This document shows, piece after piece, positions 1 to 64,000 of a stretch of DNA of 64,000 nucleotides. The translations under genes were made by a program, and so were the position numbers. The notes beneath the pieces were generated by a model. That model saw nothing but the letters and a program-made list of their open reading frames with translations, was not told the origin of the DNA and ran no database searches. How positions within the stretch are numbered: position 1 is the first letter of the stretch; each line of letters starts with the position of its first letter. The stretch comes from Psammoneis japonica. Its lineage: Eukaryota. The stretch is taken from NCBI GenBank assembly GCA_008632985.1, contig QPGO01000098.1, forward strand, positions 1 through 64,000, in the 5' to 3' direction.

Positions 1-1332
1 CTGCTTCACTGGCTGCATCTCCAGCAAGAGCGACAGCTTTCACCACAGCAGCGGCTGATTCATGTGCATGAGAAAGGTTGGAGACAGTGATGGCATGGGA
101 TGCCAACATCTCATGCAAGCCACGGATGTCGTGACAGAGTTGGGCAACTTCCTCCAGAGACTTGTCCAAGGCCACCTTGCAGGCATCAATCTGTTGGATC
201 GCAGACTCCAGTTGAGCATGACAGCAAGACAGCATTTCAGAATCAGGCTCTGGTGGTTTGGATGGGGGTGGTGGAGTCTCTGGTGGTGCACAAGGCCAGC
301 AAGGAGGCAACTGGGGTGGCAAGCAAGGTGGGAGGTGAGGAAGGACCGGCTGCAATGGCGCGCAGCATCTGCTGGAGGGGTCGGAGGGGGTGCAACACCC
401 TCGTCGGGTGCCACAGCAGTGGCATCAGCCTCAGCCTTGACAGCATCCTCTGCCATGGGAGATGTGCACAACTGCAATGCAGCACATGTTGAAGTTTCAA
501 CCAAAACTGGTGTGGGAGACGTGCTGGCACCATTGCGGAGTTGTCAGTGGCTGGCGCGCCATCAGCCAATGACGGAGAGAGGGTGGCTTGCAGGGACAAA
601 AGTCTGGCCCACCAAGAAGATGCCATTTTGGAGTGGGTGCTGTCAGCAGGCACCATGGTTGTAAATCAACTGGAAAAAATTTGCTGTTGTCATTGCGCCG
701 CGCAATGGGCAGTTGGCGTCAGATCTTGCCCGCACATGTCCAAGCAACGAGAGTGCAATGCACGTAGAAAGAATGCTGAAATGTGCACGAGCAGCCACAA
801 AAACAAATGGCAATGGTGTGAATCAGTGTCCAATGCACCAACGCCATTGTTGTCAACAGAGCAGCAGAGTTCATGTCGCACAAACACTCTCTGCCGGTGT
901 TGTCGACAAGGGGAAAAGGGGAGAGTGTTGTGTCCTCAGCGGCAGAGGAGCCCTGCTTGCACACCTGTGCAAGCATTGCTCACAACCTGACAGAGATCCC
1001 TGCATCTGTGCAGGAATGATGCCACCACTGAGACATGTTGCAGTGCTGGATCTTTTGCTCAAGAGCTTGCCAACAGAGTCATGCCAAAATTGCACGACGA
1101 GGAAAAGACAATTGGCAAGAACCAGTCAGAAGCCACAAAATTGAAATGCTCTTGTGCTCTTTTTCCTGCTGAACATTCATGTGGTGCAAAGATGCACCAA
1201 CATTCTTCAAGGGAGAGAAAGCGAATGTCACATCATCTGGTGTTGATTGCAGTTGTCGGCTCGTTGATTTTGTCGCATGAGTTTTCCTGTGACAACTCAG
1301 TCGCTCCAACCTTTCAACAATGACAAGTGACA

Positions 1333-2960
1333 ATGCCACCTAAAAGAAAGGTTGGCTCAAAAGACAAGAAGCCAAGGAAAAAATGGCACTCCTTGACTGA
1401 TGAACAGAAAGCTGAACAGAGCAGGAAACTCTTGGAGATGAAGGCACGGAAGGCCCAAGAGGCTTGTCAGGCTTTTTTTGCTGGTCGTCAATCCCACATC
1501 ACAGGAACACAAGCTTCTTCTGCTCTCAACACATTGAGTGATGAGGGAGTCAATGGATTGATGGGGCAAAAACAAGAGAAACAGCCATCGGTGAGGAGGG
1601 AGAAACCAATCCTGCAGCTGCCCTCATGGCGGCTGCCCTCAACATGCCGCCCACAATGGCAGAACTTGATGGTGTTGATGATTGTGATGGCAAGGAAATT
1701 GACCAAGATGACAAAGGAGAAGAAAACAATGACAACTTTGATGACACTGCCAGGCCAGGTGGGGCGACACTCAATTCTCTCCGAGCAATTTGTGCTCATC
1801 TGCAGGTGGAAACAAGTGGCAATGTTGCAGCACTGAATGCAATGTGGCTGTTGAAAATGCTGGATGACAGTGACTGGAGAACTCCATTTGCTGTGGCAAA
1901 ACATGTTTGTGAAAAGCTGGGCACTCATTTTGGTGAACCATCATCTCACTGCCATGAAGTTCTGGTGCTTGGCTTCCAGATTTCAGATGGGGAGCAGAGG
2001 CCATGCCGCATTGCACAACTTGCAAAACAAATCATCAATTGGGTCATCATCATGGCTGTCAAACCTGCCACTTTGCTTGGCAAATCACAGCCTTGAAAAA
2101 CATGCCATCATGCAATGACAGCTCAGCACATTTGCCGCACTTGCAAAGAAAAAAGCAGGACCACTCAGGAGCCAACATTCAGCACACCTTCATGGGGTGC
2201 AACAAGTCATTCACTGAATTGCTTCCACACAGATGTGGAGATGAATTCCCAGCATTTTCACCACACAGAGCTGGAGTTGACAAGGAAAGTGTTGCACTTG
2301 ATTTGATGAGGCCGTTGCATGACAAGAGGCTCTGAGCTGTTGAATTGGGTGCCAAACATCCAAAGCCTTGGGACTTGCACACAGCAATGGGATGTTGCAC
2401 AGAGTGGCACTGTTGGGCCAGATGTGCTTGTCAAAACAACGTTGTGTGAGACTCTGGAAAAACCAGTGCACCACGCTTGGCGACTCTTGGATTGCCCCAC
2501 TGCGACAAGCTCTTGTGCGCCCGCTCCCACCAAGAATTCCATGGCACAGTCAATCAATGCAATGTTGTTTGGCTTGGAGAGCACATGCAACGTTTCAGTT
2601 GAGAGTGGGCCCAAACCATCCGAGTCCAACACAAGCAGCACTGCCTGGAGCTTTTGCTCATGCTTGTTGTCCTGATTGGGTGCTCGACCCATGTTGTCAT
2701 CTGCAGATCATTCTGAGATGTGACATCAAAACAGTGCAGCCTTTCAGCCAGGTGGCGAAGGGATCAAATGAAGAAAAAGGGCACAACACTCAGCAAAAAA
2801 CAAAAAGACAATGTGGCTGTCAATCAAGATGCAAACACAATGGGTGTGGTGGATTGTGACGGAACAAAGTGATTTTTGCAAAGCTCGTTGGACACTTGCG
2901 GCACAAGCCAAGCTGGCAGAAGAAGCAAAGAGTGGAAGCCCGGGCAGCCTCAACAACTGC
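1333..2960 (+). mobile_element. Degenerate transposon-derived ORF (DUF6729-like region), TpA-depleted and frameshifted
   Basis: Basic N-terminus MPPKRKVGSKDKKPRKK, then fragments 'CTTCK' and 'FPAFSPHRAGVDKESVALDLMRP' resembling the FPAxLTxRxGVD motif of DUF6729-type transposon proteins. Multiple frame switches and no Tyr. Confidence 0.35.
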
Positions 2961-3444
2961 AACAACAGCAACAAGAATCACAGACGTGCGGAGCTTTGTG
3001 ATGCTCCAATGAAATTTTGCACAACCCGTGTGGCCTGTCCAGCTGCGCAGTGGTCTCCTTCTTCTCCCCCTCATCCACCCTGCCTTCAGGGGGGGCGTCT
3101 TCGGCGGAAGTGAGACTGTCGAAGAAAGTTGCATAGAATTTTCACTAAAACAGTCTGTCAATCAGTGTGATTGGGTGTTTGGGACCTCCTGGACAGATCC
3201 TGGCAGGTGTTTTCTTGTGCGCACAAATTGCACTGGGAAACCCCTCAAACGCGCTGGCGATCAGACCGCCTCTTCGACGACTTCACTTGTTCCAAAGACA
3301 CCCCTCCCCCAACCCCCATTGTTTTCAGTTTTGTCCCACAGATTGTGACCAACTAAAATGCAAAACCATGGCAGCATTTTCACAGCTGCGTTCTTTTTTT
3401 GGCTCTCTTCTGAGGGTTTGCAAAAAAGTCTCTTTGAAGGTGTC

Positions 3445-3597
3445 NNNNNNNNNNNNNNNNNNNNNNNNNNNNNNNNNNNNNNNNNNNNNNNNNNNNNNNN
3501 NNNNNNNNNNNNNNNNNNNNNNNNNNNNNNNNNNNNNNNNNNNNNNNNNNNNNNNNNNNNNNNNNNNNNNNNNNNNNNNNNNNNNNNNNNNNNNNNN
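3445..3597. other. Assembly gap (run of N)
   Basis: 153 consecutive N. Confidence 0.99.
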
Positions 3598-4348
3598 AGC
3601 CTGTGCCAGAGGGCTGCGCTGCTCATGGTGGGTGGCGCCGCGCTTGTTTGTTGTGTCAACACAAAGCAGAAAGGTTTTGAGCCCAACTTTTTGCAAAGCC
3701 GGAAATGCATGGGCAAAGCAGCAGACAGAAAGTGTGCAGGTTGCCCAGCAGAGATGTGGCAACTCTGAAAATTCTGCACACAGAGTTGTGCGCAGCAGCT
3801 GACGGTCTGGCCATCTCCGCCGCTTGTGCAGATGGCTCGCACAAGGAAAAAAGGCAAGATTTCAATCATTGCTGAGCACAATCTCCCACATGCAAAACAA
3901 ATGGCTGGCATGTTGTGCTGAAAATCCCGTGCTTCGAACGTACGAGACTCTCCGGCTCTGCCAGATGGAGAGCAGCAGCATCAAATAATCTCGTCGGCAC
4001 CGGTTGGCTGCCTGGCCACACCGCCCAGCCCCCGCCCTGCCCTCGCTCGCTCTGCTGGCTCTCTACAGTGGGGCTAGAGTGTGTACTGTAGTTAGACCGT
4101 AAGGCTTACCGTAGAAAAGACATAATAACTGGAGTGACTCATTAGAAAGTTCCTAGCTTTTATGTTTGGATTCTCAAATAGTTTCTTACCAAATTTTGAA
4201 CCGTTGAACGATGAGAGTACGTCCGTCCATCCCCTCACAACGCAGAAGAATCCAAAAATCGGTCACAAACCAACAAACGAAGCCCACGCCTGCACACGAC
4301 ACAACAACATAAAAATTTCACGCACAACACAGCGAACATCACCTCACC

Positions 4349-5545
4349 ATGGCGACGGCTTGCTTTCCTTATGTCATTGACTATCAGGTTGTCTCCAAGG
4401 GCAAGACCCTTGGCGCTTCCAAGAAGCGCATTATATTCAAATTCGGTTTTGCCAACGCCCAAGCCTTGTCGGATGGGTTGGTGGGAGCGAATTGCCGTGG
4501 CAGCGAACACGAAGTCAATCTGATTTGGAGTCTCAATACCGGCAAGCGTCAAATTCTCGCCGACGGCAAGGAAGTACACTATTCCGAAAGCCGCGCCAAT
4601 GGCTGGACAGCCGACAGGAGCTTTCAACACAGCTTTACGCTGCGCAGTCCGGGCTACGGAGCCTTCAAGTGTCGGGTCGTGTCGGTTCCTGCGCAGCCCG
4701 GCGTCTTGCCGTATGATTTGATTGTCGGCGGTGTTTCGATTCATCGAATGTGCAAGATTTTTCAATTGGGAACGTCTCAAATGAGAGAAATGTCCAGGGT
4801 TATTGGTGGTGACGGTGGTCCGCATCATGACCCCGATATCGATCCGTATGCGTCTCCTGAAGAACGCCGAGCGATTGCGCAAGCAAAATTGGAATCGCTA
4901 CGTGATGTACGTCAGCACCGTACTTCTGCTCCGCCGGCGACAGCAGCAGCGGCACCACCTCCAGTCCGTGAGGAAGCGAGTTTGATTTCCTTTGACGACG
5001 ATCCGGCTCCGCCCGCTGTAGCGGTTGGTGGTATGCCGGACCGAGGCGTTTCGGCTCTCACCATGGATCCGTCCCTGACGCACTCACCACCGGCCGGTCC
5101 CTACGGCGCACCACCACCACCAGGTGGTCAGTACCCACCACAACAGCAGCAAATGTCAAGCAGTGCTCTAACGCCTTGGCAACCTCCTGCAGGTGGTGCT
5201 GGTGCTGCTGCTCCCGGATATGCTCAAGCTCCTCCACCGGTACCACAGCAGCAGCCGTGGGGCGCACAGCCTGCCTATGGTAGTGCTGCTGCTCCGGCGC
5301 CTGCGTATGGAACCGCTCCAGCTCCCGCTTATGGTGCAGCGGCAGCTCCTTCTGTCTATGGCGGTGCGCCTCCGCAGCAGCAGCAGCCAGCCGTGAATCC
5401 CTATGGCGCTCCTGCACCGGCACCTGGATTTGTCAGCCCCGGTGGTAGCGTTGGAACGTATGGATCGGCTCCAGCCTTTGCTCAGCCTCCTCCTGCGGCT
5501 GCTCCAGCAGCAGCACCAGCCTATCCGCAATACACTGGATACTAA
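4349..5545 (+). CDS. Hypothetical protein with a globular N-terminal domain (FAIM-like motif) and a Pro/Ala/Gln/Tyr-rich disordered C-terminus
   Basis: Intact 398-aa ORF with normal codon usage and Tyr present. Motif 'LIWSLNTGKRQILADGKEVH' resembles the FAIM 'SGKRxxxxDGxE'. PAYG repeats in the tail. Confidence 0.85.
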   Translation: MATACFPYVIDYQVVSKGKTLGASKKRIIFKFGFANAQALSDGLVGANCRGSEHEVNLIWSLNTGKRQILADGKEVHYSESRANGWTADRSFQHSFTLRSPGYGAFKCRVVSVPAQPGVLPYDLIVGGVSIHRMCKIFQLGTSQMREMSRVIGGDGGPHHDPDIDPYASPEERRAIAQAKLESLRDVRQHRTSAPPATAAAAPPPVREEASLISFDDDPAPPAVAVGGMPDRGVSALTMDPSLTHSPPAGPYGAPPPPGGQYPPQQQQMSSSALTPWQPPAGGAGAAAPGYAQAPPPVPQQQPWGAQPAYGSAAAPAPAYGTAPAPAYGAAAAPSVYGGAPPQQQQPAVNPYGAPAPAPGFVSPGGSVGTYGSAPAFAQPPPAAAPAAAPAYPQYTGY

Positions 5546-5810
5546 TGTGATATTTGAAGGGCTACTACTATGGAGAATTGGATTGAATGTTTCGTGTTGG
5601 TGTTTTTGTTGCATCGTGTATTGTGTGGAGAAACCAAAAAAAAAAGAGACGCAAGAAAAAACACCTGAAAGGAAAAGCAGTTCTGTTCTACAAAACAGGC
5701 TGCGAGTGACTGATAGTTTCGTTCCCGCCTTTTTTCTGGTTTCAGTTAAGTATAATGTATTGTAAAGTTGTATGTCGCATCAAGAGAGTTATACGATCTG
5801 TTTTCTTTAC

Positions 5811-6087
5811 TGTTCTAGAGTGGTCTTTGATGCAGTATACTGTATCTTGTGAAAGGCGTCAAGGCCACAAAGACGAGAGAACGCCACAGGCTCAGATGCC
5901 CATGTATGTCTCGCTTTTGAATTCTTTTTTGAAACGCACATAACTATTTCTGTGCTGTTCTAGAGTGGCCTTTGATGCATTACACTGCATCTTGTGAAAA
6001 GCATCAAGGCCACAAAGACGAGAGAATGCCACAGGCTTAGATCCCTGTGTGTGGCTTGCTGTTGCATTCTTCTTTGAAACGAACACA
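5811..6087 (+). repeat. ~145-bp tandem duplication straddling the gene/degenerate-domain boundary
   Basis: 5811-5940 and 5956-6087 both begin tgttctagagtgg and share gccacaaagacgagagaa and tttgaaacg. Third partial start near 6166. Confidence 0.9.
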
Positions 6088-7347
6088 ATGTGTGGCAGTG
6101 TGCTGTTTTTGTGACAACACTGGAGATTGCCCCAAGCTTTGAAAACAGACGGGCACACACAGAACGTTCTAGAGTGGAGAGGTGCAGCTTGGCCAAACAT
6201 CATAGATGACATCAGATGAGCTTGGGAAACAGAGTTCATTTTCAAAGCTTGTGACCACTTCATTGTCCCATCTGGGCACCAGCGACCCTGGCCTTTGCTT
6301 CTCAGATCTCCTCCTCCTTGTTCTTCATCTCCAGCTCCTTTTGCTGCTGAATTTTTCCCTCCATCTCCAGCTCCTTTCTTTGTTTCTCCAGCTCCTCTTT
6401 TGCTGAAGTTCGCCCTTGATTGCATCAGTGTCCATGTTGGGAATGCCAGAACTGTGAGTCTTGAGTGAGATTGAGTCCATGTCAAGTGAGATCAATTTCA
6501 TGTGGAGCAAGATCAAGTCCATCTCAAGTGACTTCAAGTTTGGTGTTGAGCAAGATCAAGTCACATTCGAGCGAGATCAACTTCATTTCGAGCCGAATTT
6601 GTCCGCATCTCCAAGCGGGACATGTGAAGCTGCCCATTCACGACAACCGCATTGAACAGAAAAGCAAGTCCACCCAAAGCAAGCAAAGGCACATTTGCCA
6701 ACATCTGCCATGCGCCCGAGAAAACTGACCACTCGAGGACAACACACAAATGGCGTCCAGGTGCTGCTCACTTGTGGTCGCCATCACATGCACTCCTGTT
6801 GCTGCCTTCAGGCTTGTGCTTTGCTGAGAGGTGGTTTGCCCCCCTGACACTGCCATTACAAGGGAGATATCCATCATCTGTGGTGCCATTCCGCTGATTC
6901 AGCCGCCTTTTGAGCCTCCTTCGTCATGGTGCGTTCGGGGTTTTTGTGAACTGAAATCGCCTCCAAAAACATTTGAAATCAAGAGGCGGCACTTCGGCTT
7001 CGCATGACGGTTAAAAATATTCTATTTCAACTAATGAATATATATATATAAATTTATTGAGAGCACCACATGGAGAGTGCGGGTGTTCGGTGTTCGGGTT
7101 CTCCACGATTTTCGGAAAAATCGAATCATTCGATCAAACTCGCATGATGTGAAGCATCAGCAAAATCAAAGAGGCACACAGAGTCAGCGACACTGTTGTT
7201 CTCTGTTGGGAGTTGTTGTGAGTTGTGACTCTGTGTTCCTTGATTGTTTTACTATTTGAGCTCGACATATATTGCGCAAGTCGATTGGTTTTATTGTTCA
7301 ATAAAAGACTACTGAAAGCGTTAGCATTCATTGCATAAGAACAACAT

Positions 7348-7908
7348 CATGCCACGCCCGGGACCCCCGCCGCCCGAATTGACGGACGAACAAAACACAC
7401 CATGGGTCTTGTTCGAAAAGAAATTTGGACCAAGGGTTGGAAAGGCATGGTGACGGGATCTCTTTCGGGTCTAGTATTACACAGCATGGCGTCTGTAGCA
7501 AACAACCGTGGTTATCTACAAACGAAAACAAAACTCAATGCCAGCACGGCACTTGTGGCCACACTTTTGGGCGGTGCCGTGGGTTCCTACACCATGTCGG
7601 TAACGGCGGGAAAGAATCAGGTCCATCAGTTGCATCCCATTTTTGAAACCAACAAAAAAAAGAGTATCGAAGAACAACAAGATGAGGCCATGGAAGAATT
7701 ACAACGCAATCGATTGTTACGACGAGCCTCTCTCAAAGAATCCATGGAACACGGACACGGTTTGGGCGATGCGCACGGTGGACAGTGGAGAAATGTGTCA
7801 ACGGAAGAACGAGAGCGTCATCGAGTCGCTCGACGTACGACGGTACAAGACAGCTTGAGTCATGGACATGGTTTGAGTGATTCGCATGGTGGGAAATGGA
7901 TCAAATAG
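7348..7908 (+). CDS. Small hypothetical membrane protein (two hydrophobic segments, C-terminal HGHGLxDxHGGxW repeat x2)
   Basis: ORF 7402-7908. Probable true start MPRPGPPPPELTDEQ at 7348, joined by a 1-nt indel in an A-run near 7392. Duplicated motif HGHGLGDAHGGQW / HGHGLSDSHGGKW. Confidence 0.75.
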   Translation, partial: HATPGTPAARIDGRTKHTMGLVRKEIWTKGWKGMVTGSLSGLVLHSMASVANNRGYLQTKTKLNASTALVATLLGGAVGSYTMSVTAGKNQVHQLHPIFETNKKKSIEEQQDEAMEELQRNRLLRRASLKESMEHGHGLGDAHGGQWRNVSTEERERHRVARRTTVQDSLSHGHGLSDSHGGKWIK

Positions 7909-8145
7909 TAGCGCTTTTGAGCAGATTGATGTATTCATGATGATTTAGAGCGACAGTCCTTTTGTTGTTGCTGATTTTGGAAGGACCAGCGGCAATTGAT
8001 GACTATCCACTTAAAAATGCAGCAAGAAAATCATACCATATGCTAGATGTGGTTTCTTGCTTTGCTATTTTTAAAATTAGTTTTGCGTTTTGCATTTCCC
8101 CATCCTTCCCCAACACACATATTCACTGTTGTACCATTTGCTCTT

Positions 8146-9933
8146 TTACTTATTTTCTTGTTGTTCTTGTTGTTGTACTCCAATAATTCGATTCATTTCG
8201 TCCTCCAACGTTTGTCCACTTGTAGTTCGTTGACTCAAACACAATCCCACACATTCAAAATACGTAATGACATCTTCGTCGGATGGAGGACTTCCTTCTT
8301 CTAATAAAGTTGCTTCAAAATCCTTCATGGTTTCCATTTCAAGACGAATCGTTTCCATAATGGAATCCAGATGTGTTTGATGGGCTTGTAAGACTTGTTG
8401 TGCAATCAAAACGTGTTCGGCGGGAGGAGTTGTTGTTGTTTTATCCTCCAACAAGACGTGTTGTCCGTTGCTTGTGCTTGCAGGCTCTACTAGTGTTTCT
8501 GCAGCAGTAGTAGGAGCGTCGTCGAAATGACCGTTTGTAGTAGTCGTTTCTTCCTTGTTGTTGGATGTTTCCTTGTGTTGGGGCGACACTACAATATTAC
8601 TCAAGGATTCTCGACGCCATTTTTCTTGTAACAAGGATGATCGTCGACTGCGTTTCGATTTAGCTTGCTTTTTCAATTCTTGTACACCCAACACAAAGGG
8701 CGTGGGCGATGAGTTGCCATAGTCCAAGACACGATTGGGTGATGAAGCAGCATGATTGTCATCCAAAAAATCCGCAGGAAGTTCCTGTTCGCTAGTAGAA
8801 GTACGACTCGATGCCGATGTGAGTCGTACGGGTGGACCCATATTGGTTCGTTTCGGTGGTGGTTTCAAGGGTAAGGCGGGTGCTGCACCCACCACCACCG
8901 ACATGGGTACCGTTGATGAGCCGCCGTAATTACTGCGTCGTGGTGAAGGACTCGCACGTCCACTAAGACCAAACGGACTTGCCGTCAAAGTCCGACGACT
9001 GTTGGGACGTTGCGACGGAGATGTCATGGAGGAAGAATGGAATCGACGAAAACTGCTACTAACGGATCGTCTGCTTGCCATGCTGGCACGAGATGCCAAA
9101 CTGGCTTCGTCCAAAAAGGAAAAGTTGGATTGTGCATCGTCGTCATCATTGTTTTGCATGCTTTTCAAATACTTTTGTATCCGTGGATCCTTTTGTACAA
9201 TGGGATTGTTCTCAATCAATTGATTCAAAACGGTCGGTTCAAATTTCTCATGAATCACTTGCAATCCCAACTTGGCTTCTTGTCGTACGGCCGCACTCGC
9301 ATCCCGCAACGCCCGAACAAAGGCTGTACCGACTTGAATGGCAATTTCCGTTGTGATATAATTGGGTTCCGTCGTCCACGATTCCAATGCCAATTTTAAA
9401 TACAATGTACACGCATGTCGAATGGTACGGCTTTTCGAGAGTGGCAATCGTTCCAACATGCATGGCATGCATGCCTTGCACGGGACCAACGGCAAGACTT
9501 GTGTCGTCATTTCTTGTACCGCCGTTCGAATGGTATTGACCGTTTGACCGTGCACATCTAAAATGATGGGCATGAGTTCCTTCCACAAGAGTTTACCATA
9601 CACACCGGGACGTTTTTGATACAACAAGACCAAACTCTGACAAACCGACTTGACGACTGAACTGCGTGGATCCTTCAACAGTGCCGTCAGAGGTCGGTAG
9701 AGACTACGAATCGATTTGGGAACATTGTACCACATGTCCGAATCGACATTGTCGTCATTAATGCTTTCTACAAGAGATTGAAAGGCATTTGTACGACGTT
9801 TCCATTCATCGGGTTTGGTATCCTGAATGAGCTCTAAAAAATTCACCAAATCCGCATCGTCGACAAATAATACCGTGTCGCTCAGTTTTTTACTCTTTTG
9901 TGCTGACCGAAAGGGCGTGGCGGAATATGCCAT
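8146..9933 (-). CDS. CLASP-N/TOG (HEAT-repeat) microtubule-associated protein
   Basis: Likely start MAYSATPF at 9933. TOG-like 'EWKRRTNAFQSL', 'LKDPRSSVVKSVC' and 'LRDASAAVRQEAK', then a Ser/Arg-rich linker and helical C-terminus. Confidence 0.8.
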   Translation of the reverse strand: MAYSATPFRSAQKSKKLSDTVLFVDDADLVNFLELIQDTKPDEWKRRTNAFQSLVESINDDNVDSDMWYNVPKSIRSLYRPLTALLKDPRSSVVKSVCQSLVLLYQKRPGVYGKLLWKELMPIILDVHGQTVNTIRTAVQEMTTQVLPLVPCKACMPCMLERLPLSKSRTIRHACTLYLKLALESWTTEPNYITTEIAIQVGTAFVRALRDASAAVRQEAKLGLQVIHEKFEPTVLNQLIENNPIVQKDPRIQKYLKSMQNNDDDDAQSNFSFLDEASLASRASMASRRSVSSSFRRFHSSSMTSPSQRPNSRRTLTASPFGLSGRASPSPRRSNYGGSSTVPMSVVVGAAPALPLKPPPKRTNMGPPVRLTSASSRTSTSEQELPADFLDDNHAASSPNRVLDYGNSSPTPFVLGVQELKKQAKSKRSRRSSLLQEKWRRESLSNIVVSPQHKETSNNKEETTTTNGHFDDAPTTAAETLVEPASTSNGQHVLLEDKTTTTPPAEHVLIAQQVLQAHQTHLDSIMETIRLEMETMKDFEATLLEEGSPPSDEDVITYFECVGLCLSQRTTSGQTLEDEMNRIIGVQQQEQQENK

Positions 9934-12149
9934 GATAGTACTACTAGTATTAGCACCCAAACAACAAAAAGTAAAAGATTCAATGCCTTTTTTCTCTTTA
10001 ATAAAAGGCCTCTCTGGACATGCACAACAACGACAACAACAACAAGATGATGATCTTTGTTGCAATGCGTGTGTGTTTTGTTGAAGAACGGCAGTCATTT
10101 TGATTTCACGTTGAAAGGATACGGGGCTTGTACGTTATAACAAGCCTCCATTCATGAGGGTTATGATTTATATTGCAACGGATGTTTTGTGACTCGTGAC
10201 TGCGACGACGACGACTCGTGACTGACTTTTCTCATTTTTTCCGACGCCGCTCCTCCTGTTGTTTGTTGTTGTCATGTTGTTGTTTCTTGTGTAGAGTGTA
10301 GTTAAAACTGTTGTTTTTGCTTCTGTTTTTGAAGTTTAAGCTAGACTTTTACCCCCTGCTCTCTAGCCAGGGACAGAAATCCCCAAGATGTGAGCAACGT
10401 TGGTCTCTCCTGTGCTTTAAAAACCAGCTTTGTCTTGTGGGAGTGTGCAATGGGCGTGCATTGTTCCTGGCATCAATCACTTGAAGATGGAACTGGCTTT
10501 TCATGGAACACTTTTGTCACATGGGAAAGCACAAGAGGGACAAATTTTGGTGATGGCTCTGTGACTGGCGTGACTCTCTGCTTGTGGCCCAAAAGTTCTT
10601 GTTGGGAACTTTGCACAGGCATGACATCGGTTTGAAATGCACTTTGGTGAAAAATGGGCTTTTTGTGATTGCGTGTAGAAGCACAGCACTGGGCCTCACA
10701 CAGCTGCTTCCTGCTCCAATCTTTTGAGCTCTTGCAAGAAGATTCTTGCTGGTCACATCTTCTTTGCTCAATCTCTTCCACGGAGAAGAGATTCTCAGTG
10801 GCTGCATCTTCTTTGTGCACACCACAAATCATCACATGCTCTGCTCTCACAAAAAGTGTTTGCGCACAACAAATCAGGCAAGTTGTGTGGGTCCAGATTT
10901 GGATGACTTTATTTCATCATTGCAAATGACACATCAGATCAAATTTCTTTTGCGCGGGCTTTCCAAGTCTCTTGCAACATGAGTCATCCCACAACAGCAC
11001 TTGCAGAGATGTGATTGAAAAATGCAAAGCTGCTGATCTCTTTGCAAGGGTCGTCACAAAGGGACCTGCATGCTGGACAACTCTGCTGATCAAAATTGCA
11101 GCCACGGTGACTGGTTTTCCCTCCTGGAAATGCAACAAGACTTTCTGCTTTCAAAAGAACTTTCTCTTGTTTTTCAGACCATCAAAATCAAAGAAGGGCG
11201 CACTTCAGGACTTGTGTGTTCAAGAAGATGAAGGCAACATCTTTGCTGTCCACAAGATTGCCATCTTTTCTGTTGGCTGCACAATGTCAACACCCAACAT
11301 GGCAGATGTTGACAAGTTTTTCTTCACAATGCACCAAGCACTGTCTTCATCACCAGTGTGCAGCCATGAACAGCTTGATTGACTCAACTTGTTGACATGC
11401 TGCTTCAACAGGAAAGATGCACCACAGTGAGAGCCACAAAGCTTGTGTCCCAACAATGCCATTTTTGGAGAAGATTTTGTCTGATTCTTGCAGATGGTTT
11501 CATGTTGAGAGATGAAATTGTTGCAAACCTCAATCAACCCCACCAGATGTGTCAACATCAGAAGAACACACAGGATCAACATGACAGCTGTGCCCGAAGG
11601 GACAACAGTGGCCAGCACCAGTGCAGTGCTGGTGAGAATGAACTTTGTCATTGCCTTTGAACTCAATCTCATCACAACCCAGATGACATCTTTTCCATGT
11701 GAGGTGAGACAATGTTGTGTGATGTGCTGTGCCAGCACCACAAAAGCAACATGTGTGATGACAACAACAGAAATGAATTGAAATGATGATGTGTGAATTT
11801 TTCATCAATGTGTGAACAAAAGTCACTTGCCAACCCAACGCACTCCACTTGGGGACATGCATTTCTCTCTCATCAGCTTTGTGTGTGGCGAGTTTAGTTC
11901 AACCCACTTTGTTTCCGAGAATGGTGTTGTCTTCTTGTCAGAAATCTGTCACATTCTGCCAGTGATGAACAATGACCATGTGGCCTGTGTGACAATCAAA
12001 GGAAATTTTCTGGGAGTTGCTTTTGTTTTTGAGTGGATTTTGATCAGATGTGACGGGCCAAAAAGCATTGTTGCTTGAAATGCACTGTCAAAAAATGGGC
12101 AGAACATTCACACAGTTTGATTGTCATGACCACAAAGCAGTCATCATTG

Positions 12150-12380
12150 GATTGTTTTAAGGAGTTGACATTGAGTGACTGGATTGGAGACACTGTTGCT
12201 GTCCTGGATTTCATCCATGGGGGGGAAGTGGCGCCAGCAGGGTTTTCCATTGGTGCATGGATTTCCCTTCTTCATGTGGTGATTGCTCACACACGCCCTC
12301 ATTGCAGCATCACTGGCATTGTGGGCATTGAAGCTGTTGCACCAGATTTTTCCAAGAAATTCATGACAGACTTTCAACAA
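12150..12380 (+). pseudogene. Decayed alpha/beta-hydrolase fragment (ABHD10-like)
   Basis: 'LSDWIGDTVAVLD...GFSIGAWISLL...GIVGIEAVAPDF' resembles the GSSxGGW nucleophile elbow and GxVGIAAAPDF of this family. Lies in TpA-depleted DNA. Confidence 0.55.
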
Positions 12381-13436
12381 GAATGGAGCTGGATGCTCTT
12401 GATTGGAGTGGAAAATCAACATGGGCATTCCGCTGCCGAACAATTTCAAAATGATGATGGCTGAAAATGGTGTGTTCCAGAAGGTGAGCCATTGAGTCAT
12501 TTGCATTGTCCAGCTCAATTGGCGCACAGTCAAGAAGACAAAAACATTCCATGGCAATGATTGGCTGAACTTTTGAAGGCATTGGAAACTGATTGCGGAG
12601 AGCACGTGTTTCCCTGCTGATTGAAAATGGACACCATTGCTTGTCAACACCTGAACACTTGGAAGAAATCAAATCCATGTTGAGCAGCATGTTGGGAGAA
12701 GAAGAAAAGATGCAGTGACTTGGGGCATGTGTTTGGCCAATTTCAGATTGCCACCAGCAAGAATGATGATGAGTGGATGCAGCTGCAGAGGCTGCTGACC
12801 TTCTTGGCACATTTGATCTCATGGCAATGGTGAATGCTGTGCAACATCACTCAGCCCACAAAACATCCAGTGCTCCCAGTCAGCAGCTCTGTTCCCACAC
12901 ACAAGAGCTTGATTCAAATTGGTTGCTCATTTCTGCTTTCCTCTGGACGGTGAATTTTGAAACACCCCAGTTCAGAAAGCGGAGCAGAGAACCAGAAGAA
13001 CTGCTCATCTTCAAGAGCATCCTTCAAGATGCAACTTTGTCAATCTTTGGACTGACCAGCTGGGTCAAATGTGTTGTTGGACAGCAACATTGCCTGTGAG
13101 TCATTGAAATCCACAATGGGCTGCCAGCGTTTCCAACCACATTTCATCCCCAGCTCCATGAAATCTTGGTTCTCAAATGACACGGCTCATTGAAGCACTG
13201 ACACCACACCAGCCATGTTGGCTTGAGGAATCAACCCACCCCATCATCTCACTCCATTCTCTAAAAATCAACTGGGTTGTGTTGAACTTTGCTGATCTTT
13301 TGTTGCATTCTTGCTCCTTCCGTCTGTGGTGGACCCAAGAAGCCGAGTTAGTAATTGCCACACGTCCGTCGTCCGTCGCTCCATCCGCTCCATCATCCAT
13401 CCGATCGTCATCCTGCCCATCCTGCACGCAGTCGCA

Positions 13437-15018
13437 ATGATGAACGCCAAAAACATCTCATCGTCCAATCAATATCATGGATCATCACCCCACCTGTCCA
13501 TTAGGGCTAGCGGCAAGATGGCTTTATCTACTACCCCCGGAACGCTTGTTCACGTGCGGTACGTGAGAGAGTCGGGCTTGAGAAAGGAACCTACTATTCG
13601 CTTCGTGACAACAGCTCAACATGGAACGCTCTGGGCGAAGCTCGACGCTTCGAGTTGTCTTGTGGAAGGCCCACCTGGATGCGGAAAGTCTACTGCAGTC
13701 TGGTATTGGCTCACGCAGCGAGTTCAACGTACCGGCGAGAATGCGCTCTGGTGTCACTTCACGAAACTTGGCTTTTTGGTGGGTTGTGGTTATCAACCGT
13801 GGAGAGGATGGCACACTCACCTTCAAGAGGACCGAAGCGCGTGATGATCCGTTCGCGAAGGTCTACGACGCCGATGAAAAGATAAAAATATGCGTGGTGG
13901 ATGGAGTTACAGTTGACAACAAAGAAATGGCCGGCAAGAGTTGGAGATCTTTCGGTTTCGTTGCAAGTTTGTATATGCACTGCCATATGATCTGGGTTTC
14001 GAGTCAGCAGCTGGTTGTGCCTAGAGAACATCTGTTGGCTGTGAATATGAAATATCACTCGTTTTACTCATGGACAGAGACAGAAATAAGTGAGTGCGCA
14101 GCTACCTTTGATGACGAAATGAAACGATCATTCATCGACGATGTAAATGCCGGACTACCTGAAAATCGCTCTTTTCCTGGGGACACAATGGACTTTGATC
14201 AGGCCTGTACGATCAAAATGTACTTCTGTGGGTGCTCTGTCAGGTGGATGTTCGGGATGAACTTGAAGGATGCATTGGAAGACACAGAAGATCACCTTGC
14301 GAAGGTGGAGAATGCCCAATTGATTCAATCTGGATTGGCAGGAGTGCGTGGTGTGACTGCAGTAAACCACGTTATTGCAATGTATCCATCGGGCAGTTCT
14401 GATCGGCGGGGCCTCTTCAGAATCGCGAGCCCCTTCATGATGGAGAAAATATCTGAAACTGTTGGTTTGGAGGCAATTCGAGCCATGTATTCGAGCCACT
14501 GGGTACAAAACAATCCTTCTGTTCATGGGTTTGTTTTCGAATGGGACATTATCACGCGGCTTCAGAAGCATAACTCATTGACTCTCACCGACGTAGACCG
14601 TTATGAGTCAACATGGAGGATAACAAAGACTGTCCGACTTGCCGAGTTCTTACAACATGGCATGGCTGATGATCAACAGTTGCTGGTTCTCCCCGAAAAA
14701 TGGAATCATCCCATATTTGATGGCATGTACATTCATCGCGATGAAGATCGGCGTCTCCACATGGTGGCCTGGAACGCATCCGAGGCAGCAACTCACTCAG
14801 GCAATGTTTCTCAACTGCTTCTTTTGCTGGAATCTCTAAGTCAGCGTGAAGCGGAGTCGATCAATTTTGCTACAGTCAGGTTTCTGTTTCTTGTTCCACT
14901 TGAGAGTCTGCATGATTTTAAGATGCCCTCGAGTTCACATTGCCTCCTAGCAATACAGCAACTTGCAGCTTGGTCATTTGGGGGGTTTGAAGTGTGTGGT
15001 GCCACTCGTACGCAATGA
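13437..15018 (+). CDS. Crinkler/RHS-like P-loop NTPase fused to a restriction-endonuclease-like (PD-(D/E)XK) domain; one apparent frameshift near 13782
   Basis: Walker A 'LVEGPPGCGKST', Walker B-like 'ICVVDG', then 'HGFVFEWD' and 'PEKWNHPIFDGMYI' typical of CRN-type REase modules. Two overlapping ORFs joined by a 1-nt indel. Start at 13437 or 13518. Confidence 0.7.
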
Positions 15019-15109
15019 AATTTGGTTGCAGGAGAAATGTTCAGAGGTCCAAAGTTTTGATGTACAACACGGCCAAACTGTTGAGTTAGTTTAACATTAA
15101 AAAAAATCT

Positions 15110-18100
15110 ACGACAGTTGTGTGTGCCAGAATCGCATTGAACGGCCATGTCAAGACTTGTTCTCATGCAGCTCACCATTGTCTTGGTGTGCCCGCTGCAG
15201 ACACATTTGCTGCTCCCAACTCCAAACAGTCGTTGGCTTGCTCCCTCAGCACAGAAAACATTCAAGCTTTGTTGTCTGGAGACCTGCATTTCATGCCTGC
15301 CAGGAGAACAATGAAAAAAGCAGTGCCATTTGAACAACTCTCTTTTCACAGCCTGCATGTCCATCTGTGAATGTTCTGTTTTCAATGTGTGAGTCTGCAT
15401 TGCTGGCTCAAGCCTGCCAAAATCTGCCCTCCTCCCACAACACAGCCATGGAAGGTGCACCATCACAAGAAAGCAGAGCAGAAAGGTCAAACAAAAGCAT
15501 TGAGTGATGACAACAAAAGAGTTGCTGTTGTTGCTCCTTGCCCTGACCGAAGATCGGGTGCTTCACTGTGGAGCCACTGGAAAAGCATTGGTGAAGAGAA
15601 AAATGTGACGGCTGCTCCAAACTCAAAATTCAATGTTTGATGTCATGTTTTTTTTGTCAAATCAAAATGGGTGCCATGCTGAGTCAACGTGTTGACTGGG
15701 GAAAGCATCATCACACTTTTCCCTTCACTGACCAGGGGCTGAGAAACTCAATGTCAACAGTGAGTGACATGGTTGGCTCTGTTCTGGAGTGTGAAGCCAC
15801 AAACTCTCTCATGTGAGTGGTGTTGAGCGGTTCTAAGAAATCATGTCAAAGAGGAAGAAAATGGAGGAAAAAAGCAGGAGTGGACATCTTGAGCAAGTCC
15901 TGTCCATGAGAGATCCTGAAAACCTGCGGTAAACATGATGATGCATGACCTTGTCCACATTGACAAAAAGCAGCTTTGGCACCACAGCCAACTCTGAATG
16001 CTGCATCCTCACAATCACTGGGAATGAGCCTCCAGCTGACATGACAAAGGAGCCAGATGCAAGCCAAGGGACATCTCCAAAGTGATGCTTCTTTGTGCCC
16101 AAGCACATCCAAGATGGGTGAGTGGCCCATGTGGCTGGGATGGAAAGATCACTCTGGGACATGGCGGATGGGTCATCTGAAGAAGCCAAGCAAGATTTCT
16201 TCAAAAATGTCCTGCAGGAATGCTGGTGTGGGTCAATCTGCACCATCCGCTGTTTGGCAAAACAGACCCAAGAACCTGCCAGGTGCCACATGATGTGTTG
16301 GAGCAGCAGCACTGCATGCATCCAGACCAAGTTCAACAAGACTTGGCTGCTCCTCCCGTGTTTTGTTGGGATTGTCTGATGCTTGCAGAGAGGCCCATCA
16401 AAAACAACAGGCTCATCAGAGTCATTGCTCAATGCTTTCAAGTGTTGCTTGGTGTCAGAAGGGCACATTGGCTCCTCAAGAAGGATTGAAATGTTGCAGA
16501 GGATGAGATGTTGACAAATCCATGAGCACCAGCAACATTTCAGAAAGCAAAGTTGCAGACAAGAACTGCCGTGGGATGCAGCAATGGAGAGCCAGCAGTG
16601 CTCAGAGCACAATCATGTTTGATGCTGCAAAATTTGAAGCAATGGCACAAGCACAAGATCAAGAGTGGCAGAGGAGGAAGAATTGTGTGCTGCAGCACAA
16701 GCACCAAAATGCAACAATGTTGCAAGGGGCAACTGGACTCTTTCACTTTCAGAAGTTCTGCAAAGGATGATGACAACAAACTCACATGCAAAACAAGCCT
16801 TTCCTGCCGCAATGACTGAGACTCAGAAACACTTCTCAGATGACAAGGTCAAGAGCTTGGTCATGCTGCATCCATCAAAAACATCAACAACATTTTCGGC
16901 ACCACCCACAAGAAGCACAAGGCCTTCTTGCTTCTGCACAGCAAGTGCATGACCACTTGGTGAGCTGCACCATGCCCACCCTTTCTTGTCAGTGCAACTC
17001 ATTGGATTCCATGTCAAGACATGGGCTGATTCATGCCTGTGGTGAAAAACAGTTTTCCCCCACTGCAAATCATGCTTTGATTGAAAGGTCTCTTGAGGCA
17101 CGCTGGCAGATGCCAAGGATTGTGTCAGACTGTGAAGGGTTGCCACAAAGCCTCCAGCAACACTGCCACAGTTGCTTGCACTGTTTGAAGAATGCGCAGC
17201 ACCCATCACAATCTGACAAGGTGAGCTGAGGTGTGTGTGTGCATGTGTGTGTGTGTGTGATCCATTTTTTGTTGCCATGGTCTGACCAACTTGTTGTTGT
17301 TGGCTTGCTGTCACCCTTGGTGGTTGAAGCATCCTTTAGAATCAAGCTCATGTTGAGTGCTTCTATGAGCAAGCTTGCATTCACTGTTGCACATTTCAAG
17401 TGAACCATCTCAACAATCCAGCAATTGTGAGACTGTGGTGTTGTCAGCCACAACCGCATTGACTTCTCTGTTGCCCATTTTGCGAAGAAGCTCCCCAGCT
17501 GTTGAATCAAATGCAAAGCAACTGCAATCTGTCATGGCACAGACAGTGCCCTTTGCCATGTAAAAGTGATCAACTTTCTGATCAGGGTAAATTTTCAAAC
17601 ATGAGTTCAATGACTCTGCTGTCCTTGTTGGTGTGATCTCACATTGCTGTCCCCCATTTGCACACAACAATGCCTCTCATGCCAGTGCTTCATGTTTGCA
17701 TCATCTGTGAAATCAACACATGACAAGTTTGATGAACTGCCATCCATTTGGAAGCTGCATCACACAAGTCAATGGGACAACACAACACTGCAATCAAAGA
17801 TCTGCTGCAAGGAGGGAGGCAGGAGAATCTTGAAAGCAAAATGAATGTAAAAATCTGATCAGAGCTGCTGACTCACCTTGCCATTGGTGAAGCCTGAGCC
17901 ATTTCCTTGGAATCAGCATTGTTGCACAGTGCCTTCCATGTGCAGACCCAGCCAATCAAGGTGCAAGCCACCACAAATTTTCTGTGCAATGCTGCATCCA
18001 ACACAGTCTGGCATGTGTGGGTGGGTCTCTTTCTCCATTGAGTTGTGCGACATTTTACAGCAGTTGGGGGCAACTGATCCAGCACTCTCAGGCAGAGAAA

Positions 18101-20150
18101 AAGCCTTGCACCCAATTTTTAAGTGCTGTCGCACCTTTGCCCAGCAACACCAGTGCCAGCTGACCCAAACTGCCTGCACACCCTTCTGGGAGCATGGCAG
18201 AAGCTCATGCAATTGGCCGGTCATGGCGCCACTTTGCAGTGAATCCCACCAGAGACAACCGGTTGAAACAAAATTGCACAAGAATGAGGTCATTGTTTCT
18301 TTTGGAATGGGTGCAAAGTGTGAACACCATGACAACAAAGCACAATCATGTTTGTGAGAGGATGCAAAACCACAGCTCAAGATTTGGGAGAAAAACCTTG
18401 CTTGTCTGCACCAAAGACAGACTGGATTGCACACTTCTTGCAGGCATGGGAATGGAAGCAAACAGATTGCTGTGCAGAGCATTGATCTTGGAAAGCTGGC
18501 AAAAGGAAGAAGGGACACTGAGGACTTGCAGGTGTGAAATGGGGAGCCTTGATGACATGCCGAGAAGGAAGTCAAAAGAAAGAGTGTTCTCGCACAGAAT
18601 TGACACCAAGTCTGGTGTGGAAATGCCAAAATGCTGTGTGCAGCAGATGGACGATCATCAGGTGATGCTGATGGCTCACCCAAATGAACACTCATGAGAG
18701 CCACAACAGGTGCAGAACTTTCACCAAATGAGGCAAAGAACTTGATTGTCCAGGAGTGCGGAAAAGAGTCATTGGGGACTGATGGGCATGGATGAAAGTG
18801 GTTTGCACTAGATCCTGTGTGGAAAATGCACTGAATTTGCAAAAAATTGCCAAAAACAAGAGTGACAAGCATGCAAGCCATGAGGTTTTGACACCGGTCA
18901 TTTTCCACTCAAAAGCATTGTGCATCATGCTGAAACAGAGGCGTGCCATGGGTGGAAATGGCCAAAACAGTCTCGGGGCCCCCCAGCAAAGAAACAGCAT
19001 CGTCTGAAAAGGGCAACATCAGCGCAAGAGCATGCACACAGAAACACATGCAGGGGCTGCAGTGGGTGCTGATGTTGATGAAGTGCTCTCAGGCAGAGAG
19101 ATTGGGAGGTGCAGCAGTGGTGTGAAGAAGTGTGTTGAGGAGCTGAAACAAAATTGGATCATCTGCAGAAATCGCAATGCTCAATCCCAGGCAAAACAAT
19201 TTGGGTTGTTGTCAATCTTGCAGAGAAAAGAAAGTTGTTTGACAGTGGACCAATGGGCAAGCCAGCCCATGTCAACAAAAAAGGCACCCATCCCTTGGTG
19301 GTCACCTCCAACCCCAATGGAACATCCAACCCCTCCTCGATCACATCCATGGCCCCCCAACACAAGATTTCCGGCAAGAGAAGCTGGCAACTGGCCACAC
19401 TGGAACTCAGATCAACTGGGGTGCCCCAGGCAGAGGCACAAAATGGTGCCCAACAACCTTCCAACAATTGAGACAACCCAGTGGACTGCCAGCTTTGTTG
19501 TTGCAAAGAACAAAAACTTGCCCCACTGGAAAAAGACAGAGAGCCCGGACTGCCCCTAACATGGAGAAAGGGAGTCTGGCATGAGCCACATGCTTCAATG
19601 CAGATCCACATTTTCTGCAGTTTGACCCCAATCTTAAAAATGTTGACTGCTTCAAAACACCTCTTTGCAGACAATGTGAACAATTGAAGCCATGCTCTGA
19701 ATCGATTTGGTTGGAGCTGGCATGTTCAAAGGATCCGAGGTCCAGCTGCTTGCGGCTCCTCAGGAACTCACACAAATTTTTGACAGCTGATGACTGCCTG
19801 GGATTGTCTCATTTGGTCACACCAGAGGGTGGTGTTTGATCCATTGATGAAACTTTTAGATGGACCAACGCAGACGTTGAGTCAATTTGAATGTCACAAA
19901 TGACTGTTGTGAGCAAAAGGATTGCCGCACTTGCTTTGATGGAAAACACTGCCAAAGAAAGAGCTTGTGCCTTTCCATGTCATCTTCATTGAAAACATCA
20001 TCCAAGTCATGGGTGCCTGCACAATGCGCTCCACTTTGCACCTTCAAAACATTTGCTGTCGTGTTGGATGCAGAAGAAACAAAGAAGGAAATTGAGTGAA
20101 AAGTTCAGATGACGATTGAAGGCATCAAATGAAGATGCCTTGCTTTGGCA
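15110..20150. repeat. Heavily decayed repeat-like DNA, possibly a LINE remnant on the + strand; class uncertain
   Basis: Near-total TpA loss and no intact ORF. A zinc-knuckle-like remnant 'WKKTESPDCP*HGERESGMSHMLQC' near 19530-19600 resembles LINE C-termini. Confidence 0.3.
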
Positions 20151-20596
20151 CCCTTGCCTTGTCATTGCAATGAGGTTTTAACATGCTCTCCAGGTGTTTC
20201 TTACACTTGGCATTAAATGTTGCCACCGCCGCAACCGATCCCATGGTCGACTTGAGTTGAATCGCGTGCCTGCGTTTTTGATGAAGAAAAATTGATTTTT
20301 TGTGGGTCAGGGAGCGTTTTGTCGAAAATCACAGTGATGGCTGCGCGGACGTGGCCCTTCTCGTACCCCGCCAAGTTTATGGAGACGCCAAGCAAGCAGT
20401 GAGTCCCTCCGGGGCTTGTTGAACTTGAAGATCCTCCAGGCCAAGATGACCGGTCATGGGACAGCTCAAGTGTCGGAGGCTTGCTGCACGCGCCAAAGCG
20501 AATCCACAAAAAGCGTCGTGGCTCCAGCACGTCGATTGACAGGCGAGGCAACGAAGGGCCCAAACAGCACCACAACAACACAAGATTGCATTCACG

Positions 20597-21633
20597 ATGA
20601 TGTTGTGCTCTGTCTGGTTCACCTCGGAAAAGATGACGGTTGTCCTGATGGCCCTTGTGGCCCTTCTCGCCGCCCTCCCGCAAACATCAGGCTCCACCTC
20701 CCTGGTGTTGGTCCGTCCCAACATTCGTCTCGTCGAAACGTCCCGCGACGAATCAGAAATGAGGAGCGGCGGCACCTGCGTGGATTCGCGGCACACGGCA
20801 AGTGATTGCTGGGAGCGAGAGCATTGCGACGATTCTTGCAGCAGCAATGCTGTTCCATTTGTGTCGGTGGAGGATCCAACGGCCGTCACCACATGCACTC
20901 ACACGCGGGTGAAAAAAGCCTGCGAACTGGCGGGACAGTTGGTCAACACCTTCCAATGTTCGGGTGCGACCGTCACGTGCCGTGTTGAGGATGCGCCGGG
21001 AGAACTCGCCCAATTGCAACTCTTTGCCAAAGAACACGACGTGCTGCCCACGGCTCCCTGCACCCAATCGTGTTTCGATGAGGAGACTGGAGGGTTGGTC
21101 AGTCCCAATGGCCAAGACGATGAGGCATCGGATGGCAGCTGTGAGATTGTGCCTGGCTGGTCTGTGCACTCCAAGTGCAGTGATGGCCAGGGCAATCGTG
21201 TGTGCGAACTGCCCAACGGAGAGACCTGCAATGACTGCATGCACCTGCACGATGAAGAGTCTTGCCGGGAGGCCGCGAAAGCCTTTGGACTGGCACTCGG
21301 TGGCCGAGCTATGACTTTGCGGGAGATCATGGCACCAAAGGATGCCACTGCTACACGGCCGCGAGCGCGGGCTTTAAGAATCAAGCCCACTTTGGCACGG
21401 GCGGCAGTGTCTGTGAAATGCGTTTTACCTTGTCATCGACATCGAGCCAACATCGACTCTTTGCGTGCACCCATCCGATCGACAAGAGTGGCAGTGAGCA
21501 GGAGAATGGCGGCAACAATGGCGAGCAGGAGAATGGTGGCAATGGTGCGATGGAAACGTCAGAGGCCCGTGGGAGCATTGTTGGGCATTTTGCTGCAGTT
21601 TTGATTGCGGCCCTTGTGGCTGTGATGCTTTGA
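20597..21633 (+). pseudogene. Decayed Cys-rich cell-surface protein with a C-terminal hydrophobic anchor
   Basis: Cys-rich ORF with frameshift. 'DFAGDHGTKGCHCY...AHFGTGGS' has His where Tyr is plausible. Ends in hydrophobic 'FAAVLIAALVAVML*'. Start uncertain. Confidence 0.5.
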
Positions 21634-22219
21634 TGCTGAAGAAAGCCGCATCACTGACATTTCATGCGCGCCACACCCGAGTTCACTGCTTCACAAGAGG
21701 TCGGAGAGATCCGGCACAAAACATGTTTGTGGGCGCCAGGGAACTTCGTAAAAGCCTGTTCGTCTCTAACTGCTAAATCCTTTTGAGTTGTTTCATCCAA
21801 TTGAATGGGTGGCTCTCGGATGGGGAAAATGCCTTCATGCTCTTATTCCTTGTTTCCAACTCTCTCATCATCCTGTGCAACGCATTCCATTCTTGAGCTC
21901 CAACAAGAGAAATCTGACCAGAGAGGATGTGGCCGGCTGCGTTGCTGTGATTGGAGCCATCGCCCACGCTGAGGACAGCACAGCAGCGGTCGAGGCCTTG
22001 AACGATGCCATGGGGTCTCGTCCACAGTCATCATGTCAATCATCTGAGCCTGTTCCTTCAAATGCCAGCTCCCCAGAGGATCACACGGTGACTGACCCTT
22101 GCAGCAGGATCAACACGGTTGGTCCTTAATGAACTCTAGTGACAGACAATTTTGGAGGGTCCAACTCGGATGTGACTTCTACGCCAGCAGATTTTCTTGA
22201 TGGCAGTCCTGTCTCTTGC

Positions 22220-22642
22220 TCACTCTGGACATGATTCTGATGATGTGGTGCAGGACTGACCTTCTGCATTGACACTTGCTTGCACTTGATGCCAGGAGCT
22301 GCCCCTCTTGCGCTTGCCAAAGCAATCACCCATGATTTTCTTGGTGACATCACCAAACTGGTGCTCATCTTTTCCCATGAAGCTGGACAAAGCCTTTTTG
22401 GTGATGTCACCAAACTGATGGTTGGCAGCAGCAACTCTGCCAGATTGCTGTCCTTTGGAAGGCTCTCCTTCCAGATCCGCGCCAATTGGCTCAGTCAAAG
22501 ATGGGTGTCGCTTTTGGACTGCAGTCTCGCATGTCCACCAACTCAAGAATTTTGCCAATGAGTCCCATCTGCGACAACAGAGCAGTCCCGTCTTCATTCT
22601 TTGAAACCTGAGTGCCCAAGAAAGCCAACACATCACCTTCAC
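22220..22642 (-). pseudogene. Decayed algal 'Y(E/Q)FGD(I/V)TK' repeat protein
   Basis: 'HQFGDITKKALSSFMGKDEHQFGDVTKK': both repeat units carry His at the position that is normally Tyr. Confidence 0.55.
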
Positions 22643-22664
22643 AAGTCAAATTGCATCTAACACA

Positions 22665-23030
22665 GATGGAGGTGTGGACTGTGCCTGGTGGACAATTATC
22701 TTCTGTGGGCAGGTCTGTCGATGCAAAGCCTGCAGGTCTCAAGAGCAAGTTGAAGAAACACAAAGGCAGCAACCAAGATTTGACTGCAAAAAAAAACTGC
22801 CCACCATGTCAGTCAGTTGATGGAGGTGTGGACTTTGCCTGATGGACAATCAACTTCAGTTGGCTGGTCTGCCAACACGAAGCCTGCAGGACTCAAGGGC
22901 AAGTTGAAGAAACACAAAGGCAGCAACAAGAATTTTTCTACAAAAAACTGTGAAGCCTGCAGGTCTCAAGGGCAAGTCAAAGAAACTCAAAGGCAGCAAC
23001 CAAGACTTGTCTACAAAAAACACTGCCCAT
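22665..23030 (+). repeat. Imperfect tandem repeat (~150-bp unit x2 plus a partial third unit)
   Basis: gatggaggtgtggact occurs twice; aagcctgcagg(t/a)ctcaag...aagaaac..aaaggcagcaac occurs three times. Confidence 0.85.
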
Positions 23031-25524
23031 CATGACAGTCAGTTGTCTGCTTCTGCTCATGTGCCCCCACGCTGGAGAAGAAGAGCGAGAATGAAGAATG
23101 CAGAAACAAGAACAACCAGAAATTGCACCACGACTTTGTTGTCAAATGTGTCAACCCACCTGTCGTGTTTGCATCAAATTCACAAATTCAAAACTTGACA
23201 AACAAGGCCGCAGTGATGTTGGAAATTGCTGGGCAGATTTTCCATGTGAGTTTGTCCCCAAGCAAGAGCTGTGGACAAAAAAATGATGACCTCAATCCAT
23301 GGCTGACAAAACATCATCACACTCACCCCAGCATTTGATGAGCCTTGTCACAACTGCCATTGTCTTGGCATGATGCATGATGACAACTCCTTGCACTCCC
23401 CAGACTCAGACAATCATCTCACTTGATTGCACAGCAGCTGTGGCCATGCAACAATCTCTTGGCAGATTGGCCCTGGCACACATGGATTCCTTGCCATGGA
23501 ATGGTTGGCAGCTCAGCAAGAGTTCAGCAAGCTCCTTGAATGATGGAACACGGGGATTAGATGGGTGTCAGGTGACACACAACAGCTGTGGAATGTCTTG
23601 TGGGACATGTGAAGACTTTGAATGTGGGTGTTGAAATCAGATGCTGTGTTTCCAAATCCAAACTGGCCATTCATGGCATTCTGAATGACCAAATTAAAGA
23701 GTGGCTTTTGGCAAGCTCCACAACAACCCGACTGTGCCATGCCCACCCACCAAGAAGTTTCCTGGTGGTTCACCTGACCATGGAAACTGTGCAGGCAGAA
23801 GACATCAACCACAAATGGCGCTGGCCAGCAAAGGCAGAAGCAGCAGCACAAAAGGCAATTGCCTCTCAGAGCTCTGATTGAAATGCCTGACAAACTCATG
23901 TGGCAATTCAGTTGCACAGAGTGCCAAGTGCCACTCACAACTTCAAAAGCAAAGGTGCATTTGTGCACCTGCATTGATGTTCTGACCATGTCTCCAGAGT
24001 TGTGGATTGAAAGAAATCTCAGGGGTGGCCAAGCTTGACACAGGCACCAGCAAATGAGCTGGGCAATTTTAAGATTGAATTGAATTGAGTTGCATTGTCA
24101 TCAGGTGTTGTTGTTGTGAGTTGTGATGGAGTGCCCCATGCTTTCCATTTTTGCACTTTGTTCATGCAAGGGTGCAACATGTGCTTGGCTCTTTGGCAGT
24201 TTCTGCAAAAACAGTTCAGTGGCGCAAGGTCCCACCCAGAGCTGGAACATGTCTGTTGGCATTTCCTGGAAAGTTGTTGCTTGTCAGTTTGTTGATGAAC
24301 ATGACAACCGCACCAAATCCAACAATTGGCTTTTGAAGGCCAACAAGCGCAGCTCACACAAAGGTCTGGCTGACAGCCTCAATGGGGTTCAGGTTTTAGA
24401 CACACTCACAAGTGTTTTGGGGTGCTCAGAGGCATCACAAAACAACACAGGTGAAGTGCAGGAAAATGACAAAATCATGAGTCATTTAAAAAAAAAAATG
24501 CCGCCAACCAACGACCCATCCTCATCCTGACATTTTGCCAATTTTTTCATGTTCGTGGCCGGTTGAAGAAAAAGGGAAAAAAGGAGGGGATTCAACCATT
24601 GAACACACACACACAAATTGACCATGCAACCAGGGCCAGAGTTGCACTGGCTTCCTTTGGTCCAGGGTGGTTGCTGCAGGTGCAAAGAGTGGGGCACACT
24701 GCACCTGCAGGAGGGTGACAATGTGACACTGAGTGCATGCTGCCAAGCTGAGCAGCCCAGCTTGGTTGCAAGCCAAGCCCTGCTAGGCCAGTTGCTCTGG
24801 CTCCAGTTGCTCCCATTGTGCATCAATTGTCGAAGGAGCACCACCACATTGACTCAAGAAAGGCTGTGTTTTGAGCAGGACAGAGAGAAAAACATTGACA
24901 TCTTGACTGGTGCTTGCTTTGAACCCTGTGTCATGAGCACAGGCTCCTCTTTTCATCTTGGCTGGTGCTTGCTTTTTAGACCCTGCATCATGAGCACAGG
25001 CTCCTCTTGAGAAAAGAGCAAGAGATGCTGCACACAGCCATTTTTGGCACCTCTCTTTGGTTGCCCACTTGGCATTGTCAACAAACTCTTGAACACAACC
25101 TCACTCAGATTTTCTTCACTCTTCAACCACAAAAGCAGGTCCAACTTTTTGTTGGCTTTTTTCAGCCGGGGGTCACTGTTGCAGGCACAAATGGTGGGCA
25201 CATGCTGCCATGTGGCTGCAGGGTGACAATGTCATGCCACCAAGCATGTGCTGCACACCAAGGAGCCAAGCAGCCCAGCTCAGCTTTGAATGAAGCCCCA
25301 GGACAGCAGCCAGCTCTGGGTGCTCCTGGCATGGTTCACTTGTTCAAGCTGTGCTGCACTCACCCCACAATGCTCTGTGTTGTGGTGGTGGTGGCTTGTT
25401 GCAAGTCACGAGGAGTCAGCAGTCAGCCGGGGGCCCTCATCTTGCAAAGGCCACACATGTTGACCCTGTGGAAAGCTGTGTGAGGGGCCAGGCACAGGGT
25501 TCTGCAATGATGGCTCCATGGCCA

Positions 25525-25813
25525 TTGGCCCCAAGTTGGCATTTGATTGGGAGCCAGTGCTGAGGGGCTGTGAAGTGTGGGGTTGGAAGCCCACCAGCCG
25601 GCTCGCACTCTTTGTTGGTGGCACAAAGTGCTGTTGCAGCTGTCTTTGCATTGCAACCAGCCAGATGCAGTTGGCTCCAAGTTGGCATTTGATTGGGAGC
25701 CACTGCCAAGGAGCTGTGAAGTGTGGGGTTGGGCAGTCCAGCCAGCTCACACTCTTTGCTGACAGCAGAAAGTGCTGTCACAACTTCTGTCTTTGCATTG
25801 TGGTGACAGCCAG
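25525..25813 (+). repeat. ~146-bp tandem duplication in decayed DNA
   Basis: ccaagttggcatttgattgggagcca and gctgtgaagtgtggggttgg each occur twice; copies differ largely by TG/CA/CG swaps. Confidence 0.85.
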
Positions 25814-27650
25814 GTGCACATGGCTTGAGCAGCTCTGGCACATCATGCCAACAAAGCCAACAAAAATGGCAACTTTTGTGGTTGGGCTGGCATGCAGGAG
25901 GTCTTGACACATCCCTGGGAAGTCTCAAACAGGAAGGAGGGCTCAGCATTGCCACCAGTGCCAGAAATGTGAGCTTGTCTTGGAGAGATTTGAGCCCACA
26001 CAGCCCTGAGTTGGGTGTCTTGGCAGGCAGGTTGGAAAGCATTCTTGAGCAGAGTCTAGCCAGCGGGCAGTGCTGTCATCAAGAGAGCTGCTCTGCAGAG
26101 GAAGAGGGAGAAACAGGCAACAACATTTTGCAAGAAATGTTTTGTCAATGGACGGGTCGGATGGGGTGGCATCTGGACTTTGATGGCGCATTTGGCAGAC
26201 AAAGCTTGAGCACAGAGAGCAGTCCACTCAAGCTCTGCAAGCAGCACATTCCAAAGGTGACACCACTCATGGGCTGTGTGTTCATGCGTGAACATGTCTC
26301 AAGCTGCAAGTCACAAAAAAACCACCACCATCCTTTCAACCAACCACCATGGACAGAACAGGGCAAGAGGTGTCAAAACAAGAGTGATTCATTGACTCTC
26401 TTCTCATTTCATTGTGCGTTGTTGTCTCTTTTAATTCAAGTGCAAAGAGGAGTCACTTTTCTTGTTTCTTTCTCTTGAGGGGTTGTTGGTTGTTGAGAGT
26501 GTGATGCAATTTTTGTTGTCACAAATTGGAAACAAACCCGATCACTGCTTGACTGTCAACTCATTTGCTGTTTTAAGTCTCCGTGGCTTAAAATGCCATG
26601 AACCCAGATCCCTCAATTGTTTCATCAAATGCAGTGCTTTGAAACACGTCCAACATCAACTCAACTCAGTTGAAATCCCAGTTTGTGGGCAATGAAAAGT
26701 CACGAATGTCAAACAAATGGCTGCTTTCGACATCAAGATCCCCAAGTTCAATCCACATGTGATGGTGTGCTTCACAGCTTGTGGCCATGGCTCCACAAGC
26801 ATGCTTTGTTGTTGTCATCGCGTGCTTGTCTCAAAAATGCGACACATCAACAGTTCAGGAAAGGGTGGAATGCAGACTCATTTGTGCATTCGTTGGCAGC
26901 ATTGGCCCAATGACATTTGCGGAAGAAGTGATCGAAAACCCTCATTTGCTGTTGACATTTCTTCATTGCTCAGAATTTGAAATCTGACCACTGCCGTCAA
27001 GCATCTGGCTTTCTTTGTGTTGAAGTGGAAATGACACTTGGTGATTTGTGCTGATCTTTTGGCTTTCTTTGTGTTGAAGTGGAAATGGCATTTGACGATT
27101 TGCACCAACCGTTTGGCTTGCGGCACTTTGGCTCAAAGTCAGATGAAGAGATTGGGTCATGGGCTTGTCATCAACCAGCCACGAGCATGAAATCTCATTT
27201 CTTTGTGTGGAGATGTGCACACTCTGGTGTGGAATTTAATTGGCTATAAAAAGTTGTGGTGAAATGCATGCTGGCATGATTGTCCATCGTGTGCAGACTC
27301 TACGATGTCTGCATCCACTGCATTTTTTGCAACACTTAACTTTTTGTTGGCTCCCACCATGACAAATGACAATGCTTTCTCATTGTGTTTTTTTTTGTCA
27401 TGGCAAAATGAACAATGGTCTTCTTGCAAGTCATTGTGAGGCAAGGGCTGAAGTTGTGGAGTGTTGGAAGGTCCTCTCATTCTCTTGCTGCATCTGTGCA
27501 CACGTTGACATCAGTTTCAGGAAAAGTGGAAGCATGTGTTGGTTGATTGACAACAACATGTGCACATCAACCATGCACCATTTTTCATTCAAGACAAAGG
27601 TGAGAGGAGACAGATGGCCTGGGGCCTTGGAAAGCATTTCTGTTGCTTTT

Positions 27651-29204
27651 AGAGCAAATCTTTGGTTCTTTGTCAGGTGCAAGAAATGTGTGCTGGACAG
27701 TCCATGCATCTTGGAAGCAATGGCTCACATTTTAACTTCAGTGAAGAGCCTGCATCAAAAACAAGAATTGTGTTTGACCACACTTCATGTGGAGCAGATG
27801 AAAACTTCAGTTGGAGCAGAGATTGAAGAAGGAGGAGCATGTCTGACAATTGACAAGGGCTGCTGGCATGGTGGTTGCTCTTTTGTTGCTTGTCATGCAC
27901 AAGCTCCTTTCACTGTCTTCTTGCTTGCATTGATGGTGAGCAGAATTTTTGTTTGACATTCTCATGAAACACCATGGTTGTTCTTGCATTGTGTTGTGAA
28001 GAGTGCCCTCAACACAGAGGCATCATTGAGAACTGCACCAGTGTTTGCAAGTTTTGGCGTGGGAGTTTGTGCAGAAATGCCAAATGAAGGGGGGGGGGCA
28101 TTGCTGCAAACCAATCTTCTGACACTTTTGTGGTTGGCAACAGAAGTTTTGTGTTGCACTGTGTCATTGACGGCATTGTTGAAGCAACCTGCAGCTGGTG
28201 CACTGTGCTGGAATTGCAGTGGTCTGCCCCCACACACCCAAAAGCAGCGTCTCAATGAATGATGTGGCAGCGGGTCTGTTGCTTTCAGTGCTTTTAACTC
28301 AAGCATCTTTCAAACTCACCCTGTGTGCTTGGTGGAGGCAACAAGTGGCCATCAGACAGCAGCTCATTGTCTGATTTGTCAAAAGCACGGCTTTGCTTTG
28401 ACCTGCAACTTCACAGGAGGGGTCAGAGCAAATCTTCGGTTCTTTGTGAGGTGCAAGAAATGTGTGCTGGACAGCCCATGCATCTTGGAAGCAATGGCTC
28501 ACATTTTAACTTCAACGAAGAGCCTGCATCAAAAACAAGAATTGTGTTTGACCACACCCCATGTGGAGCAGATGAAAACTTCAGTTGGAGCAGAGATTGA
28601 AGAAGGAGGAGCATGTCTGACAATTGACAAGGGCTGCTGGCATGGTGGCTGCTCTTTTGTTGCTTGTCATGCACAACTCCTTTCACTGTCTTCTTGCTTG
28701 CATTGGTGGTGAGCAGAATTTTTTAGTTTGACATTCTCATGAAACATCATGATTGTTCTTGCATTGTGTTGTGAAGAGTGCCCTCAACACAGAGGCATCA
28801 TTGAGAACTGCACCAGTGTTTGCAAGTTTTGGCGTGGGAGTTTGTGCAGAAATGCCAAATGAAGGGGGGGGGGCATTGCTGCAAACCAATCTTCTGACAC
28901 TTTTGTGGTTGGCAACAGAAGTTTTGTGTTGCACTGTGTCATTGACGGCATTGTTGAAGCAACCTGCAGCTGGCGCACTGTGCTGGAATTGCAGTGGTCT
29001 GCCCCCACACACCCAAAACCAGTGTCTCGACAAATGATGTGGCAACAGGTCTCTGTTGCTTTTGGTGCTTTTTGACTCAAGCATCTTTTGAACTTGCCCT
29101 GTGTGCTTGGTGAAGGCAACAAGAAGCGGCTGTCCAGACAGCAGCTCATTGTCTGATTCGTTGAAAGCGTGGCTTTGCTTCAACTTGCAACTTCAGGAGG
29201 GGTC
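27651..29204. repeat. ~774-bp tandem duplication of a decayed sequence
   Basis: 27651-28424 and 28425-29204 are near-identical; near-identical ORF-track translations at 27978 and 28753. Confidence 0.95.
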
Positions 29205-29539
29205 TGCAGGGCAAAAAATCCATGATTTTTCATGTTGCAGGGTGCAGAGGGGGCGGCTTCACTGTTGGGCATAGAAGGTGGCACCATGCCGCAACATAAA
29301 AAGTCATTGGCTTTGGAGAAATGGTCAGCACAATCGTTGAGCGACCGATTGCAAGGCATTTCTCGTGCTTTGCAAAGACACCTTTGCAAAGACACCACTT
29401 TTCTGTGACTGCAACTCGTGACCAAAATTCCGCCGCGATCGTTTTCCATGCCTCAATTTTCAATGCCGCCTGCGCTGCTGCTGTCGTTGTCGGCGCGTTG
29501 TTGACATTTTTGCTTTTTTTGTAAACTCAGTTCAAAATT

Positions 29540-30441
29540 ATGGTGCTTAGGAGAAGTCGAATGATGTTTACCATTCAATTTGTGTTGCTCTTCGTCGTCT
29601 TGGCGGCAACAACTTCATGGGCAAAACAACAAGAGCCATCATCAAAACACATTCTTGTCGAATTGAGGGATGATAATTTTGATGCCAAGACGGAGGTAGG
29701 GATTTCTTTTTTTTTTGTTGTGTGCAGTGATTTGTTTTTCAAACAAACGCGAATTCATTCCATTTTTGTTCATGTCATTTTTACGTTTTGCATATTATCA
29801 TGTAGCTCGGTTGGACGAGAGAATCATCGGTATACTCTACAACATCTGGCACAAGTTGGTTTATCGTCTTTAGGGCACAACGGTGTCCTCATTGTAAAAA
29901 GCTCATGCCTGTCCTTGATGAATTAATGTCAAAACATTATCCAGAGATTCAATTTGGTTCGGTGGACGTACCAAGTAATCGTGCGACAAGCATTCGATTT
30001 GGCATTCGGTAAAAAGAACATGTTGTGGATTATATATTATGATTGCGTCGTTTTTGCTCGTTTCTTCTTTGTGCGCTCACACCTCAACTTTTTGATTTTT
30101 ATTATTTGGCACACACAGAGGCTATCCAACCTTGATATTATTACACAAGGACAAACTCTATCGTTACAAGGGACGACGTAGCTTGGTGGATTTGGATTTG
30201 TTTTTGGAGGAAAAGGATGCCAAGACGGAACCCATTCCACCTCCACCCACGTGGACGTCACAGACTTTGACTCTTGTAAAATCGATTAGTTTGGAATTGT
30301 GGGACTTGCTGACGGGCAAGTCTGGTGGTGCAGCGGGTGTAGCCGTTGTGTCTGTTGGTTGTAACGTTGGGTATTGTGGGTGGTATCGTGGCCATGTTTT
30401 TCATGCCAGCCAAGAAAGATTGGAACAAGAAACAAAGCTAG
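29540..30441 (+). CDS. ER membrane thioredoxin-domain protein (TMX/PDI-like), 2 introns
   Basis: Signal peptide, 'VELRDDNFD', 'WFIVFRAQRCPHCKKLMP' (CxxC), 'GYPTLILLH', a C-terminal TM segment and KKxx ER-retrieval end (NKKQS*). GT-AG introns at ~29696-29804 and ~30009-30118. Apparent indel near 30350. Confidence 0.85.
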
Positions 30442-30508
30442 TAGATGCATATATTTTTGAATGACTTTTTAAATGCCACGTGGTTGCATTATTCTCTACT
30501 GTATCAAA

Positions 30509-31787
30509 TCATGTGTAAGGTTTTTCTTTTGTCTGCTGCACAAGAAAGCTAGGGCTCGTCCCGATGCACCATAACGTGCCTGGTGCGATAATTTCAATCA
30601 TCAATGATTCCTTGTCTCTCGGCTTGACTTTTTTCGTTCTTGTTACTGTTTTCTTTAGGATTGCCATTATTGGGGTGCTCTGGGTTTCTTGCCAGAACCC
30701 CATCGGCACGCACTTAAGCGCCTTGGTACGTTTCTTCTTTAAAGCTGCTTCGCTTTCCAACGCTGCAATCGCTTGGCAGCAATGGCCAAGATAGATTCCT
30801 TGTAACTCCATCCCACCAAGAGCCATGTATGCAATAAAGTATTAACCGTTGCCAAGGACCAGTCGGTGTATTGAATCAAGAGCGGATACATGGGTAACAA
30901 CGGTGCGTTCCAAGCAAAGCCAATGTATCCGCACGCGATAGATGCGACGCGTATGATGCTGCTGCTGCTGCTGACGAAAATCACGCAACATGACTGCCAA
31001 AATGACATAAAACGTCGATGGAAACTGCGTCGTTCCGGCAATAAAGATATCACACGCAGGCGTTGATAACTAATACCACCCACCGCACACACCAAGGCTT
31101 GAAAACATCCAAAACCAATCCAAAAGGCTTCTGGAAAAATGGGAATATTCTGTTGTTGGTGACCCATGATTGTGGGTACCTTGTTGTGAAAGCCCCGTGC
31201 CAACTTGGTTCCGCCAGACCCATGATTCCGCCCGCCAAGGATACCGTTCCGACACAGAGCGTCCACCACGTACGAAATTGCCAAGTATTACGGGATTCCA
31301 CAGTGTGATAGTGCTGATGAGCCCATCCACCACAAAAGACGGAAACCGCATACAATCCCAACAATGCCGCACTGCAACGCGCCAACTGATCACTGACATG
31401 TGATTTGTTGCTCTTTTGCAAAAGTAGCAACTTGAGTGAAAACAAACCCATAATTACCAATAGCACATAATCGGTAGCATACGTCCAGACGGTGTTATCA
31501 AACAACGAATCCTGAGGAGTGTACTTGTAAAAGGCAGGCACATACGTTTCCGTGGCGGCATGTGGTGCCATGGCAAAGGGAAACCACATACTGAATCCGA
31601 GCGTCGCGGCCGAAATGAGAATTCCAACGAAAAACCGAAACACACCACGTCTAAATTCAATTTTCGATTTCTGCCGTTCGTGTTCAAAAAAGTAGGGATC
31701 CTTGGCTGGAAACAAGGGCTTGCCGACCATTGTACTATCATTCTTCTTCTTTTTCACATTATTGAGTCCATCGTCGGGTTGACACAT
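30509..31787 (-). CDS. Multi-pass membrane protein of unknown function (apparent frameshifts near 31215 and 30960)
   Basis: Start MCQPDDG at 31787. Several hydrophobic helices ('WTYATDYVLLVIMGLF', 'LLGLYAVSVFCGGWAHQ', 'NTLLHTWLLVGW'). Normal TpA content; overlapping ORFs in different frames. Confidence 0.7.
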
Positions 31788-32089
31788 GATGTTGATAGGA
31801 TGTACGTTTGATCTGGTTGCAATCCTACAAGAGCAACACAGAACAAAGTGCGACGATGGGCTTCTTGTTTTTATTTCGCACGCCGTACGTTTTGTGGGGT
31901 GGATGCAGCTTTCGTAGATTTCCACGTGATGCTTGTACCAATGGTAACATGGATACGTGGAGGCCACGGGGAGGAGGTGACGACACCGATTGTTGAAGTG
32001 CGCCATGTGACGCGCTTATCAAAAGTTGACGTCGTCATCGGCCAAAACATGGTGTGTATGTAATCAGTTCTGAATATCATGTTTGCAAC

Positions 32090-34790
32090 CGGGATTCGGG
32101 ACTCCCTCACTTTTTGCCAGGCCATGGCACAGAATGAATCTCGCTGGACAGAGGAGGATTTCGATGATGTGACGTCCAATGTTGTTTTTTCCTGAACTTT
32201 TCTTGTGACCAATGACCCAATCTTGCATTGGGCCAACCAATTGCTGCTCTTGACTCATTCTTGAGTGAAAAAGAGCACACACAAGCGCCAAGTGGACTGC
32301 TGGGGCGCTTTTTGCAAACGACTCGTGTGACTCCACGGAATCTCTCCAGCTCTGGGTGGGACTTTGCACTGCTATGACATGGGATGTTTTTGGTCATGCA
32401 TCATGTGTTGCACACATGCATTTCCATGTGTGCGAGTTGCCAGCCACACACACAAATCGCCGCACTTCAAAAACGGCACGACTGCGATGAGAGCACCCAA
32501 ACCATTCTTGCCCCAATGACTGCAATGACAAAAAAGGCAATGGCACCAACACAGGTTTTGGCAAGACTGCACTCAGAGCAACAGTGTGATTGAAAGTTTG
32601 ATTTTTTTCATTTGTTGCATCTCACCGACAGCCATTTGACTTCTCATTTGATGCGTTTTTGATGCCTCTTTTTTTCTCTCTTTCTCAGATTGCAGCAGCA
32701 GCACAAGATTTTTTTTGAAATGTGCCCAGCTCTTTTGACTTGGCACTTGATTCAAACAACAACACATGTTTTTGCAATGTGCTGGCACATTTTTTATGAC
32801 GTGTTTTGTGCACTCTGAGTTGTCATGGACAGCTGAAATCCTGGCTCACTTTTGTCAATCTTGGATGATCTCATTGAACCTCTTGGATTCCCTCCAGCCC
32901 AACAGACAATTTTTAGATAAAAAGACATGCACATTTCTCTGTGCTTTTCTTTTTTGACTGCTGCAATGAAAACATTGCATGTGTCAACATCAAAACTGTC
33001 ACACCATTTGAAACACCCACCACTGCTGTGTGCTGCGCATTCTTTGGCATCCCCCATCAAGGAAGATGAAAAGTCAGTCTTCTTCTCCAAACACACAACC
33101 TTGTTTCTGTCATTGGAAATGCCTTTCAGCTGGGTTCAACAGAAATTGTCAAGCATCAAGAGAAATGGACTCAAAGTGCGGCTTTGCAAGCATGATGCAT
33201 CATGACTGAGAATTTGGAGCACACACCACAAAATGATGAGATGTTCAGAGCATGGATGCTGGACTCTGTCATGGGCAAGATTGAGCATTGGAGTGCTTTG
33301 AAATGGACAGAGCCAAGAGCAAGTCTGTGGGACATTTCCTTTTGGATGTTGTGCAATGAGCAAGTGCAAGCCAAAAACAATTTCCTTTTGGGTGTTGTGC
33401 AATGAGTGAGTGCAAGCCAAAAACAAGCACTGGCGAGTTGAAGAACAACTCAACCTTTTGACCCTGTGAGAACCACCGCCCAATGTTTTTGCCACACTGT
33501 GCCTTGAACTTGCCAGTGGCGGTCAATGCATGTTGCAAACACAAGCTGCAAAAAAGGGCTGTTGGGAAATGGGAAATGGCACATCCCCTGGAAATGCCTT
33601 GAGCACAGTGACACCAAGCAAAGCAAGTGGTGAAAAGGCAGCCAATGTGATGCAGATCATTGGCAATTGCAAAAGGCAAAGCTGTCATTTTTTCTCATGT
33701 CAAAGCAGGTGACACCATGCACACACCTGCTTTGCCCACTTTGCTTGGGTCGGGTTGTCTGGCTCTCACTTGTGCACAGGGATCTGGCCTCCTTGCAGCC
33801 TGCAAATGAGATCAGAAAGTGGGTGCACAGGCAGAAGCATGAAAAGCTCCTGCAGCAATGAGCAGAATGTGCTCAGCATGACTCTGTCACATGTCTGGTG
33901 TTGACAGCACATCTGCAGCACTTCCTTCCACTGTGGGAAATGAATCTTGTTGTGCAACTTGCTCTCAGCATGTTTTCCAGCTTGATTTCACAATGATGCC
34001 CTCTGTGCGGAACAAAGTGAAAAAACCAAGTGAAAGCACTGCTCAGCAGCCAGGCATTTAAAACAAGTGTCCAGGGTTGCAAACAAACAAAAAATCACAC
34101 CTGCATCAATGGCTTTGGAGTTTCACCTTGTGCTGACAATGTTGACTTTCAAGACTGTGCCTGAACAAAATGCAACCTCTCCTGAAAGAGGAGCAAAGAG
34201 AGGATGACAAATGCCGTGCCACATGCGCCAGGCTTGAGAACAACTGACATGGCATCAGCAGTGCAATGGACAATGAATTGCAGAAAAGGTTGACGCTGGT
34301 GCAAATTTTGTGCACCACGTGCAAGTGCAGATTTTGCGCTGGTGCAAAAATTCACTTTTGGTGTGGTGCCCCAGCAGCAACGCCTCATTTGACAACAACT
34401 CTGCAGGCAAAATCTGCAGTTCAGAGTAAATCAAACCAGAGCTGCCAACAATGGTGCACTGCAACACACTGTGCATGTTTTCTGCTCCATGTGGAAGCCT
34501 TTTGTTGAGCCCTCAGCACGGGCAGCCCCACGGCTTCGCAGAGTGCCCGCTGGGGCATGCTCTCACGGGGTGCTCATCCCAAGACTGTCCAAAAGCTCTA
34601 CACCAAGGAATCTGCACCAACTCAAAACAATGCATGCCAGAAAAGAGGGCATTGGGATGGAATGTGGGTTCATGTTGGTGTTTTTCCGTCTTGTCCTGTC
34701 CTTTCACATTCCGTTTCCTTGAAATTCTTTGTGAACGGAGTCGCACACTGTTCCGCGCATTTTCCGCCGGCACCTCATTCATCATTCATT
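32090..34790. repeat. Decayed TpA-depleted tract of unidentified origin
   Basis: Near-absence of TA, Tyr-free spurious ORFs, and a short internal duplication near 33345-33425. Confidence 0.5.
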
Positions 34791-35118
34791 TGCTCGGGCG
34801 GTCCTCTCTAGCTAGTAGCTAGCAGTAGTAGCTAGAGTAACAGGTACTACAGTGCCACTCTATTAGCTAGAGAGTAGCTCTACTATGATAGAGAGTAGAG
34901 CTCTCTACCGGGTATGATGTTCGCGAGTGTTCGAAGAAGCTCATTCTGAGCATTTCCGCCAAAAGGATCGCGATCTTGAGCTTTCATCTTTCATGTGATG
35001 ATCTGACCGCACTCTTTACTGACACGCCCACAAAACATGCTGCTGTAGAGAGTGATAACGTCACAACAACAAAACAACAACAAAGCATCCTCCGGCTTTT
35101 TACTACAAGTTGCTTAAG

Positions 35119-35847
35119 ATGACAGCCAAACCTATAGGACTCCAAGTAGTTGTTGCGGATAACCGCATGATAGGCAACACCGACGATTCTCCCCTTCCCT
35201 TTGATTTTGACGTCGGGTTTGCTTGGATGTTCCACCTTGAATCGGGTGTTTTCGATGCCAACAAGCCAAGCGAAACATTGAAGCACAGTGTCATCTATGG
35301 ACGCCGGGTCTACGAAGAATTTCTACCTCTTGGATGGCTGCCAACGGGTGGAGGTATCAACGTAGTTGTCAGTAGTTCGTTGGCCAATCCTGACGGTACT
35401 CCCAAACCCCTTCCTTCCGTTGCGGGGGACGAGACCTCTGTCAATTCACGCCTGGTTGCCGTGGGATCCATTGAGCAAGCGATCGAGATTGCCACAAGAC
35501 CCGAACAAACGGATCCCAAGCCTGGAGAAATGTGTCTTGTGATGGGCGGGCAACGCATTTATGCCGACACCCTTCCCAAGGCAACCTTTCTTCGCAAGCT
35601 TCACATGCGAACCAACTTTGACGGTGGTGTCCTCTTTCCTGAACACAGCGAAGCCGACTGGACTCCCATCTACAAATCGAAACCTAAAGCTCAGATTAAC
35701 AAGGTCGATGGCAAAGAAGTCGAACTCCAAGTCGTGGAGTACGTCCGAAGCAAGGATGCCAGCAATCCGGCGCTCAAGCCAGTTATCGAATCCGTCAAAC
35801 AGGTGAACATGGCGTTTGATCAGTTAGAACCTTTGGAGCAACAATAA
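35119..35847 (+). CDS. Divergent monofunctional dihydrofolate reductase-like protein
   Basis: DHFR motifs in order: 'VVVADNRMIG...LPF', 'VIYGRRVY', 'NVVVSSSL', 'SIEQAI', 'VMGGQRIY', 'FDGGVLFP...W'. No thymidylate synthase domain and no introns. Confidence 0.8.
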   Translation: MTAKPIGLQVVVADNRMIGNTDDSPLPFDFDVGFAWMFHLESGVFDANKPSETLKHSVIYGRRVYEEFLPLGWLPTGGGINVVVSSSLANPDGTPKPLPSVAGDETSVNSRLVAVGSIEQAIEIATRPEQTDPKPGEMCLVMGGQRIYADTLPKATFLRKLHMRTNFDGGVLFPEHSEADWTPIYKSKPKAQINKVDGKEVELQVVEYVRSKDASNPALKPVIESVKQVNMAFDQLEPLEQQ

Positions 35848-36465
35848 GAAGGATCGAGGACAAGAAAGATGTTCCAAGATATAAGGATCTCTAGGGACAA
35901 AGTCCGACCGAAGGCGACGAACTTTAGGCGTAAATAGAAAGATACTGCAGTAGATAACCAAAGTGTTTGCTGTGTCTACAGTGTCCTGAATACTTGGATG
36001 CAATTCCGTTAGACGCTCTTGTATGGTACCATAACCGCCTCGGCCTCCAGCACCGCAACGCCATCGTAATTGCCGCTACCCGTAGCACACGTGTCAGACG
36101 GATTTTCGAAGTAACAGGTGTGTTGTACAGTGTGGAGTGTCGCAACAGAGTGTATCAGACCGGCGTCCCATGCCAATGTTTGTAAGTGCACCGTCTGTTC
36201 GGACGTAGAGGACCACTGACCAGATTTTATGTGGCCTGCGAAGCAGAGCGCGGGAACCGGGAGAAGAACGAAGCAAACGAATAACGCGTCCCGAACCTAA
36301 CACTAATAGTAGAAATAGCTATACTAGTATTCAAATACAATAAGAGAGTTGCTGCGGTGCTGGGATGCTTTTGAGTTGTTAGATTATGCAGTGTGGTTTA
36401 GTCTACGATATACGTAGTCCGATAGAGTAGGTATAGTCCTAGCTGTGCTCCCTAGACGTTAGACG

Positions 36466-38599
36466 TCATGTAGAGTTTGCTCCATTTTTTGAGTGGCAGC
36501 TATCATCGCAGGTCTTGGGAAGCCTGATCTCATAGATGTTGTCCATGGTGTTGGATCGCCTGATGAGTTTATCTTCAGTGGCATCAAGCTTTGTTTGTTG
36601 ACAGCAATGTGGCCAAGTGACATCAATGGATTTTATCTTGCCCTTTGGACCGAGTCCGAATATGAGACGTTCCTCGACGCCTCCATTATGATCATTTTCA
36701 TGGCTCATGGAACTAACGATTCTTGTCTGGGTCGTCGTCTCATTGTTATATGGACCCATCCGAGTTGCCGTAAGCCTGACAATAGCACCGATAGCATCAG
36801 CAGCAGATGTGCCCAGTCGACAAGCAAAGAAACCATTTTTTGCATCGCCATCACCAAGAGTGTTTCGCAATATGACGGTCGATCCATATCGATAGGTCAT
36901 GATCAGGTCTGTGTATCCGTCGTTGTCTAGGTCGGCTGCTGTGCCACCGAGAGCAGATACTCCGGGCTTGTTTGGTCGATCCATTCTATAGTTGCATACC
37001 GTAAACTGCTGCTCGTACTTAAGGCTGATGCACGCTTCTTCGCTGTAGATGTCGGCACAGGGTCGAGTTCCAGCACCGGGTGCGCGAAGCACTCCGCCAC
37101 AGAACCCATCTCCACCTAGCATTGTGTCGAGGGAGTTGAGAGTTCCGAAGTCGACATCTTCCCCATCTGGGCCTTCCATTATGCGCCATGTCCCATCAGC
37201 GTGGCGTTCGTATATGTCATGATCTCCGGGATCCCTATTGATGACCAGACAGTCTAGATTCCCATCAAGATTGAAGTCTGCAAATCTCATTGCAACAGAA
37301 CCGGAATGAGACAGTTGCACAACGGTATCTGGCTCGTCCAGCTCAAACAAACAAGTTGCGTCTTTACTTTGTCTGCAGCGTTCCTGTCTCGCAGACGACA
37401 AATAAAATTCTAACCTCTTTCTCCATAGAACAGCAACATCAGGAAGCCCATCCATGTCATAGTCTCCTGTAGTGACGGTTCGGATACGATCGCTGTCATT
37501 CGGCGGAGGCGAAGACGAAACTCGGACCAACATTTGCTTTGAATCAAACCTGTATACGTTGAGAGTTCCACGAGGAAACCTTTTGCAGATGTAGTTTGCT
37601 TTGCCAGGACTTGTGAAAACATCGTGGATGTCGCACTCAGATGGCACGACAATCTCTTTTGCATACCCGTCGCCATCAACGTCGGTTATCACGGCCGTCG
37701 TTGCAAACTCTGCGAATTCATTGATGAATCCATCCATTTTTTCCCACGTTCTGCCATCAACATTACGATAGACTCTTCCGGGTAGAACTGAGTATTCGAT
37801 TTCTTTATTGAAACTTCGCTCTTCGTTGAGAAGAACCACGTCTAGCCGCCCATCACCGTCAAAGTCCGCCCAGTACTGATGGCGGCCCCTTTCATTTCCG
37901 CGGTTGCTCCTTCCGTTCAACCCTGCGGCCAGAGCCGCATCTCTCCCACCAACCAAGCGAAATCCAAGATCAGTATTGTCTTTTTGTCCCCAAAAGAGAG
38001 CATTATCATAGTTTGCGGAGTTGCCTACGCCTCTACCACCTCCTGTTACTAGGAACAAATCTTTGTAGCCATCGTTATCTAAGTCCATAAATACTGATGA
38101 ATGTACGTCAAACTGGAATAGAAAACTCGAGTGAGCGGATGATGTCTTATAGTGAGAATGGTCGTCGGCATGATATTATAAATGATACTTACGCAGCTCT
38201 GCGTGTTAACATCTGTCCACTCAATGAAGCCACGGCCTCCATTGGCGGGATAGTATTTGCCCGTTTCACCGTCGCGTAGCACAGCATCCCAATCAACCAT
38301 GCAGCCTCCTAAGACTCTTCCTGGCCCATGTCTTTCTATGCTTGGGTCTGACCAACGGATAGGAGCGCCACTAAACACATAATGATTGTGATGCCACAGA
38401 TCCGGACTCCATCAGAGTTCCAATCGACAGCCCTGCGAAGTAACATTGCCAAAATAATGTAAGGACTCCGTTGTTCGTGCGAGAAACAAGAAAAATTGAA
38501 ATTAAAAACATACATGGCAGTTCCATAGTTACTCATAGGAAGCTGCATCGCAAGCGATGACATTGGAGTCGCATTGTACCCTGGTTGCAGTTCAAACAT
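36466..38599 (-). CDS. FG-GAP/VCBS repeat + ASPIC/UnbV domain protein (CRTAC1-like), with 5' introns; start uncertain
   Basis: Repeated D(F/L/V/Y)DxDGxxD Ca-binding motifs (DLDNDGYKD, DFDGDGRLD, DFNLDGNLD). C-terminal 'DAIGAIVRL...RLIFGLG...IDVTWP' ASPIC/UnbV signature. Confidence 0.85.
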
Positions 38600-39488
38600 G
38601 GCAGCCGATCTCTGTGGCCTCGAGCAAGTTCCTCAATTGGTCTGTGCCGGAGTTTCTTGCCTCAATTGGTTAGAAGACCGGCTCAAGAATAAAGCTGATG
38701 TTTCAGCAACCACAAGAGCGTTGTTGGAAAGAGACAGCTGTCACAATTGAGGAGTATGGAGTCGTCGCCAAACTGTTGCGAACCTTTTTTTTTGTGAGGG
38801 GGATGAGATGACCAACAAAGTCTTTCCCAATCTTTTGTCCGACATCATCGTTGGACATCCATGGTGACGTGGACATAAGTCGATGTCGTTAAGTGCGATA
38901 TTTTTTGTAATGTCGGATGGCTAACTGCCATAATGCAGTTTCATATGAACTTTCCTAAAAGTGGAAAGGACGTATCCTTTTACTTAACGAATCTCATTTT
39001 TGAAACATTTTGTTTTGATGAGGCTGATTATAAGGCTGATTTTCTCACCAGGTTCCTTCCGGTTTGTGCGGTCTTTCGCACTGTGCGAGAGGGAAAAAAT
39101 CTATGACAAACTGAGGGTGGCTTTGAACGATACCATAACAAGTTGCTCTCACATCTCCAAAGAAGGTTTTGACACTTCCCGTACGAGATGATGCATTTTG
39201 ATCAGTTGCCGTTTTCCATCCGTTCTACTTGTACAGCACCAAGAGTTGCCAAAGCAGTGCGCAGGGCCGACCTTTGTGCACTTCAGCATACCAGGTATGG
39301 TGACGACCAGTATGCATCAGACGGGTCCTTCCTTTGTGAATTTCACCTCGTCAAAATGCATGCACGGATGCAATGATGGCTTCATCTTTACACAATCGAT
39401 AGAGTTCTAATCAAAGGCAAACTCATTCACTAAACTACCACCGGTAGAAATAATTCACATCATTCCTGAGCCAGCGCTATTCTCATAT

Positions 39489-40843
39489 TCAATCCTCTTT
39501 GAATCGCAAATACCGCTTATCCGCCACCCTTCTCGGTTTAAAGGTTTGTTTGAGACTAAACAAGACCGCCACACCAAGACAAAAATATCCAAACGCAATA
39601 AAATACCGCGACAACCATTCGTTCTGTCCCCCAAAGACATTGGTGGTGCTCACCACCAACTTTTTGGAGCCTTCAAAGGAAGCAACCTCCCAATTGGCAT
39701 CGATCTGAAACTCCAATTCCGTGCCAGCCGCAATGCGCTGATCGATCCAACCGTAAAGCTTGCGAAAGGTGGGTTGGGCCGCGACACGCATCCAGACAAC
39801 AAAGTGCTCATTCAAAACGCCCTCGAGCGGACTGACAACCTTGGGATAAGTCTGCGTTTGAATGAGAGAGAGGGCGAATACAAAAGTGTTAGTGCCTTGT
39901 ACCACACAACACACGCATGAATATCACACCATACACAACTCCTTTCTGCTTTATACTCACTTCATAGAGATACTGGGTCGTGTTTTCATTGGGATAAAAG
40001 TACCGAAAGCACTCTCCATCTGGGTTTGTATGCGGCAATTTCCCCACACAGGACCACTGTAACCCACCTGGAGTTGTTCCTTGACAACACGTTTCATCAC
40101 AGGCCCCGGGACACTTTTGGGAAAAGAATCCATTGGGTTGATCAAAGAGATACTTGAGATCGGATTCCCAAGCAATGCCGGTTTCAATCATGATGAGCGG
40201 CGTCACACCGTCACTTGCCGTGCTCGTATTGGACAAGGAAATGACATCATTAAAGAGCGTATTGGCAATCAACCCGCACGGATTCAACGTGATGCCTCCA
40301 ACCTTGCCGAGTGGATCACAGACGGATGCTGGTTTCTTGTTGGCACCCTTGAGTTGTTCCAAGTCGAGCGATTCTTTGTATTTGCGGTGATTTTGATGGA
40401 AATTATCAATTTCATAATAAATCAAAATGGGCGGATCCATGTCTTTTGTAGCGTTAAGCGTAATGTTGCAAAGCCTGTTTTCATTGGCCGTGGTAATACC
40501 ACACGGTGACGATGCGTTCTTGTAATCGTCGTAGGTAATCGAGAGTTCCACCACATTGTCACTCCTCTTTTGAACTGTATAACCTGTAAAACGCCGCATA
40601 AAAGTCACGTATTGTAAGGTTTTGTTACAACCCAACAAAACGCTAAGGGTATCATTGTTTCTACTTACCAACAGGAAGAAAAATACAAGCGAGAATAAAA
40701 AATGCACCAATCACCCAATAGGGATCCAAGTATGGATTCCAAGACCGAACCCGTTGCTGACGATAGGCCGTATCCAACGGACGTGAACTCTGCAGATCTA
40801 ACGCCAGGACGCTCTCGTCGTCGTCGGGAATGCTGCCGGCCAT
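39489..40843 (-). CDS. CDC50: CDC50/LEM3 family flippase beta-subunit, 2 introns
   Basis: 'AYRQQRVRSWNP', 'YYEIDNFHQNHRKY', 'PCGLIANTLFND', 'EHFVVWMRVAAQPTFRKLYG', and two TM segments. Confidence 0.93.
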
Positions 40844-41158
40844 GGTGTAATAGATAAACTGTGCTGCTTTTGAGACTGCACGCACAGCAACAGCAACCAA
40901 AACAAAAAGCAGGGTTGAACGTCGCGTGTCGCGTCGGCTCTTTACGTAGCACTCAGTACATTTCTACGTAAAAGCTCGAACTCCATGTTGTTCTTGCAGG
41001 ACGCAGGACGGACCGCGCGAGCGCAATCTGTCCGTCCGTCATGTCGTCGTCTCGTATTTATTTGGATGCGCGATTTCGCGCGAAGAAACCTGGCGGCTAT
41101 GGCGGCCAACAAAAAATAAAAAAATAAAAATCTCATCATAATTTTTCAACATTGGCCC

Positions 41159-41791
41159 ATGGCGTCCCGTTTCAAAATACCGGCACATGTGTTTGCTTAC
41201 AGCATGGCTCTTTTGCCTGCTGTAGGTTATGGTAAGTTATTGTATGGATATATTTTCTACTTACACAAAGATTGCATCGAGCAAGCACATGCCCTCACAC
41301 ACCTTTGTCGTGTTTCATCATTAGCCGTTTATTATCAACGCAACAAGCCGTCGCAAGAAGAAATGGAACAAGTGTTGGCAACCAATTATTCGAGAAATAT
41401 TCAAAGCAATACAGAACGACGACAGGGTGTCGTCAATATGGTTCACGCCATGCAACGTGGTGAACATGAAGCGCAGCTCCAAGAGGTGTTGCACGGAGGT
41501 AAGGGGGAAATCAAACGACAGCATCCCGTCAATCCGGCTCTGTATGGAACACAAGAGGGAGTCAGGACCAAGGATAAAACGACAATGGAAATTGAAGAGA
41601 AAAAGAAGAAAATAAAGAAACAACAACGACAACCAAAAGAAAATGTGACGAGTGCAGCAAAGCCGGCAACAGCCGAAAATGATGTCGATTCATCAAAGAG
41701 GGTGGTGAGCAGTGCAGTTGTGGTTCCTGTTGTGGTTGGCTCTGTCGCTGCATTAGTTGGGTTTTTTATTGGAGGAAGACGATCGTCATGA
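41159..41791 (+). CDS. Hypothetical tail-anchored protein, probable intron ~41232-41323
   Basis: ORF with a gtaagt donor and ttag acceptor; C-terminal TM 'VVVPVVVGSVAALVGFFIGG'. Confidence 0.7.
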   Translation: MASRFKIPAHVFAYSMALLPAVGYGKLLYGYIFYLHKDCIEQAHALTHLCRVSSLAVYYQRNKPSQEEMEQVLATNYSRNIQSNTERRQGVVNMVHAMQRGEHEAQLQEVLHGGKGEIKRQHPVNPALYGTQEGVRTKDKTTMEIEEKKKKIKKQQRQPKENVTSAAKPATAENDVDSSKRVVSSAVVVPVVVGSVAALVGFFIGGRRSS

Positions 41792-41910
41792 AAAAGAATG
41801 ATTATGATTGCTTGTCTTGCGTCATGAGTAGTTTCAGAAATCAACATGCAACACAATTTCTTTAGACCTAGACAGAGATATACATCAACATGAAATAAAG
41901 CACAGTCCTT

Positions 41911-42636
41911 TCAACTATCAGCTGTGCTTTTGTTTTCGATTTTCTTTTGTGATTCGCTCTTCTTGCCTTCTTGAGATGTAAGCCACGAGCTTCCATCTGC
42001 TAAGCCTTCCAACAATTCATGAATGTCTGGAATAATCGTATCCTTGGGAATCTCCACGTCATTACCAAACAAGATTTCTTCAGGTGTCACCTCTTTTCCA
42101 TAAAAGTCCTTGTTGACTTGATGGCGCGGATTGAGTGTGCCGCCCGCCAGGGCGGCGGCAACAAAGGCGCCCTTGGAAAAGCCAATCGCCACGGCTCCAC
42201 CCACACCCTCTTCGGAGGCATGCACCACGCCTTGAGCGTTTCGACCCAACGTACCCACAGTCAAATTTGCCTGCGCACCAATGTTGAGAGACACCTTTCC
42301 GGTATAGGACTTGAGCGTTGCGTCGTTCATTAAGAATACCAACAAATCGCGGTACGAGGCACCCGCGACAAAGCCAACTCCACCCGCCACGAGACCCAAG
42401 GCCGATGGGGGACTCCAAGTTCCGTCTTCTTTACGAACCATGATAATTCCGGTACCGACACTTCCGCTAAAGATAAATCCAGCCTCGACAATATTTATAA
42501 TAACAATGCCCTTGCAGTCTAAAAACAAAGCTTTTGGTATGCCCACAACTGTTTCTCGATCCGTGGCCTTATCAAGAACTTTTAACGAATTCCACAACAT
42601 GCCCTCCATGCTGGTTGGATCCGGACGTTCTGCCAT
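41911..42636 (-). CDS. Ysc84/SYLF (SH3YL1-like) lipid/actin-binding domain protein
   Basis: 'IPKALFLDCKGI...EAGFIFSGSVGTG...WSPPSA...SKGAF...VNKDFYG...PEEIL' match the SYLF domain. Start MAERPDP. Confidence 0.9.
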   Translation of the reverse strand: MAERPDPTSMEGMLWNSLKVLDKATDRETVVGIPKALFLDCKGIVIINIVEAGFIFSGSVGTGIIMVRKEDGTWSPPSALGLVAGGVGFVAGASYRDLLVFLMNDATLKSYTGKVSLNIGAQANLTVGTLGRNAQGVVHASEEGVGGAVAIGFSKGAFVAAALAGGTLNPRHQVNKDFYGKEVTPEEILFGNDVEIPKDTIIPDIHELLEGLADGSSWLTSQEGKKSESQKKIENKSTADS

Positions 42637-43003
42637 GATAATTCTGGATTGTACGATAGTCGAGATCAAATAATGTTCTTTCAGAAGTAGAGAGCGACTT
42701 CAGGCTGTTATGTGTTAGGGGAACTACCTGACCTGGTGTCAACTACTCAACATAAACATGCAGATACCGTACAGAAACGAATAACGAATAGCGAGGGTCA
42801 ATCCGTCGCCGCAGGCAACGATTTTTTGAGTTGCTGTTTTCTCCCTCCGACATTTTATTTTCAATCCTCATGAATTTAGTACTTTAATACTTTGATCACC
42901 CGGAAGTCTGACTCAAGACTTCCCTCCGACAACACAATGACGTGTTTCGCGCCGCTATTTCATTCTCATCGTTGCTTCTCATTGGATCGGGCAACGGGAA
43001 ACC

Positions 43004-44850
43004 ATGGTGTTGGCAAAATGGACCTTTGCGTTACTTTTATTTCTGACTTACAAGAGCGATGGGTTTTTGTCTCCATCATCAAGCAGCAGTACATGGCATG
43101 TGTCAACATCATCTCTGCAAATGAGCAGCAAGGCATCACAAGACATTCCAACCGAAACCGACGTGGTAGTGATTGGATCTGGGCTTAGCGGACTGAGCTG
43201 TGCGGCCTTGTTGGCACATTGTGATGTTCCAACGCTTGTATTGGAATCTCATGATGCCCCGGTGGTGCGGCTCATTCATGGACTCGTCGAGGATTTCATT
43301 TCGAGTCGGGGCCATCCTTGTATTCTGGATTTAGTATGGACGAGTCACCGAATCCACTCAAAAATGTCTTTCAAATTATTGGAGAGGAGCCCGAGTGGAT
43401 CACCTATGACCGATGGGGTACAGTATTGCCCAACGGAGAACGATTTGCAGCCAAAATTGGTCCAGAAGAGTTTGGTGATGTCTTGAAACAACACGGTGGT
43501 CCCGGAGCACAGGAGGAGTTTGAGGCGCTCATGGAGCGCATGTCGCCCCTGTCCAACGCGGCGCAAGCGTTGACATCCATGGCACTTCGAGAAGACGCAG
43601 GAGCCGTGTTGACGTTGTTGAGATATCCCAAGGAATTGTTTGACACGTTGAAACAGGGACAAGCATTGAATGAACCCTTTGCCAATGTTATGAAAGAGAT
43701 GGATATCAAAAATGATTTTGTCAAGAATTGGCTGGATATGCTGTGCTTTTTGCTTCAAGGTCTACCAGCAGCTGGCACCATGAATGCCGTCATGGCGTAC
43801 ATGTTGGCTGATTGGTACCGTCCGGGTGTCACGTTGGATTTTCCCAAGGGCGGGAGCGGTGCCATTGCAGAAGCCCTCGTTCGCGGAGTAGACAAGCACA
43901 GTGACAGCCAAGTGTGTTTGAACTGTCATGTTTCTGAGATTCTTGTGGAAAATGGAAAAGCGGTTGGCGTTGTTTTGGACAATGGCAAAACAATTAAAGC
44001 AAAGAAAGCTGTTGTATCCAACGCAGACCCGTACGTGACATCGAAGCTTCTCTCCAAAGCCCGCGAATCCGGCGAGACAAGCACAGAATTGAATGAATAC
44101 ATGGACTCGCTAGTCAACACTGATGCTGATACAGGTGGAGTACCCGATTTGAAGAGCTTCATCCATATTCATGCAGGTATTGATGCAAAGGGTTTGCCAG
44201 AAGAGGCATCCGCAGACTTCCCGGCTCAATGGGCTGTGGTTCGTGACTGGGATGCTCCAGAGGGAGTCGAATCGCCCAGAAACATTGTTTTGTGCTCCAT
44301 GCCATCTCTCATTGACCCGAGTTTGGCTCCCGAGGGGAAGCATGTCTTGCACGCTTACGTACCCGCCACGGAGCCGTATGAGTGGTGGGCAGGAATGGAT
44401 CGTAGCTCGGATGAATACAAGAAAAAGAAGGAAGAGGCTGCAGATTTCTTGTGGAGTGCAATCGAGGAATATGTTCCAAACGCACGGAAACGTGCTGTCA
44501 AGGGCACGGTTCAGATTGGTACACCATTGACACACGAGCGATTCCTGCGTCGATCAAGAGGCGCGTACGGGTAAGTTGGTACTCGTTTTGCAAGTTGTTA
44601 TTTCCAAATAGAAGGCATGGATTCTAACTTTATTTCTTGTTCGCAATGCAGTCCACGAGTGGAGGCCGGAAAACAAACTCTACCTGGTCACAAAACGCCA
44701 CTGCCCGGTTTGTTCCTTACTGGTGACTTTACCTTCCCAGGCATTGGTGTTCCAGCTACTGCTGCATCAGGAGCCATTACCGCTAACACTTTGGTGTCCG
44801 TTAGTCAGCACTGGGGTATGTTGGATAAAATACGGCTACCGAAGAAATGA
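43004..44850 (+). CDS. Plastid-targeted carotenoid isomerase-like (CRTISO/CrtH, phytoene desaturase superfamily) FAD oxidoreductase
   Basis: Signal peptide with SDG^F cleavage. Rossmann 'VVIGSGLSGL', 'FESGPSLYSG', 'FPKGGSGAI', 'GTPLTHERFL', 'FPGIGVPA'. Intron ~44571-44651; 1-nt deletion in a C-run at ~43258. Confidence 0.9.
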
Positions 44851-45064
44851 AGAGAAGGCGGATCTAGAATTAACCATCTTCTCTCAGCTAGCTCGCTAGA
44901 GTAATATTCTGGTTACAGACTCCTCTAATAAGTCCCAGTTAGCATGCATTTGAAAGCTCTAGAGGCATTCCGCTAAATCATGGTTTTGACGCGTATTGTA
45001 GCGTAGCAGCGTCGCGGAATCAACCATGTCGAGGATTGCTGACCACGTCAACAACTATCACTTC

Positions 45065-45530
45065 TTAATGCTTGGCCTCTTCCTCGCGAAGGTGCTGAAG
45101 CTGAATGTCCAGCTCGTGCTCGATCAATTGAAGGTCCAACTCCTCGTCAGAACACATACCAAAGACCTCGTTGCGGATCCTTTCGTTGTACAAGTCTGAG
45201 GAACGAAGCGAGTAGCGAGGAAGATCAAGTACACTTCTGTGAGACTTGTGCGTTTCAAATATCGTTCATTCAATCTGCACGCTGAGCGTACATCGTTCCG
45301 CAGTTTTGGCGATACTTGCCTTTTTTCAACTCTTCGACCTCAGCCACAGAGCATTCACCAGCATGCTCTGCACATTCCCTCGCCCTATCAATGTCGGAAA
45401 AGAGACATTCCTCTTGATCCAAGCCTGCAGAAAGAACAAATCGGCGACCTACAAGAGCAGGTCGAGGTTGAAAGGAAGCCGCCGTCGACAAGCCAGCGAT
45501 GAACACAAGGTACGAGAAAGAAGACATCAT
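45065..45530 (-). CDS. Small plastid-targeted hypothetical protein, one intron (probably GC-AG)
   Basis: Presequence 'MMSSFSYLVFIAGLSTAAS^FQP' (ASAFAP-like) and 'RARECAEHAGECSVAEVEEL'. Second exon 'LYNERIRNEVFG...LREEEAKH*'. Confidence 0.75.
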
Positions 45531-48118
45531 GGTGGTGTCAACAATGCAGTGAAGAGAATAATGCTTCTCGTTCTATGTTCGCAATGCCGGAACAAGATTC
45601 GGAGTTTTGTTGCCGGCTTGGATGCAGTTTTGTGATGTGAAACAGCTGCGTTTCGCGTGAAACAACAACAGCCTGGTCATCCGTTGCGTCATGATGACGT
45701 CTTTCGTCCCGCTGCCGAGCGAACCTCATCCCGAGTGTGTTTCATTGCCAGGCAGTTGTTTTGCATTTGTTGGCTGAGGAGTGGCAGGTTGTGTTCTAGA
45801 AGAAGAAGTGATGGAGTTCCCAAAAATGGAAAAAAGAGTTAGAGCTCCACTTTGCTTGTGGCACAACACACGCCATGGCGTGCCAACAAAGAATGCTCTC
45901 CTTCTACTTGAAAAATGTGAGCTCACTCATTCTAGAAAAATTGCAGCCACGCAAATGGGGAATTGCACCAAATTCCCACTCACTTGGATTTTGCATCGCG
46001 TGTCAAAACTTTGCGCCATTGCTGCTTGCATTGTGGTCAGCTCAGCAGGAGTGCTCAGGCTGTGACGCATCTTGCGCGAGTGATGCCATCATGCTGCTGT
46101 GCATCACTGCAGTTGCCCGGGGGGCAGACAATGTGCAGATGCTGCGTGCATGGATGCTCAAGGCATTCCTCTGAGATGTGCCCCCAAGTTGAGGAGAGCC
46201 ATGAACTTTTGGGCCGTGCTCTCCAGCTGACAAGCGCAGCACCTGAGCAATGCTGCGCGGCCCGATGCTGCTGTGCACAAGAGGCCAATGCACAGCATTG
46301 CCAGGGTGTCCAGCAGATGCTTGCCACACACTCTCCCATGACTTGGGATGTCAAGCATTGGAGTGTGCTGCTAAAGACAGGGCACAATCTGTCACAGTTT
46401 GCACATGTCTGCAAGCACGCCATTCTGAGCACGCAAGGCGCCATTGTCATTCCTGCTCCACACAACTCTGGCTGGGCCTGTGTGACAGTCAGCGCCATGC
46501 TTTGTCTTTTTTGTTGTTTGAAAAGTGTCAATCATCTGACAGTGCATTGATGCTCCTTTTGTTTTGCATTTTTAAGCTTGTCTTTGGGCAGATGAGCTCC
46601 TGCTTTCTGTCTTCCAGGTGCAAACTTTCACTTGGCAGAATGGGCAACAGACAAAATTTCATCCCATCTGAAGACCACCTCTGGGTGCAAGACCTGTGTG
46701 TGTGGTTGCATGCACTGCAGCATGTGTGAAAAAAGCTGCAGCCGACAGGATGCCACTCCAAGGGTTGCCCTTGTCCAGCTCCATCTGTGAAAGGCAGAGG
46801 TCTCAGACTGCACAAGAGTGGTCCCTCCCAGAACCACACTGAGTTGTCAAAAACACATCTGGCTGTTCAGTTGATTGTCCTCAGCAACATTGTGCTGTCA
46901 GTGCACACACACAAAGGCTCTCCATGGCACTCCAAGACACTCCAAGCTTGGAAAACAACAGACAGAAACAACGCCAAGAAGTGATGTTGCCCTCCTCCTT
47001 GCATCCAAGGAGCCGTGCAGTTGCACACTTGCTTTGGACTGAACAATTCTCTCACACAGCCAGCCATTTTTGCCCATGAACACAAAGGCAGTTGCACAGT
47101 TCTCTCACAAACCCACATGTGCCAAACATGGTTGCCTTCAAACACAACTGCATTTCTTGCAGATCTGCTGGGTCTTGCTGCCAGTGCAATTGCAGTCTGC
47201 AAAAATTCATGAAATGGATGACTCAAAGGTCACACTCGCTTTTGACTGGAAGAAGCAAGAAGCAGCCAAGGACATCAAGGAGAGTGGCAGATGGTGTTTG
47301 GTTGCATCTGAGCCATTCTGCAGCCAGAAGTCAATCTTTGTGGGGAGTCTGCCAGCAAATTGCAAAGAGCCTTCTTCCATGAGAGGAGCTCTTCTGCCCC
47401 AAAACCTGAAACTGCAAACTGCTGAGCATTGCCAGCTCAAGAGCGCAGTTTTGGCACAGTGATGCACCCAACACCAGCCATCAATGCCCATGCAAGTCTG
47501 CTCTCCCTGTGTGTCCTCTGCAGGGTTGGCTGCACAGACTGCTGGCTGCTGCGCCGCCGATTGGTCGCTGCAAGCTGTGCCAAAATGGAGTGTTTGGAAG
47601 AGCTGCCAGGAGAACAATTCTGCCTCTGTCATTTTTTGCATGACTTAAATGGTGGCCAATGGAAACAATTGCACCTGTTTGTCTCTTTTGCTCTGCACTG
47701 CCTTGCTTGCTGCCTGTCATCAGTTGTCCTGGTGCAGTTTTTTCACAACACAAGCGGCGCCGTTGTTGCACATTGCAATGACAAATCCCACAGCAGCCCT
47801 GCCCTTTCCCGCGTCCTTCATTGCCTGCCATCTTTTCACATGTCCTGCTGACTGCTCTTGAGCTTTTGATGCAAAATCGCAGTGGGAGGCATCTGAGACG
47901 CAACTTGTTTCAGTTCCAGCATTGCTGCGCTGGTGTCGAGCTAAATGTGACATCCGTCTGTGGGATTCTACCCAGGACACAGGTCCCATCTGTAGAACAT
48001 GCTGCTGACAATCAGCACAAGGCACTGAAAGCCAGCAACACAGCAATGAGTTGTCTTGCCAACTTGTGCTCAGTTGAAATTACAAGCTAAAACCAATGTA
48101 AAAGTGATTCTCTTGTTT

Positions 48119-51100
48119 TGTAATCCCAGAGATCTCGAATGATGCCACGTCAGAAAATGGACATTCTTTGAATGTCATTCACGCAGAACATGCACTGAGG
48201 GTCACAGTGGAGGTTCGACACTTGCATTGAAACTTTCTGATGTCTGACTTAGCCGTGTGGAAATTCTGAGATGATTGGACGTCTCTGAATGTCCACAGTC
48301 TTTCTAAGATGTCACACTCCCTTTGAAAGTGTTGGGCAAAGCTGTGACTTGATCTAATTCACCACTTGAGGAGCTTCTTTTGAAGGCAAACAAACATGTT
48401 TTGAGGCACAGGCTTGGTCTCCATGTCTGCGATTTGTTGAGTGGTGTCAATGGGCAGAATGGAAATGATTCCCTTCCCAACATGTTCCTTGAAATGATGC
48501 AGCTCCAGATTGAAATGCTTGGTTCTTGGTCTCATCTTGGGCAGTTTTGCAATTTCCAATGCACCTGAATTGTCTTTGAATGCTTTGCAATGAACTGAAG
48601 GAGTCTTGGATGGAACCTTGTGTCCACACTCTTGAAATTCCTTGACAAATTGATGACAGGAATGGTGCTTCGGAGTCGGCTTCTGTCGCACTTGGTGCGA
48701 TTTGTGTCTGAATCTTAGATGTCCAAACTGCAGGGCAGTCCGTGCAGGCAATGACGCATCCGGTCCTGGACTTTGAAGCACTGACATCAAAAGGCACAGT
48801 CATTTTGTTCCAATTGCCTGCAAAGTCTGCATCGGCATGAACTTCCAATGACTTGTCTTCCGTTGGTTCAAGAATGATGACACCTTCACATCTGGTTGCC
48901 TGCAAGCACTTGCAAACCACAGTGCTGCCTCACCATGTGATTGCTTGGGGTGCTTGAAAATCATGCGATTTGATGTGTTGCACAAGCCATGTTGGGTCTG
49001 CTGCACTTCTCGAGGAAGTTGAGCTTGCCAACCACAGTTCGGCAGTCAAAAGAGCTGTCAAATGGCTTTTCATTCTCGTGTTGGTGCAGTGTCTTGGAGG
49101 ATGATGCTGGAGTTTGCTTGTCCGGTGCGCGACATGGTGAGTTTGCCATTTCCAGCATCTGCTGCTTGATCATCTGCGGTTGCGTGAGTTTCACACATCC
49201 ATCAGGGAGGGTCTCGATGCTGACACCAAGATGGTCATCAATGCTCCCTTGATCGTCGACATCAAAATTCTCATTGCGCATGTCGCAACAGCAGCTTGGT
49301 TGACAGCAGCCTTGTCTGGTGAAGCAAAAATGCCATCATCAACATGATGTGTGAAAATCACATTTCCTCTGCAACAAGACATTTGTCAACTTGTGATTGT
49401 TTGAAACCAATTTTCTCCAGACCTTGCCTCAAGTGTTCACCCCAAATTCTGCCTGCTTGTTTCTGTCCATGTGGGTTTTTCAGCAACTTCAGAACATCAG
49501 TTTTGCCATCACCACATTTGGTTTCAATGCCTTTTGGCAGTTCCACATGCACGTCGCACTCGATGTTGGCATGAGGACAGGCCAGCACAAAATTGACTTG
49601 GCGAGGCTGCCACCCATTCAGAACGGATGGGATGAGTGGGAGGCAGACAGTGTTCCAATTGATGACAGCAGCATGAGTTTGAAAGCAGTCAACCGTGCAC
49701 TCTTGTTTTCCACCATGCACACTGAGCCTTGACTTGCACTTGTGCACCTTTCTTGTTTTGATGTCTCTCTTTCTCTTCACAGACCAGACCACTGGGAGTG
49801 TGTCTGCACCTTCTGGGACTTCTTCAACAGGTGTCAGCACCCAGTGCTTGCACACAATGTGGTCATTGACCTCCTTGATGCACGCTTTGATGAACTCATC
49901 ACGGCCCGATTGTCTCACAGCTTGATCAAAACACATGGCATTGGGTCTGTCTTGGCCAGAAAGGCAAAATGTGAGTCCATGTTGTCTTGCAGCTTGCAGT
50001 CGTCCTTGTGCATTGCATTGCGGCACTTGCAACAGGTCAATTGATGTGATGCGATGCAACACCAGCGGCCTGTTGTCACAGGCTTTCGACCATTCGTTGC
50101 GTCGGTTTGCATGCTCCGCCAGACCCGCCAACACTTGGTTGTTCCGATGCTGTCTCTTGAGTGTCTTCAGGTGGCAGATCTCCTGTTGATTTGGTCATCT
50201 TGACCTCAGTGATGGGGAAATGTTTGTCTTTGAGTTGTCATGGAATGTTGGGTTCCGGCGCCAAAGTGATCTGCGCTGGCGCAGCGGAGCGTGGCTCCCT
50301 CACTTCCCTTTGGGTCTTGAAGACATTGAATCTTGATGTTCTTTGTTTCTCGAGTCCTGGTGCAGTTTGCCATTGCAAGAAAGTGGGTGCATTCCCTGCC
50401 AAAGGGCACGCCATTTCGAAGAAGTCATTGAATTGGATGTGAAACTGCGGCGAGGCAAGTCCCGTCTCAAGGTTGAGTGCTGGATTGACTGATCCGGCGT
50501 GTCTTGGAGATGGTCCCAAGTTGATCCCCAACCTTGCTCTTGATTGCCATTTGGGCACTCTCTGTCCACTCTGCAGTTGGCTGTCCAGTGCATGGACTGG
50601 GCATCCGAAAGTGTGATGTTGCTTGAGATTCGGAGCTGCCTTGACGGAGGTGAATCGCTCAATTGGGGAGCTGCCATCTTCGCAGTCAGGCAAGTTGTTC
50701 TTGAGCTTGTTGGTGTTGCGCAGTGCACTTGGCCAGAGATTGATCTCAAACGCCATTGGTCATCTTGCTTTTGCACGCAGCAGCTGCTTGCGAGTCTGTT
50801 CTTGCAGGTTGCGGATTTGCTTTTTGGCAATGCCATTTTGGAAGTGGGTGTTGACGCCCCAGCATGACATGGTTTGGCCTTGTTTCTCAACGTCTTGCAT
50901 GAAAGCATTGTCAGCAAATTGGCTGTTGTTGGCATGGCAGTGTTTGATTTGGACATGATGTCATCTTGCAAAGGCTTCAAAAGCATGCTTGGCCTTCAAG
51001 GTTTCTTCCAAGGCAAGTGCAGTGTGCATGCAGACAAAAGGTTGTTTTTGTCACGCCCTTTGTGACATTTAAAGGCTGCAACACGTCGCCGTGGTGCATC

Positions 51101-52597
51101 AACTCTTGTTGGCAGCTGTGCGTTGCACTCCTCCCCATGTGTCACGCGTCCATGCGGCTCTTTGCTGACGTGCACTGACACTGCACGGTTTTGGCAGAAC
51201 AGTGTGGGTGTGCACAAAGGAACAGGCAGAACTGCACAGAGTTTCACATGTTCGACAGTGATCAACGTTGCTGCAGACAACTCCCACTCAGGGTTTTGAA
51301 CCTCTGGCCTCCTGCCCAATGGTTGCGATGAACCACTCCACTGTGAATTCACAATGCAGCATGCATGCAGACAAAAGGTTGTTTTTGTCACGCCCTTTGT
51401 GACATTTAAAGGCTGCAACACGTCACCGTGACACATTGACTCTCATTGGCAGCTGTGTGTTGCACAAGTGATCGTTGCAGGAACAAGCACTGCTGTTGCT
51501 GCTCTGCATTGCTGTTTTGCAGGTCTCCCTTTGAATTGAGGGATGAAGCCTGGGGTCAAGCTTTCAAGTTGATCTGCTGACATCACCTCCCCTGGCTTTG
51601 CAGCAACATGCATGTTTGATTTCCATTTGGACTTGGCATGCCAAGGGCGTTTGGTCATGACGCCGCAGAGGCAGCCAGCACATTTGGGTTCCTTGACCTT
51701 CAGGAGGCATTGCGGGAGGATGCCCAACAATGCAGCTAGGAGCTTGATCATTTTGAATGATTGGTGTCCGAGGTTTCAGTGCCAATGCAAAATTTCACCT
51801 TGGTCATTGGTGGCCACTGGGGCATGATCATCAGGGATGACGTTGATGGGGTCTTGCAGGCGGGTTTGGACTTCTGGGGTTGCCAGATCCTTGAGGTTCT
51901 CATCAGGTGAGTCAGATCTGTGTGCAGCATCCATCAGTTTGAACAACAATGGCACTTCCTCATCATCATTGTTGCACATGCCTTGGGTCTCGTGAGGACC
52001 TGTCTCATCAGGACTTGTGAAGGTGCCTTTGTCATTTGCAGCGTCCGCGGACTCTGAGTCGTTTGCGTCGTCTGGAGGCATTGTGTGCATTTGACAGGCT
52101 GCGTGTTCAACAGTCTTGATGTCCTCAGCAGCATCAACTGCAGCGGCAAATGCCCAACAGTCAGTGGCACCGGGTGTGGAACGGAAGCATGCAATGTTGG
52201 AGTTGTTGGTCCAAGGGACCAGCCTTGCGCACTTCCTTTGATCCCACATGAGCAGGAGACTGTCGTCGCAGTTCCAGGAAGTCATTCCGTGTGGTTCAGG
52301 ACAATGATCCTTGGCTTGCTGGCTCCATTGCTGAGGGCAGAGGAGGCAAATGGGTGAGTTGGGAACATGCAGTGCATCGTAGATGGTGATTGTGTGCACC
52401 TGTCCGTCATCATCCTTGATGCGCCATTTGATTGTTCCTTCTCCTTCTGCACTCAACCATCCGCCCACTCCCTTGGTCCGCTTGTTTGCAGGACATGGGT
52501 CACCAACAAAGTGCGATCTGTCATTTGACATTGTGCAGGTTGCGTGGTTGTCAACACCAATGATGAAGGAGTCAGAGTCGCGGGATGCTGGTTCCAT
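48119..52597 (-). mobile_element. Decayed Ty1/copia LTR retrotransposon (diatom CoDi-like pol), 5' part not recognisable
   Basis: Domain order: protease (IGVDNHAT), GAG-pre-integrase (CAGCLCG), integrase (WPSALR, HTFGCPV), RT (KSRLSVHGGKQ, HVDDG), RNase H (DADFAGNW, SRTG, QIADMETKP). Purine tract aaagggag precedes TG at 48316, the putative 3' LTR start; LTR end near 48119 is uncertain. Confidence 0.92.
51018..51464 (-). mobile_element. 447-bp TRIM-like non-autonomous LTR element nested in the copia integrase region
   Basis: Two 110-bp direct repeats (51018-51127, 51355-51464), each TG...CA. 4-bp TSD caag (51014-51017, 51465-51468). PPT GGGGAGGAG on the - strand immediately before the 3' LTR. 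Confidence 0.88.
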
Positions 52598-53223
52598 CCT
52601 CGGCCCTCATTTGAATGGCGTCGTGGTGGTTGAGGTGTTGGCGTAGACTGTCTTGTGAAAGGTGATCTCGCACTGAGCCTTCTTGTGTGCCATTCAAGCA
52701 GGGTGGCCCTTCTCATGGTGGATGATGGAAATGACTGAAACACACATCGGATGTTGCCACAAACATTTTTTGTCCTCGTTTTGGCTGAACCATCAGACGG
52801 TTCAAGTTCTCCGTCCCTTCCCCAACAGGGACACTGCCCGCGCCACCCACTCCGGCACTTCCAACCACTGGCGACTTTTTGCTGTCTGTCCCCGGCGTGC
52901 CTCCAAACTGTGTTCAATGTCATGAAAGCTGCAATCAACAACATTGTCTTTGCTTTTAAAGACTCCGTTTTTCAATCTTTCTTGGGGCAATTCGACTCTT
53001 CATCAGCTGACGTGTGGCTGACATCCGGAACAGTGCTGCACACACTGCAACAGCAACAACACAAAGGGATGGTCATCCATGCCGATTCACCCCAGTGCTC
53101 TGATGTAAGACAGCAACACTTGTCAGCATCCTCTTGCCACTGGCATCCCCAAAAAAAAACAGGACCGAAAGTTTGGCTGCTGCCTTTTAGGGAAACATGA
53201 CATTGCTCCAGGCCTCAACAACT

Positions 53224-54500
53224 TCATTGTAGAGTTTGCTGCCAGCTGATGCAGGTGCCGATGCAGTGCAAACCACCATGGGCCAAGTGTTGCACGTGAG
53301 CCTGTTTGCTGAGAACATGGGCCAATGCCAGACCATCGTCACGAAGTGAGACGATCTTGGTGGCGTGGGGAGCATCCAAACCCCCTGGAATGTCCAAAAT
53401 CGGGTTGATGAGTCGAGCCAAGGCTGTCTCCTGATGCCACCTGGACTCTGTCCAGGCGGTCCAATTGGATCTCACTGCCAAGGGATCTTGGTTCTCCTCT
53501 TCCTTTTCTGGAGGAGGCGGAGGTGGCAAACCCAGGTGCGTGCACCAGCACCACCACAACCAGTCCATCGGCGGGAACCATGACCTGGAATTCATGCAGC
53601 AGCTGATGGAATCGGCGGCTGGATCAAGCATGGGTGCAAATGTCAATGACGTTTGAATTTGACCAGGATGGCAATGATGACCTTCCATTGTGGCCATGGT
53701 GGCCAGATTGCCGCCGGCCGAAACTCCCAGAAGATGCAATGGATGGTTCGGCAATGTTTCCACAAAGTGCAACAGTGCCGTCAATGTTTCCGTCACGGCC
53801 CTTGGGAATCTGTGGTCGGGGGCCAAACTGCACTCAACCGAAGCCCAAATCAATGGTTGCCCCACACGTGTGGTGAGTTCGAATCCGTCCGGTGCACTTG
53901 CCGCACCAATGTGCATCCCTCCACCATGAAAGTCCACCACGATGGGAGCATCTGCTTGGAACTTGTCTGGATCCAATGCTGTTTCCATGGTCCAGCAACC
54001 GATCTCGTTTTTTTCTTTGCCAAGATCACCTGCCTGCTTGCAGATCGATTGGGGGAATCGAATGATGACAAGAATGTCATCTTTGGGAAGATTGTTTCCA
54101 GGCCACCACAGTCTGCTTTGTCGCAAATGTTCCGCTCTTTCAAAACACCAGGTCGACACGGCATCCTGTGATGGCACTCCACGATGTTGCAGCGCATGCT
54201 TTTTGTCCATTCTGTGATGTGTTTTTTGTTCGTGGCAGGAAAATTGGAGGCAAAACTGGCGCGGAGCTGGTGTGTTTCCACCTGCGTTCGACGATTGGCA
54301 TGGGTCGTGGGCAGAGATGGAAACTGATGCGTGGGCAGCATGATGCTGAGCAACCAAGTGCACAAAACATCCAACCACATCCTGGTGGGGTGGAAGAAGG
54401 GACTGTGAGGCTTCTTCTGACTGCCGGGCTGCAGAGGAGGAGGAGTTCCTTGAGTTGTTTTCCCTCCTTTGGACGAGCAAGCCACTTTCGTTCCTGCCAT
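53224..54500 (-). pseudogene. Decayed hormone-sensitive-lipase-family (Abhydrolase_3) esterase
   Basis: 'VDFHGGG', 'VECSLAPDHRFP' (family consensus VxYxLAPEHxFP) and 'GVSAGGNLA'. Frameshifted, with no Tyr in the 452-aa ORF-track translation. Confidence 0.8.
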
Positions 54501-54989
54501 GGTCTGAATGCTGTTGAGATTGCAGAACAAAAAAAATCAAGGGGATGAACACACAACAACAAAGCAAACAAGTGCAGAGCACAACGTGTTTTCAGGTGAC
54601 GACGTGTGCAGGATTCATCCATTTGCTTCTTTTCACTGCCAGCAGTGCATGCGTGCACGAGCACGACACACAGGGAGTTCCGGGTTTTCTTCCAAACGAC
54701 TGAAACAATTGAAACCCGGAACTTCCAGTGGAGCGGAGAATGAAATGAGATTCAAGATTTGGTGCGTGCGGGCTGGCGCACGCACGTTTGGCAAGCCAGC
54801 CAGCACACTTTGCTGCATCCAAAACAGCGGCACGGAAAAAGCAAGGGAATGGGAAAACTTCAGTTGGACCGTTTTTTGACGCAGCCACGGCAAAGAGATT
54901 GCCATTGTCATTTCACAGTGCTGCGCTGGTGCTGATTGACAGCAAGACTGCAAGAAAGGGAAGAATGTGGGGCAAAACCAGCCGGTCGA

Positions 54990-55200
54990 TGGCGATGGGG
55001 AAACGCAAGTTTCCTTGGATGCAAGATCAGGGAGAGAACGTGTGCGATGTTGCAAACAGGGTCTTTTGTGACAACAGTCGGTTCGTGATGGACCTCATTG
55101 AAGACAAGAACAGCGTGCTCTTCACGCATCCTTTGCAACTGGGCAAGACGACACTGTGGTCGCTGGCGGAGCTCCTCCTCAGCAAAAAGAGGACCTCGCA
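54990..55200 (+). pseudogene. Decayed AAA-ATPase-like (PF09820-type) N-terminal fragment
   Basis: 'FCDNSRFVMDLIEDKNSVLFTHPLQLGKTT' versus the family pattern YxDxxxxI...LFxRPRRxGK(S/T). R->H/Q changes fit CpG decay. Confidence 0.5.
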
Positions 55201-58200
55201 TCCCAACCAATCACATGAGCCGCCACCCCCAATGGGAAGATGGAGCTGGTCTCAGTCTCTTACAAATGCTGCAATGCAGCAACCTCATTTCTTTGGATGA
55301 TCCACAGACAATCATTTTGTCTGTGACTGCTGAAAAAGCACCCAAACACATGTTTAGTTCAATGAAGTTCATCTCTTTGCATTGACGCAAAACAAACAAT
55401 CTCGCAACCAAGTCATTGGCACAGAGCTGTCATTGACATGTGTGTGTTTGCCGGTGTGGCCTGGACCGCGCGAAGATTGTCAAAATGTCAAAATGGCATT
55501 TCAACATTGACGGGGACCCCCCGCAAGTCTGTGCAACCATCCAACGGAGCATTTTTTGCGAGTTGAACGCAACTCTTCTCGTGTTGTCACCACGGTGACC
55601 TTCCTTTGAAGTCTGTTGCATGCCAACCTTGTTGCAGCTGTCCTGCTGGCGATCCTTTTCAACAAATCGTTTGTTCTGCTCCTGTTGCTGACATTCAGTG
55701 AAAAGGATCGCCAGCAGAAAGTGTTTTGCAACAACAACAATTGCACCTCAATGTCGCCGTCACCAATCAGCAGCAACACCCCAAACGCCTCCAAGCCGGC
55801 TCAAATGGAAGAAAAAGCCGGCAATCCTGGCAGATGATGCACGGGGCCAGCATGGAAGAAAACCAGGGTTTCAGTGCCATGGGTGAGTCGCAAAATGTCA
55901 ATGTTCCTTGTCAGTGTTGCATCAACGTCTTGCATCTCACAAACGTTCATTTGGTCGTTGCAACTGTCCTGCTGTCAATGCTTTCACACAAGTCATTTTT
56001 TCTGCTCCCATTGGTGACGTTTGATCGAAAGGATTGACAGCAGCAGGCATTTTTGTGACAATGATTGTTTGTCTCTATGTCGCCGTCGCCAAGCCAGCAA
56101 CACAAAAAACGCCTCCACCAGGTCATCCAAATGGAAGGCAAAGCCGATGGAAAGAAATGAAGGAAGAGGCGCAAGCAAGAGATGTGGAATGCCCCAAGCT
56201 GTTCCTTTGTTGATGGAGAAGTTTTGAGTGTGAAAATCACCACAAGCTCTGTCTTTTGTGGATTGGTGGCAACAAACAAACATGCATTCAGTCAGAGGCA
56301 CCGGAAACAAAAAGGGAAAGTCAAGATGTCTCCTGTGGGACATTCACAATGCCTGCCCATCAGAGAATGACAGTTTGAGGGTTTGAAACATGGTCTGAGC
56401 TGGGACAACTGCAGCTAGAAACACTGCTGTTTGTCAGCATGTGCAGCATTTGCCACAACTCTGCATTCCAGGTTTTGATTCTACAACTCTCATTCCAGGT
56501 TGTGTCTGACAGAAAGACTCTACAGAGTGTCACACTGGTGTCTCACAATGGCAATTGCTGCAGTGCTTGAGCAACTCCTGCACAGAGAAACACCCAACAC
56601 ACCAGTTGTGTTGCGTTCTCGTGGATGGGCTTGATTGCAGTCGTTGTCGAACAGAAACACTCTGCAAAGCATTGCATTGGTGTCTTGTGATCATGTGTGA
56701 ATGGTTGTTGCTGTGCTCAAGCAACTCCCACACAGAGAAACCGCTCTCGAGCGTCATCCTGCCGCATGCCGGCACGCAAGGGCACGCTGCTCCACCGCAG
56801 CTCATTTGCAGAAGCAATCGACTGATCAACCAATTTCTCGCCCAATTCTTTGGATCCGCCATCATCAACAGTCTCGGAATCTGACTCAATGTGATGTGTT
56901 TCCGAATTGCCAGAAGCATCGGGAGAAGCATGACCTTTGTTCTTCTTGCATGTGCGAGTGGCCTGCTTCCGACAAAGTCTGAATTGCCTCCACCACTGCC
57001 GCGCCGTCCTTTTCCCTCGCGTTGCTGAGGAGATGTTTGTTCCCAATCCTTTGAGGAAGACACCCTTCAAAATTCTGTGCATCACAGCAACCATGTTGGA
57101 GTTCTTCACCCGCCAGAGCGACAGCGCAGTGGCACTTGCCTCTGCAGTCGTTTGCTGGGAGGGCAACTGAATTTGATGCGCCTTAGAGGCAGATGAGACA
57201 TTGGACTCATGGAGTCCTGGAAAGCCACCAGATTGCAGTGACTTCAGCACAAGGTCACTGTCCATCCACACACATGGAACCGCAGCTGGAAAAGCGGCAA
57301 TGAGAAGCCACACAGCCTCGACAATCTCCGTGGTTGGTTTGCTGTTTTTGTGACAAAAAAAAACATCACGCAGCAACCACGGAGCTGAAGGAGCTACGGA
57401 CAACGTACAGACTTACGGGGGGTCCCCATTAAAAGGGCGGTCCAGAGATTGCCTGGTGCACTTTTTACGTAGAAACTGCCAGAGAGCCAATCACGTACAT
57501 TCCTGCACAGACGCAGTGCAAAACAGAAAGCATGGCACTCCATCACGCGACCTCACGACGACACCACCTGATGACAACGCATCAAAATGGCATCGTCCGC
57601 ATCTTTCTGCAGCTCCTCTTTCACTCACCCGATTGCTCCAAAAGGGCCAGGGGAAGCTAACAAGCTTTCTCTCACAATGGAGCAATGCAAACAAAAGTTG
57701 TTTTTTATTCCAAAATCTCAGAGCACAGTGCAACCGATTGTCAAGGCGAACTCGCACGTTGGCGGCAACAACGCCAGTCAATGTTCACTCTAGAACAACA
57801 ATGGAGACGTGACACCCCAACAAAATAAAGTCCATGCCCCCATGACAAATTTTAAAGCTGGTTCTTCTTGTTGGTGTGCAATCTTTAGCTGCTTTTTAGA
57901 CTTGACAAAATGATCATCTGCCCCGGCTGTCACCCTCCAAGTTTGTTGCATTGGCTGACAAATTGGGCAAGCAAGCCACACATTTCTAGCTCACAAACTA
58001 CCTTGCAGCCAAAAGAAGCAATCTAAACTTTCAGAACAGCCATGATGCACTGGTCTGCCGAATCAAACTCCGCATCACCAAGTGGAGGCGGGGAGAACCA
58101 TTTTTCAAAAATGCACTGTGAAGGATCTGAGCTCTTGAGAGCTTGTCCAGCTTTTGACGCCATAGCCCCAAATCACCACATTTGTTGTTAAGTCAGCCTG

Positions 58201-59051
58201 ATGCTGTGTCTGTGACTTTGCCTCGTTTTGGAATTGCCACGGCCATCGCATTGCAGAATTGACATCCTTGACGAGGAAAAGTGTTTCTGGGATGCCTTGC
58301 GACGACGGAGACCCTGCAGAACAAAAGAACAATGTAGAAAGAGACAACACATGTAAGTCAAACGGGTGTTAATGTATAAAGCCTCAACGAAACACACAGC
58401 ACGAATGGTGATACATAAGGTCGGTCGTGATGCAACAGAAGCGACGCTGTCAACGCGAACCTTCAGTGAGAATTTTCACCATCAGCCACCCATGTGAACC
58501 TGTGCACTCTCGAGCTTGTCACATACCTTATGCTATGACGTAAGATATTCCGTTGAGAGTACACTACAAAGTACCTCAGAAACAACCGTATTTTTGAAAT
58601 CGGCGAAACGCCATTGTCCGTGTTATTTTGCGTGTTATTTTGCGTCGCGAGCCAGAAAACACTCCCAAAAACTGTTCTACAGGGCAAAATGTACTGAATC
58701 TACACAGATTTGGGTTGTACCAGGCCACGTAGAAAATGAACGGGCCGAGAACTGTGGTACGCCCACTTAATGGGTCATTGTGGTCCCAGTGGTTCAAGGT
58801 GGTTTCACAGGATGGGTTTGGATTGGCAAAGCGACAGTTCCATCGCCGATCGCCTCAAAACCCGGATGCTTTGTAGGATTCTGCGAGAGTTTGAGTACCA
58901 ACCCGCGGCGAACGGTGCAGAGAGAACCGGAACAGTCGCGTACTACACAGTCTACACGGTCGTAACGATACACTGCAGTCAAACCGATGAACATGCAGCG
59001 CAGGCACATAGACTCTACGATTCGATTCAACACCCTTTGCACAATATCATC

Positions 59052-60939
59052 ATGAACGGCAGTAGCAGTGTGGTCGAGACGGTGCAAGTGAACGATGAGA
59101 ACGAAAAGCCATTGGGGAGAGTCAAGGTTGGGGACACGAAACTGCAAGCTCTGGAGCGACTTTCCCGTGTTGGAGCTGGAGGACTGTATGACAAGTACGA
59201 CATTGGTCTTCTCGACAGTGAGTGTATCACTGCGGAAGCAGCGCCTTACATTTTCAAGGGGGGAACGGGGGCACCGCCCGATGATAAGAAGCGGAAGTAC
59301 GGGGAGTTGGAGACGGAAAAACTTACGCATTATGACCCCGCCTTATTCTATTCCCCTTCTGACACACCGCTGCCAGTCGTATATGAGAAGGACGAGATTC
59401 AGCCGTTTCTGGCGCCTGAAGGTTGGTTGAATGACACTGCTAAGGATGTGTTGAAGCAGGCCGATCTCAAAGAAACGAACAACCCTCGTGTGAGTCCGGT
59501 TGCCCTTGTTCGGTGCAGCCGTGGGGGGAAAACGAGATCTATGATTGAACTTGCGAAAGCAGTTCGAGCTCAAGATTCTTCGTATGGCATATTGTACATG
59601 ACTTTCAATACGGACACTCCTCTTCAACACAAGCCTGCTCGTGATCCTATGGCAGAGCTTTGTGTCAGAATTGCGTTCGCAGCTTCCAAAGTTCGGTCGG
59701 GGCCTACCAAACAATATGAAGAGTTCCTCGATTTCTCCAGAGCCAAAAGAGTTTGTCGACAATGGGTTGAGGATTGGTTGGGAAACAACAAGTGTATTCT
59801 CTTCATTGATGAGCTGAACATGCTCCAGGACACCATTGGCCCCGAGGAAGCAATTTTCCTCAAGCAAAACTTCCTGCTTCCAAGCGGGAGGGGGCTCGTC
59901 TTTTCATCGCACGTGGCTTCATTCAGCAACGAACTCGTCGATTTCATGTCGTCTCCAAGTGATCGAAAAAGTCATTACGTGCCCTCTCCCGATCATACCG
60001 TCTCTGCGTGAAGCAAGAGATCAGTTTCGAATGCCGGATTTGTCGCCGCAGGATGCTGTGTTCTTGGGCTTGATTCCAGGGTTGATAGTAGAGAGAAAGC
60101 TGCATCGTGCACCGACAGAACGCCGAATTAACGCCGTCGAGAAATTCCTCGGAACTGTCCGAAACCAAGAAGACGTTTGCAAGCTCGTAAGCTCACTGTT
60201 GACGGGAGAGTCCATTGATAGCTCGTTGCAAGAGCTAACAACCGTCGATCTTAAGCATGACGGCACACGGATTCTCAGGTGGATTCCTTTTCACCTGCAC
60301 TACGTGCTTGATCGAATCTCTCGGGAGTGCCCATACGTCGATACGCAAATGCGCCACTGCTTGTCATCTATTGTTGATCTATTTCGGCAATTTGCAGGTT
60401 CAAAATGGGAAGCTGGAGATGCGTGGGAGGCCCTGTTCCTTATTGTTTTGATTGTTCGCTGCCAAAGTGGGGAATTCGACGATGCAGTTATCCCATTAGG
60501 TCCTCTCATCACGAGCAGCATCCAGGTGCAGTACAACAGACCACTGAACTATAATGTTGACTTCTTCAAGGAAACGAATCCTGTTGACTTTGTTGGAGGT
60601 ATCCCTCTCCGAAGCTGGGCGCCAGCGGGGACGTGCGCTTTGTCCATCTACTATCCCGGGCACGCCCGGTTTCAGGCATACGACGTCATCCTTGCCTTTT
60701 GGGATACGGCTGGAAACAGGTTGTTGTATGGGTACCAGCTGAAGGAGGGCAGCACCATCCCATCAGTGTTTGCGTTTGACCAAGTGTTCAAAAAGAGTTT
60801 TCTTATCCGAGGGAAGACGACGCAGGGAAGTCGAAGTGTGAGATTGTGGCACTCGGTGAGTGACACCGAACTGGACAACTTCTTTGGGGTGTCAGCCGCT
60901 CACTGGTCTGCAAAGCAATGGAGAAAGCTACAGGAATAA
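59052..60939 (+). CDS. Crinkler-like P-loop NTPase + REase-fold protein; one apparent frameshift at the A-run ~59966-59970
   Basis: Variant Walker A 'LVRCSRGGKTR', Walker B 'ILFIDELN', then 'GDAWEALF' and 'YYPGHARFQAYDVILA...YGYQLKEG' (PD-(D/E)XK-like D...QxK). Likely start MNGSSS at 59052. Confidence 0.72.
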
Positions 60940-61272
60940 ATAAATGCATATTGGTAGTTGTTATCTCTCTTTTTCTCTCTCTCGATATGCGCAACCCCTT
61001 GTAATTACCGCGGGAAGGAAGCAAGAAACAGTCCGCTCTCCAGTGCCGCAGCGTGTCCCGAAAAGGCGACCTTGTGTGGGCCGTGTGCCGTGTGCCGTGC
61101 TACTGCTGAGGGGGCTCGGCATCGCGTAGTTTTGAAGGTCGACGCCCACGCCCTTCCCCAAAAAAGAAAGACAAAATTCTATATTTTAAGTGCTGCTCGA
61201 ACTCCACTCGCCACTAGCTCCAAGCCGGCCCACACTCCCAGTACACCGAAGTGCGGCAGAAGTGGTTGTGGA

Positions 61273-64000
61273 TTAGCCGACCGCGGCGTCACGAGATTGT
61301 GACGCCCATCCAAAGTAGCTGAGAATAGTCCGAGTACCGCGCACGGCAAGTCGTTTTGCCTCTCTCATGCTTGTTTTAAAAAGTGATTTGTTCGTAGCCA
61401 ACCAGTTACGAATCTGATGAGTCGACTGGTTTAGATGCTCTTCAACCGTGTCGAATAAATAATGCCGATCCTTTGCCAAATGTTCATTCTGTCGTTCGTA
61501 TGTCAACCTGAGTTCAGCCTCAGCAAGTCTGCGCTGTGCAGACTTCCACGTTTCTTTGTCGTGTCCGTGAAGAGCCTTATTGTGGTCATCCCATAAAGCC
61601 CACCATTCTTTCCACACAAAAGAACCAATGCTGGTCACCCAATCACTTCTGCGTTTGTTAGTGTTACCTTCATCTGACCTCACGCGACGCTCAAGTGCGT
61701 GAAACCGTTGGAGCTCATTCCACAGATGCGAAAAAACGACCGTTGAAAATCTGTCGCCATCCGACAGCCTGTTGTGAAGCAGCCACTTGGCGCACACGGG
61801 GATGAATCGAAGCAACATTGAGAACTTCCTCATTGAACCACGCTTCCAATCCTTGCAACAACAGATCCCTCAAAGGAGGCATCGCATCTAATTCGTCACA
61901 GCGCCGACGTGAGCCTTGCAAAAATTTTTCGACGCCACTGTGCCTGTCTCGGGCACCGAAGGATATGGTCTCGATCCTCCATGGGATGCTGACAGTGGAG
62001 ACAACAGTCCGATCGCGCAGGATTGCATCGATGTGCAATCTCATTCACAGGCAAAACATCCTGAACCAACCCAACGGTTCCAACTCTGTGTTTGGCATGA
62101 CAATGCATTAAAGTTGCGTGCGTCTTCCAGTCGACTTGGTTGAAGACCTCTTCAGACCAAGAGTGCTTTTGCTTCATGTGCTCAATTGGCACAGGAGATG
62201 CTGCTGCGTGTCGAATCTGGCTCTTGAAATTGGACGTAACAGCTCCTTTCTCGAGAAGAAAATTGGCAGCGCAATGAGGCAAGCGTGGTGCAGTTTCAGT
62301 GTCACCAAAATGTTTGCCCTGGAATGCTCCAGCCAAGTGATCGGCCCGAACGTTCAACCGCACATTAAGAGGAAGTCGGGAAAGCGGAGTGTGGCGATCC
62401 TGGTGTCCTTTAACCCATTCAACGGCAACAAAAGTGCCGCTCTTGTCTTGCACCCGGCATTCCTGTAAATCAAGAAAAGCATGAAGAATTTCGTTCACGA
62501 CATCCCAATCCGGAGACAATGTGTGCGAGACATGGTGACGAAGAAGGAAATCCGTTTGGCTGTCCAAGGAGCATTCCTCACACTCAACGGGAGGAGGGGT
62601 GTTGAGATTTTGGACTGCGTTCACGAGGGAGCTGTTGTCACACACAGACAAAAAGCCTTGCAAGAAAACCGCATCGCAAAATTCCATCAGCCGAAGCATG
62701 AATCGAGACACAGATGACAGACCACATGCTTCCGCTCGGTGCGAAGCAGGGCGTTTCCCAAAAACCGGTCCAGCACAATCAACCAAAATAACTCCTTCAA
62801 TCGTGAGTGTCCAACCAAAGGTGGCAGACTCGTGTGTGATGGAGCCGTCGCTGCCCATTTTTCCAATCGCAGTGCGAAGGGCATCAGCAATCTCAAACAC
62901 GGAGCGGTGCAGGGTGAGGAACAACTCAAAGTCAGATGCACTTGGAAGAGCAAGCGGAGCATCAAATCCCACTCGCTGAAAGGAGATTGTCCAATGTCCA
63001 GTGTCGGCAGAATCAACGAAGATGGGAACAGCAGCAGAAGAAGGATGGGGAACCACTTCCAACGCACTCACCGAGTCAGCGCTCACATTGGACACCGGAA
63101 AAATTTCAAAACCCAAGGGTGATCGAATGTAAAGGAACTGTTCAGTTGAAGAGAAACACGCCGATGCCTGCATCCGCATTTGGTCCACTGGGACCACCCA
63201 ATCCCCTGAAGGCTCCCGTAAGTCGCAGGCATCTGAATTGCAGAAAAGAAGGCATGCGCGTCGCCATTGTTTCCAGGCGGCTGGGGACGGATTTTCCTGG
63301 TCAACAAAAATTAATCTGGCAGGTGCTGCTGGCTGGGGGATGGTTGTCCCAGCACTTTAGATTCATCAAGACTGAGGCCATCAGGAAGCGCAACATCAGA
63401 AAGCGTGAGAACCTGAAGAAACAGACGGCAATAATTTGCCAAGCATGCTTGACGATTGGCGAACATTCCTGACTCCAGGACCGCGTCCACAATGTGTTGG
63501 TCGTCATTGTGCTGAAGGGGAAGAACTCCACTCTGATCCAGTTCCATTCTGCCATTAATTCGAGAGAGGAAGGACCGAAGTGACATCAGCCATTTTGATT
63601 CAGAATGGGGAAGAACCGCAGTGACGTCATTGAGACAACTAATTCCTGTGCCCAGATGAAGTTGTGTCCACGAGACGGCAATGCGCAACAGCAAATTCGG
63701 CTGACCATCACCTCGCCAGTGCTTGAGAAATTGGAGAGCTTGAGCCAATCCTTGTTCCACATCTGGGGAGCGAAAACCACCGCCTCCCAACGAGCAAGGG
63801 CCACACAGAAGATCCCGTTTCGTGTTGCGGTTGTAGCCACATTCAGCAAAAACAGCTCTCATGGCTTTCCGTTGGATCTCAAGAAGTTGCTTGGGCAGGA
63901 AATGAGTGTTCGGGAGAACGCAGGCAACAGACGGAAGACAGCTTGCATGACAATGAGTCCAGGCATTGCTGCGGGTCATCGGACAGTTTCGAACAAGAGC
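61273..64000 (-). mobile_element. 3' part of a non-LTR retrotransposon (LINE with RNase H and C-terminal zinc knuckle, Ambal-like), frameshifted, running off the window end
   Basis: Post-RT 'NRNTKRDLLCGPCSLGGGGF'. RNase H 'SDGS...GW...RAEACG...CDN...WVKGHQD...LNVRADHLA'. CCHC 'CLHCQHPMEDRDHILRC', 'QQAVGWRQIFNGRF' and 'WALWDDHNKALHG'. Confidence 0.9.

Follow-up and report, generated by a model that had tools for sequence, protein, structure and literature searches.

The closest described system is that of Bigelowiella natans, in whose mutation-accumulation lines integrated viral DNA is hypermutated from TpA to TpG or CpA (Mettrop et al., bioRxiv 10.64898/2026.01.13.699255). This 2026 preprint is the only earlier report of the signature. 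Of the 231 new mutations that it records in two viral inserts, 230 are A→G or T→C changes, each of them at TpA, and it gives a mutation rate raised about 1000-fold in living lines. The inserts, a 186-kb giant-virus and a 25-kb virophage element, are described as far from saturation (TpA rho 0.45). The same source lists 124 TpA-depleted clusters, finds TpA rho of at most 0.43 in 5% of 1-kb windows, and reports no C→T excess in the hypermutable regions (1/211). A sequence-only reading of the DNA studied here, which had proposed TpA hypermutation of transposons and dead genes, knew of no described system of this kind and has been overtaken on that point.

Ascomycete RIP is similar in its logic: transitions at particular dinucleotides pervade DNA that is repeated or mobile, and neighbouring genes are spared. 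However, RIP changes C to T at CpA, making TpA and AT-rich DNA, which is the opposite direction to the change seen here, where GC content is unchanged (0.491 vs 0.475) and no stop codons are produced. RIP is recognized by TpA/ApT above about 0.89 and (CpA+TpG)/(ApC+GpT) below about 1.03; the values in our tracts are 0.059 and 1.91, and RIP was rejected. Polynucleotide deaminases (TadA/ADAT2-3, ADAR, AID/APOBEC, and the engineered adenine base editors) are alike in another respect, as deamination of A to I, read as G, yields the observed change. TadA/ADAT2-3 act on tRNA A34, ADAR on dsRNA, and AID/APOBEC on C in ssDNA, and APOBEC3 is a precedent for hypermutation as defence. ADARs differ in being animal enzymes with an RNA substrate and APOBECs in changing C rather than A, and we know of no natural DNA adenine deaminase established for genome defence.

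Loss of TA and CpG in seven tracts

The window, the whole stretch of 64,000 nucleotides that was analysed, contains seven TA-depleted tracts that occupy 39,143 bases (61%) of it (Table 1). Tracts were called by a two-state HMM on TA positions together with 1-kb windows, with expectations taken from base composition. They hold 128 TA dinucleotides against approximately 1,424 predicted at the O/E of the flanks (Poisson P = 0), with a TA O/E of 0.02–0.12 per tract (0.05 pooled) and 0.47–0.67 in the flanking segments. The borders are sharp (≤300 bp). Around the tract starting at 10419, which is flanked by a CLASP/TOG gene (8146–10134, minus strand) and an ORF from about 13296 (plus strand), the closest TA dinucleotides beyond the borders are at 10418 and 13349. 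The gene islands have a GC content of 44–52%, and 3.9% of their dinucleotides are TA. The tract list of the sequence-only reading was reproduced almost exactly, except that its tract at 45.6–58.3 kb ends at 57.4 kb in the HMM, the remainder (57.4–58.3 kb) being merely partially depleted. Its estimate by eye of about half a dozen TA against roughly 200 in 10.4–13.3 kb was close to the count, and the saturation with TG/CA that it described beside normal-TA neighbours corresponds to a TG+CA O/E of 1.39–1.83 in the tracts vs 1.20–1.33 outside.

Table 1. Positions of the TA-depleted tracts and of the features within them (obs, observed; exp, expected).
Feature	Position	Strand	Measurement or evidence
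TA-depleted tract; 153-N assembly gap 3445–3597 inside	1–3940	.	TA 6 obs/220 exp; CG O/E 0.38; TG+CA O/E 1.83
TA-depleted tract; left border inside 145-bp tandem repeat (5802–6088)	6039–7011	.	TA 4 obs/62 exp; CG O/E 0.48
TA-depleted tract	10419–13348	.	TA 5 obs/220 exp; CG O/E 0.19; TG+CA O/E 1.83
TA-depleted tract, largest	15110–29521	.	TA 56 obs/946 exp; CG O/E 0.30
Tandem duplicate in the largest tract; copies 27651–28424 and 28425–29204	27651–29204	.	93.6% identity
TA-depleted tract	32076–34808	.	TA 7 obs/193 exp; CG O/E 0.31; TG+CA O/E 1.80
TA-depleted tract with copia remnant and dead hydrolase gene	45575–57394	.	TA 34 obs/728 exp; CG O/E 0.48; TG+CA O/E 1.71
Ty1/copia-type retrotransposon remnant: Pol_BBD 51779–52606, SH3_retrovirus 50241–50759, RVT_2 49361–50194	49361–52606	-	Pfam
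Dead alpha/beta-hydrolase gene (Abhydrolase_3), open 455-aa frame, zero Tyr	53227–54591	-	Pfam 3.5e-13
TA-depleted tract, less advanced, continues past window end	61666–64000	.	TA 16 obs/136 exp (O/E 0.12); CG O/E 0.80
486-aa ORF, mobile-element-type protein	61899–63356	-	8 homologs, 25–34% identity

The sequence-only reading accounted for the TG/CA excess by loss of TpA through transitions, which holds, but it overlooked that the same tracts are depleted of CpG. The CpG O/E is 0.19–0.48 in the tracts, apart from 0.80 in the last one, and 0.90–1.10 outside (pooled, 0.40 vs 0.96). In the dinucleotide balance, a TA deficit of 1,296 and a CG deficit of 1,324 sum to 2,619, TG+CA is in surplus by 2,394, and CpG decay accounts for about half of the TG/CA excess. 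When 126 windows of 500 bp were classified, 50 were low in both TA and CG, 26 were low in TA with normal CG, 50 were normal in both, and none combined normal TA with low CG; CpG loss was found only within TA-depleted DNA. A sub-block of the largest tract (20001–21500) has a TA O/E of 0.09–0.16 with a near-normal CG O/E of 0.74–0.92. TC, CC, and GA have an O/E of 0.87–1.00 in the tracts, where TA and CG are the depleted dinucleotides, and AID/APOBEC-type hypermutation (C→T or G→A in TC or CC) was rejected.

The CpG deficit with its matching TpG/CpA excess is consistent with 5mC-type decay, as are the sites where duplicates differ by CG/TG or CG/CA and the Arg→His/Gln/Trp replacements described below, but such decay is unable to remove TpA. 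Given that the hypermutable regions of B. natans show no C→T excess, the CpG loss here requires a second process.

Direction, strand symmetry, and context of the change

Among 274 tract ORFs of at least 75 aa, only four matched a Pfam family and 270 had none; ORFs of this size in tracts 1–3940, 10419–13348, and 15110–29521 gave no match. Two scans of viral contigs turned up no relative. Because so few ORFs match Pfam, a mobile or foreign origin is established for parts of two tracts only. The transposons and dead genes of the sequence-only reading are borne out by the copia remnant, the RNase-H-type ORF, and one dead gene, while most of the tract DNA has no recognisable origin.

The proteins encoded in the tracts reveal the direction of the change. 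At 23 columns with conserved Tyr, three tract-encoded proteins have Cys or His at 16 and Tyr at none. The copia RT ORF lacks Tyr entirely, and six columns that are Tyr in 18–21 of 22 homologs read C, H, C, C, H, and H. The aligned homologs contain 2.6–4.8% Tyr, with one exception (0.8%) whose own Tyr residues are mutated to Cys/His. All six Tyr-majority columns of the hydrolase are changed, one of them being Tyr in 25 of 25 homologs, and the replacements are again three Cys and three His, as in copia RT. Conserved Arg is kept at one of six positions in the hydrolase; the others read H, Q, W, K, and S, the first three of which match the products of CGN→CAN/TGG. In the 486-aa ORF, one of whose eight distant relatives is labelled ribonuclease HI by its source, Tyr amounts to 0.2% vs 2.5–3.6% in homologs, and the eight Tyr-majority columns hold two His, two Cys, three Phe, and one Leu. 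Tract frames of 278–486 codons are open and align to homologs without frameshift.

Duplicated DNA was compared as well. Transitions make up 36 of the 38 mismatches in the tandem duplicate of the largest tract, and its 18 differing YR pairs comprise seven CG/TG, three CA/CG (together 10 of 18), seven CA/TG double changes, and one TA/TG. In the repeat at 5802–6088, which spans a tract border, the outer copy reads TA at five sites against TG (two) or CA (three) in the inner one, and one site shows the opposite. Contigs of run X1 contain 62% of the sampled words from 45001–55000, and the aligned copies differ at 488 transition places vs 53 transversion places, a comparison that rests on contigs and may not be independent, X1 possibly being the assembly's own data. 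The loss of TA via transitions to TG and CA is supported jointly by the Tyr→Cys/His replacements, the balanced dinucleotide counts, and the duplicate differences. In 80 related copia loci from metagenomes, the TA O/E has a minimum of 0.31 and a median of 0.59, and none is below 0.3. The sequence-only reading had named TpA-free active consensus elements as grounds against itself; these loci do not refute it, because related active-type elements are not TA-free. The TA scarcity is the result of mutation rather than ancestral composition, and the changes arose in place, after duplication.

The change is strand-symmetric, as had been proposed: TG (4,265) and CA (4,136) are nearly equal in number and interspersed, with runs-test z values of -2.5 to +0.6 across the tracts. 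It is also biased by context. The 128 surviving TA dinucleotides divide into 3 RTAY, 55 mixed, and 70 YTAR, whereas the split is 314/498/153 for TA in normal DNA and 2,040/4,391/1,969 for tract TG/CA sites (chi-square P ~1e-26 and ~7e-18, respectively). Survivors are thus rich in YTAR and poor in RTAY, which implies a 5'-TAY preference (TAY>TAR), deduced from survivors rather than from mutation events seen. In tRNA, A34 is always preceded by U33, and the natural site of E. coli TadA is U-A-C-G; these contexts of TadA/ADAT2-3 resemble the preference deduced here.

Proposed mechanism and alternatives

We conclude from the sequence that the TpA hypermutation, together with CpG decay, is real, takes place at the DNA level, and is restricted to domains. 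The best overall explanation, to which we assign a probability of roughly 0.8, is that blocks of mobile-element DNA, in which one or more genes were also trapped, have been altered in place by two context-specific transition processes, the first probably due to an adenine deaminase. The first process would be fast and near-saturating, converting TpA to TpG or CpA, that is, A to G on either strand at equal odds, more efficiently with a pyrimidine after A. The second would be a slower decay of CpG to TpG/CpA, as caused by cytosine methylation, and both end within a few hundred bases of adjoining genes. The TpA process removes every Tyr codon, TATA and AATAAA motifs, and TAA/TAG stops and creates no stop codon, thus leaving dead elements with six open-looking frames. 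The likeliest agent would be a TadA/ADAT2-type polynucleotide adenine deaminase acting on DNA and presumably recruited to foreign DNA marked by methylation or heterochromatin.

A modified base could produce the same change without an adenine deaminase, if modification of the thymine at TpA (to 5-hydroxymethyluracil or a base-J-like TET/JBP product) or of an adenine leads to mispairing or faulty repair that gives T→C or A→G. The data determine the dinucleotide and the transition only, and because 5'-TAY is 5'-RTA on the opposite strand, symmetry and context suit a T-directed process equally. The preferential occurrence of 5hmU and base J at T before A, reported in dinoflagellates and kinetoplastid telomeres, also speaks for this alternative. 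We nevertheless consider it unlikely, as 5hmU:A pairs are not known to us as strongly mutagenic and nothing in the window favours a modified base. The sole study of the signature proposes deamination of A, likewise unproven (bioRxiv 10.64898/2026.01.13.699255).

Much less probable still is ADAR-like A-to-I hyperediting of retroelement transcripts that became DNA by reverse transcription before integration. One tract does contain a retrotransposon, and ADARs favour U ahead of the edited A, as the same preprint states; however, the strands are equally affected with no strand runs, TA loss is ~95–98% complete, the hydrolase is a non-retroelement gene, the tandem copies diverged locally post-duplication, the change fades over a border inside a tandem repeat, and CpG is lost from the same blocks. 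We give as little credence to a sequencing or assembly artefact in which a modified base is miscalled and TA is really present. The support from X1 consists of contigs rather than raw reads and its library type is not on record, but these contigs reproduce the tract sequence at a word depth of ~56, and the long frames align to homologs unbroken. Strand-specific miscalls should moreover produce a consensus of mixed letters, with CG among them, yet the tracts are poor in CG; and in B. natans, Illumina reads yielded heritable TpA→TpG/CpA changes (bioRxiv 10.64898/2026.01.13.699255). That the elements were always TA-poor through selection or ancestral composition, e.g. by avoiding a TA-cutting nuclease or TA-targeting transposons, has a negligible probability: we found no supporting point, Tyr codons conserved in every relative have given way to precisely those two codon families that lie one transition away, and the related copia elements are not TA-poor.

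Comparison with B. natans and significance

The window shares with B. natans TpA-directed A→G/T→C transitions with TpG and CpA products on both strands. There, according to the preprint, they are exclusive to TpA and limited to stretches of foreign or mobile origin, and most coding sequences predicted in the TpA-poor, CpA+TpG-rich clusters lack annotation or encode transposon domains. The differences are that the viral inserts there are unsaturated, whereas transposon-type tracts here are near saturation; that CpG is lost here, whereas the word "CpG" is absent from the main text of the preprint; and that a TAY>TAR bias is found here, whereas "context" and "trinucleotide" are absent from that main text.

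The host is probably different as well. That the window comes from B. natans itself, and would be one of the 124 clusters listed there, is suggested by the identical signature, but we consider it unlikely. Depletion extends over 61% of the window, compared with the 5% of 1-kb windows at low TpA rho in B. natans. In two N-termini of the window, a signal peptide has Phe after it, as is usual in algae whose complex plastids are of the red type. The CDC50 and amine oxidase genes have a single split each, and 58955–60916 is covered unbroken by an RNA-like contig. Pfam-supported open exons of 1,986, 1,707, and 1,317 bases are long beside the mean of 159 bp, at 8.8 exons per gene, in B. natans (PMC12730881, Table 1), and argue for a different organism that is intron-poor. 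In favour of B. natans, its genome is given as 45% GC with 4.1% TpA in CDS (bioRxiv 10.64898/2026.01.13.699255; PMC12730881), beside 44–52% GC and 3.9% TA in the gene islands here.

Fungal RIP has its mirror image in a mutator that changes A:T to G:C at one dinucleotide and only in selected parts of a chromosome. That transposon tracts are saturated in a probable second lineage suggests a general means of killing mobile DNA rather than a peculiarity of two viral inserts. The TpA process is tied to decay of CpG, which makes a tie to cytosine methylation probable, and its context preference is a property that any candidate enzyme must reproduce. In practical terms, the near-absence of TAA/TAG from the tracts (2.5 vs 16.7 per kb) leaves each of the six frames apparently open, and gene prediction will yield spurious genes in them. 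Base-editing work would have an interest of its own in a natural DNA adenine deaminase. We tentatively suggest, as a possibility rather than an expectation, that a natural 5'-TAY-preferring DNA adenine deaminase is directed to mobile DNA that is methylated or heterochromatic and acts there as a mutator in genome defence. It would do so in two or more distantly related lineages of algae, represented by a chlorarachniophyte and by the intron-poor organism studied here, which probably has a red-type plastid. If this is true, the mutator system would be old or horizontally spread, and it would be traceable via deaminase paralogues common to carriers of the signature.

Extent and contents of the TA-depleted tracts

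The window is a mosaic with 48% GC and a single gap of 153 N. A two-state model applied to TA positions delimited seven tracts with very little TA, summing to 39,143 of the 64,000 bases. They retain 128 TA where about 1,424 would be present at the level of the gene islands, the segments separating the tracts, in which the observed/expected ratio (O/E) of TA is 0.47–0.67. Both edges of the tract at 15110–29521 are abrupt: on the left, TA occurs at 15087, 15092, 15098 and 15109 and next only at 15834, and on the right at 29272 and 29297 and then at 29522, 29539 and 29548.

TA-depleted tracts of the window and identifiable elements lying in them
Feature	Position	Strand	TA observed	TA expected	Remark
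TA-depleted tract	1–3940		6	220	
TA-depleted tract	6039–7011		4	62	
TA-depleted tract	10419–13348		5	220	
TA-depleted tract	15110–29521		56	946	
TA-depleted tract	32076–34808		7	193	
TA-depleted tract	45575–57394		34	728	
TA-depleted tract	61666–64000		16	136	
Ty1/copia-type remnant	49.4–52.6 kb				Pfam: RVT_2, SH3_retrovirus, Pol_BBD
Dead hydrolase gene	53227–54591	minus			Adjoins copia remnant
Mobile-element-type ORF	61899–63356	minus			Distant homologs

The sequence-only reading had placed these tracts at almost exactly the coordinates that the model reproduces, and had described their contents as transposons and dead genes. That description holds for the copia remnant, the hydrolase gene and the mobile-element-type ORF, but goes beyond what could be identified elsewhere: in a Pfam scan of 274 of the 280 tract ORFs of at least 75 aa (six touching the N gap were excluded), only four matched a Pfam family and 270 did not. 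Self-BLAST of the window found no LTR pair for the copia remnant, and neither Rfam matches nor tRNA genes (ARAGORN) were found in the window. Two ORFs from the biggest tract, possibly spurious, had no relatives among viral contigs in a search sensitive to close relatives only. Within the copia remnant, the summed word depth, which is not a copy number, reaches 22,000–38,500 at 50707–51974; this piece, one loose end of which resembles a tRNA T-arm, may be a SINE-like insert. The remnant also holds a 111-base direct repeat (51018–51128 and 51355–51465).

The gene islands carry ordinary eukaryotic genes, encoding CLASP/TOG, CDC50, Ysc84, FG-GAP, amine oxidase and DHFR-like proteins. The DHFR-like ORF (35059–35844, plus strand; Pfam 6.5e-10) is followed too closely by the next gene, on the opposite strand, to accommodate a fused thymidylate synthase, and may be a diverged paralogue. 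Two predicted N-termini, running from 45532 downwards (minus strand) and from 43001 onwards (plus strand), consist of a hydrophobic signal peptide with Phe immediately after it (...STAAS|FQP and ...KSDG|FLSP). Such a motif directs plastid import in algae whose complex plastids are of the red type; here it is only a hint of lineage.

Contigs of X2, an RNA-like run, match the gene islands and hardly the tracts, which is not evidence of tract silence; an RNA-like contig is unbroken across 58955–60916. Another X2 contig omits 45196–45319 (minus strand, 124 bases), a GC-AG intron that starts with GCAAGT and ends with CAG. The intron sits in TA-normal DNA, about 250 bases away from the edge of a tract. 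A T-to-C transition in the TpA of a donor reading GTAAGT would produce this GCAAGT.

Direction of change

Four independent lines of evidence, namely Tyr columns, count balance, relatives and duplicates, say that TA (and CG) turned into TG/CA. A Tyr codon is impossible in TA-free DNA. The copia reverse-transcriptase ORF (49361–50194, minus strand), aligned to 22 of 33 database relatives, has no Tyr at nine Tyr-consensus columns; the six well-aligned ones, with Tyr in 18–21 of the 22 relatives, read C, H, C, C, H and H, and three poorly aligned N-terminal ones read L, Q and G. In the hydrolase ORF, aligned to 25 of 150 listed relatives after short or partial ones were left out, all six Tyr-majority columns are Cys (three) or His (three), including one with Tyr in 25/25 homologs, while Gly (10/10) and Leu (11/11) columns are intact. 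Conserved Arg is kept at only one of six columns of this ORF, the others being H, Q, W, K and S, of which H, Q and W are products of CGN to CAN/TGG changes. The mobile-element-type ORF has eight distant relatives, one called ribonuclease HI by its source, and its eight Tyr-majority columns are H (two), C (two), F (three) and L (one). In the three proteins combined, Cys or His stands at 16 of 23 Tyr columns and Tyr at none. P0004, a relative of the copia reverse transcriptase on a 47-kb genome contig, is itself hypermutated: 25 Tyr-conserved columns hold 12 Cys, 3 His and 3 Tyr. A strand bias at that locus may explain why Cys outnumbers His.

The dinucleotide counts balance accordingly: the deficits of TA (1,296) and CG (1,324) add up to 2,619, and the surplus of TG+CA is 2,394. 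Because the TA and CG changes cancel in GC, the tracts are inconspicuous by GC content (0.491 vs 0.475 outside). Related copia loci have normal TA; all 80 from metagenome contigs lie at a TA O/E of at least 0.31 (0.31–0.83, median 0.59). The sequence-only reading had named TA-free active elements as an observation that would refute it, and these relatives do not show it.

Duplicated sequences within the window point the same way. The tandem pair 27651–28424 and 28425–29204 has 38 aligned differences, 36 of them transitions, and its differing pyrimidine-purine dinucleotides are CG/TG (7), CA/CG (3), CA/TG (7) and TA/TG (1). The CA/TG differences are adjacent double changes, as expected if one ancestral TA or CG was resolved independently in each copy. 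A 145-bp tandem repeat straddles the left edge of the tract at 6039–7011, and at five sites its outer half has TA where its inner half has TG/CA, with one site opposite. The changes in these duplicates arose on the chromosome, after local duplication.

As sources of the tract signature, RNA-level editing, ancestral composition and artefact are contradicted by these analyses. X1, a sequencing run of 2019 whose contigs were matched to the window, contains 62% of the words sampled from 45001–55000. Its contigs show 0–1 differences from gene islands across 645–1,961 bases and reproduce tract sequence as well. Many more of them match the tracts at 90–99%, indicating that tract sequences are repeat families, and the differing places comprise 126 A>G, 121 T>C, 141 C>T and 100 G>A changes and 53 transversions, with adjacent double changes between TG and CA among them. 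Since X1 is possibly the assembly's own data and contigs alone were matched, this is supporting evidence and not independent proof. One X1 contig of single-copy word depth (56) joins 55506 to 58767, and the absent 3,260 bases (55507–58766), TA-depleted in their left part and TA-normal from 57395, may be an insertion polymorphism or reflect another haplotype. At 57.0–58.9 kb the summed word depth, again not a copy number, is 2,300–5,900, possibly marking a young high-copy element.

Strand symmetry, neighbour bias and nested CpG loss

The tracts are strand-symmetric, with 4,265 TG vs 4,136 CA, and Cys:His is 3:3 in two proteins. The order of TG and CA is as random as in normal DNA (runs-test z from -2.5 to +0.6), and the runs test found no long, kataegis-like one-strand runs of TG or CA exceeding those of normal DNA. 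The neighbours of the 128 surviving TA are strongly skewed, to RTAY 3, mixed 55 and YTAR 70 (TTAA alone 29, GTAC 1), vs 314/498/153 for TA in normal segments and 2,040/4,391/1,969 for TG/CA sites inside tracts. The simplest reading is a process that, on either strand, alters A far more readily in 5'-TAY than in 5'-TAR.

By the genetic code, a TpA to TpG/CpA change creates no stop codon. TAA/TAG fall to 2.5 per kb in tracts vs 16.7 outside; AATAAA/TTTATT stand at 1 vs 30 and TATAAA/TTTATA at 1 vs 6. With stops, signals and Tyr codons erased, it is missense change and missing signals that kill the elements, and every frame still appears open. The drop in TAA and TAG leaves 280 stop-to-stop ORFs of 75–486 codons across all six frames in 39 kb of tract, from which gene finders would call false genes.

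The core of the sequence-only reading, a strand-symmetric change of TpA into TpG/CpA, is borne out by all four lines of evidence and by the symmetry; what it overlooked is that the tracts are also depleted in CpG, whose overall O/E is 0.40 vs 0.96 outside, with TG and CA each at about 1.72–1.73 vs 1.23–1.24. Among 126 windows of 500 bp, 50 are low in both TA and CpG, 26 are low in TA with normal CpG, none has normal TA with low CpG, and 50 are normal for both. The blocks with near-normal CpG (20.0–21.5 kb and 61.7–64 kb) are also those retaining most TA. This nesting indicates that the two processes are separable and act in the same domains, the TpA process being faster and CpG decay coming later.

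Comparison with Bigelowiella natans and candidate mechanisms

The statement that no system of this kind had been described held until 2026 and is now superseded by the preprint of Mettrop et al. (bioRxiv 10.64898/2026.01.13.699255), which reports the same signature in Bigelowiella natans on the basis of 15 mutation-accumulation lines. In these lines, 231 of 302 new substitutions fell within two integrated viral regions, one from a giant virus and one from a virophage, and 230 of these 231 were A to G or T to C, every one at TpA, at rates of about 6e-7 per site per generation and in some lines only. If the rate in B. natans applied here (u_AT->GC of 6.85e-7 per A/T site, with TpA at 3.3% of dinucleotides), TpA would, by a rough estimate, have a half-life of 1e4 to 1e5 generations. 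The B. natans genome holds 124 TpA-poor, CpA+TpG-rich clusters enriched in transposon domains and unannotated CDS, and the authors suggest an ADAT2-like adenine deaminase as a candidate. CpG and the words "context" and "trinucleotide" are absent from the main text of the preprint, and its supplements, among them a cluster list and a motif figure, may already include a flanking-base motif. Apart from this preprint, the literature searched yielded work on fungal RIP and RNA editing but none on DNA hypermutation directed at TpA.

Gene structure and the share of depleted DNA indicate that the window probably does not stem from B. natans itself. B. natans has 8.8 exons per gene with a mean of 159 bases (Table 1, PMC12730881), whereas the window has Pfam-supported unbroken coding stretches of 1,986, 1,707 and 1,317 bases, and its CDC50 and amine oxidase genes are each interrupted just once. 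According to the same table, GC is 27% in the other chlorarachniophyte that has been sequenced. Tracts make up 61% of the window vs 5% of B. natans 1-kb windows reported below a TpA rho of 0.43.

U33 always precedes A34, the target of tRNA adenine deaminases, and TadA of bacteria acts at UACG. Both agree with a preference for TAY, and a TadA/ADAT2-type paralogue is accordingly the leading candidate. For the observed signature, with its direction, symmetry, borders, neighbour bias and nested CpG loss, we propose that an enzyme would convert A to hypoxanthine at TpA on either DNA strand in marked domains, the mark being perhaps cytosine methylation itself or one shared with it. A thymine-directed route, through 5hmU or a J-like base, would fit the sequence data as well as adenine deamination does. 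The TpA hypermutation itself is real and striking, and its signature is of a kind described once, very recently, most likely in another organism; its role in P. japonica would be the inactivation of mobile DNA.

Follow-up and report, generated by a model that had tools for sequence, protein, structure and literature searches.

A gene relic nearly without TpA but with most of its CpG in a repeat island, and evidence for two separable dinucleotide losses

The island and its gene relic

The locus is a CpG-keeping island that holds a two-frame gene relic within a 14.4-kb TA-depleted tract, with a multicopy repeat on its left side and DNA stripped of both TA and CG on its right (Table 1). The window, that is, the whole 64-kb stretch of DNA analysed here, is made up of seven TA-depleted tracts (39,143 bp, 61% of its length) that alternate with six normal tracts (24,857 bp).

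Table 1. Features of the island, its surroundings and other affected DNA in the window
Feature	Position	Strand	Description	Basis
TA-depleted tract around the island	15110..29521	.	14.4 kb; 56 TA, overall CpG o/e 0.30, CA 1552 / TG 1619	two-state Viterbi on TA positions and per-kb profile
Multicopy repeat left of the island	19207..20259	.	stripped of TA and CG	contig depth, composition
CpG-keeping island within the TA-depleted tract	20227..22019	.	120 CG, CpG o/e 0.86, 10 TA, GC 0.557	CG-based Viterbi segmentation of the depleted tracts
TA-free run	20378..21310	.	932 bp, with 67 CG	
Putative relic, first frame	20597..21301	+	hydrophobic signal-peptide-like start, Cys-rich body; ends within the domain's first half (..CREAAKAFGLALGG)	
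Frame break within the conserved domain	21301..21310	+	fits loss of one base	homologs continue gap-free from frame 1 to frame 3
Putative relic, second frame	21307..21633	+	the domain's second half (SYDFAGDHGTKGCHCY..AHFGTGGS), Gly/Asn/Glu-rich linker, hydrophobic C-terminal tail, TGA stop	
Right flank stripped of TA and CG	22020..29334	.	CpG o/e 0.18; single-copy to 24.0 kb, then high-copy repeat 24.0-27.6 kb	
Tandem duplication (27649-28420 / 28423-29202)	27649..29202	.	differences include 7 CA↔TG doubles	93.6% identity; 98.3% after purine/pyrimidine collapse
Normal tract beside the depleted tract	29522..32075	.	113 TA, CpG o/e 0.99; transcribed, spliced gene	Viterbi and X2 contig
Copia-type polyprotein relic	49361..52606	-	TA-free, CpG partly kept; mostly one frame, in-frame stops; Tyr 0-1 per ORF	Pfam RVT_2 4e-16, Pol_BBD, SH3_retrovirus
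Alpha/beta-hydrolase (HSL-type esterase) relic	53224..54582	-	1 TA, 52 CG, 0 Tyr in 452 codons	Pfam Abhydrolase_3 3e-13

Between positions 20400 and 21300 (901 bp) there is no TA at all, against 39.5 expected from base composition, and the minimum in 2000 mononucleotide shuffles of the same sequence was 23. CG is present 65 times against 75.8 expected. Normal tracts have 0.0383 TA per step, and at that rate a TA-free run of 932 bp has a probability of 1.6e-16. The left flank (19000-20199) has 4 TA where 81.8 are expected and 15 CG where 67.4 are expected, and the right flank (22020-24000) has 9 TA against 132.7 and 21 CG against 114.1. The counts and shuffles confirm the sequence-only reading in its description of 20.4-21.3 kb as CG-rich and without TA between flanks depleted of both. 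The string quoted there begins at 20726, and the coordinates given for the segment were roughly correct, with the island (20227-22019) extending ~270 bp further rightward.

The first frame of the relic, 235 codons long, contains 17 Cys, 7 His, and no Tyr. In tblastn with homologs, the conserved domain has its first half in this frame, at 21212-21322, and the break between the two frames is defined by paired two-frame tblastn pieces for P0121, P0122, P0126-P0129, P0131, and P0140-P0142. The domain (..GL.LGG.GY.FAG.YGTKGCY.Y..FGTGGS..) is matched by 25 proteins at E<=1e-3 (HMMER, best 6e-15) and is repeated in proteins; no Pfam family covers this secreted-protein domain in the eight homologs scanned. 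At three columns the domain in the window has His where Tyr is found in 28, 33, and 19 of 35 homologous copies, and Tyr is kept exactly at the surviving TA sites, 21310 and 21352. One of the three columns has a natural His in 4 of the 35 copies, and at another the reading is KGCH in P0122, a homolog that was filtered out and lies outside this alignment.

Word-indexed searches, run at near and at shorter lengths, yielded no relatives of the first ~235-240 residues at E<=0.01, the first 235 codons gave no usable ESM Atlas match and no Pfam match, and no second copy of the relic was detected within the window by tblastn. Because no intact relative was found, the direction of change in the first 235 codons is deduced from their lack of Tyr (P about 1e-3) together with their continuity with the domain. 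The loss of TAA and TAG makes all frames long, so that an open frame here is no evidence for coding. The segment is probably what remains of a single-copy gene whose product was secreted, Cys-rich, and presumably membrane-anchored, and as read from its predicted translation it is a pseudogene, since its frame breaks inside the domain. The segment had been proposed to be a recently captured gene copy. A gene relic is indeed indicated by the signal-peptide-like start, the lack of Tyr, and the position of the frame break, but capture is unsupported, the depth being single-copy and a second copy being absent from the window. A recent age of the segment is plausible.

The DNA run X1, which may be the source sample of the window assembly, has contigs at a word depth of about 45-60 that cover the tract with few differences, and the tract sequence is therefore no assembly oddity. 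Summed contig depth is 588-632 over the left repeat compared with about 45-60 for 20409-24014, and other copies of this repeat diverge from the window at 20259 (a loose end) and carry internal deletions. The segment thus stands at single-copy depth and begins where the multicopy repeat stops.

The affected DNA of the window comprises one recognised Copia relic, multicopy repeats as judged by depth, and cellular-type genes, namely the island relic and the esterase relic. In alignments of the latter, Cys replaces the tyrosine of the DYRLAPE motif that is present in 4ypv, 1lzk, and 7wol. A Pfam scan of 123 ORFs of at least 110 aa, picked from 173, matched only three Copia pieces and no viral family, and LTRs of the Copia relic were found neither by blastn nor by purine/pyrimidine-collapsed blastn. 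Rfam and tRNA scans of the window gave no match. The window also encodes a CDC50-like protein, with matches of at most 58% identity, the named ones being from diatoms at 43-47%.

Loss of TpA and CpG across the window

The island is not unique, as DNA that keeps CpG to some degree amounts to 15.2 of the 39.1 kb of TA-depleted sequence (CpG o/e 0.41-1.34). Inside TA-depleted DNA as a whole, CpG o/e ranges from 0.04 to 1.34 and the loss of TA is near all-or-none, with TA o/e at 0.05 where CpG o/e still stands at 0.63-0.90. TA o/e was below 0.15 in 69 of the 128 500-bp windows, and CpG o/e in these was below 0.3 in 39, intermediate in 25, and at least 0.7 in 5; none of the 44 windows with TA o/e of at least 0.35 had CpG o/e below 0.3. 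Loss of CG without loss of TA was seen in 0 of 128. Given this strict nesting, the loss of TA is always at least as complete as that of CpG, which fits a TpA process that is faster or earlier. Rims that are TA-poor and keep CpG, from 187 to more than 2335 bp wide, are found at 8 of the 12 borders between depleted and normal tracts.

The proposal in the sequence-only reading that TpA conversion is not a by-product of CpG decay is borne out by the coexistence of near-complete TA loss with high CpG and by the nested pattern. The further proposal that it is faster or earlier agrees with the nesting, but a TA process that extends more widely in space fits equally well. Overall, the observations support two separable decay processes, with TA lost first.

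The fate of the missing dinucleotides could be followed by book-keeping. In depleted DNA, TA o/e is 0.04-0.05 and CA/TG is at 1.56-1.86, with all other dinucleotides at 0.83-1.27; A in contexts other than TpA is unaltered (o/e AA 1.22, GA 0.97). The summed share of TA, CG, CA, and TG among all steps is 0.2469 in normal tracts, 0.2404 where both are lost, and 0.2450 where only TA is lost. As this sum stays constant at 24-25% in every tract class, TA and CG have been turned into CA/TG by single transitions. The CA+TG share predicted from the missing dinucleotides is 0.2355 in the both-lost tracts, compared with 0.2289 observed, and 0.2017 in the TA-only tracts, compared with 0.1998 observed. GC content by 500-bp window class is 0.526 (TA-only), 0.504 (intermediate), and 0.476 (both lost), the order predicted from sequential TA-to-G/C and then CG-to-A/T changes. 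Tyr makes up 6 of 2,224 residues in eight TA-poor ORFs and 101 of 3,574 in nine normal ORFs. Skew between CA and TG reached p<0.01 in only 4 of the 128 500-bp windows, two of them in or at normal tracts, and no clear local strand runs of CA versus TG, in the style of RIP or APOBEC clusters, were seen in these 128. Taken together, these data establish that TpA was converted, in which direction, only within tracts, and independently of CpG loss.

Comparison of copies places the conversion in situ and on DNA, since CA↔TG doubles separate repeat pairs of the window and also separate the window from X1. Eight repeat pairs in the window differ by 25 CA↔TG doubles, 12 TA↔CA/TG and 21 CG↔CA/TG changes, 52 other transitions, and 44 transversions, and their identity goes up on purine/pyrimidine collapse (in one case from 90.1% to 100%). 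Of 272 differences between X1 contigs and the window, 40 are listed, and these include five CA↔TG doubles. Among the differences listed, CA in the window faces CG in X1 at four sites and the reverse holds at one, which indicates that CpG decay has begun in the segment.

A proposed mechanism and its alternatives

The island most likely represents a gene relic in a silent repeat island that was swept by a DNA hypermutation directed at TpA only, and a separate decay of CpG would have stripped the flanks and barely begun here. The first process would act on DNA and alter only TpA steps, to TpG or CpA (A:T to G:C), in a near-complete sweep affecting both strands. The second, separate process would be the decay of CpG to TpG/CpA expected of methylated cytosine, by which the flanking repeats would have been stripped. 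The chemistry of the first may be deamination of the TpA adenine, as proposed for Bigelowiella natans, or an attack on thymine; TpA being self-complementary, both would yield the same product. The survival of CpG in the segment would preferably be explained by a TpA process that is orders of magnitude faster and that also reaches past methylated repeat bodies.

It is possible, if rather doubtful, that the survival of CpG reflects spill-over and not youth. A host gene boxed in by repeats would then lie within a TpA chromatin domain that extends some hundreds of bp, up to about 1 kb, beyond each repeat, with CpG methylation and decay confined to the repeat bodies, and the island would be uninformative on age. 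The CpG-keeping rims at 8 of 12 borders are consistent with this, as are the start of the single-copy island at the end of a multicopy repeat and its length of 1.8 kb, which could be covered from both sides. However, the right neighbour at 22.0-24.0 kb is single-copy by depth and has nonetheless lost its CpG. Moreover, a 6.3-kb internal CpG-keeping block (49883-56170) contains the Copia relic, itself a repeat, and age is consequently a better fit than reach.

CpG could also have been kept because the segment is transcribed and hence unmethylated, the TpA process being blind to transcription and methylation. Low-depth contigs (2.6-7.3) of the RNA-like run X2 on 20756-21754 speak for this reading, yet they differ from the window by 12 of 227 aligned bases, 19 of 464, and 19 of 357 (4-5%), and may belong to another haplotype or copy. 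None of the runs listed for the window is recorded as RNA. X2 itself is recorded as "DNA?", and it is taken as RNA only because a GT..AG stretch of 110 nt within the neighbouring gene is missing from one contig (from 29514). In addition, the TA-depleted tract halts at the edge of that transcribed gene, its end at 29521 lying at most 8 bp from the first RNA-like contig at 29514, which argues that transcribed DNA is spared and leaves this explanation unlikely.

Nesting without methylation would also arise from a single deaminase that is efficient on A in TpA and poor on C in CpG. ADAT2-type enzymes are reported, in the preprint text, to be active on both A and C in DNA (bioRxiv 10.64898/2026.01.13.699255), and the losses of TA and CG share the products CA and TG. 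Such an enzyme is nevertheless improbable here, given a TA loss that is near all-or-none against a CpG o/e of 0.04-1.34 in the same DNA, and a CpG survival that depends on the flanking bases as in methyl-CpG decay (GCGC 0.49, TCGA 0.05). The same text describes almost no G:C>A:T change in B. natans tracts (bioRxiv 10.64898/2026.01.13.699255).

ADAR-like A-to-I hyperediting of RNA that was then retro-copied into the genome is disfavoured as very improbable: ADARs are described in the preprint text as preferring a 5' U (bioRxiv 10.64898/2026.01.13.699255) and the affected sequences include a Copia element, but the loss is strictly at TpA with AA and GA at 1.22 and 0.97 o/e, strand-symmetric (CA 1552, TG 1619), and continuous over repeats, a unique gene, and spacers, and the same site differs between tandem copies and between haplotypes. 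A native TA-free gene, or a sequencing or assembly artefact, has nothing besides bare composition in its favour and is scarcely credible and disfavoured in view of Tyr-less ORFs with Cys or His at conserved Tyr positions, coverage of the tracts by DNA and RNA-like contigs of public runs with about 1% differences, and a dinucleotide book-keeping that balances.

Implications and comparison with known systems

On the preferred reading of a TpA-only hypermutation, it is quite possible, though put forward tentatively, that a second, diatom-like lineage, unrelated to the chlorarachniophyte in which such a process was first observed, runs a TpA-specific DNA editing defence across whole chromatin domains. 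Such a system would erase all Tyr codons as well as all TAA and TAG in repeat islands and in any trapped cellular genes, outpacing cytosine methylation by far and acting independently of it. If so, sites that have become CA in one haplotype and TG in the other would mean that the process is active now, and the symmetric transition differences of 4-5% that set the X1/X2 version apart from this segment would mean that the gene was hit after the haplotypes split. A saturated TpA footprint in a different eukaryote suggests a system that is widespread or has arisen repeatedly. The segment separates the TpA footprint from CpG decay, which makes it a clean substrate on which to study the enzyme's recognition, for example at surviving TTAA sites, and the two losses may offer a two-clock dating of silencing, with TpA as the fast clock and CpG as the slow one. 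For annotation, only TGA stops remain in such tracts, so that long open frames are meaningless, and the relics mimic "novel" proteins that are rich in Cys and His and free of Tyr.

In fungal RIP, C is converted to T, mainly at CpA, which creates TpA and lowers GC, and the process leaks into neighbouring single-copy genes. It shares with the window the dinucleotide-specific and near-saturating transitions, the ruin of repeats together with neighbouring genes, and sharp tract borders, but in the window TpA is destroyed and GC goes up. RIP was rejected on the loss of TpA, the gain of CpA/TpG, and a GC of 0.52-0.56 in TA-only tracts.

Methylated CpG in silenced repeats decays to TpG/CpA. This decay would account for the flanks, with their CpG o/e of 0.15-0.2 (0.17-0.18 by segmentation), excess of CA/TG, and flank-dependent CpG survival, but it cannot remove TpA and has had no appreciable action on the segment, where a CpG o/e of 0.86-0.90 led to its rejection as the cause.

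The footprints of APOBEC and ADAR in animal retroelement copies are made prior to integration, in cDNA or RNA, with one strand affected and at loose motifs. A host deaminase and clustered transitions in copies of mobile elements are common to these systems and to the process proposed for the window, in which, by contrast, the changes were made in place, on both strands, and at one strict dinucleotide. ADAR-type hyperediting of retro-copies was rejected on a loss that is strand-symmetric and strictly TpA, with sites that differ between copies in place.

The closest system is that of Bigelowiella natans. Besides the 2026 preprint on this organism, no report of a natural, strictly TpA-directed A:T>G:C chromosomal mutator was found in the literature, and nothing was found there on such TpA-depleted tracts in diatoms. 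The text of the preprint describes integrated viral DNA that undergoes localized TpA>TpG/CpA hypermutation (Mettrop et al., bioRxiv 10.64898/2026.01.13.699255); of 231 de novo changes recorded in two tracts, 230 were A>G/T>C, with all of the GC-biased ones falling on TpA, and the de novo rate was raised about 1000-fold. A hypermutable NCLDV tract retains 3.3% TpA, 124 clusters are counted genome-wide, reverse-transcriptase and transposase domains are enriched in TpA-poor genes, and an ADAT2-type adenosine deaminase is proposed (bioRxiv 10.64898/2026.01.13.699255). The term "CpG" is absent from the main text of the preprint, and a layering with CpG decay is therefore undescribed there (bioRxiv 10.64898/2026.01.13.699255). 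In the window, A:T>G:C changes at TpA likewise lead to TpG/CpA and lie in discrete tracts beside normal DNA. As far as the preprint text describes B. natans, the two have in common an exclusive TpA target, TpG/CpA products, confinement to tracts, and a long-term depletion of TpA with a gain of CpA/TpG. The window probably comes from a diatom-like organism and not from B. natans, whose proteins are public although the CDC50-like protein finds no match above 58% identity. Measured against the same text, the window differs in its organism, in a depletion that is saturated (o/e 0.04) over 61% of 64 kb, and in that a single-copy cellular gene is affected.

Composition of the TA-less segment and its surroundings

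The window is a mosaic of two composition classes. In 1-kb steps, the ordinary class has a CpG o/e (observed/expected) of ~0.7–1.2 with a TpA o/e of ~0.3–0.9, and the other has TpA near zero with a CpG o/e anywhere from 0.07 to 0.92. The clearest case of near-zero TpA with CpG untouched is the stretch that the sequence-only reading had described as CG-rich and TA-less, and this observation was confirmed: 20400–21300 holds no TA versus 39.5 expected (fewer than 23 in none of 2000 shuffles) and 65 CG versus 75.8 expected, the longest TA-less run is 932 bp, and both flanks are depleted of TA and CG. The tract is covered by contigs from a public DNA run (X1), which are at single-copy depth and differ from it by ~1%; the tract sequence is therefore real, and X1 is possibly the source of the window itself.

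Features of the window
Feature	Position	Strand	Remarks
Scaffold gap	3445–3597		153 N, within TA-depleted tract
TA-depleted tract enclosing the island	15110–29521		two-state segmentation
CpG-keeping island	20227–22019		two-state segmentation
Frame 1 of relic	20597–21301		hydrophobic signal-like start, Cys-rich; 0 Tyr in 235 codons
Second frame of relic	21307–21633		domain continuation, Gly/Asn/Glu-rich linker, hydrophobic tail, TGA stop
High-copy repeats	24000–27600, 18005–18605, 31828–32428		summed contig depth 600–4000 vs ~55 single-copy
Tandem duplication	27649–28420 / 28423–29202		0.78 kb, at edge of depleted tract
Copia-type polyprotein relic	49361–52606	minus	Pol_BBD, integrase SH3, RVT_2 (4e-16)
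HSL-type alpha/beta-hydrolase (esterase) relic	53224–54582	minus	adjoins Copia relic; one open frame; Pfam 3e-13
Long ORFs without known family	61899–63356, 63314–64000	minus	TA-poor, CpG-keeping tract
Rimmed borders	3940, 7011, 29521, 32076, 34808, 45575, 57394, 61666		

Among 128 windows of 500 bp, the 69 with TA o/e <0.15 have CpG o/e <0.3 in 39 cases, 0.3–0.7 in 25 and ≥0.7 in five; the corresponding counts are 0, 4 and 11 for the 15 windows with TA o/e 0.15–0.35, and 0, 1 and 43 for the 44 with TA o/e ≥0.35. TA loss is near all-or-none and CpG loss is graded. The earlier claims that the two losses are separable and that TA goes first both hold. TA-depleted DNA keeps CpG over 15.2 kb (o/e 0.41–1.34) and has lost it over 23.9 kb (0.04–0.28), and CpG loss with TA kept occurs in none of the 128 windows.

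Conversion of TpA and CpG in place

TA and CG were converted and are not simply missing. TA, CG, CA and TG together make up 0.2469 of steps in normal tracts (CA+TG, 0.1544), 0.2404 in tracts that lost both and 0.2450 in those that lost TA only; when all missing TA and CG are counted as CA/TG, the predicted CA+TG shares are 0.2355 and 0.2017, and the observed shares 0.2289 and 0.1998, respectively. GC content (0.476 in normal windows, 0.526 with TA only lost, 0.504 at intermediate CpG and 0.476 with both lost) follows the trend that two opposite transitions require.

The hits fell on the DNA in situ and affected both strands. The tract holds nearly equal numbers of CA and TG (1552 and 1619), and only four of 128 windows are skewed at p<0.01. 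Eight repeat pairs within the window differ mostly by transitions (25 CA↔TG doubles, 12 TA↔CA/TG, 21 CG↔CA/TG and 52 others, beside 44 transversions and 26 gap positions), and purine/pyrimidine collapsing raises pair identity from 93.6 to 98.3%, from 90.1 to 100% and from 85.2 to 95.1%. CA facing TG between copies is the trace expected when a single ancestral TA (or CG) has been hit twice independently, and at least five such doubles separate the window from X1 contigs (among 40 of 272 difference rows). The tandem duplication is near-identical over its first 600 bp and its doubles crowd the last 170 bp, as though the hits had preceded homogenisation or duplication of part of it. In the runs, loose ends from further copies of the high-copy repeats retain TA and CG, and less-mutated copies may therefore exist elsewhere in the genome.

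Of the surviving TAs, 28 of 48 where both dinucleotides were lost and 10 of 24 where TA alone was lost lie in TTAA or CTAA/TTAG, contexts that hold 110 of the 947 TAs of normal tracts. By tract-class counts over the whole window, TTAA survival is ~0.5 versus 0–0.07 in most other contexts, and ATAT and ATAC/GTAT have no survivors. This concentration may mean that recognition by the TpA mutator takes in one or more further bases on each side. CpG survival in tracts that lost both is 0.49 for GCGC, 0.26 for CCGC, 0.05 for TCGA and 0.08 for ACGT; the same ranking, weaker, in TA-only tracts fits one slow CpG process at two stages. The adenine in TpA would be deaminated to hypoxanthine and then read as G; attack on the T of the opposite strand would give identical products, indistinguishable in sequence because TpA is self-complementary. 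With moderate confidence, adenine deamination is favoured, as proposed for Bigelowiella natans (bioRxiv 10.64898/2026.01.13.699255).

Gene relics and the history of the segment

The window is eukaryotic. Its normal tracts carry ORFs of CLASP, FG-GAP/ASPIC, amine-oxidase, CDC50, DHFR and Ysc84 types; named matches of the CDC50-like ORF include diatoms (43–47% identity), and its best match, unnamed, reaches 58%. Over the gene at 29.5–32 kb, one contig of a second public run (X2) omits a 110-nt GT..AG stretch, and X2, listed as "DNA?", was for this reason taken as RNA.

TA is present in every tyrosine codon. Eight TA-poor ORFs encode six Tyr in 2,224 residues, versus 101 in 3,574 for nine normal-tract ORFs, and the esterase relic (1 TA, 52 CG, no Tyr in 452 codons) has Cys at the DYRLAPE tyrosine of three solved esterases, with other Tyr positions likewise held by His or Cys. 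The TA-poor ORFs were therefore originally ordinary coding sequences, whose TAY codons turned into TGY or CAY. The Copia relic is TA-free (CpG o/e ~0.5) and mostly single-frame with in-frame stops; no LTRs were found for it, purine/pyrimidine collapsing included. The two long ORFs without known family (1 Tyr in 433 residues, 5.8% His) are probably further Tyr-stripped gene relics.

In the segment, a conserved domain opens in the last residues of frame 1 and continues in the second frame. A HMMER search of 1.84 billion representatives found it, often repeated, in 25 unnamed proteins (P0121–P0145). They are homologous to 21307–21500, and the repeated domain has ~50–70 residues, is Tyr/Gly-rich (..YGTKGCY.Y..FGTGGS..) and is often preceded by a Cys-containing "C..AA...GL.LGG" half. 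Pfam scans of eight homologs assigned no family to the domain, and sequence searches detected no relatives for the first 235 codons of frame 1. With tblastn, 10 homologs gave paired pieces in both frames joining at 21301–21319; the break therefore lies within the domain, and the copy is a pseudogene. The open frames (34 ORFs ≥60 aa overlap 19–23 kb) are no sign of integrity, since TAA and TAG are gone. In an alignment of 35 domain copies from the 25 proteins, made with a motif filter that missed those of P0122, three columns rich in Tyr (28, 33 and 19 of 35) are occupied by His in the window, which keeps Tyr at two columns, exactly at the surviving TAs (21310, 21352). At one of the three columns, four of the 35 copies have His naturally; at another, the reading of P0122 is KGCH.

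The proposal of a recently captured gene copy fared unevenly, so that the sequence-only reading as a whole is partly supported. Capture is unsupported: the segment is at single-copy depth, is not part of the adjoining repeat and has no second copy in the window. Recency is suggested by intact CpG, the recognisable domain and 4–5% divergence of X2 contigs on 20756–21754 (12/227, 19/464 and 19/357 differences per aligned bases), with ~1% elsewhere in the stretch. Over all aligned X2 contigs the changes are symmetric (A>G 13, G>A 13, C>T 18, T>C 16; 10 transversions). Such symmetry would be expected had both versions independently lost ~38 TA per kb, as may have happened, with ~3.8% difference in the form of CA/TG doubles; an intact version should have left another pattern. 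Seven difference rows are listed inside the segment: window CA against X1 CG in four, the reverse in one, window CA against TA in reads in one, and one transversion; CpG decay has therefore begun, and one TA is still segregating.

Order of the losses and comparison with B. natans

Two readings, not mutually exclusive, fit the TA/CpG pattern. In the first, TpA loss is far quicker than methyl-CpG decay. The sole Pfam-recognisable relics in TA-depleted DNA (Copia, esterase) lie in CpG-keeping parts, as does the segment's recognisable domain, and tracts that lost both gave no match among the ORFs scanned (123 of 173 ORFs ≥110 aa). At the B. natans tract rate (~6–7e-7 per site per generation, entirely at TpA; genome baseline 3.5e-10; bioRxiv 10.64898/2026.01.13.699255), the TpA half-life would be of order 1e4–1e5 generations, an extrapolation from another organism assuming ~57% A+T; any plausible methyl-CpG decay is far slower.

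In the second, the TA process seems to extend further than CpG loss. A TA-poor, CpG-keeping rim of 187 to >2335 bp lies at eight of 12 depleted/normal borders, and one depleted tract ends (29521) 8 bp from the neighbouring gene's first RNA-like contig. The island starts at the end of a multicopy repeat, whose other copies diverge from the window at 20259 and where depth drops from ~600 to ~45–60.

For B. natans, the preprint reports that an integrated giant-virus tract and a virophage tract undergo TpA>TpG/CpA hypermutation, observed in real time, and that TpA-poor, CpA+TpG-rich clusters exist elsewhere in the genome too; "CpG" is absent from its main text (bioRxiv 10.64898/2026.01.13.699255). 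The TpA>TpG/CpA signature is common to both systems. Three further features of the window are absent from that text: TpA loss that is independent of CpG decay and precedes it, its spread to single-copy genes of cellular type, and the resistance of TTAA. A literature search on such tracts in diatoms or on other adenine-directed genome defences returned nothing beyond this preprint, and the finding therefore belongs to a very recently described kind of TpA hypermutation, in another lineage than B. natans.

Follow-up and report, generated by a model that had tools for sequence, protein, structure and literature searches.

The window analysed here, a 64,000-nucleotide stretch of contig QPGO01000098.1 from the diatom Psammoneis japonica, carries a degenerate Ty1/copia polyprotein, an alpha/beta-hydrolase gene and ordinary host genes, distributed between blocks in which the dinucleotide TA is nearly absent and blocks in which it is normal (Table 1). 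Our tblastn alignments place the copia element collinear with full-length relatives from 52723 down to 48362, as one polyprotein that runs from a protease-like barrel through integrase and reverse transcriptase to RNase H, such that Pol_BBD is followed by a zinc-finger/integrase region with SH3_retrovirus, then by RVT_2, and then by the RNase H region. The reverse transcriptase is of the RVT_2 type (PF07727, E 4.7e-16, 49358-50194 on the minus strand), and the same family occurs in all 33 long relatives of the element (E 5.5e-71 to 6.1e-30); the lineage may be CoDi, the diatom copia. A first-pass annotation had placed copia pol at 48359..52597, and copia pol is indeed there, although the coding part continues to ~52723. 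No LTRs were recognised when the two flanks were aligned locally in purine/pyrimidine code (95, against a mean of 101 and a maximum of 125 in shuffled controls), and they may have been lost, be short, or lie beyond the compared stretches.

Table 1. Features of the window, numbered from its first nucleotide
Feature	Coordinates	Strand	Evidence or counts
TA-erased block, window start	1..3440	.	6 TA in 3439 bp
TA-erased block	10911..13262	.	2 TA, 21 CG in 2351 bp
Largest TA-erased block, without recognisable genes	15110..29272	.	Block map, dinucleotide counts
TA-erased block	32374..34427	.	4 TA, 22 CG in 2053 bp
Ordinary host gene block (internal control)	34801..45700	.	453 TA in 10899 bp
TA-erased block holding the element	45934..57184	.	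29 TA, 335 CG, 1269 TG, 1152 CA in 11250 bp
Degenerate Ty1/copia polyprotein	48362..52723	-	Pfam Pol_BBD, SH3_retrovirus, RVT_2; tblastn collinear with full-length relatives
YVDD tyrosine codon, now CAT (His)	49344..49346	-	Tyr in 21/23 relatives
Tyr column (YVDD Tyr), codon top coordinate	49346		Tyr in 21/23 relatives
Tyr column, codon top coordinate	49675		Tyr in 23/32 relatives
Tyr column, codon top coordinate	49744		Tyr in 23/32 relatives
Tyr column, codon top coordinate	50594		Tyr in 19/24 relatives
Insertion or duplication breaking the integrase region	51016..51465	.	Protein alignment jumps from 51455 to 51038
Tyr column, codon top coordinate	51667		Tyr in 19/21 relatives
Tyr column, codon top coordinate	52369		Tyr in 19/20 relatives
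Alpha/beta-hydrolase (acetyl esterase/lipase-like) gene	53193..54482	-	Pfam Abhydrolase_3, E 3.5e-13
TA-poor block retaining most CpG, runs past window end	61601..64000	.	18 TA, 124 CG in 2400 bp

The element is heavily decayed. Its reading path contains at least five frame changes, giving at least six frame segments in tblastn, and is interrupted by 10 in-frame stops, every one of which is TGA; together with the replacement of the YVDD tyrosine by histidine, these lesions support the earlier suggestion that the element has been inactivated. Only 2 tyrosines are found in 1429 aligned codons. The integrase region is broken where two 113-bp direct copies (51016-51128 and 51353-51465), both of which retain the same TTAA, flank a tRNA-like, very high-copy segment with a summed contig depth in run X1 of ~38000 against ~60 for single-copy DNA, a depth estimate that carries caveats; ARAGORN called no tRNA in this segment.

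Conserved tyrosine codons record what has happened to this sequence. We compared the element with 32 relatives (P0001-P0033 without the Tyr-poor P0004), requiring a minimum of 8 aligned relatives, and agreement among at least 70% of them, for a column to be scored; ancestral states thus derive from relatives only 50-60% identical rather than from an unmutated sister copy. The window retains 394 of the 531 conserved columns (74%), including Phe at 25/25, Trp at 15/16 and Gly at 40/44, and retains none of the 23 conserved tyrosines, of which 11 read Cys (TGY), 8 read His (CAY) and 4 read something else (L, F, S, I). Further replacements in excess (V>A 5, L>P 4, I>M 3, I>V 4, T>A 4, R>Q 5, D>N 7, A>T 6) are the ones that loss of TA or CG would predict. 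The claim of the first-pass annotation that conserved tyrosines read His or Cys thus holds for 19 of 23 columns, compared with a baseline among 76 metagenomic copia relatives of 30 Cys or His (2%) in 1479 conserved-Tyr columns, 1245 of them retained. All eight motifs that it quoted (LHVP, CAGCLCG, HTFGCPVHAL, KVHKCKSRL, QTHA, HVDDG, EVHADADFAG and SRTGCVIAC) are present in minus-strand translations; six fall within the 23 columns, where intact relatives have Tyr rather than His or Cys, and the other two lie where fewer than 8 relatives align and a 12-sequence consensus reads VYADADF and SRSGYVIxYAGCP. Since TAY>TGY and TAY>CAY occur together on one strand (11 versus 8), both DNA strands must have been changed.

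This signature is not peculiar to the element, which itself holds 6 TA in 4365 bp (48359-52723; rho 0.023), but extends through a surrounding ~11-kb block (45934-57184) and several other blocks; all of these blocks together, each sharply bounded, cover ~33 kb, about half of the window. Relative to gene blocks, erased blocks contain 2.6 versus 39.6 TA and 20.3 versus 54.7 CG per kb, with 112.2 versus 77.6 TG and 108.1 versus 75.5 CA; the four dinucleotides together come to 243.3 versus 247.4 per kb, and the TG and CA gains match the TA and CG losses. Densities of AA, TT and AT change little, rho for TA falls to ~0.02-0.07, and TAA plus TAG number 4.3 versus 32.6 per kb. The element's block contains TA-free stretches of 2354 bp, inside the element, and 2031 bp (53231-55261), against a TA density of one per 25 bp in gene blocks. 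Taken together, these data demonstrate a direction from TA to TG or CA, through transitions only and at pyrimidine-purine steps.

The block map further demonstrates that erasure is sharply limited to DNA without recognisable host genes and that a non-retroelement gene inside such DNA was also hit. In a 200-bp profile block edges fall within 200-1000 bp; the left edge of the element's block lies within ~45600-45934, and its right edge is gradual (~57184-58300). Pfam host genes occur only in TA-normal blocks, as in the control block, where DHFR_1, FG-GAP/ASPIC, CDC50, Ysc84 and amine oxidase are found along with a carotenoid-isomerase-like ORF 84-85% identical to named diatom proteins, and intergenic DNA adjoining the genes retains TA as well (18 in 200 bp at 44800). 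The largest erased block yielded no Pfam family in ORFs of at least 100 aa and contains a 775-bp tandem duplication (27649-29204). In the block at the window end, whose TA comprise 1 RTAY, 9 YTAR and 8 mixed, an ORF at 61899-63356 has a weak zf-RVT match (E 0.046). The hydrolase gene, overlapped by the 2031-bp TA-free stretch and with a frame change or intron near 54100-54150, retains none of 4 tyrosine columns conserved among its relatives (n=12, 33-41% identity), 3 of which now read Cys and 1 His. Its stretch has a summed contig depth in run X1 of 53-58 against ~60 for single-copy DNA, with the same caveats on depth, so that repetition alone does not seem to explain the targeting. Other parts of the block are multi-copy in that run, and no dispersed repeats within the window are common to the blocks.

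Both strands were affected equally. TG and CA stand at 1269:1152 in the element's block and 595:588 in another, and a runs test gives z of -1.85 to +0.82 across six blocks, so that neither the strong strand bias expected of ADAR-type editing nor any long one-strand tract is present. Duplicated segments point the same way. The 12 differences between the 113-bp copies are transitions without exception and include 4 TG/CA doublets, and the 775-bp duplicates differ by 37 transitions and 2 transversions, including 7 such doublets, while the duplicates are 98-100% identical in purine/pyrimidine code. Their sequences indicate that the duplicated segments were resolved independently into TG or CA, although such doublets can also derive from CpG and are not pure evidence of TA change. 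The duplicate differences, the tyrosine loss in the hydrolase gene and the confinement of host genes to TA-normal blocks support a hypermutation that acted after integration, in place.

The TA that survive follow a context rule. Among the 88 in erased blocks, 55 are YTAR and none RTAY, compared with 145 and 311 of 946 in gene blocks (Fisher p 6e-21 and 6e-15), and relative to expectation 0 of ~435 RTAY survive against 55 of ~203 YTAR. Uniform survival across the NTAN classes was rejected (chi2 200, df 9), and a four-parameter model with independent strands fits the ten classes (chi2 6.9, df 6, p 0.33). TG:CA in Y_Y context stands at 2282:1561, against 1065:893 (p 0.0003), a skew that identifies the changed A as the one preceding a pyrimidine. 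These counts demonstrate an order of sensitivity TAT > TAC > TAG > TAA, with the A:T pair in 5'-TAY-3' markedly preferred; part of the TA counted as survivors may have arisen anew instead of having resisted the change. Within the window alone, the base preceding the codon is not significantly related to the Cys or His outcome (p 0.38).

Metagenomic relatives place this pattern in a broader setting. The loci of 80 such relatives have rho for TA of 0.37-0.82, compared with 0.023 in the element, and TA erasure is thus not a trait of the lineage. Four of them (L041, L056, L066, L078) follow the same TAY rule at a partial stage: 22 of their 71 conserved tyrosines are retained and 35 read Cys or His, and their TA density relative to other loci is 0.19-0.27 for RTAY, 0.56-0.68 for mixed contexts and 0.93-1.68 for YTAR. 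His follows a purine in 21 of 22 cases in these loci (Fisher p 0.006; 0.0009 pooled with the window), and their RTAY tyrosine codons yield 21 His versus 7 Cys where a simple model predicts a roughly even split. The database protein P0004 likewise retains 3 of 22 conserved tyrosines, with 12 Cys and 4 His.

CpG>TpG/CpA decay through 5-methylcytosine deamination accompanies TA loss in most blocks and is a separate, slower process. The two are dissociated in both directions, which demonstrates that TA loss is independent of CpG decay: TA is lost without CpG loss in a TA-free, CpG-rich piece of the largest block (20379-21310, CG o/e 0.85), at 61601-64000 (124 CG) and in L041, L066 and L078 (CG o/e 0.75-0.91 across all four partial loci), and CpG is lost without the TA signature in other relatives such as L073 and L049. 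A published account describes diatom TEs as methylated (PMC9998398).

We consider it probable that the element lies in a diatom chromosome domain struck by DNA-level, context-specific hypermutation converting TA to TG or CA on either strand. Mechanistically, A:T would become G:C at TpA on either strand, and Tyr>Cys together with Tyr>His would be the codon-level readout. The agent would be an enzyme, most likely a DNA adenine deaminase that converts adenine to hypoxanthine, which is read as G; a TadA/ADAT-kind enzyme would fit, as TadA naturally targets UAC(G). It may be guided by chromatin state, small RNA or repetitiveness to silent, repeated or foreign DNA, where it could serve as a genome defence that disables elements through missense changes. 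Such a process cannot create in-frame stops and removes TAA and TAG, leaving long stop-poor ghost ORFs. Our observations suggest that diatoms may disable unwanted DNA by a targeted mutator. More tentatively, and with reservations that outweigh our confidence, we raise the possibility that lineages of the SAR (stramenopile-alveolate-rhizarian) supergroup, namely diatoms, chlorarachniophytes and perhaps others, share an enzymatic defence. In it, a TadA/ADAT-derived DNA adenine deaminase with 5'-TAY specificity would target chromatin that is silent, repeated or foreign and remove TpA to the point where the DNA is dead as coding sequence yet free of stops.

The same signature and targeting could arise if thymine rather than adenine were altered, by a TET/JBP-kind enzyme that oxidises T in 5'-RTA-3' to a product (for example 5-hydroxymethyl- or 5-formyl-uracil) mispairing with G, to give T>C. 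Oxidised thymines do mispair with G, 5hmU is found preferentially at TpA in certain protists, and in duplex DNA the 5'-TAY/5'-RTA rule reads identically whichever partner of the A:T pair is altered, so sequence cannot tell A from T. We nevertheless judge this route unlikely, as nothing in the sequence favours it and the TAY context is similar to UAC(G), on which TadA-type adenine deaminases act. The sole published case proposes adenine deamination, also without proof (bioRxiv 10.64898/2026.01.13.699255).

Slow, untargeted decay of non-functional DNA, or a selective disadvantage of TA (through avoidance of nuclease or transposon targets, or GC-biased gene conversion), is in our view very unlikely. 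Mild TA under-representation is common to many genomes, and neither the gene blocks, at 39.6 TA per kb, nor the relatives, at rho 0.37-0.82, are rich in TA; yet in the erased blocks TA loss is essentially complete while CpG loss is partial and 74% of conserved columns (394/531) still match. The changes are transitions only, block edges are sharp, conserved residues are destroyed, intergenic DNA beside genes keeps its TA, and the near-constancy of AA, TT and AT argues against general GC-biased conversion.

Editing of the retroelement's RNA or cDNA before integration, by ADAR-like A>I change or deamination of single-stranded cDNA, would mean that the element arrived already mutated, and appears extremely unlikely. 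Retroelements in animals are known targets of such editing, but here both directions are found on one strand at ~1:1, the changes are not restricted to retroelements, and TG/CA doublets separate the two 113-bp copies within the element. Some ~6.9 kb outside the element is affected, including the hydrolase gene, as are blocks without a recognised retroelement; the preference of the first-pass annotation for a DNA-level process over single-strand RNA editing is therefore well founded. That annotation had overlooked the spread of the signature beyond the element, the parallel CpG decay, the extended 5'-TAY preference and the 2026 preprint on Bigelowiella natans. A 5' U preference of ADARs, mentioned in the Discussion of the same preprint (bioRxiv 10.64898/2026.01.13.699255), lends this route some plausibility.

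Hardly credible, finally, is an assembly or base-calling artefact in which DNA modification in silent chromatin is misread and TA is really present. Modified bases can give systematic long-read errors, and only 0.66 of sampled 31-mers of 43001-53000 are present in run X1. X1 contigs, which may be the window's own source data, nevertheless match TA-free 49972-50338 (367 bp, 4 other letters) and 51740-52225 (486 bp, 11 other letters), each long enough to be expected to hold ~15-19 TA. A strand-wise miscall should yield TA and CG consensus calls as well, and these are not seen; the signature also recurs in other assemblies, namely in four metagenome contigs and a database protein.

Targeted hypermutation against mobile DNA is firmly known from fungi as RIP and, at the cDNA/RNA level, from animals; to our knowledge, the sole description of TpA-specific DNA hypermutation to date is a 2026 preprint on a rhizarian alga. 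A signature saturated in a diatom and partial in environmental copia elements suggests that the process is widespread among ecologically dominant algae. The order TAT, TAC, TAG, TAA offers a biochemical fingerprint that, with two distant host lineages, opens the candidate enzyme to a search by comparative genomics and to tests in vitro, and a natural DNA adenine deaminase active on chromatin, if real, would be of interest for base editing. TA-erased DNA, depleted of TAA and TAG, has long ORFs in all six frames from which gene callers will predict Tyr-free, Cys/His-rich proteins, as exemplified by the database entry P0004. Similarity searches and repeat finders will under-detect TA-erased transposons, which can be picked up simply by comparison in purine/pyrimidine code or by the RTAY:YTAR ratio. 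A shared SAR defence, were it true, would mirror fungal RIP in its chemistry and be a source of many orphan ORFs annotated in these genomes.

Decay of 5-methylcytosine at CpG accounts for the CG>TG/CA share of the changes (CG 20.3 versus 54.7 per kb) but is unable to remove TA. Animal APOBEC3 and ADAR likewise inactivate retroelements by deamination and leave hypermutated copies in the genome, but they work ahead of integration on a single strand, either cDNA or RNA, and leave strand-biased G>A or A>G, whereas in the window both strands and also non-retroelement DNA are hit. Fungal RIP is similar in that dinucleotide-specific, DNA-level transitions on both strands ruin transposons in place within sharp bounds, and it can reach adjacent single-copy DNA. 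Its chemistry runs the other way, however: RIP turns CpA into TpA by C>T at CpA or another CpN, enriches TA and creates TAA/TAG stops, whereas the erased blocks lose TA and stops, gain CA and TG and rise in GC. TadA/ADAT enzymes and TadA-derived adenine base editors share the conversion of A to I, read as G, at an A following U or T; bacterial TadA edits at a UACG core, by which Tyr UAC codons come to encode Cys (PMC11472039), and its native substrate contains CUACGAA (PMC6506237). The natural enzymes, however, act on RNA hairpins rather than on chromosomal DNA domains, and in the window TAT is no less sensitive than TAC.

The nearest known counterpart comes from the chlorarachniophyte Bigelowiella natans, in which giant-virus and virophage DNA integrated into the genome undergoes TpA hypermutation; for two viral inserts the de novo rate of TpA>TpG/CpA change is given as ~6e-7 per site per generation (Mettrop et al., bioRxiv 10.64898/2026.01.13.699255). 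As described there, changes are nearly only A>G and T>C, all at TpA, to TpG/CpA on either strand, and are limited to discrete regions of non-host DNA, of which a single-copy region can be a target; the window likewise has A:T>G:C transitions at TpA on both strands in discrete silent or non-host regions beside normal genes. Other TpA-depleted, CpA- and TpG-enriched clusters of that genome are reported to be enriched in reverse-transcriptase and transposase domains. The two cases differ in that B. natans is a rhizarian and the diatom a stramenopile, from a different supergroup; in extent, rho being 0.45 in a viral insert there and ~0.02-0.07, nearly complete, over about half of the window; in the recognised targets, viral inserts there and a copia retrotransposon, a tRNA-like high-copy repeat and a hydrolase gene here; in the CpG decay that accompanies TA loss in most window blocks; and in evidence, de novo mutation having been measured there and the changes in the window read from its sequence. 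Our literature search found no report of TpA hypermutation in diatoms, and in the preprint's main text, where the words trinucleotide, flank, CpG and diatom never occur, the TAY rule is not reported. Set against that text, the 5'-TAY preference is new here.

The degenerate Ty1/copia polyprotein in the window retains none of its conserved tyrosines, and the residues that replace them are mostly those expected from single transitions within TA. A first-pass annotation, made from the sequence alone, had cited eight peptide motifs in which conserved tyrosine reads histidine or cysteine, and all eight were found in our window translations. The element was compared with 32 relatives, P0004 being omitted from the long protein relatives as Tyr-poor itself, and a column was called conserved when at least 8 relatives were aligned with at least 70% agreement. 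The window retains 394 of 531 such columns, including Phe at 25/25, Trp at 15/16 and Gly at 40/44, and retains Tyr at 0/23; 11 of these Tyr positions read Cys (TGY), 8 read His (CAY) and 4 read other residues. Six of the cited motifs fall in the 23 columns, among them that of the YVDD tyrosine (49346), which is Tyr in 21 of 23 relatives; fewer than 8 relatives are aligned at the two RNase H motifs, where a 12-sequence consensus reads VYADADF and SRSGYVIxYAGCP. Across all 1429 window codons aligned to relatives, Tyr occurs 2 times, Cys 56 times and His 66 times. For comparison, the conserved Tyr columns of 76 environmental relatives number 1479, of which 1245 retain Tyr and just 30 show Cys or His. 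The replacement of Tyr by His or Cys, at 19 of 23 columns, is thus real and far above chance expectation, and neither residue occupies these sites in intact relatives.

Pieces of the element match Pol_BBD, SH3_retrovirus and RVT_2 in Pfam, full-length relatives of 1233-1377 aa are collinear with it over at least six frame segments, and its reverse-transcriptase part shares 52-61% identity with them; a search for LTRs around it gave nothing exceeding shuffled controls. The element is dead by criteria beyond Tyr loss, which bears out the earlier reading of it as inactivated: its aligned path contains 10 stops, every one TGA, the reading path changes frame several times, and the integrase region is broken up by a high-copy tRNA-like repeat. 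Positions 51280-51345 of this repeat look tRNA-derived, with a T-arm-like sequence on the minus strand (GGTTCAAAACC), and ARAGORN called no tRNA genes in the window. Summed contig depth of the segment in run X1, a public DNA run apparently from the same organism, is ~38000 vs ~60 for single-copy DNA, and the segment probably belongs to a SINE-like family that numbers hundreds of copies. By the same measure, and subject to the depth caveats of the tool, TA-erased DNA is multi-copy in parts and the hydrolase stretch described below lies at single-copy depth. A comparison of the window with itself by exact purine/pyrimidine-coded 36-mers found local tandem repetition alone, in 11 segments, and no repeat dispersed among the blocks.

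Features of the window considered in this analysis
Feature	Coordinates	Strand	Remarks
TA-erased block	~1-3440
TA-erased block	~6204-6857
TA-erased block	~10911-13262
TA-erased block	~15110-29272
TA-erased block	~32374-34427
TA-erased block	~45934-57184		contains copia element
TA-poor block, milder loss	61601-64000
Degenerate Ty1/copia polyprotein	48362-52723	minus	Pfam and alignment to full-length relatives
tRNA-like segment	51129-51352		between 113-bp copies 51016-51128 and 51353-51465; within integrase region
alpha/beta-hydrolase gene	53193-54482	minus	immediately upstream of copia element

The loss of TA is not peculiar to the copia element. A dinucleotide scan revealed the window as a mosaic of TA-erased and TA-normal blocks, with 2.6 TA per kb in the erased blocks (~33 kb in total) vs 39.6 in gene blocks, and with TA-free stretches of up to 2354 bp vs one TA per 25 bp. 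In the erased blocks CG falls (20.3 vs 54.7 per kb) while TG (112.2 vs 77.6) and CA (108.1 vs 75.5) rise, such that the sum of TA, CG, TG and CA stays approximately constant (243.3 vs 247.4 per kb), and AA, TT and AT change only slightly. Pfam was searched with all 209 window ORFs of at least 100 aa, with a relaxed rerun on 39 ORFs. TA is normal around all Pfam-recognisable host genes (CLASP_N, DHFR, FG-GAP/ASPIC, CDC50, Ysc84 and amine oxidase), among which the amine-oxidase (carotenoid-isomerase-like) ORF shares 84-85% identity with Nitzschia, Pseudo-nitzschia and Chaetoceros proteins, which places the host among the diatoms. The TA-erased blocks gave no Pfam match beyond the copia pieces and the hydrolase at E 1e-4, and sub-threshold matches to zf-RVT (0.046), AAA-ATPase_like (0.015) and DUF309 (0.021) were set aside.

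Several local features accompany this mosaic. An assembly gap of 153 N lies at 3445-3597 in the first TA-erased block. Positions 48081-48355, which separate the end of the copia coding region from the TA-free DNA beyond it, hold 7 TA in 275 bp, denser than the remainder of their block, and may represent a more recent piece or the junction between two blocks. In the TA-poor, CpG-retaining block at the window end, a 486-aa open frame on the minus strand (61899-63356) has a weak zf-RVT match (E 0.046) and may belong to the tail end of some non-LTR retrotransposon that continues beyond the window. Near the end of the last TA-normal DNA before the copia-containing block, a contig of run X2 omits 124 bases at 45195-45320, whose ends, CT..GC on the plus strand and GC..AG on the minus strand, suggest a GC-AG intron of a spliced transcript. 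Run X2 looks transcript-derived, and its contigs leave most TA-erased bins uncovered, which does not count as evidence about expression.

The TA dinucleotides that survive in the erased blocks follow an extended context rule. Among 88 survivors, 55 are YTAR and none is RTAY, vs 145 YTAR and 311 RTAY among 946 TA in gene blocks; scaled to this control, ~435 RTAY, ~686 mixed-class and ~203 YTAR sites would be expected, of which 0, 33 and 55 survive. A single survival rate for all classes does not fit the counts (chi2 200, df 9), and a model in which the A on each strand is changed independently at a rate set by the next base alone fits all ten NTAN classes (chi2 6.9, df 6, p 0.33), with fitted rate-times-time of 0.44 for TAA, 0.88 for TAG, 2.16 for TAC and 3.25 for TAT. 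Survival by itself does not distinguish "A before Y" from "T after R"; outcomes separate them. In Y_Y context TG:CA is 2282:1561 in erased DNA vs 1065:893 in gene blocks (p 0.0003), and this excess of TG indicates that the converted A:T pair is the one adjoining the 3' pyrimidine, TAY to TGY. A TAY preference makes Tyr codons the most conspicuous victims, and it predicts Cys as the default outcome with His chiefly where a purine precedes the codon. Cys:His in the window is 10:4 after pyrimidine and 4:5 after purine, in the predicted direction and not significant (p 0.38). The agent would be enzymatic, and the likeliest candidate is an adenine deaminase, whose product, hypoxanthine, would then be copied as G; oxidation of the thymine partner of the A:T pair instead is equally compatible at the duplex level.

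Our analysis identifies an A:T>G:C conversion of chromosomal DNA that is confined to domains, specific to TpA with a preference for TAY, and active on both strands. The alpha/beta-hydrolase gene, within a TA-free stretch of 2031 bp, retains none of the 4 Tyr conserved among 12 relatives, with Cys at 3 of these positions and His at 1. TG and CA occur in almost equal numbers in six blocks (1269:1152 in the copia-containing block) and their order is unclustered, with no strand tracts (runs-test z -1.85 to +0.82). Duplicates within erased DNA have diverged in place: between the 113-bp copies within the element all 12 differences are transitions, 8 of which form four TG/CA doublets, and identity in purine/pyrimidine code is 100%; in a tandem pair of about 775 bp (27649-29204) the differences are 37 transitions and 2 transversions, including 7 doublets, and identity rises from 93.6% in letters to 98.3% in purine/pyrimidine code. 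Likewise, 826 of the 987 differences listed between run X1 and the window are transitions and include TG>CA doublets, e.g. at 47292/47293 and 56062/56063. RNA or cDNA editing of the retroelement does not account for the mutated flanks, equal strand use, duplicates diverged in place and copies differing by transitions, and editing of RNA prior to reverse transcription is rejected on the strand balance, flanks and duplicates. The first-pass annotation had proposed a DNA-level process hitting both strands, and the split of 11 Cys and 8 His, the mutated hydrolase and the diverged duplicates agree with it; its interpretation is supported and extends beyond the element to the flanks and other blocks. 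GC-biased gene conversion is rejected because AA, TT and AT are barely altered, APOBEC-type C deamination because the direction of change is wrong, and selection against TA and base-calling artefact were likewise rejected.

Relatives in environmental DNA carry the same rule at a partial stage. Among 80 copia relatives in a metagenome contig scan, rho_TA was 0.37-0.82, none below 0.3 or as low as the window, and the TA signature was not seen in 76 of the 80. The remaining four (L041, L056, L066 and L078), which have an assembly prefix in common in their contig names, retain Tyr in 22 conserved columns out of 71, with Cys or His in 35. Relative to other loci, their densities are 0.19-0.27 for RTAY, 0.56-0.68 for mixed classes and 0.93-1.68 for YTAR. 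A purine precedes 21/22 His and 7/13 Cys (p 0.006; p 0.0009 when pooled with the window), retained Tyr mostly follow a pyrimidine (16/22), and TG:CA is shifted in Y_Y context (p 1.4e-7). At RTAY Tyr codons of these loci His is three times as frequent as Cys, departing from the near-equal outcome expected under the simple model. In L041 (1-7000) the final 800 bp again contain RTAY sites, which makes the effect local in this locus as well. A database protein carries the signature too. TA>TG/CA changes create no in-frame stops and remove TAA and TAG, which leaves erased DNA rich in long open frames (TAA+TAG on both strands, 4.3 per kb vs 32.6 in gene blocks). P0004 (919 aa), the top match in a 1.84-billion-protein library, keeps Tyr at 3 of 22 conserved columns, reads Cys at 12 and His at 4, and is 0.76% Tyr overall; it is a hypermutated copia ORF held open by loss of TAA and TAG and annotated as a protein, and exemplifies an annotation artefact produced by TA erasure.

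CpG is also lost in most TA-erased blocks, much less completely and unevenly (CG o/e 0.06-0.68). Positions 20379-21310 (58% G+C) are TA-free yet retain 67 CG (o/e 0.85), and the milder TA-poor block retains 124 CG in 2400 bp. The former overlaps a 354-aa plus-strand ORF (20540-21601) that matched no Pfam family. Environmental relatives show CpG loss without the TA signature and the TA signature without CpG loss: CpG is normal in the four signature-bearing loci, and five others (L073, L075, L049, L060 and L063) are strongly CpG-depleted (o/e 0.27-0.38), with Cys or His at 1/16 conserved Tyr columns in L073 and at fewer than 3 in each of the rest. These CpG-depleted loci without the Tyr signature indicate that, across organisms, CpG decay and TA loss are not tied to each other. 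Diatom transposons carry CG methylation (PMC9998398), and we interpret the CpG component as the ordinary deamination that methylated cytosines undergo in silenced DNA; TA loss is a distinct process, faster than CpG decay.

Known systems offer partial parallels. TadA-type enzymes target A after U and before C, with core UACG (PMC11472039; PMC6506237), and the bacterial enzyme is described as recoding Tyr UAC to Cys (PMC11472039); their UAC(G) target resembles the TAY rule of the window. Fungal RIP is a functional analogue of TA erasure with opposite chemistry, and RIP proper is rejected because the direction of change is wrong. The same signature was reported in 2026 in two viral inserts of Bigelowiella natans, where mutation-accumulation lines gave a rate of ~6e-7 per site and generation, with every change at TpA, and the agent was suggested to be an ADAT2 homologue (bioRxiv 10.64898/2026.01.13.699255). 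Searches of the openly accessible literature found this preprint as the sole report of TpA hypermutation, with none for diatoms, and the terms diatom, CpG, trinucleotide and flank are absent from its main text. The window extends this very recently described kind of hypermutation to a new phylum, where it is seen at saturation, and adds to the B. natans type an extended context rule and environmental replication.

Follow-up and report, generated by a model that had tools for sequence, protein, structure and literature searches.

How sharply can a mutational process that erases TA dinucleotides be confined on a chromosome, and what confines it? The question is raised by a LINE retrotransposon that lies tail-to-tail with a conserved gene at the end of a 64,000-nucleotide stretch of the Psammoneis japonica genome (contig QPGO01000098.1, positions 1 to 64,000; hereafter the window). 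The initial annotation of this DNA, which was made from its letters, proposed that a single LINE carries a mutation gradient, spared next to the gene and converted further in, and that chromosomal position explains the difference. We find that this reading is supported in part: the element is single, conversion is confined to its body and its tail belongs to the unmutated segment of the gene, but the profile is not a gradient and the argument for position is weakened.

The LINE and its neighbourhood

To judge from its alignments, the DNA at 61273..64000 is one collinear LINE fragment (Table 1), which comprises the C-terminal 907 codons of the element and a stop codon at 61273-61275, and which continues past the window end at 64000. 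When 15 full-length relatives (1194-2073 aa) were compared with it by tblastn, all 15 were collinear from 64000 down to 61276, up to the stop codon, with E down to 1e-147; residues 1054-1962 of the 1965 in relative P0002, for example, are aligned to the fragment. Because of this collinearity two unrelated insertions are excluded, and the premise of the initial annotation that this is a single LINE was correct. An exhaustive HMMER search with the tail alone found 493 relatives at E<=0.001, the long ones matching through their C-terminus, and superseded a word-indexed search that had found no longer relatives of the tail. Elsewhere in the 64-kb window, blastn and tblastx searches with the LINE revealed no further copy. 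The reading frame is broken four times in the assembly, each time by a 1-base homopolymer difference from short-read contigs, and forms one open 907-aa frame once these four bases are omitted, as in those contigs. The group of comparison is that of APE-type elements bearing RNase H and a C-terminal zinc knuckle. Exo_endo_phos is present in relatives P0002, P0003 and P0011, and RVT_1 in P0011 (residues 792-974); the APE endonuclease and reverse transcriptase core map upstream of relative residue ~1054, that is outside the window, past its end. Pfam reported no family in the LINE tail: zf-RVT matched the window ORF at E 0.046 and 14.8 bits, under the 27.5 cut-off, with a collinear Cys/His pattern, and matched relative P0002 at 25.8 bits, likewise just under it.

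Table 1. Features at the end of the window (positions within the 64,000-nucleotide stretch).
Feature	Position	Strand	Basis or composition
LINE 3' part, 2.7 kb	61273..64000	-	single-ORF APE-type non-LTR retrotransposon; tblastn of 15 full-length relatives
Intronless gene, conserved diatom protein of unknown function	58950..60939	+	12 relatives; start codon approximate
Spacer between the two convergent stop codons	60940..61272		16 TA, normal density
Unmutated domain: gene, flanks and LINE tail	57374..61675		HMM segment, 136 TA among 798 sites (17%)
Unconverted LINE tail, last ~134 codons of the ORF	61273..61675		15 TA, TA O/E 0.54, CG O/E 1.09
Converted LINE part (TpA>TpG/CpA), partly converted	61681..63994		16 TA among 419 TA/CA/TG sites (3.8%)
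Zone with the edge of the hypermutated domain	61465..61725		change-point range and HMM posterior

The product of the neighbouring gene has 12 relatives of 570-663 aa, the best with 83% identity, together with an MMETSP transcript (65%) and a hypothetical protein of Nitzschia inconspicua (47%), and Pfam found no family in it. Two window ORFs become one 722-aa frame without base 59966, which lies in an A5 run, as contigs X1 and X2 read. Since uncorrected 1-base homopolymer errors remain (59966, 61731, 61925, 63307 and 63335), the assembly is not fully polished. The spacer between the two stop codons should hold the 3' untranslated ends of both gene and LINE; the true 3' end of the LINE was not found there, and the spacer sequence shows neither a poly(A) nor a poly(T) run.

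When all 13,329 TA/CA/TG sites in the window are modelled by a two-state HMM, 8 converted segments, in which 0.7-3.8% of these sites are TA, alternate with 7 normal segments (14-22%), and over the whole window conversion is thus limited to discrete regions beside ordinary DNA. The unmutated domain that holds the gene is flanked by the converted segments 48143-57371 (1.0% TA) and 61681-63994 (3.8% TA). In the older converted segments TA has an O/E of 0.02-0.06 and CA/TG of 1.6-1.9, and the density of TAA plus TAG is 2.5 per kb in converted DNA versus 16.5 per kb in normal DNA. One converted segment contains a hydrolase ORF that does not belong to a transposon and has 0 Tyr, which indicates that this ORF was converted too. 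Upstream of the gene, the DNA at 57.4-58.8 kb combines normal TA with a short-read depth of 2,200-9,000, which is not a copy number. Scans for tandem and inverted repeats (56.5-61.4 kb and 57-58.9 kb) left this high-depth DNA unclassified, a search of 45000-58500 for LTR pairs turned up no more than two short repeat families, and neither tRNA genes nor Rfam matches were detected in 56-64 kb.

Position and shape of the edge

Within 61273-64000 there are 31 TA dinucleotides, 15 of which fall in the stretch of 397-420 bases closest to the gene (O/E 0.54) and 16 in the other 2.3 kb (O/E 0.12), a concentration within 420 of 2728 bp that has a binomial p of 1.6e-5. The counts given in the initial annotation were close to ours: for its about 16 TA in the nearest ~420 bp we obtained 15 (61273-61692, O/E 0.54), and for its about 10 in the next ~1.5 kb we obtained 9 (61693-63192, O/E 0.10), with 7 more in 63193-64000 (O/E 0.15). 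The best change point of TA density falls at 61670 (likelihood-ratio statistic 19.9; profile-likelihood range 61465-61725). Independently of this fit the HMM set its boundary between 61675 and 61681, its posterior reaching 0.1 at about 61630 and 0.9 at about 61725. By bin, the TA share of TA+CA+TG sites is 0.28, 0.105, 0.036, 0.053, 0.011, 0.056 and 0.034. These data are described equally well by a step, by a sigmoid of ~90 bp width and by an exponential of ~176 bp length (log-likelihood -105.3 to -105.6), and a linear gradient over the whole LINE fits worse (-110.3). Instead of the gradient first proposed, the profile consists of an edge of at most ~250 bp within 61465-61725, ~0.74 kb past the stop codon of the gene, and then a flat plateau.

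The loss in the LINE body is limited to TpA and comes with matching gains of CpA and TpG (O/E: TA 0.12, CA 1.38, TG 1.41, CG 0.81). CpG is still common along the LINE, as had been remarked, its O/E being 1.09 (tail) and 0.81 (body) compared with 0.19-0.52 in the other converted segments of the window. We considered CpG as a second marker of the edge and dropped it: the tail/body CG O/E ratio of 1.35 falls inside the normal spread among relatives, so this contrast is not used as evidence.

Tyrosine codons and relatives of the LINE

The protein records the same contrast in its tyrosine (TAY) codons. The body encodes 3 Tyr against 29.3 expected (Poisson p = 9e-10) and the tail 3 against 4.0 expected; with conversion as in the body, the tail would keep 3 or more with p = 0.008. 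The three tail tyrosines, in LTYERQ, RHYLF and LSYFG, are true TAY codons, as the initial annotation had it, and two of them stand at Tyr-majority columns (Tyr in 13/15 and 10/12 relatives). At the 17 Tyr-majority columns of the body we found 7 Cys, 3 His, 3 Tyr and 4 other residues, while as controls Phe-majority columns were kept in 12/13 cases and Trp-majority columns in 16/17. Both strands of the body are affected, with 7 Tyr>Cys (TGY) and 3 Tyr>His (CAY) changes, and the direction is A:T>G:C at TpA on either strand. Among the individual replacements suggested earlier, three agree with the family, namely the Cys of RAEACG (Tyr in 13/15 relatives), the Cys of HRCNP (9/15) and the first Cys of LLCGPCSLGG (10/15), but the His of QKHSW does not (Asn in 9 and Tyr in 3 of 15).

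For a comparison of TA content across the family we used the 42 metagenomic relatives that have both parts, out of 80 loci kept. Their TA O/E has a median of 0.72 in the body and 0.65 in the tail, and their tail/body ratio reaches at most 1.35, compared with about 4.5 in the window LINE. Since none of the 42 exceeds 1.35, family composition is ruled out as the cause. The tail of the window LINE (0.54) is normal for a family that ranges from 0.31 to 1.02, and none of the 42 relatives is a hypermutated copy, the lowest body TA O/E being 0.46. Combined with the codon data, these comparisons lead us to conclude from sequence that the LINE body underwent TA>CA/TG conversion and that the tail did not.

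A second version of the LINE

Short-read contigs, assembled from DNA runs of one sample of the same organism, contain a second version of the LINE that is 98-99% identical to the window copy. Most of its conversions are common to the window copy, in the same CA or TG state, and its tail is also intact, with 8/9 tail TA retained and 1 difference in 300 bp of tail. In 849 bp about 23 shared sites carry the same product and 3 the opposite one; independent conversion has p = 4e-5, or p = 0.046 when ancestral TA is estimated most conservatively. Because these conversions are shared in the same state, most of the contrast between body and tail predates the split of the two versions, and if the second version occupies another locus the pattern was partly inherited. 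Part of the TA pattern may therefore be inherited and not set by this neighbourhood. The argument that one insertion has one age, so that the difference must reflect position, is weakened to this extent, although its observation of a converted body and an unconverted tail stands.

Among 20 difference sites listed, 6 are CA or TG in the window copy and TA in the other version, 3 are CA in one and TG in the other at the same site, and 1 is TA in the window copy and TG in the other. A lineage-specific test over the fully listed contigs, outside which lie 449 further differences, found that since the split the window lineage has converted 5/13 body TA versus 0/9 tail TA (one-sided Fisher p = 0.049, marginal); therefore the differential appears to have continued at this locus. 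Contig depths are 91, 97.6 and 153.9 over the LINE and 56.4 and 60 over the gene, depth not being a copy number.

Discussion

Taken together, our observations lead us to favour, with moderate confidence, the reading that one LINE straddles the edge of a chromosomal domain in which a TpA-specific A:T>G:C mutator acts on DNA in place. The LINE copy would lie tail-to-tail with the conserved diatom gene across the border of this hypermutated domain, and inside the domain the mutator would rewrite TA to TG or CA on either strand. Of the ancestral TA in the portion of the LINE that lies inside, from ~61.7 kb onward, it would have erased about 80-90%, whereas the final ~0.4 kb of the ORF, together with the 3' end, would have stayed untouched in the same unmutated island as the gene. 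Having lost nearly all its TA to TG or CA except in the last 400 bases beside the gene, the LINE would mark where the TA-erasing process stops. The domain may be silent or methylated chromatin, and the chromatin of the active gene may keep the mutator out. Chemically, the mutator may deaminate adenine, as has been suggested for Bigelowiella natans, and the same products would result from a modified thymine that mispairs with G. More tentatively, the gene may set the border of the mutator to within one or two nucleosomes, with the mutator still at work.

The one report so far of a TpA-aimed A:T>G:C mutator is a 2026 preprint on a rhizarian alga, based on integrated viruses (Mettrop et al., bioRxiv 10.64898/2026.01.13.699255), and our full-text literature searches found no account of TpA-targeted hypermutation in diatoms. 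According to that preprint, integrated NCLDV and virophage DNA of B. natans undergoes TpA-restricted hypermutation, a TpA-only and region-limited A:T>G:C process was measured in mutation-accumulation lines, and TpA-depleted coding sequences are enriched in reverse-transcriptase and endonuclease-RT Pfam families. Its hypermutable region reaches about 21 kb past the annotated viral insert, so the edges of domain and element need not coincide. By analogy, the process described here matches this type of TpA>TpG/CpA hypermutation: only TpA is hit, the products are TpG and CpA, long-term TpA depletion goes with CpA and TpG enrichment, and foreign or mobile DNA is targeted in regions limited beside ordinary DNA. 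However, our host is a diatom, a stramenopile of another supergroup, the process is known here from sequence alone whereas de novo mutations were measured in B. natans, conversion is far more complete (TA O/E 0.02-0.12 versus a Rho of 0.45 in the NCLDV region) and it is accompanied by CpG decay. The edge here is resolved to at most about 250 bp inside a single ORF, a matter that the accessible part of the preprint does not address.

Other processes share some of these features. Like the kilobase-scale domains at heterochromatin-euchromatin borders, the converted domains hug gene islands. Repeat-induced point mutation (RIP) of ascomycetes is also a dinucleotide-specific, both-strand transition hypermutation that disables mobile DNA, and it leaks into adjacent single-copy DNA, so that, as here, its limits do not track element borders exactly. 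However, RIP makes C:G>T:A transitions, mostly CpA>TpA, and raises TpA, whereas here TpA falls to O/E 0.02-0.12 and CpA and TpG rise, a mutation type from which stop codons cannot arise; on this opposite direction we rejected RIP as the process. RIP is triggered by sequence duplication; here a second LINE version exists, but the high-depth DNA at 57.4-58.8 kb keeps normal TA (depth again not being a copy number). Similar to the 5mC-driven CpG decay of silenced transposons, CpG is depleted in segments that lost TA, but what chiefly marks these segments is the loss of TA, for which deamination of methylcytosine cannot account, and in the LINE the loss of TA (O/E 0.12) is far ahead of that of CpG (O/E 0.81).

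Several alternatives to a mutator halted at this place have to be weighed. An unlikely but serious one is that the pattern is inherited or intrinsic, in that an ancestral copy elsewhere was converted with its tail spared, or targeting always omits the last ~0.5 kb, and the element was then duplicated, by segmental duplication or trans-mobilisation; its position beside the gene would then explain little. This is what the second version would lead one to expect, since it shares most conversion states and the TA-rich tail, and the greater depth of the LINE contigs than of the gene contigs hints at more than one locus, although depth is not a copy number. Copying of a converted LINE is also conceivable with a 907-codon frame that is still open, and that frame stays open because TpA conversion cannot create stop codons. 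However, with 26/29 expected tyrosines lost the LINE protein has very probably lost its function, which makes autonomous copying unlikely, and we know of no mechanism that exempts the 3' end of a LINE. The window lineage has moreover gone on converting body TA and no tail TA since the split, and the second version could be the other haplotype of the same locus, in which case the reading by position stands.

We regard it as improbable that the tail was renewed, whether from an unmutated copy, through gene conversion or recombination, or by an assembler join of near-identical copies. The tail contig does have the highest depth (153.9) and is near-identical between versions, no contig among those listed spans 61636-61700, and the assembly carries its uncorrected homopolymer errors. 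However, the reading frame and the family alignment pass straight across the edge, and a mis-join among versions would not create the pattern because every near-identical version has the same intact tail. All 4 listed differences that involve neither TA nor CpG fall in the ~2.3-kb body, but at that rate the 300-bp tail contig would have 0 with a probability of 0.59, so a younger age of the tail need not be assumed. Highly improbable is a contrast without any mutational difference, arising by chance, from family composition, by selection on the tail or from two unrelated insertions: the tail sample is small (15 TA, 3 Tyr, 3 Tyr-majority columns), but the clustering of TA, a tail/body ratio beyond that of all 42 relatives, the collinearity with 15/15 relatives and a Tyr deficit confined to the body all speak against it. 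A further alternative is editing before integration, by an ADAR-like enzyme on LINE RNA or a deaminase on cDNA, with the 3' end escaping. In its favour, mutational gradients along retroelements are known from APOBEC3G. ADAR, for its part, prefers U before the edited A, as Mettrop et al. note in their Discussion (bioRxiv 10.64898/2026.01.13.699255). We give this alternative hardly any credence, since sense-strand A>G (the 7 Tyr>Cys) and T>C (the 3 Tyr>His) occur within one LINE, the CA and TG enrichments are equal, integrated versions have independent CA versus TG outcomes at 3 sites, and non-retroelement DNA in the window is also converted. RNA-level hyper-editing fixed by retrotransposition was rejected for the same reasons, as changes are not restricted to one strand and integrated versions differ at TA sites.

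For annotation, the homopolymer errors of this assembly break real genes, and converted DNA poses the reverse problem. Because TAA and TAG are erased, it keeps long open frames in all six phases, and because this type of mutation never creates a stop codon, such 'ghost' reading frames could be mistaken for genes by gene callers. What the locus adds to the account of a TpA-specific mutator is spatial information, in that conversion goes from absent to about 80-90% complete within at most ~250 bp, in one reading frame, at the edge of a gene. This sharp change inside one LINE argues that the mutator is aimed by chromosomal place and not by sequence identity, and it makes 61.5-61.7 kb a concrete site for probing what confines it. 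If the gene does set the border, sister versions of the LINE would go on accumulating differences at TA sites solely beyond it, on the silent side, and the TA/CA/TG pattern of transposons in this genome would be a base-resolution fossil record of the limits of silent chromatin.

Results

The TA contrast within the LINE

A recount of the LINE that closes the window confirmed the contrast within it, and showed that the TA counts and the tail tyrosines of the initial annotation were correct. The 3' 2.7 kb of the element holds 31 TA in total, with 15 in the first 397-420 bases from 61273 (observed/expected, O/E, 0.54; the tail) and 16 in the other 2.3 kb (O/E 0.12; the body), an uneven split (binomial p = 1.6e-5) with a change point whose likelihood-ratio statistic is 19.9. 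A two-state HMM run on all 13,329 TA/CA/TG sites of the window independently set the border between 61675 and 61681. CpG is still common, as had also been noted (O/E 1.09 for the tail, 0.81 for the body).

A metagenome scan gave 80 related loci, 42 of which hold both body and tail and were used for ratios. Their median TA O/E is 0.72 for the body and 0.65 for the tail, no body value falls below 0.46, and their tail/body ratios centre on 0.94 (median) and reach 1.35 at most, against ~4.5 for the window LINE with its body O/E of 0.12. At the protein level, 761 aligned body columns contain 3 Tyr versus 29.3 predicted from relatives, with an excess of Cys (29 versus 16.5 expected) and His (36 versus 27.2), and of the 17 Tyr-majority columns 7 now read Cys, 3 His and 4 another residue, which leaves 3 Tyr; control columns were retained (Phe-majority 12/13, Trp-majority 16/17). 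The 122 tail columns hold 3 Tyr versus 4.0 expected, and at least 3 would be improbable were the tail converted like the body (p = 0.008). These comparisons therefore indicate that the body lost TA and the tail did not; as read from the sequence, the loss is by A:T>G:C changes on both strands (TpA to TpG or CpA, here called conversion), with the tail spared. Three of the Tyr to Cys/His changes proposed in the initial annotation fall at family Tyr-majority columns, whereas the H of QKHSW does not.

Body and tail belong to one element. Fifteen full-length relatives were found (1194-2073 aa); those scanned for domains have an APE-type endonuclease at the N-terminus, a reverse transcriptase and a zinc-knuckle match close to the threshold. 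All 15 align collinearly to the minus strand, starting at the end of the window and reaching the stop codon, as do residues 1054-1962 of 1965 in the relative P0002. At each frame change in the LINE, same-organism short-read contigs have one homopolymer base fewer, and with these four bases omitted a single 907-codon open frame spans the TA edge. The neighbouring gene is broken likewise, and both runs X1 and X2 are without that base, giving a 722-aa frame. Since short-read homopolymer lengths cure the breaks, the assembly carries homopolymer errors, and the five extra bases look like uncorrected long-read indel errors. The single LINE of the initial annotation is upheld; two separate insertions, the alternative it had named, are excluded by the open frame and by collinearity in 15/15 relatives. 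A 198-aa tail query alone found 493 relatives at E<=0.001, the long ones matching at their extreme C-terminus. The best match, P0016, is a 3045-aa predicted protein in which 30 separate stretches match tail residues ~80-114; it may come from another genome in which LINE 3' fragments stand in a tandem array and are translated together.

The TA profile is that of an edge, at most with a short ramp, and there is no gradient along the LINE. The TA share of TA+CA+TG sites is 0.28 at 61273-61500, 0.105 at 61501-61675, and 0.036, 0.053, 0.011, 0.056 and 0.034 in the consecutive bins that follow, up to 64000. Three models fit equally (log-likelihood -105.3 to -105.6): a step, a sigmoid with a width of ~90 bp and an exponential with a length of ~176 bp. 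The change point is within 61465-61725, and an element-long linear gradient fits more poorly (-110.3).

The window and the neighbouring gene

TA is very scarce in the whole window (1105 TA, O/E 0.26) and its scarcity is bimodal among 1-kb bins, one class having TA O/E ~0.45-0.9 and CG near 1, the other TA O/E 0-0.1, CA and TG each 1.6-2.1 and CG 0.1-0.6. The HMM gave 8 converted segments (TA 0.7-3.8% of sites) alternating with 7 normal ones (14-22%), and a copia reverse transcriptase was found within converted segments. The LINE body is the least converted segment (3.8% TA versus 0.7-1.7% elsewhere; CG O/E 0.81 versus 0.19-0.52), and with the lowest TA conversion and CpG decay it is therefore either the most recent of them or the one least exposed. 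Conversion at TpA removes TAA and TAG and can yield no new stop codons, and this explains the long open frames in several phases of converted DNA, which gene callers could take for genes. Across the window, converted DNA has 1.6 TAA and 0.9 TAG per kb, and normal DNA 8.8 and 7.7. One hydrolase-like ORF (0% Tyr, 4.4% Cys, 7.0% His) resembles a defunct, converted copy of a gene that does not belong to a transposon. A small TA-keeping island, nearly CpG-free (1 CG, O/E 0.12), may be a patch that escaped conversion or a short insertion that came later.

Features of the window discussed in the text
Coordinates	Strand	Feature	Remark
3445-3597		assembly gap	153 N, within a converted segment
47959-48140		island, 182 bases	TA kept (6/44 sites) within converted copia-bearing block
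53224-54591	-	ORF, 455 aa	Abhydrolase_3 (alpha/beta-hydrolase) match; inside fully converted segment
57000-58870		high-depth DNA	upstream of gene; TA normal from 57374 on
58950-60939	+	conserved diatom gene	intronless; tail-to-tail with LINE
60550-60941		3' part of gene	diverged contig versions
61273-64000	-	LINE	stop codon at 61273
59966		extra homopolymer base (A5)	frame break in conserved gene
61731, 61925, 63307, 63335		extra homopolymer base (A5-A6, T5, G5)	frame breaks in LINE

The window DNA is eukaryotic, and the neighbouring gene has diatom proteins as its relatives: a JGI protein shares 83% identity with it, an MMETSP transcript 65% and a hypothetical protein from Nitzschia inconspicua 47%. 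Contig versions of its 3' part are ~83-84% identical (49-66 differences in 315-392 bases), so there is at least one diverged paralogue or allele; their depth is similar to that of the exact copy. Upstream of the gene, summed short-read depth is ~830 to 9,000 versus 56 over the gene, and no tandem repeat, inverted repeat, tRNA or Rfam match classified this DNA; if it is a high-copy repeat, its normal TA from 57374 on means that repetition by itself does not attract the conversion process.

A second version of the LINE

A run search listed three DNA runs from one sample and no RNA run, and contigs were compared over 57000-64000. Those of X1 match the gene almost exactly, the exceptions being 1 substitution and 1 gap in 1818 bases, and are 1-2% different from the window over the LINE, at no fewer than 20 sites. 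Among the differences listed, with a further 449 outside that list, 6 are CA or TG in the window where the contig reads TA, 3 pair a window CA with a contig TG at one and the same site, 1 (61500, in the tail) pairs a window TA with a contig TG, 6 are CpG-type and 4 are other changes. TA sites thus go on being converted in each lineage independently, and the process must act on DNA in situ. The two versions agree at most converted sites (~23 same-product versus 3 opposite-product in 849 bases; independent conversion is rejected at p = 4e-5, or at p = 0.046 if ancestral TA is estimated most conservatively), and most conversion is therefore older than their split. The tail is intact in the second version as well, with a single difference over 300 bases. 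Among the contigs whose differences are listed in full, conversions since the split number 5/13 body TA and 0/9 tail TA in the window lineage (p = 0.049), and 3/13 and 1/9 in the other. Contig depth, which is not a copy number, is 91-154 over the LINE versus 56-60 over the gene and hints at more than one locus for the LINE; the other version may be another locus or the second haplotype.

Discussion

Our data suggest, as the probable if not the secure explanation, that a single LINE lies across the border of a hypermutation domain defined by position. Its 3' end and last ~0.4 kb would share an unmutated island (57374-61675) with the abutting tail-to-tail gene, and we infer that the domain might have a chromatin basis, that transcription of the gene might play a role and that an enzyme might perform the conversion. 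The initial annotation is partly supported: it holds as to one LINE with a converted body and a tail spared beside the gene, and fails as to the gradient; the neighbourhood may set the edge, as it proposed.

The main rival, that the contrast arose in an ancestral copy at some other place and was passed on, or is a property of the element itself, is a less likely but serious possibility: it accommodates the conversions common to both versions and the intact tail of the second, but the window lineage kept converting the body only, and the idea comes without any mechanism. Tail renewal, through gene conversion or a mis-join, is improbable, and it is not needed, as 4 other-type differences in the ~2.3-kb body would leave 0 in 300 tail bases with probability 0.59. 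Chance, composition or two insertions are very improbable, being contradicted by the binomial test, the family ratios and collinearity, and slighter still is the case for pre-integration RNA editing, which the both-strand changes and the conversion of DNA in place contradict.

The conversion of the LINE, here known from sequence alone, matches the TpA>TpG/CpA hypermutation of Bigelowiella natans. There, hypermutation was measured in mutation-accumulation lines, is confined to particular integrated viral regions and reaches ~21 kb past one annotated insert; the proposed agent is an ADAT2-like DNA adenine deaminase (bioRxiv 10.64898/2026.01.13.699255). Full-text literature searches found no description of TpA hypermutation in diatoms. 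RIP runs in the direction CpA>TpA and leaks into flanking DNA. The process seen in P. japonica is of a kind described once, and to it the LINE adds a well-resolved spatial edge.
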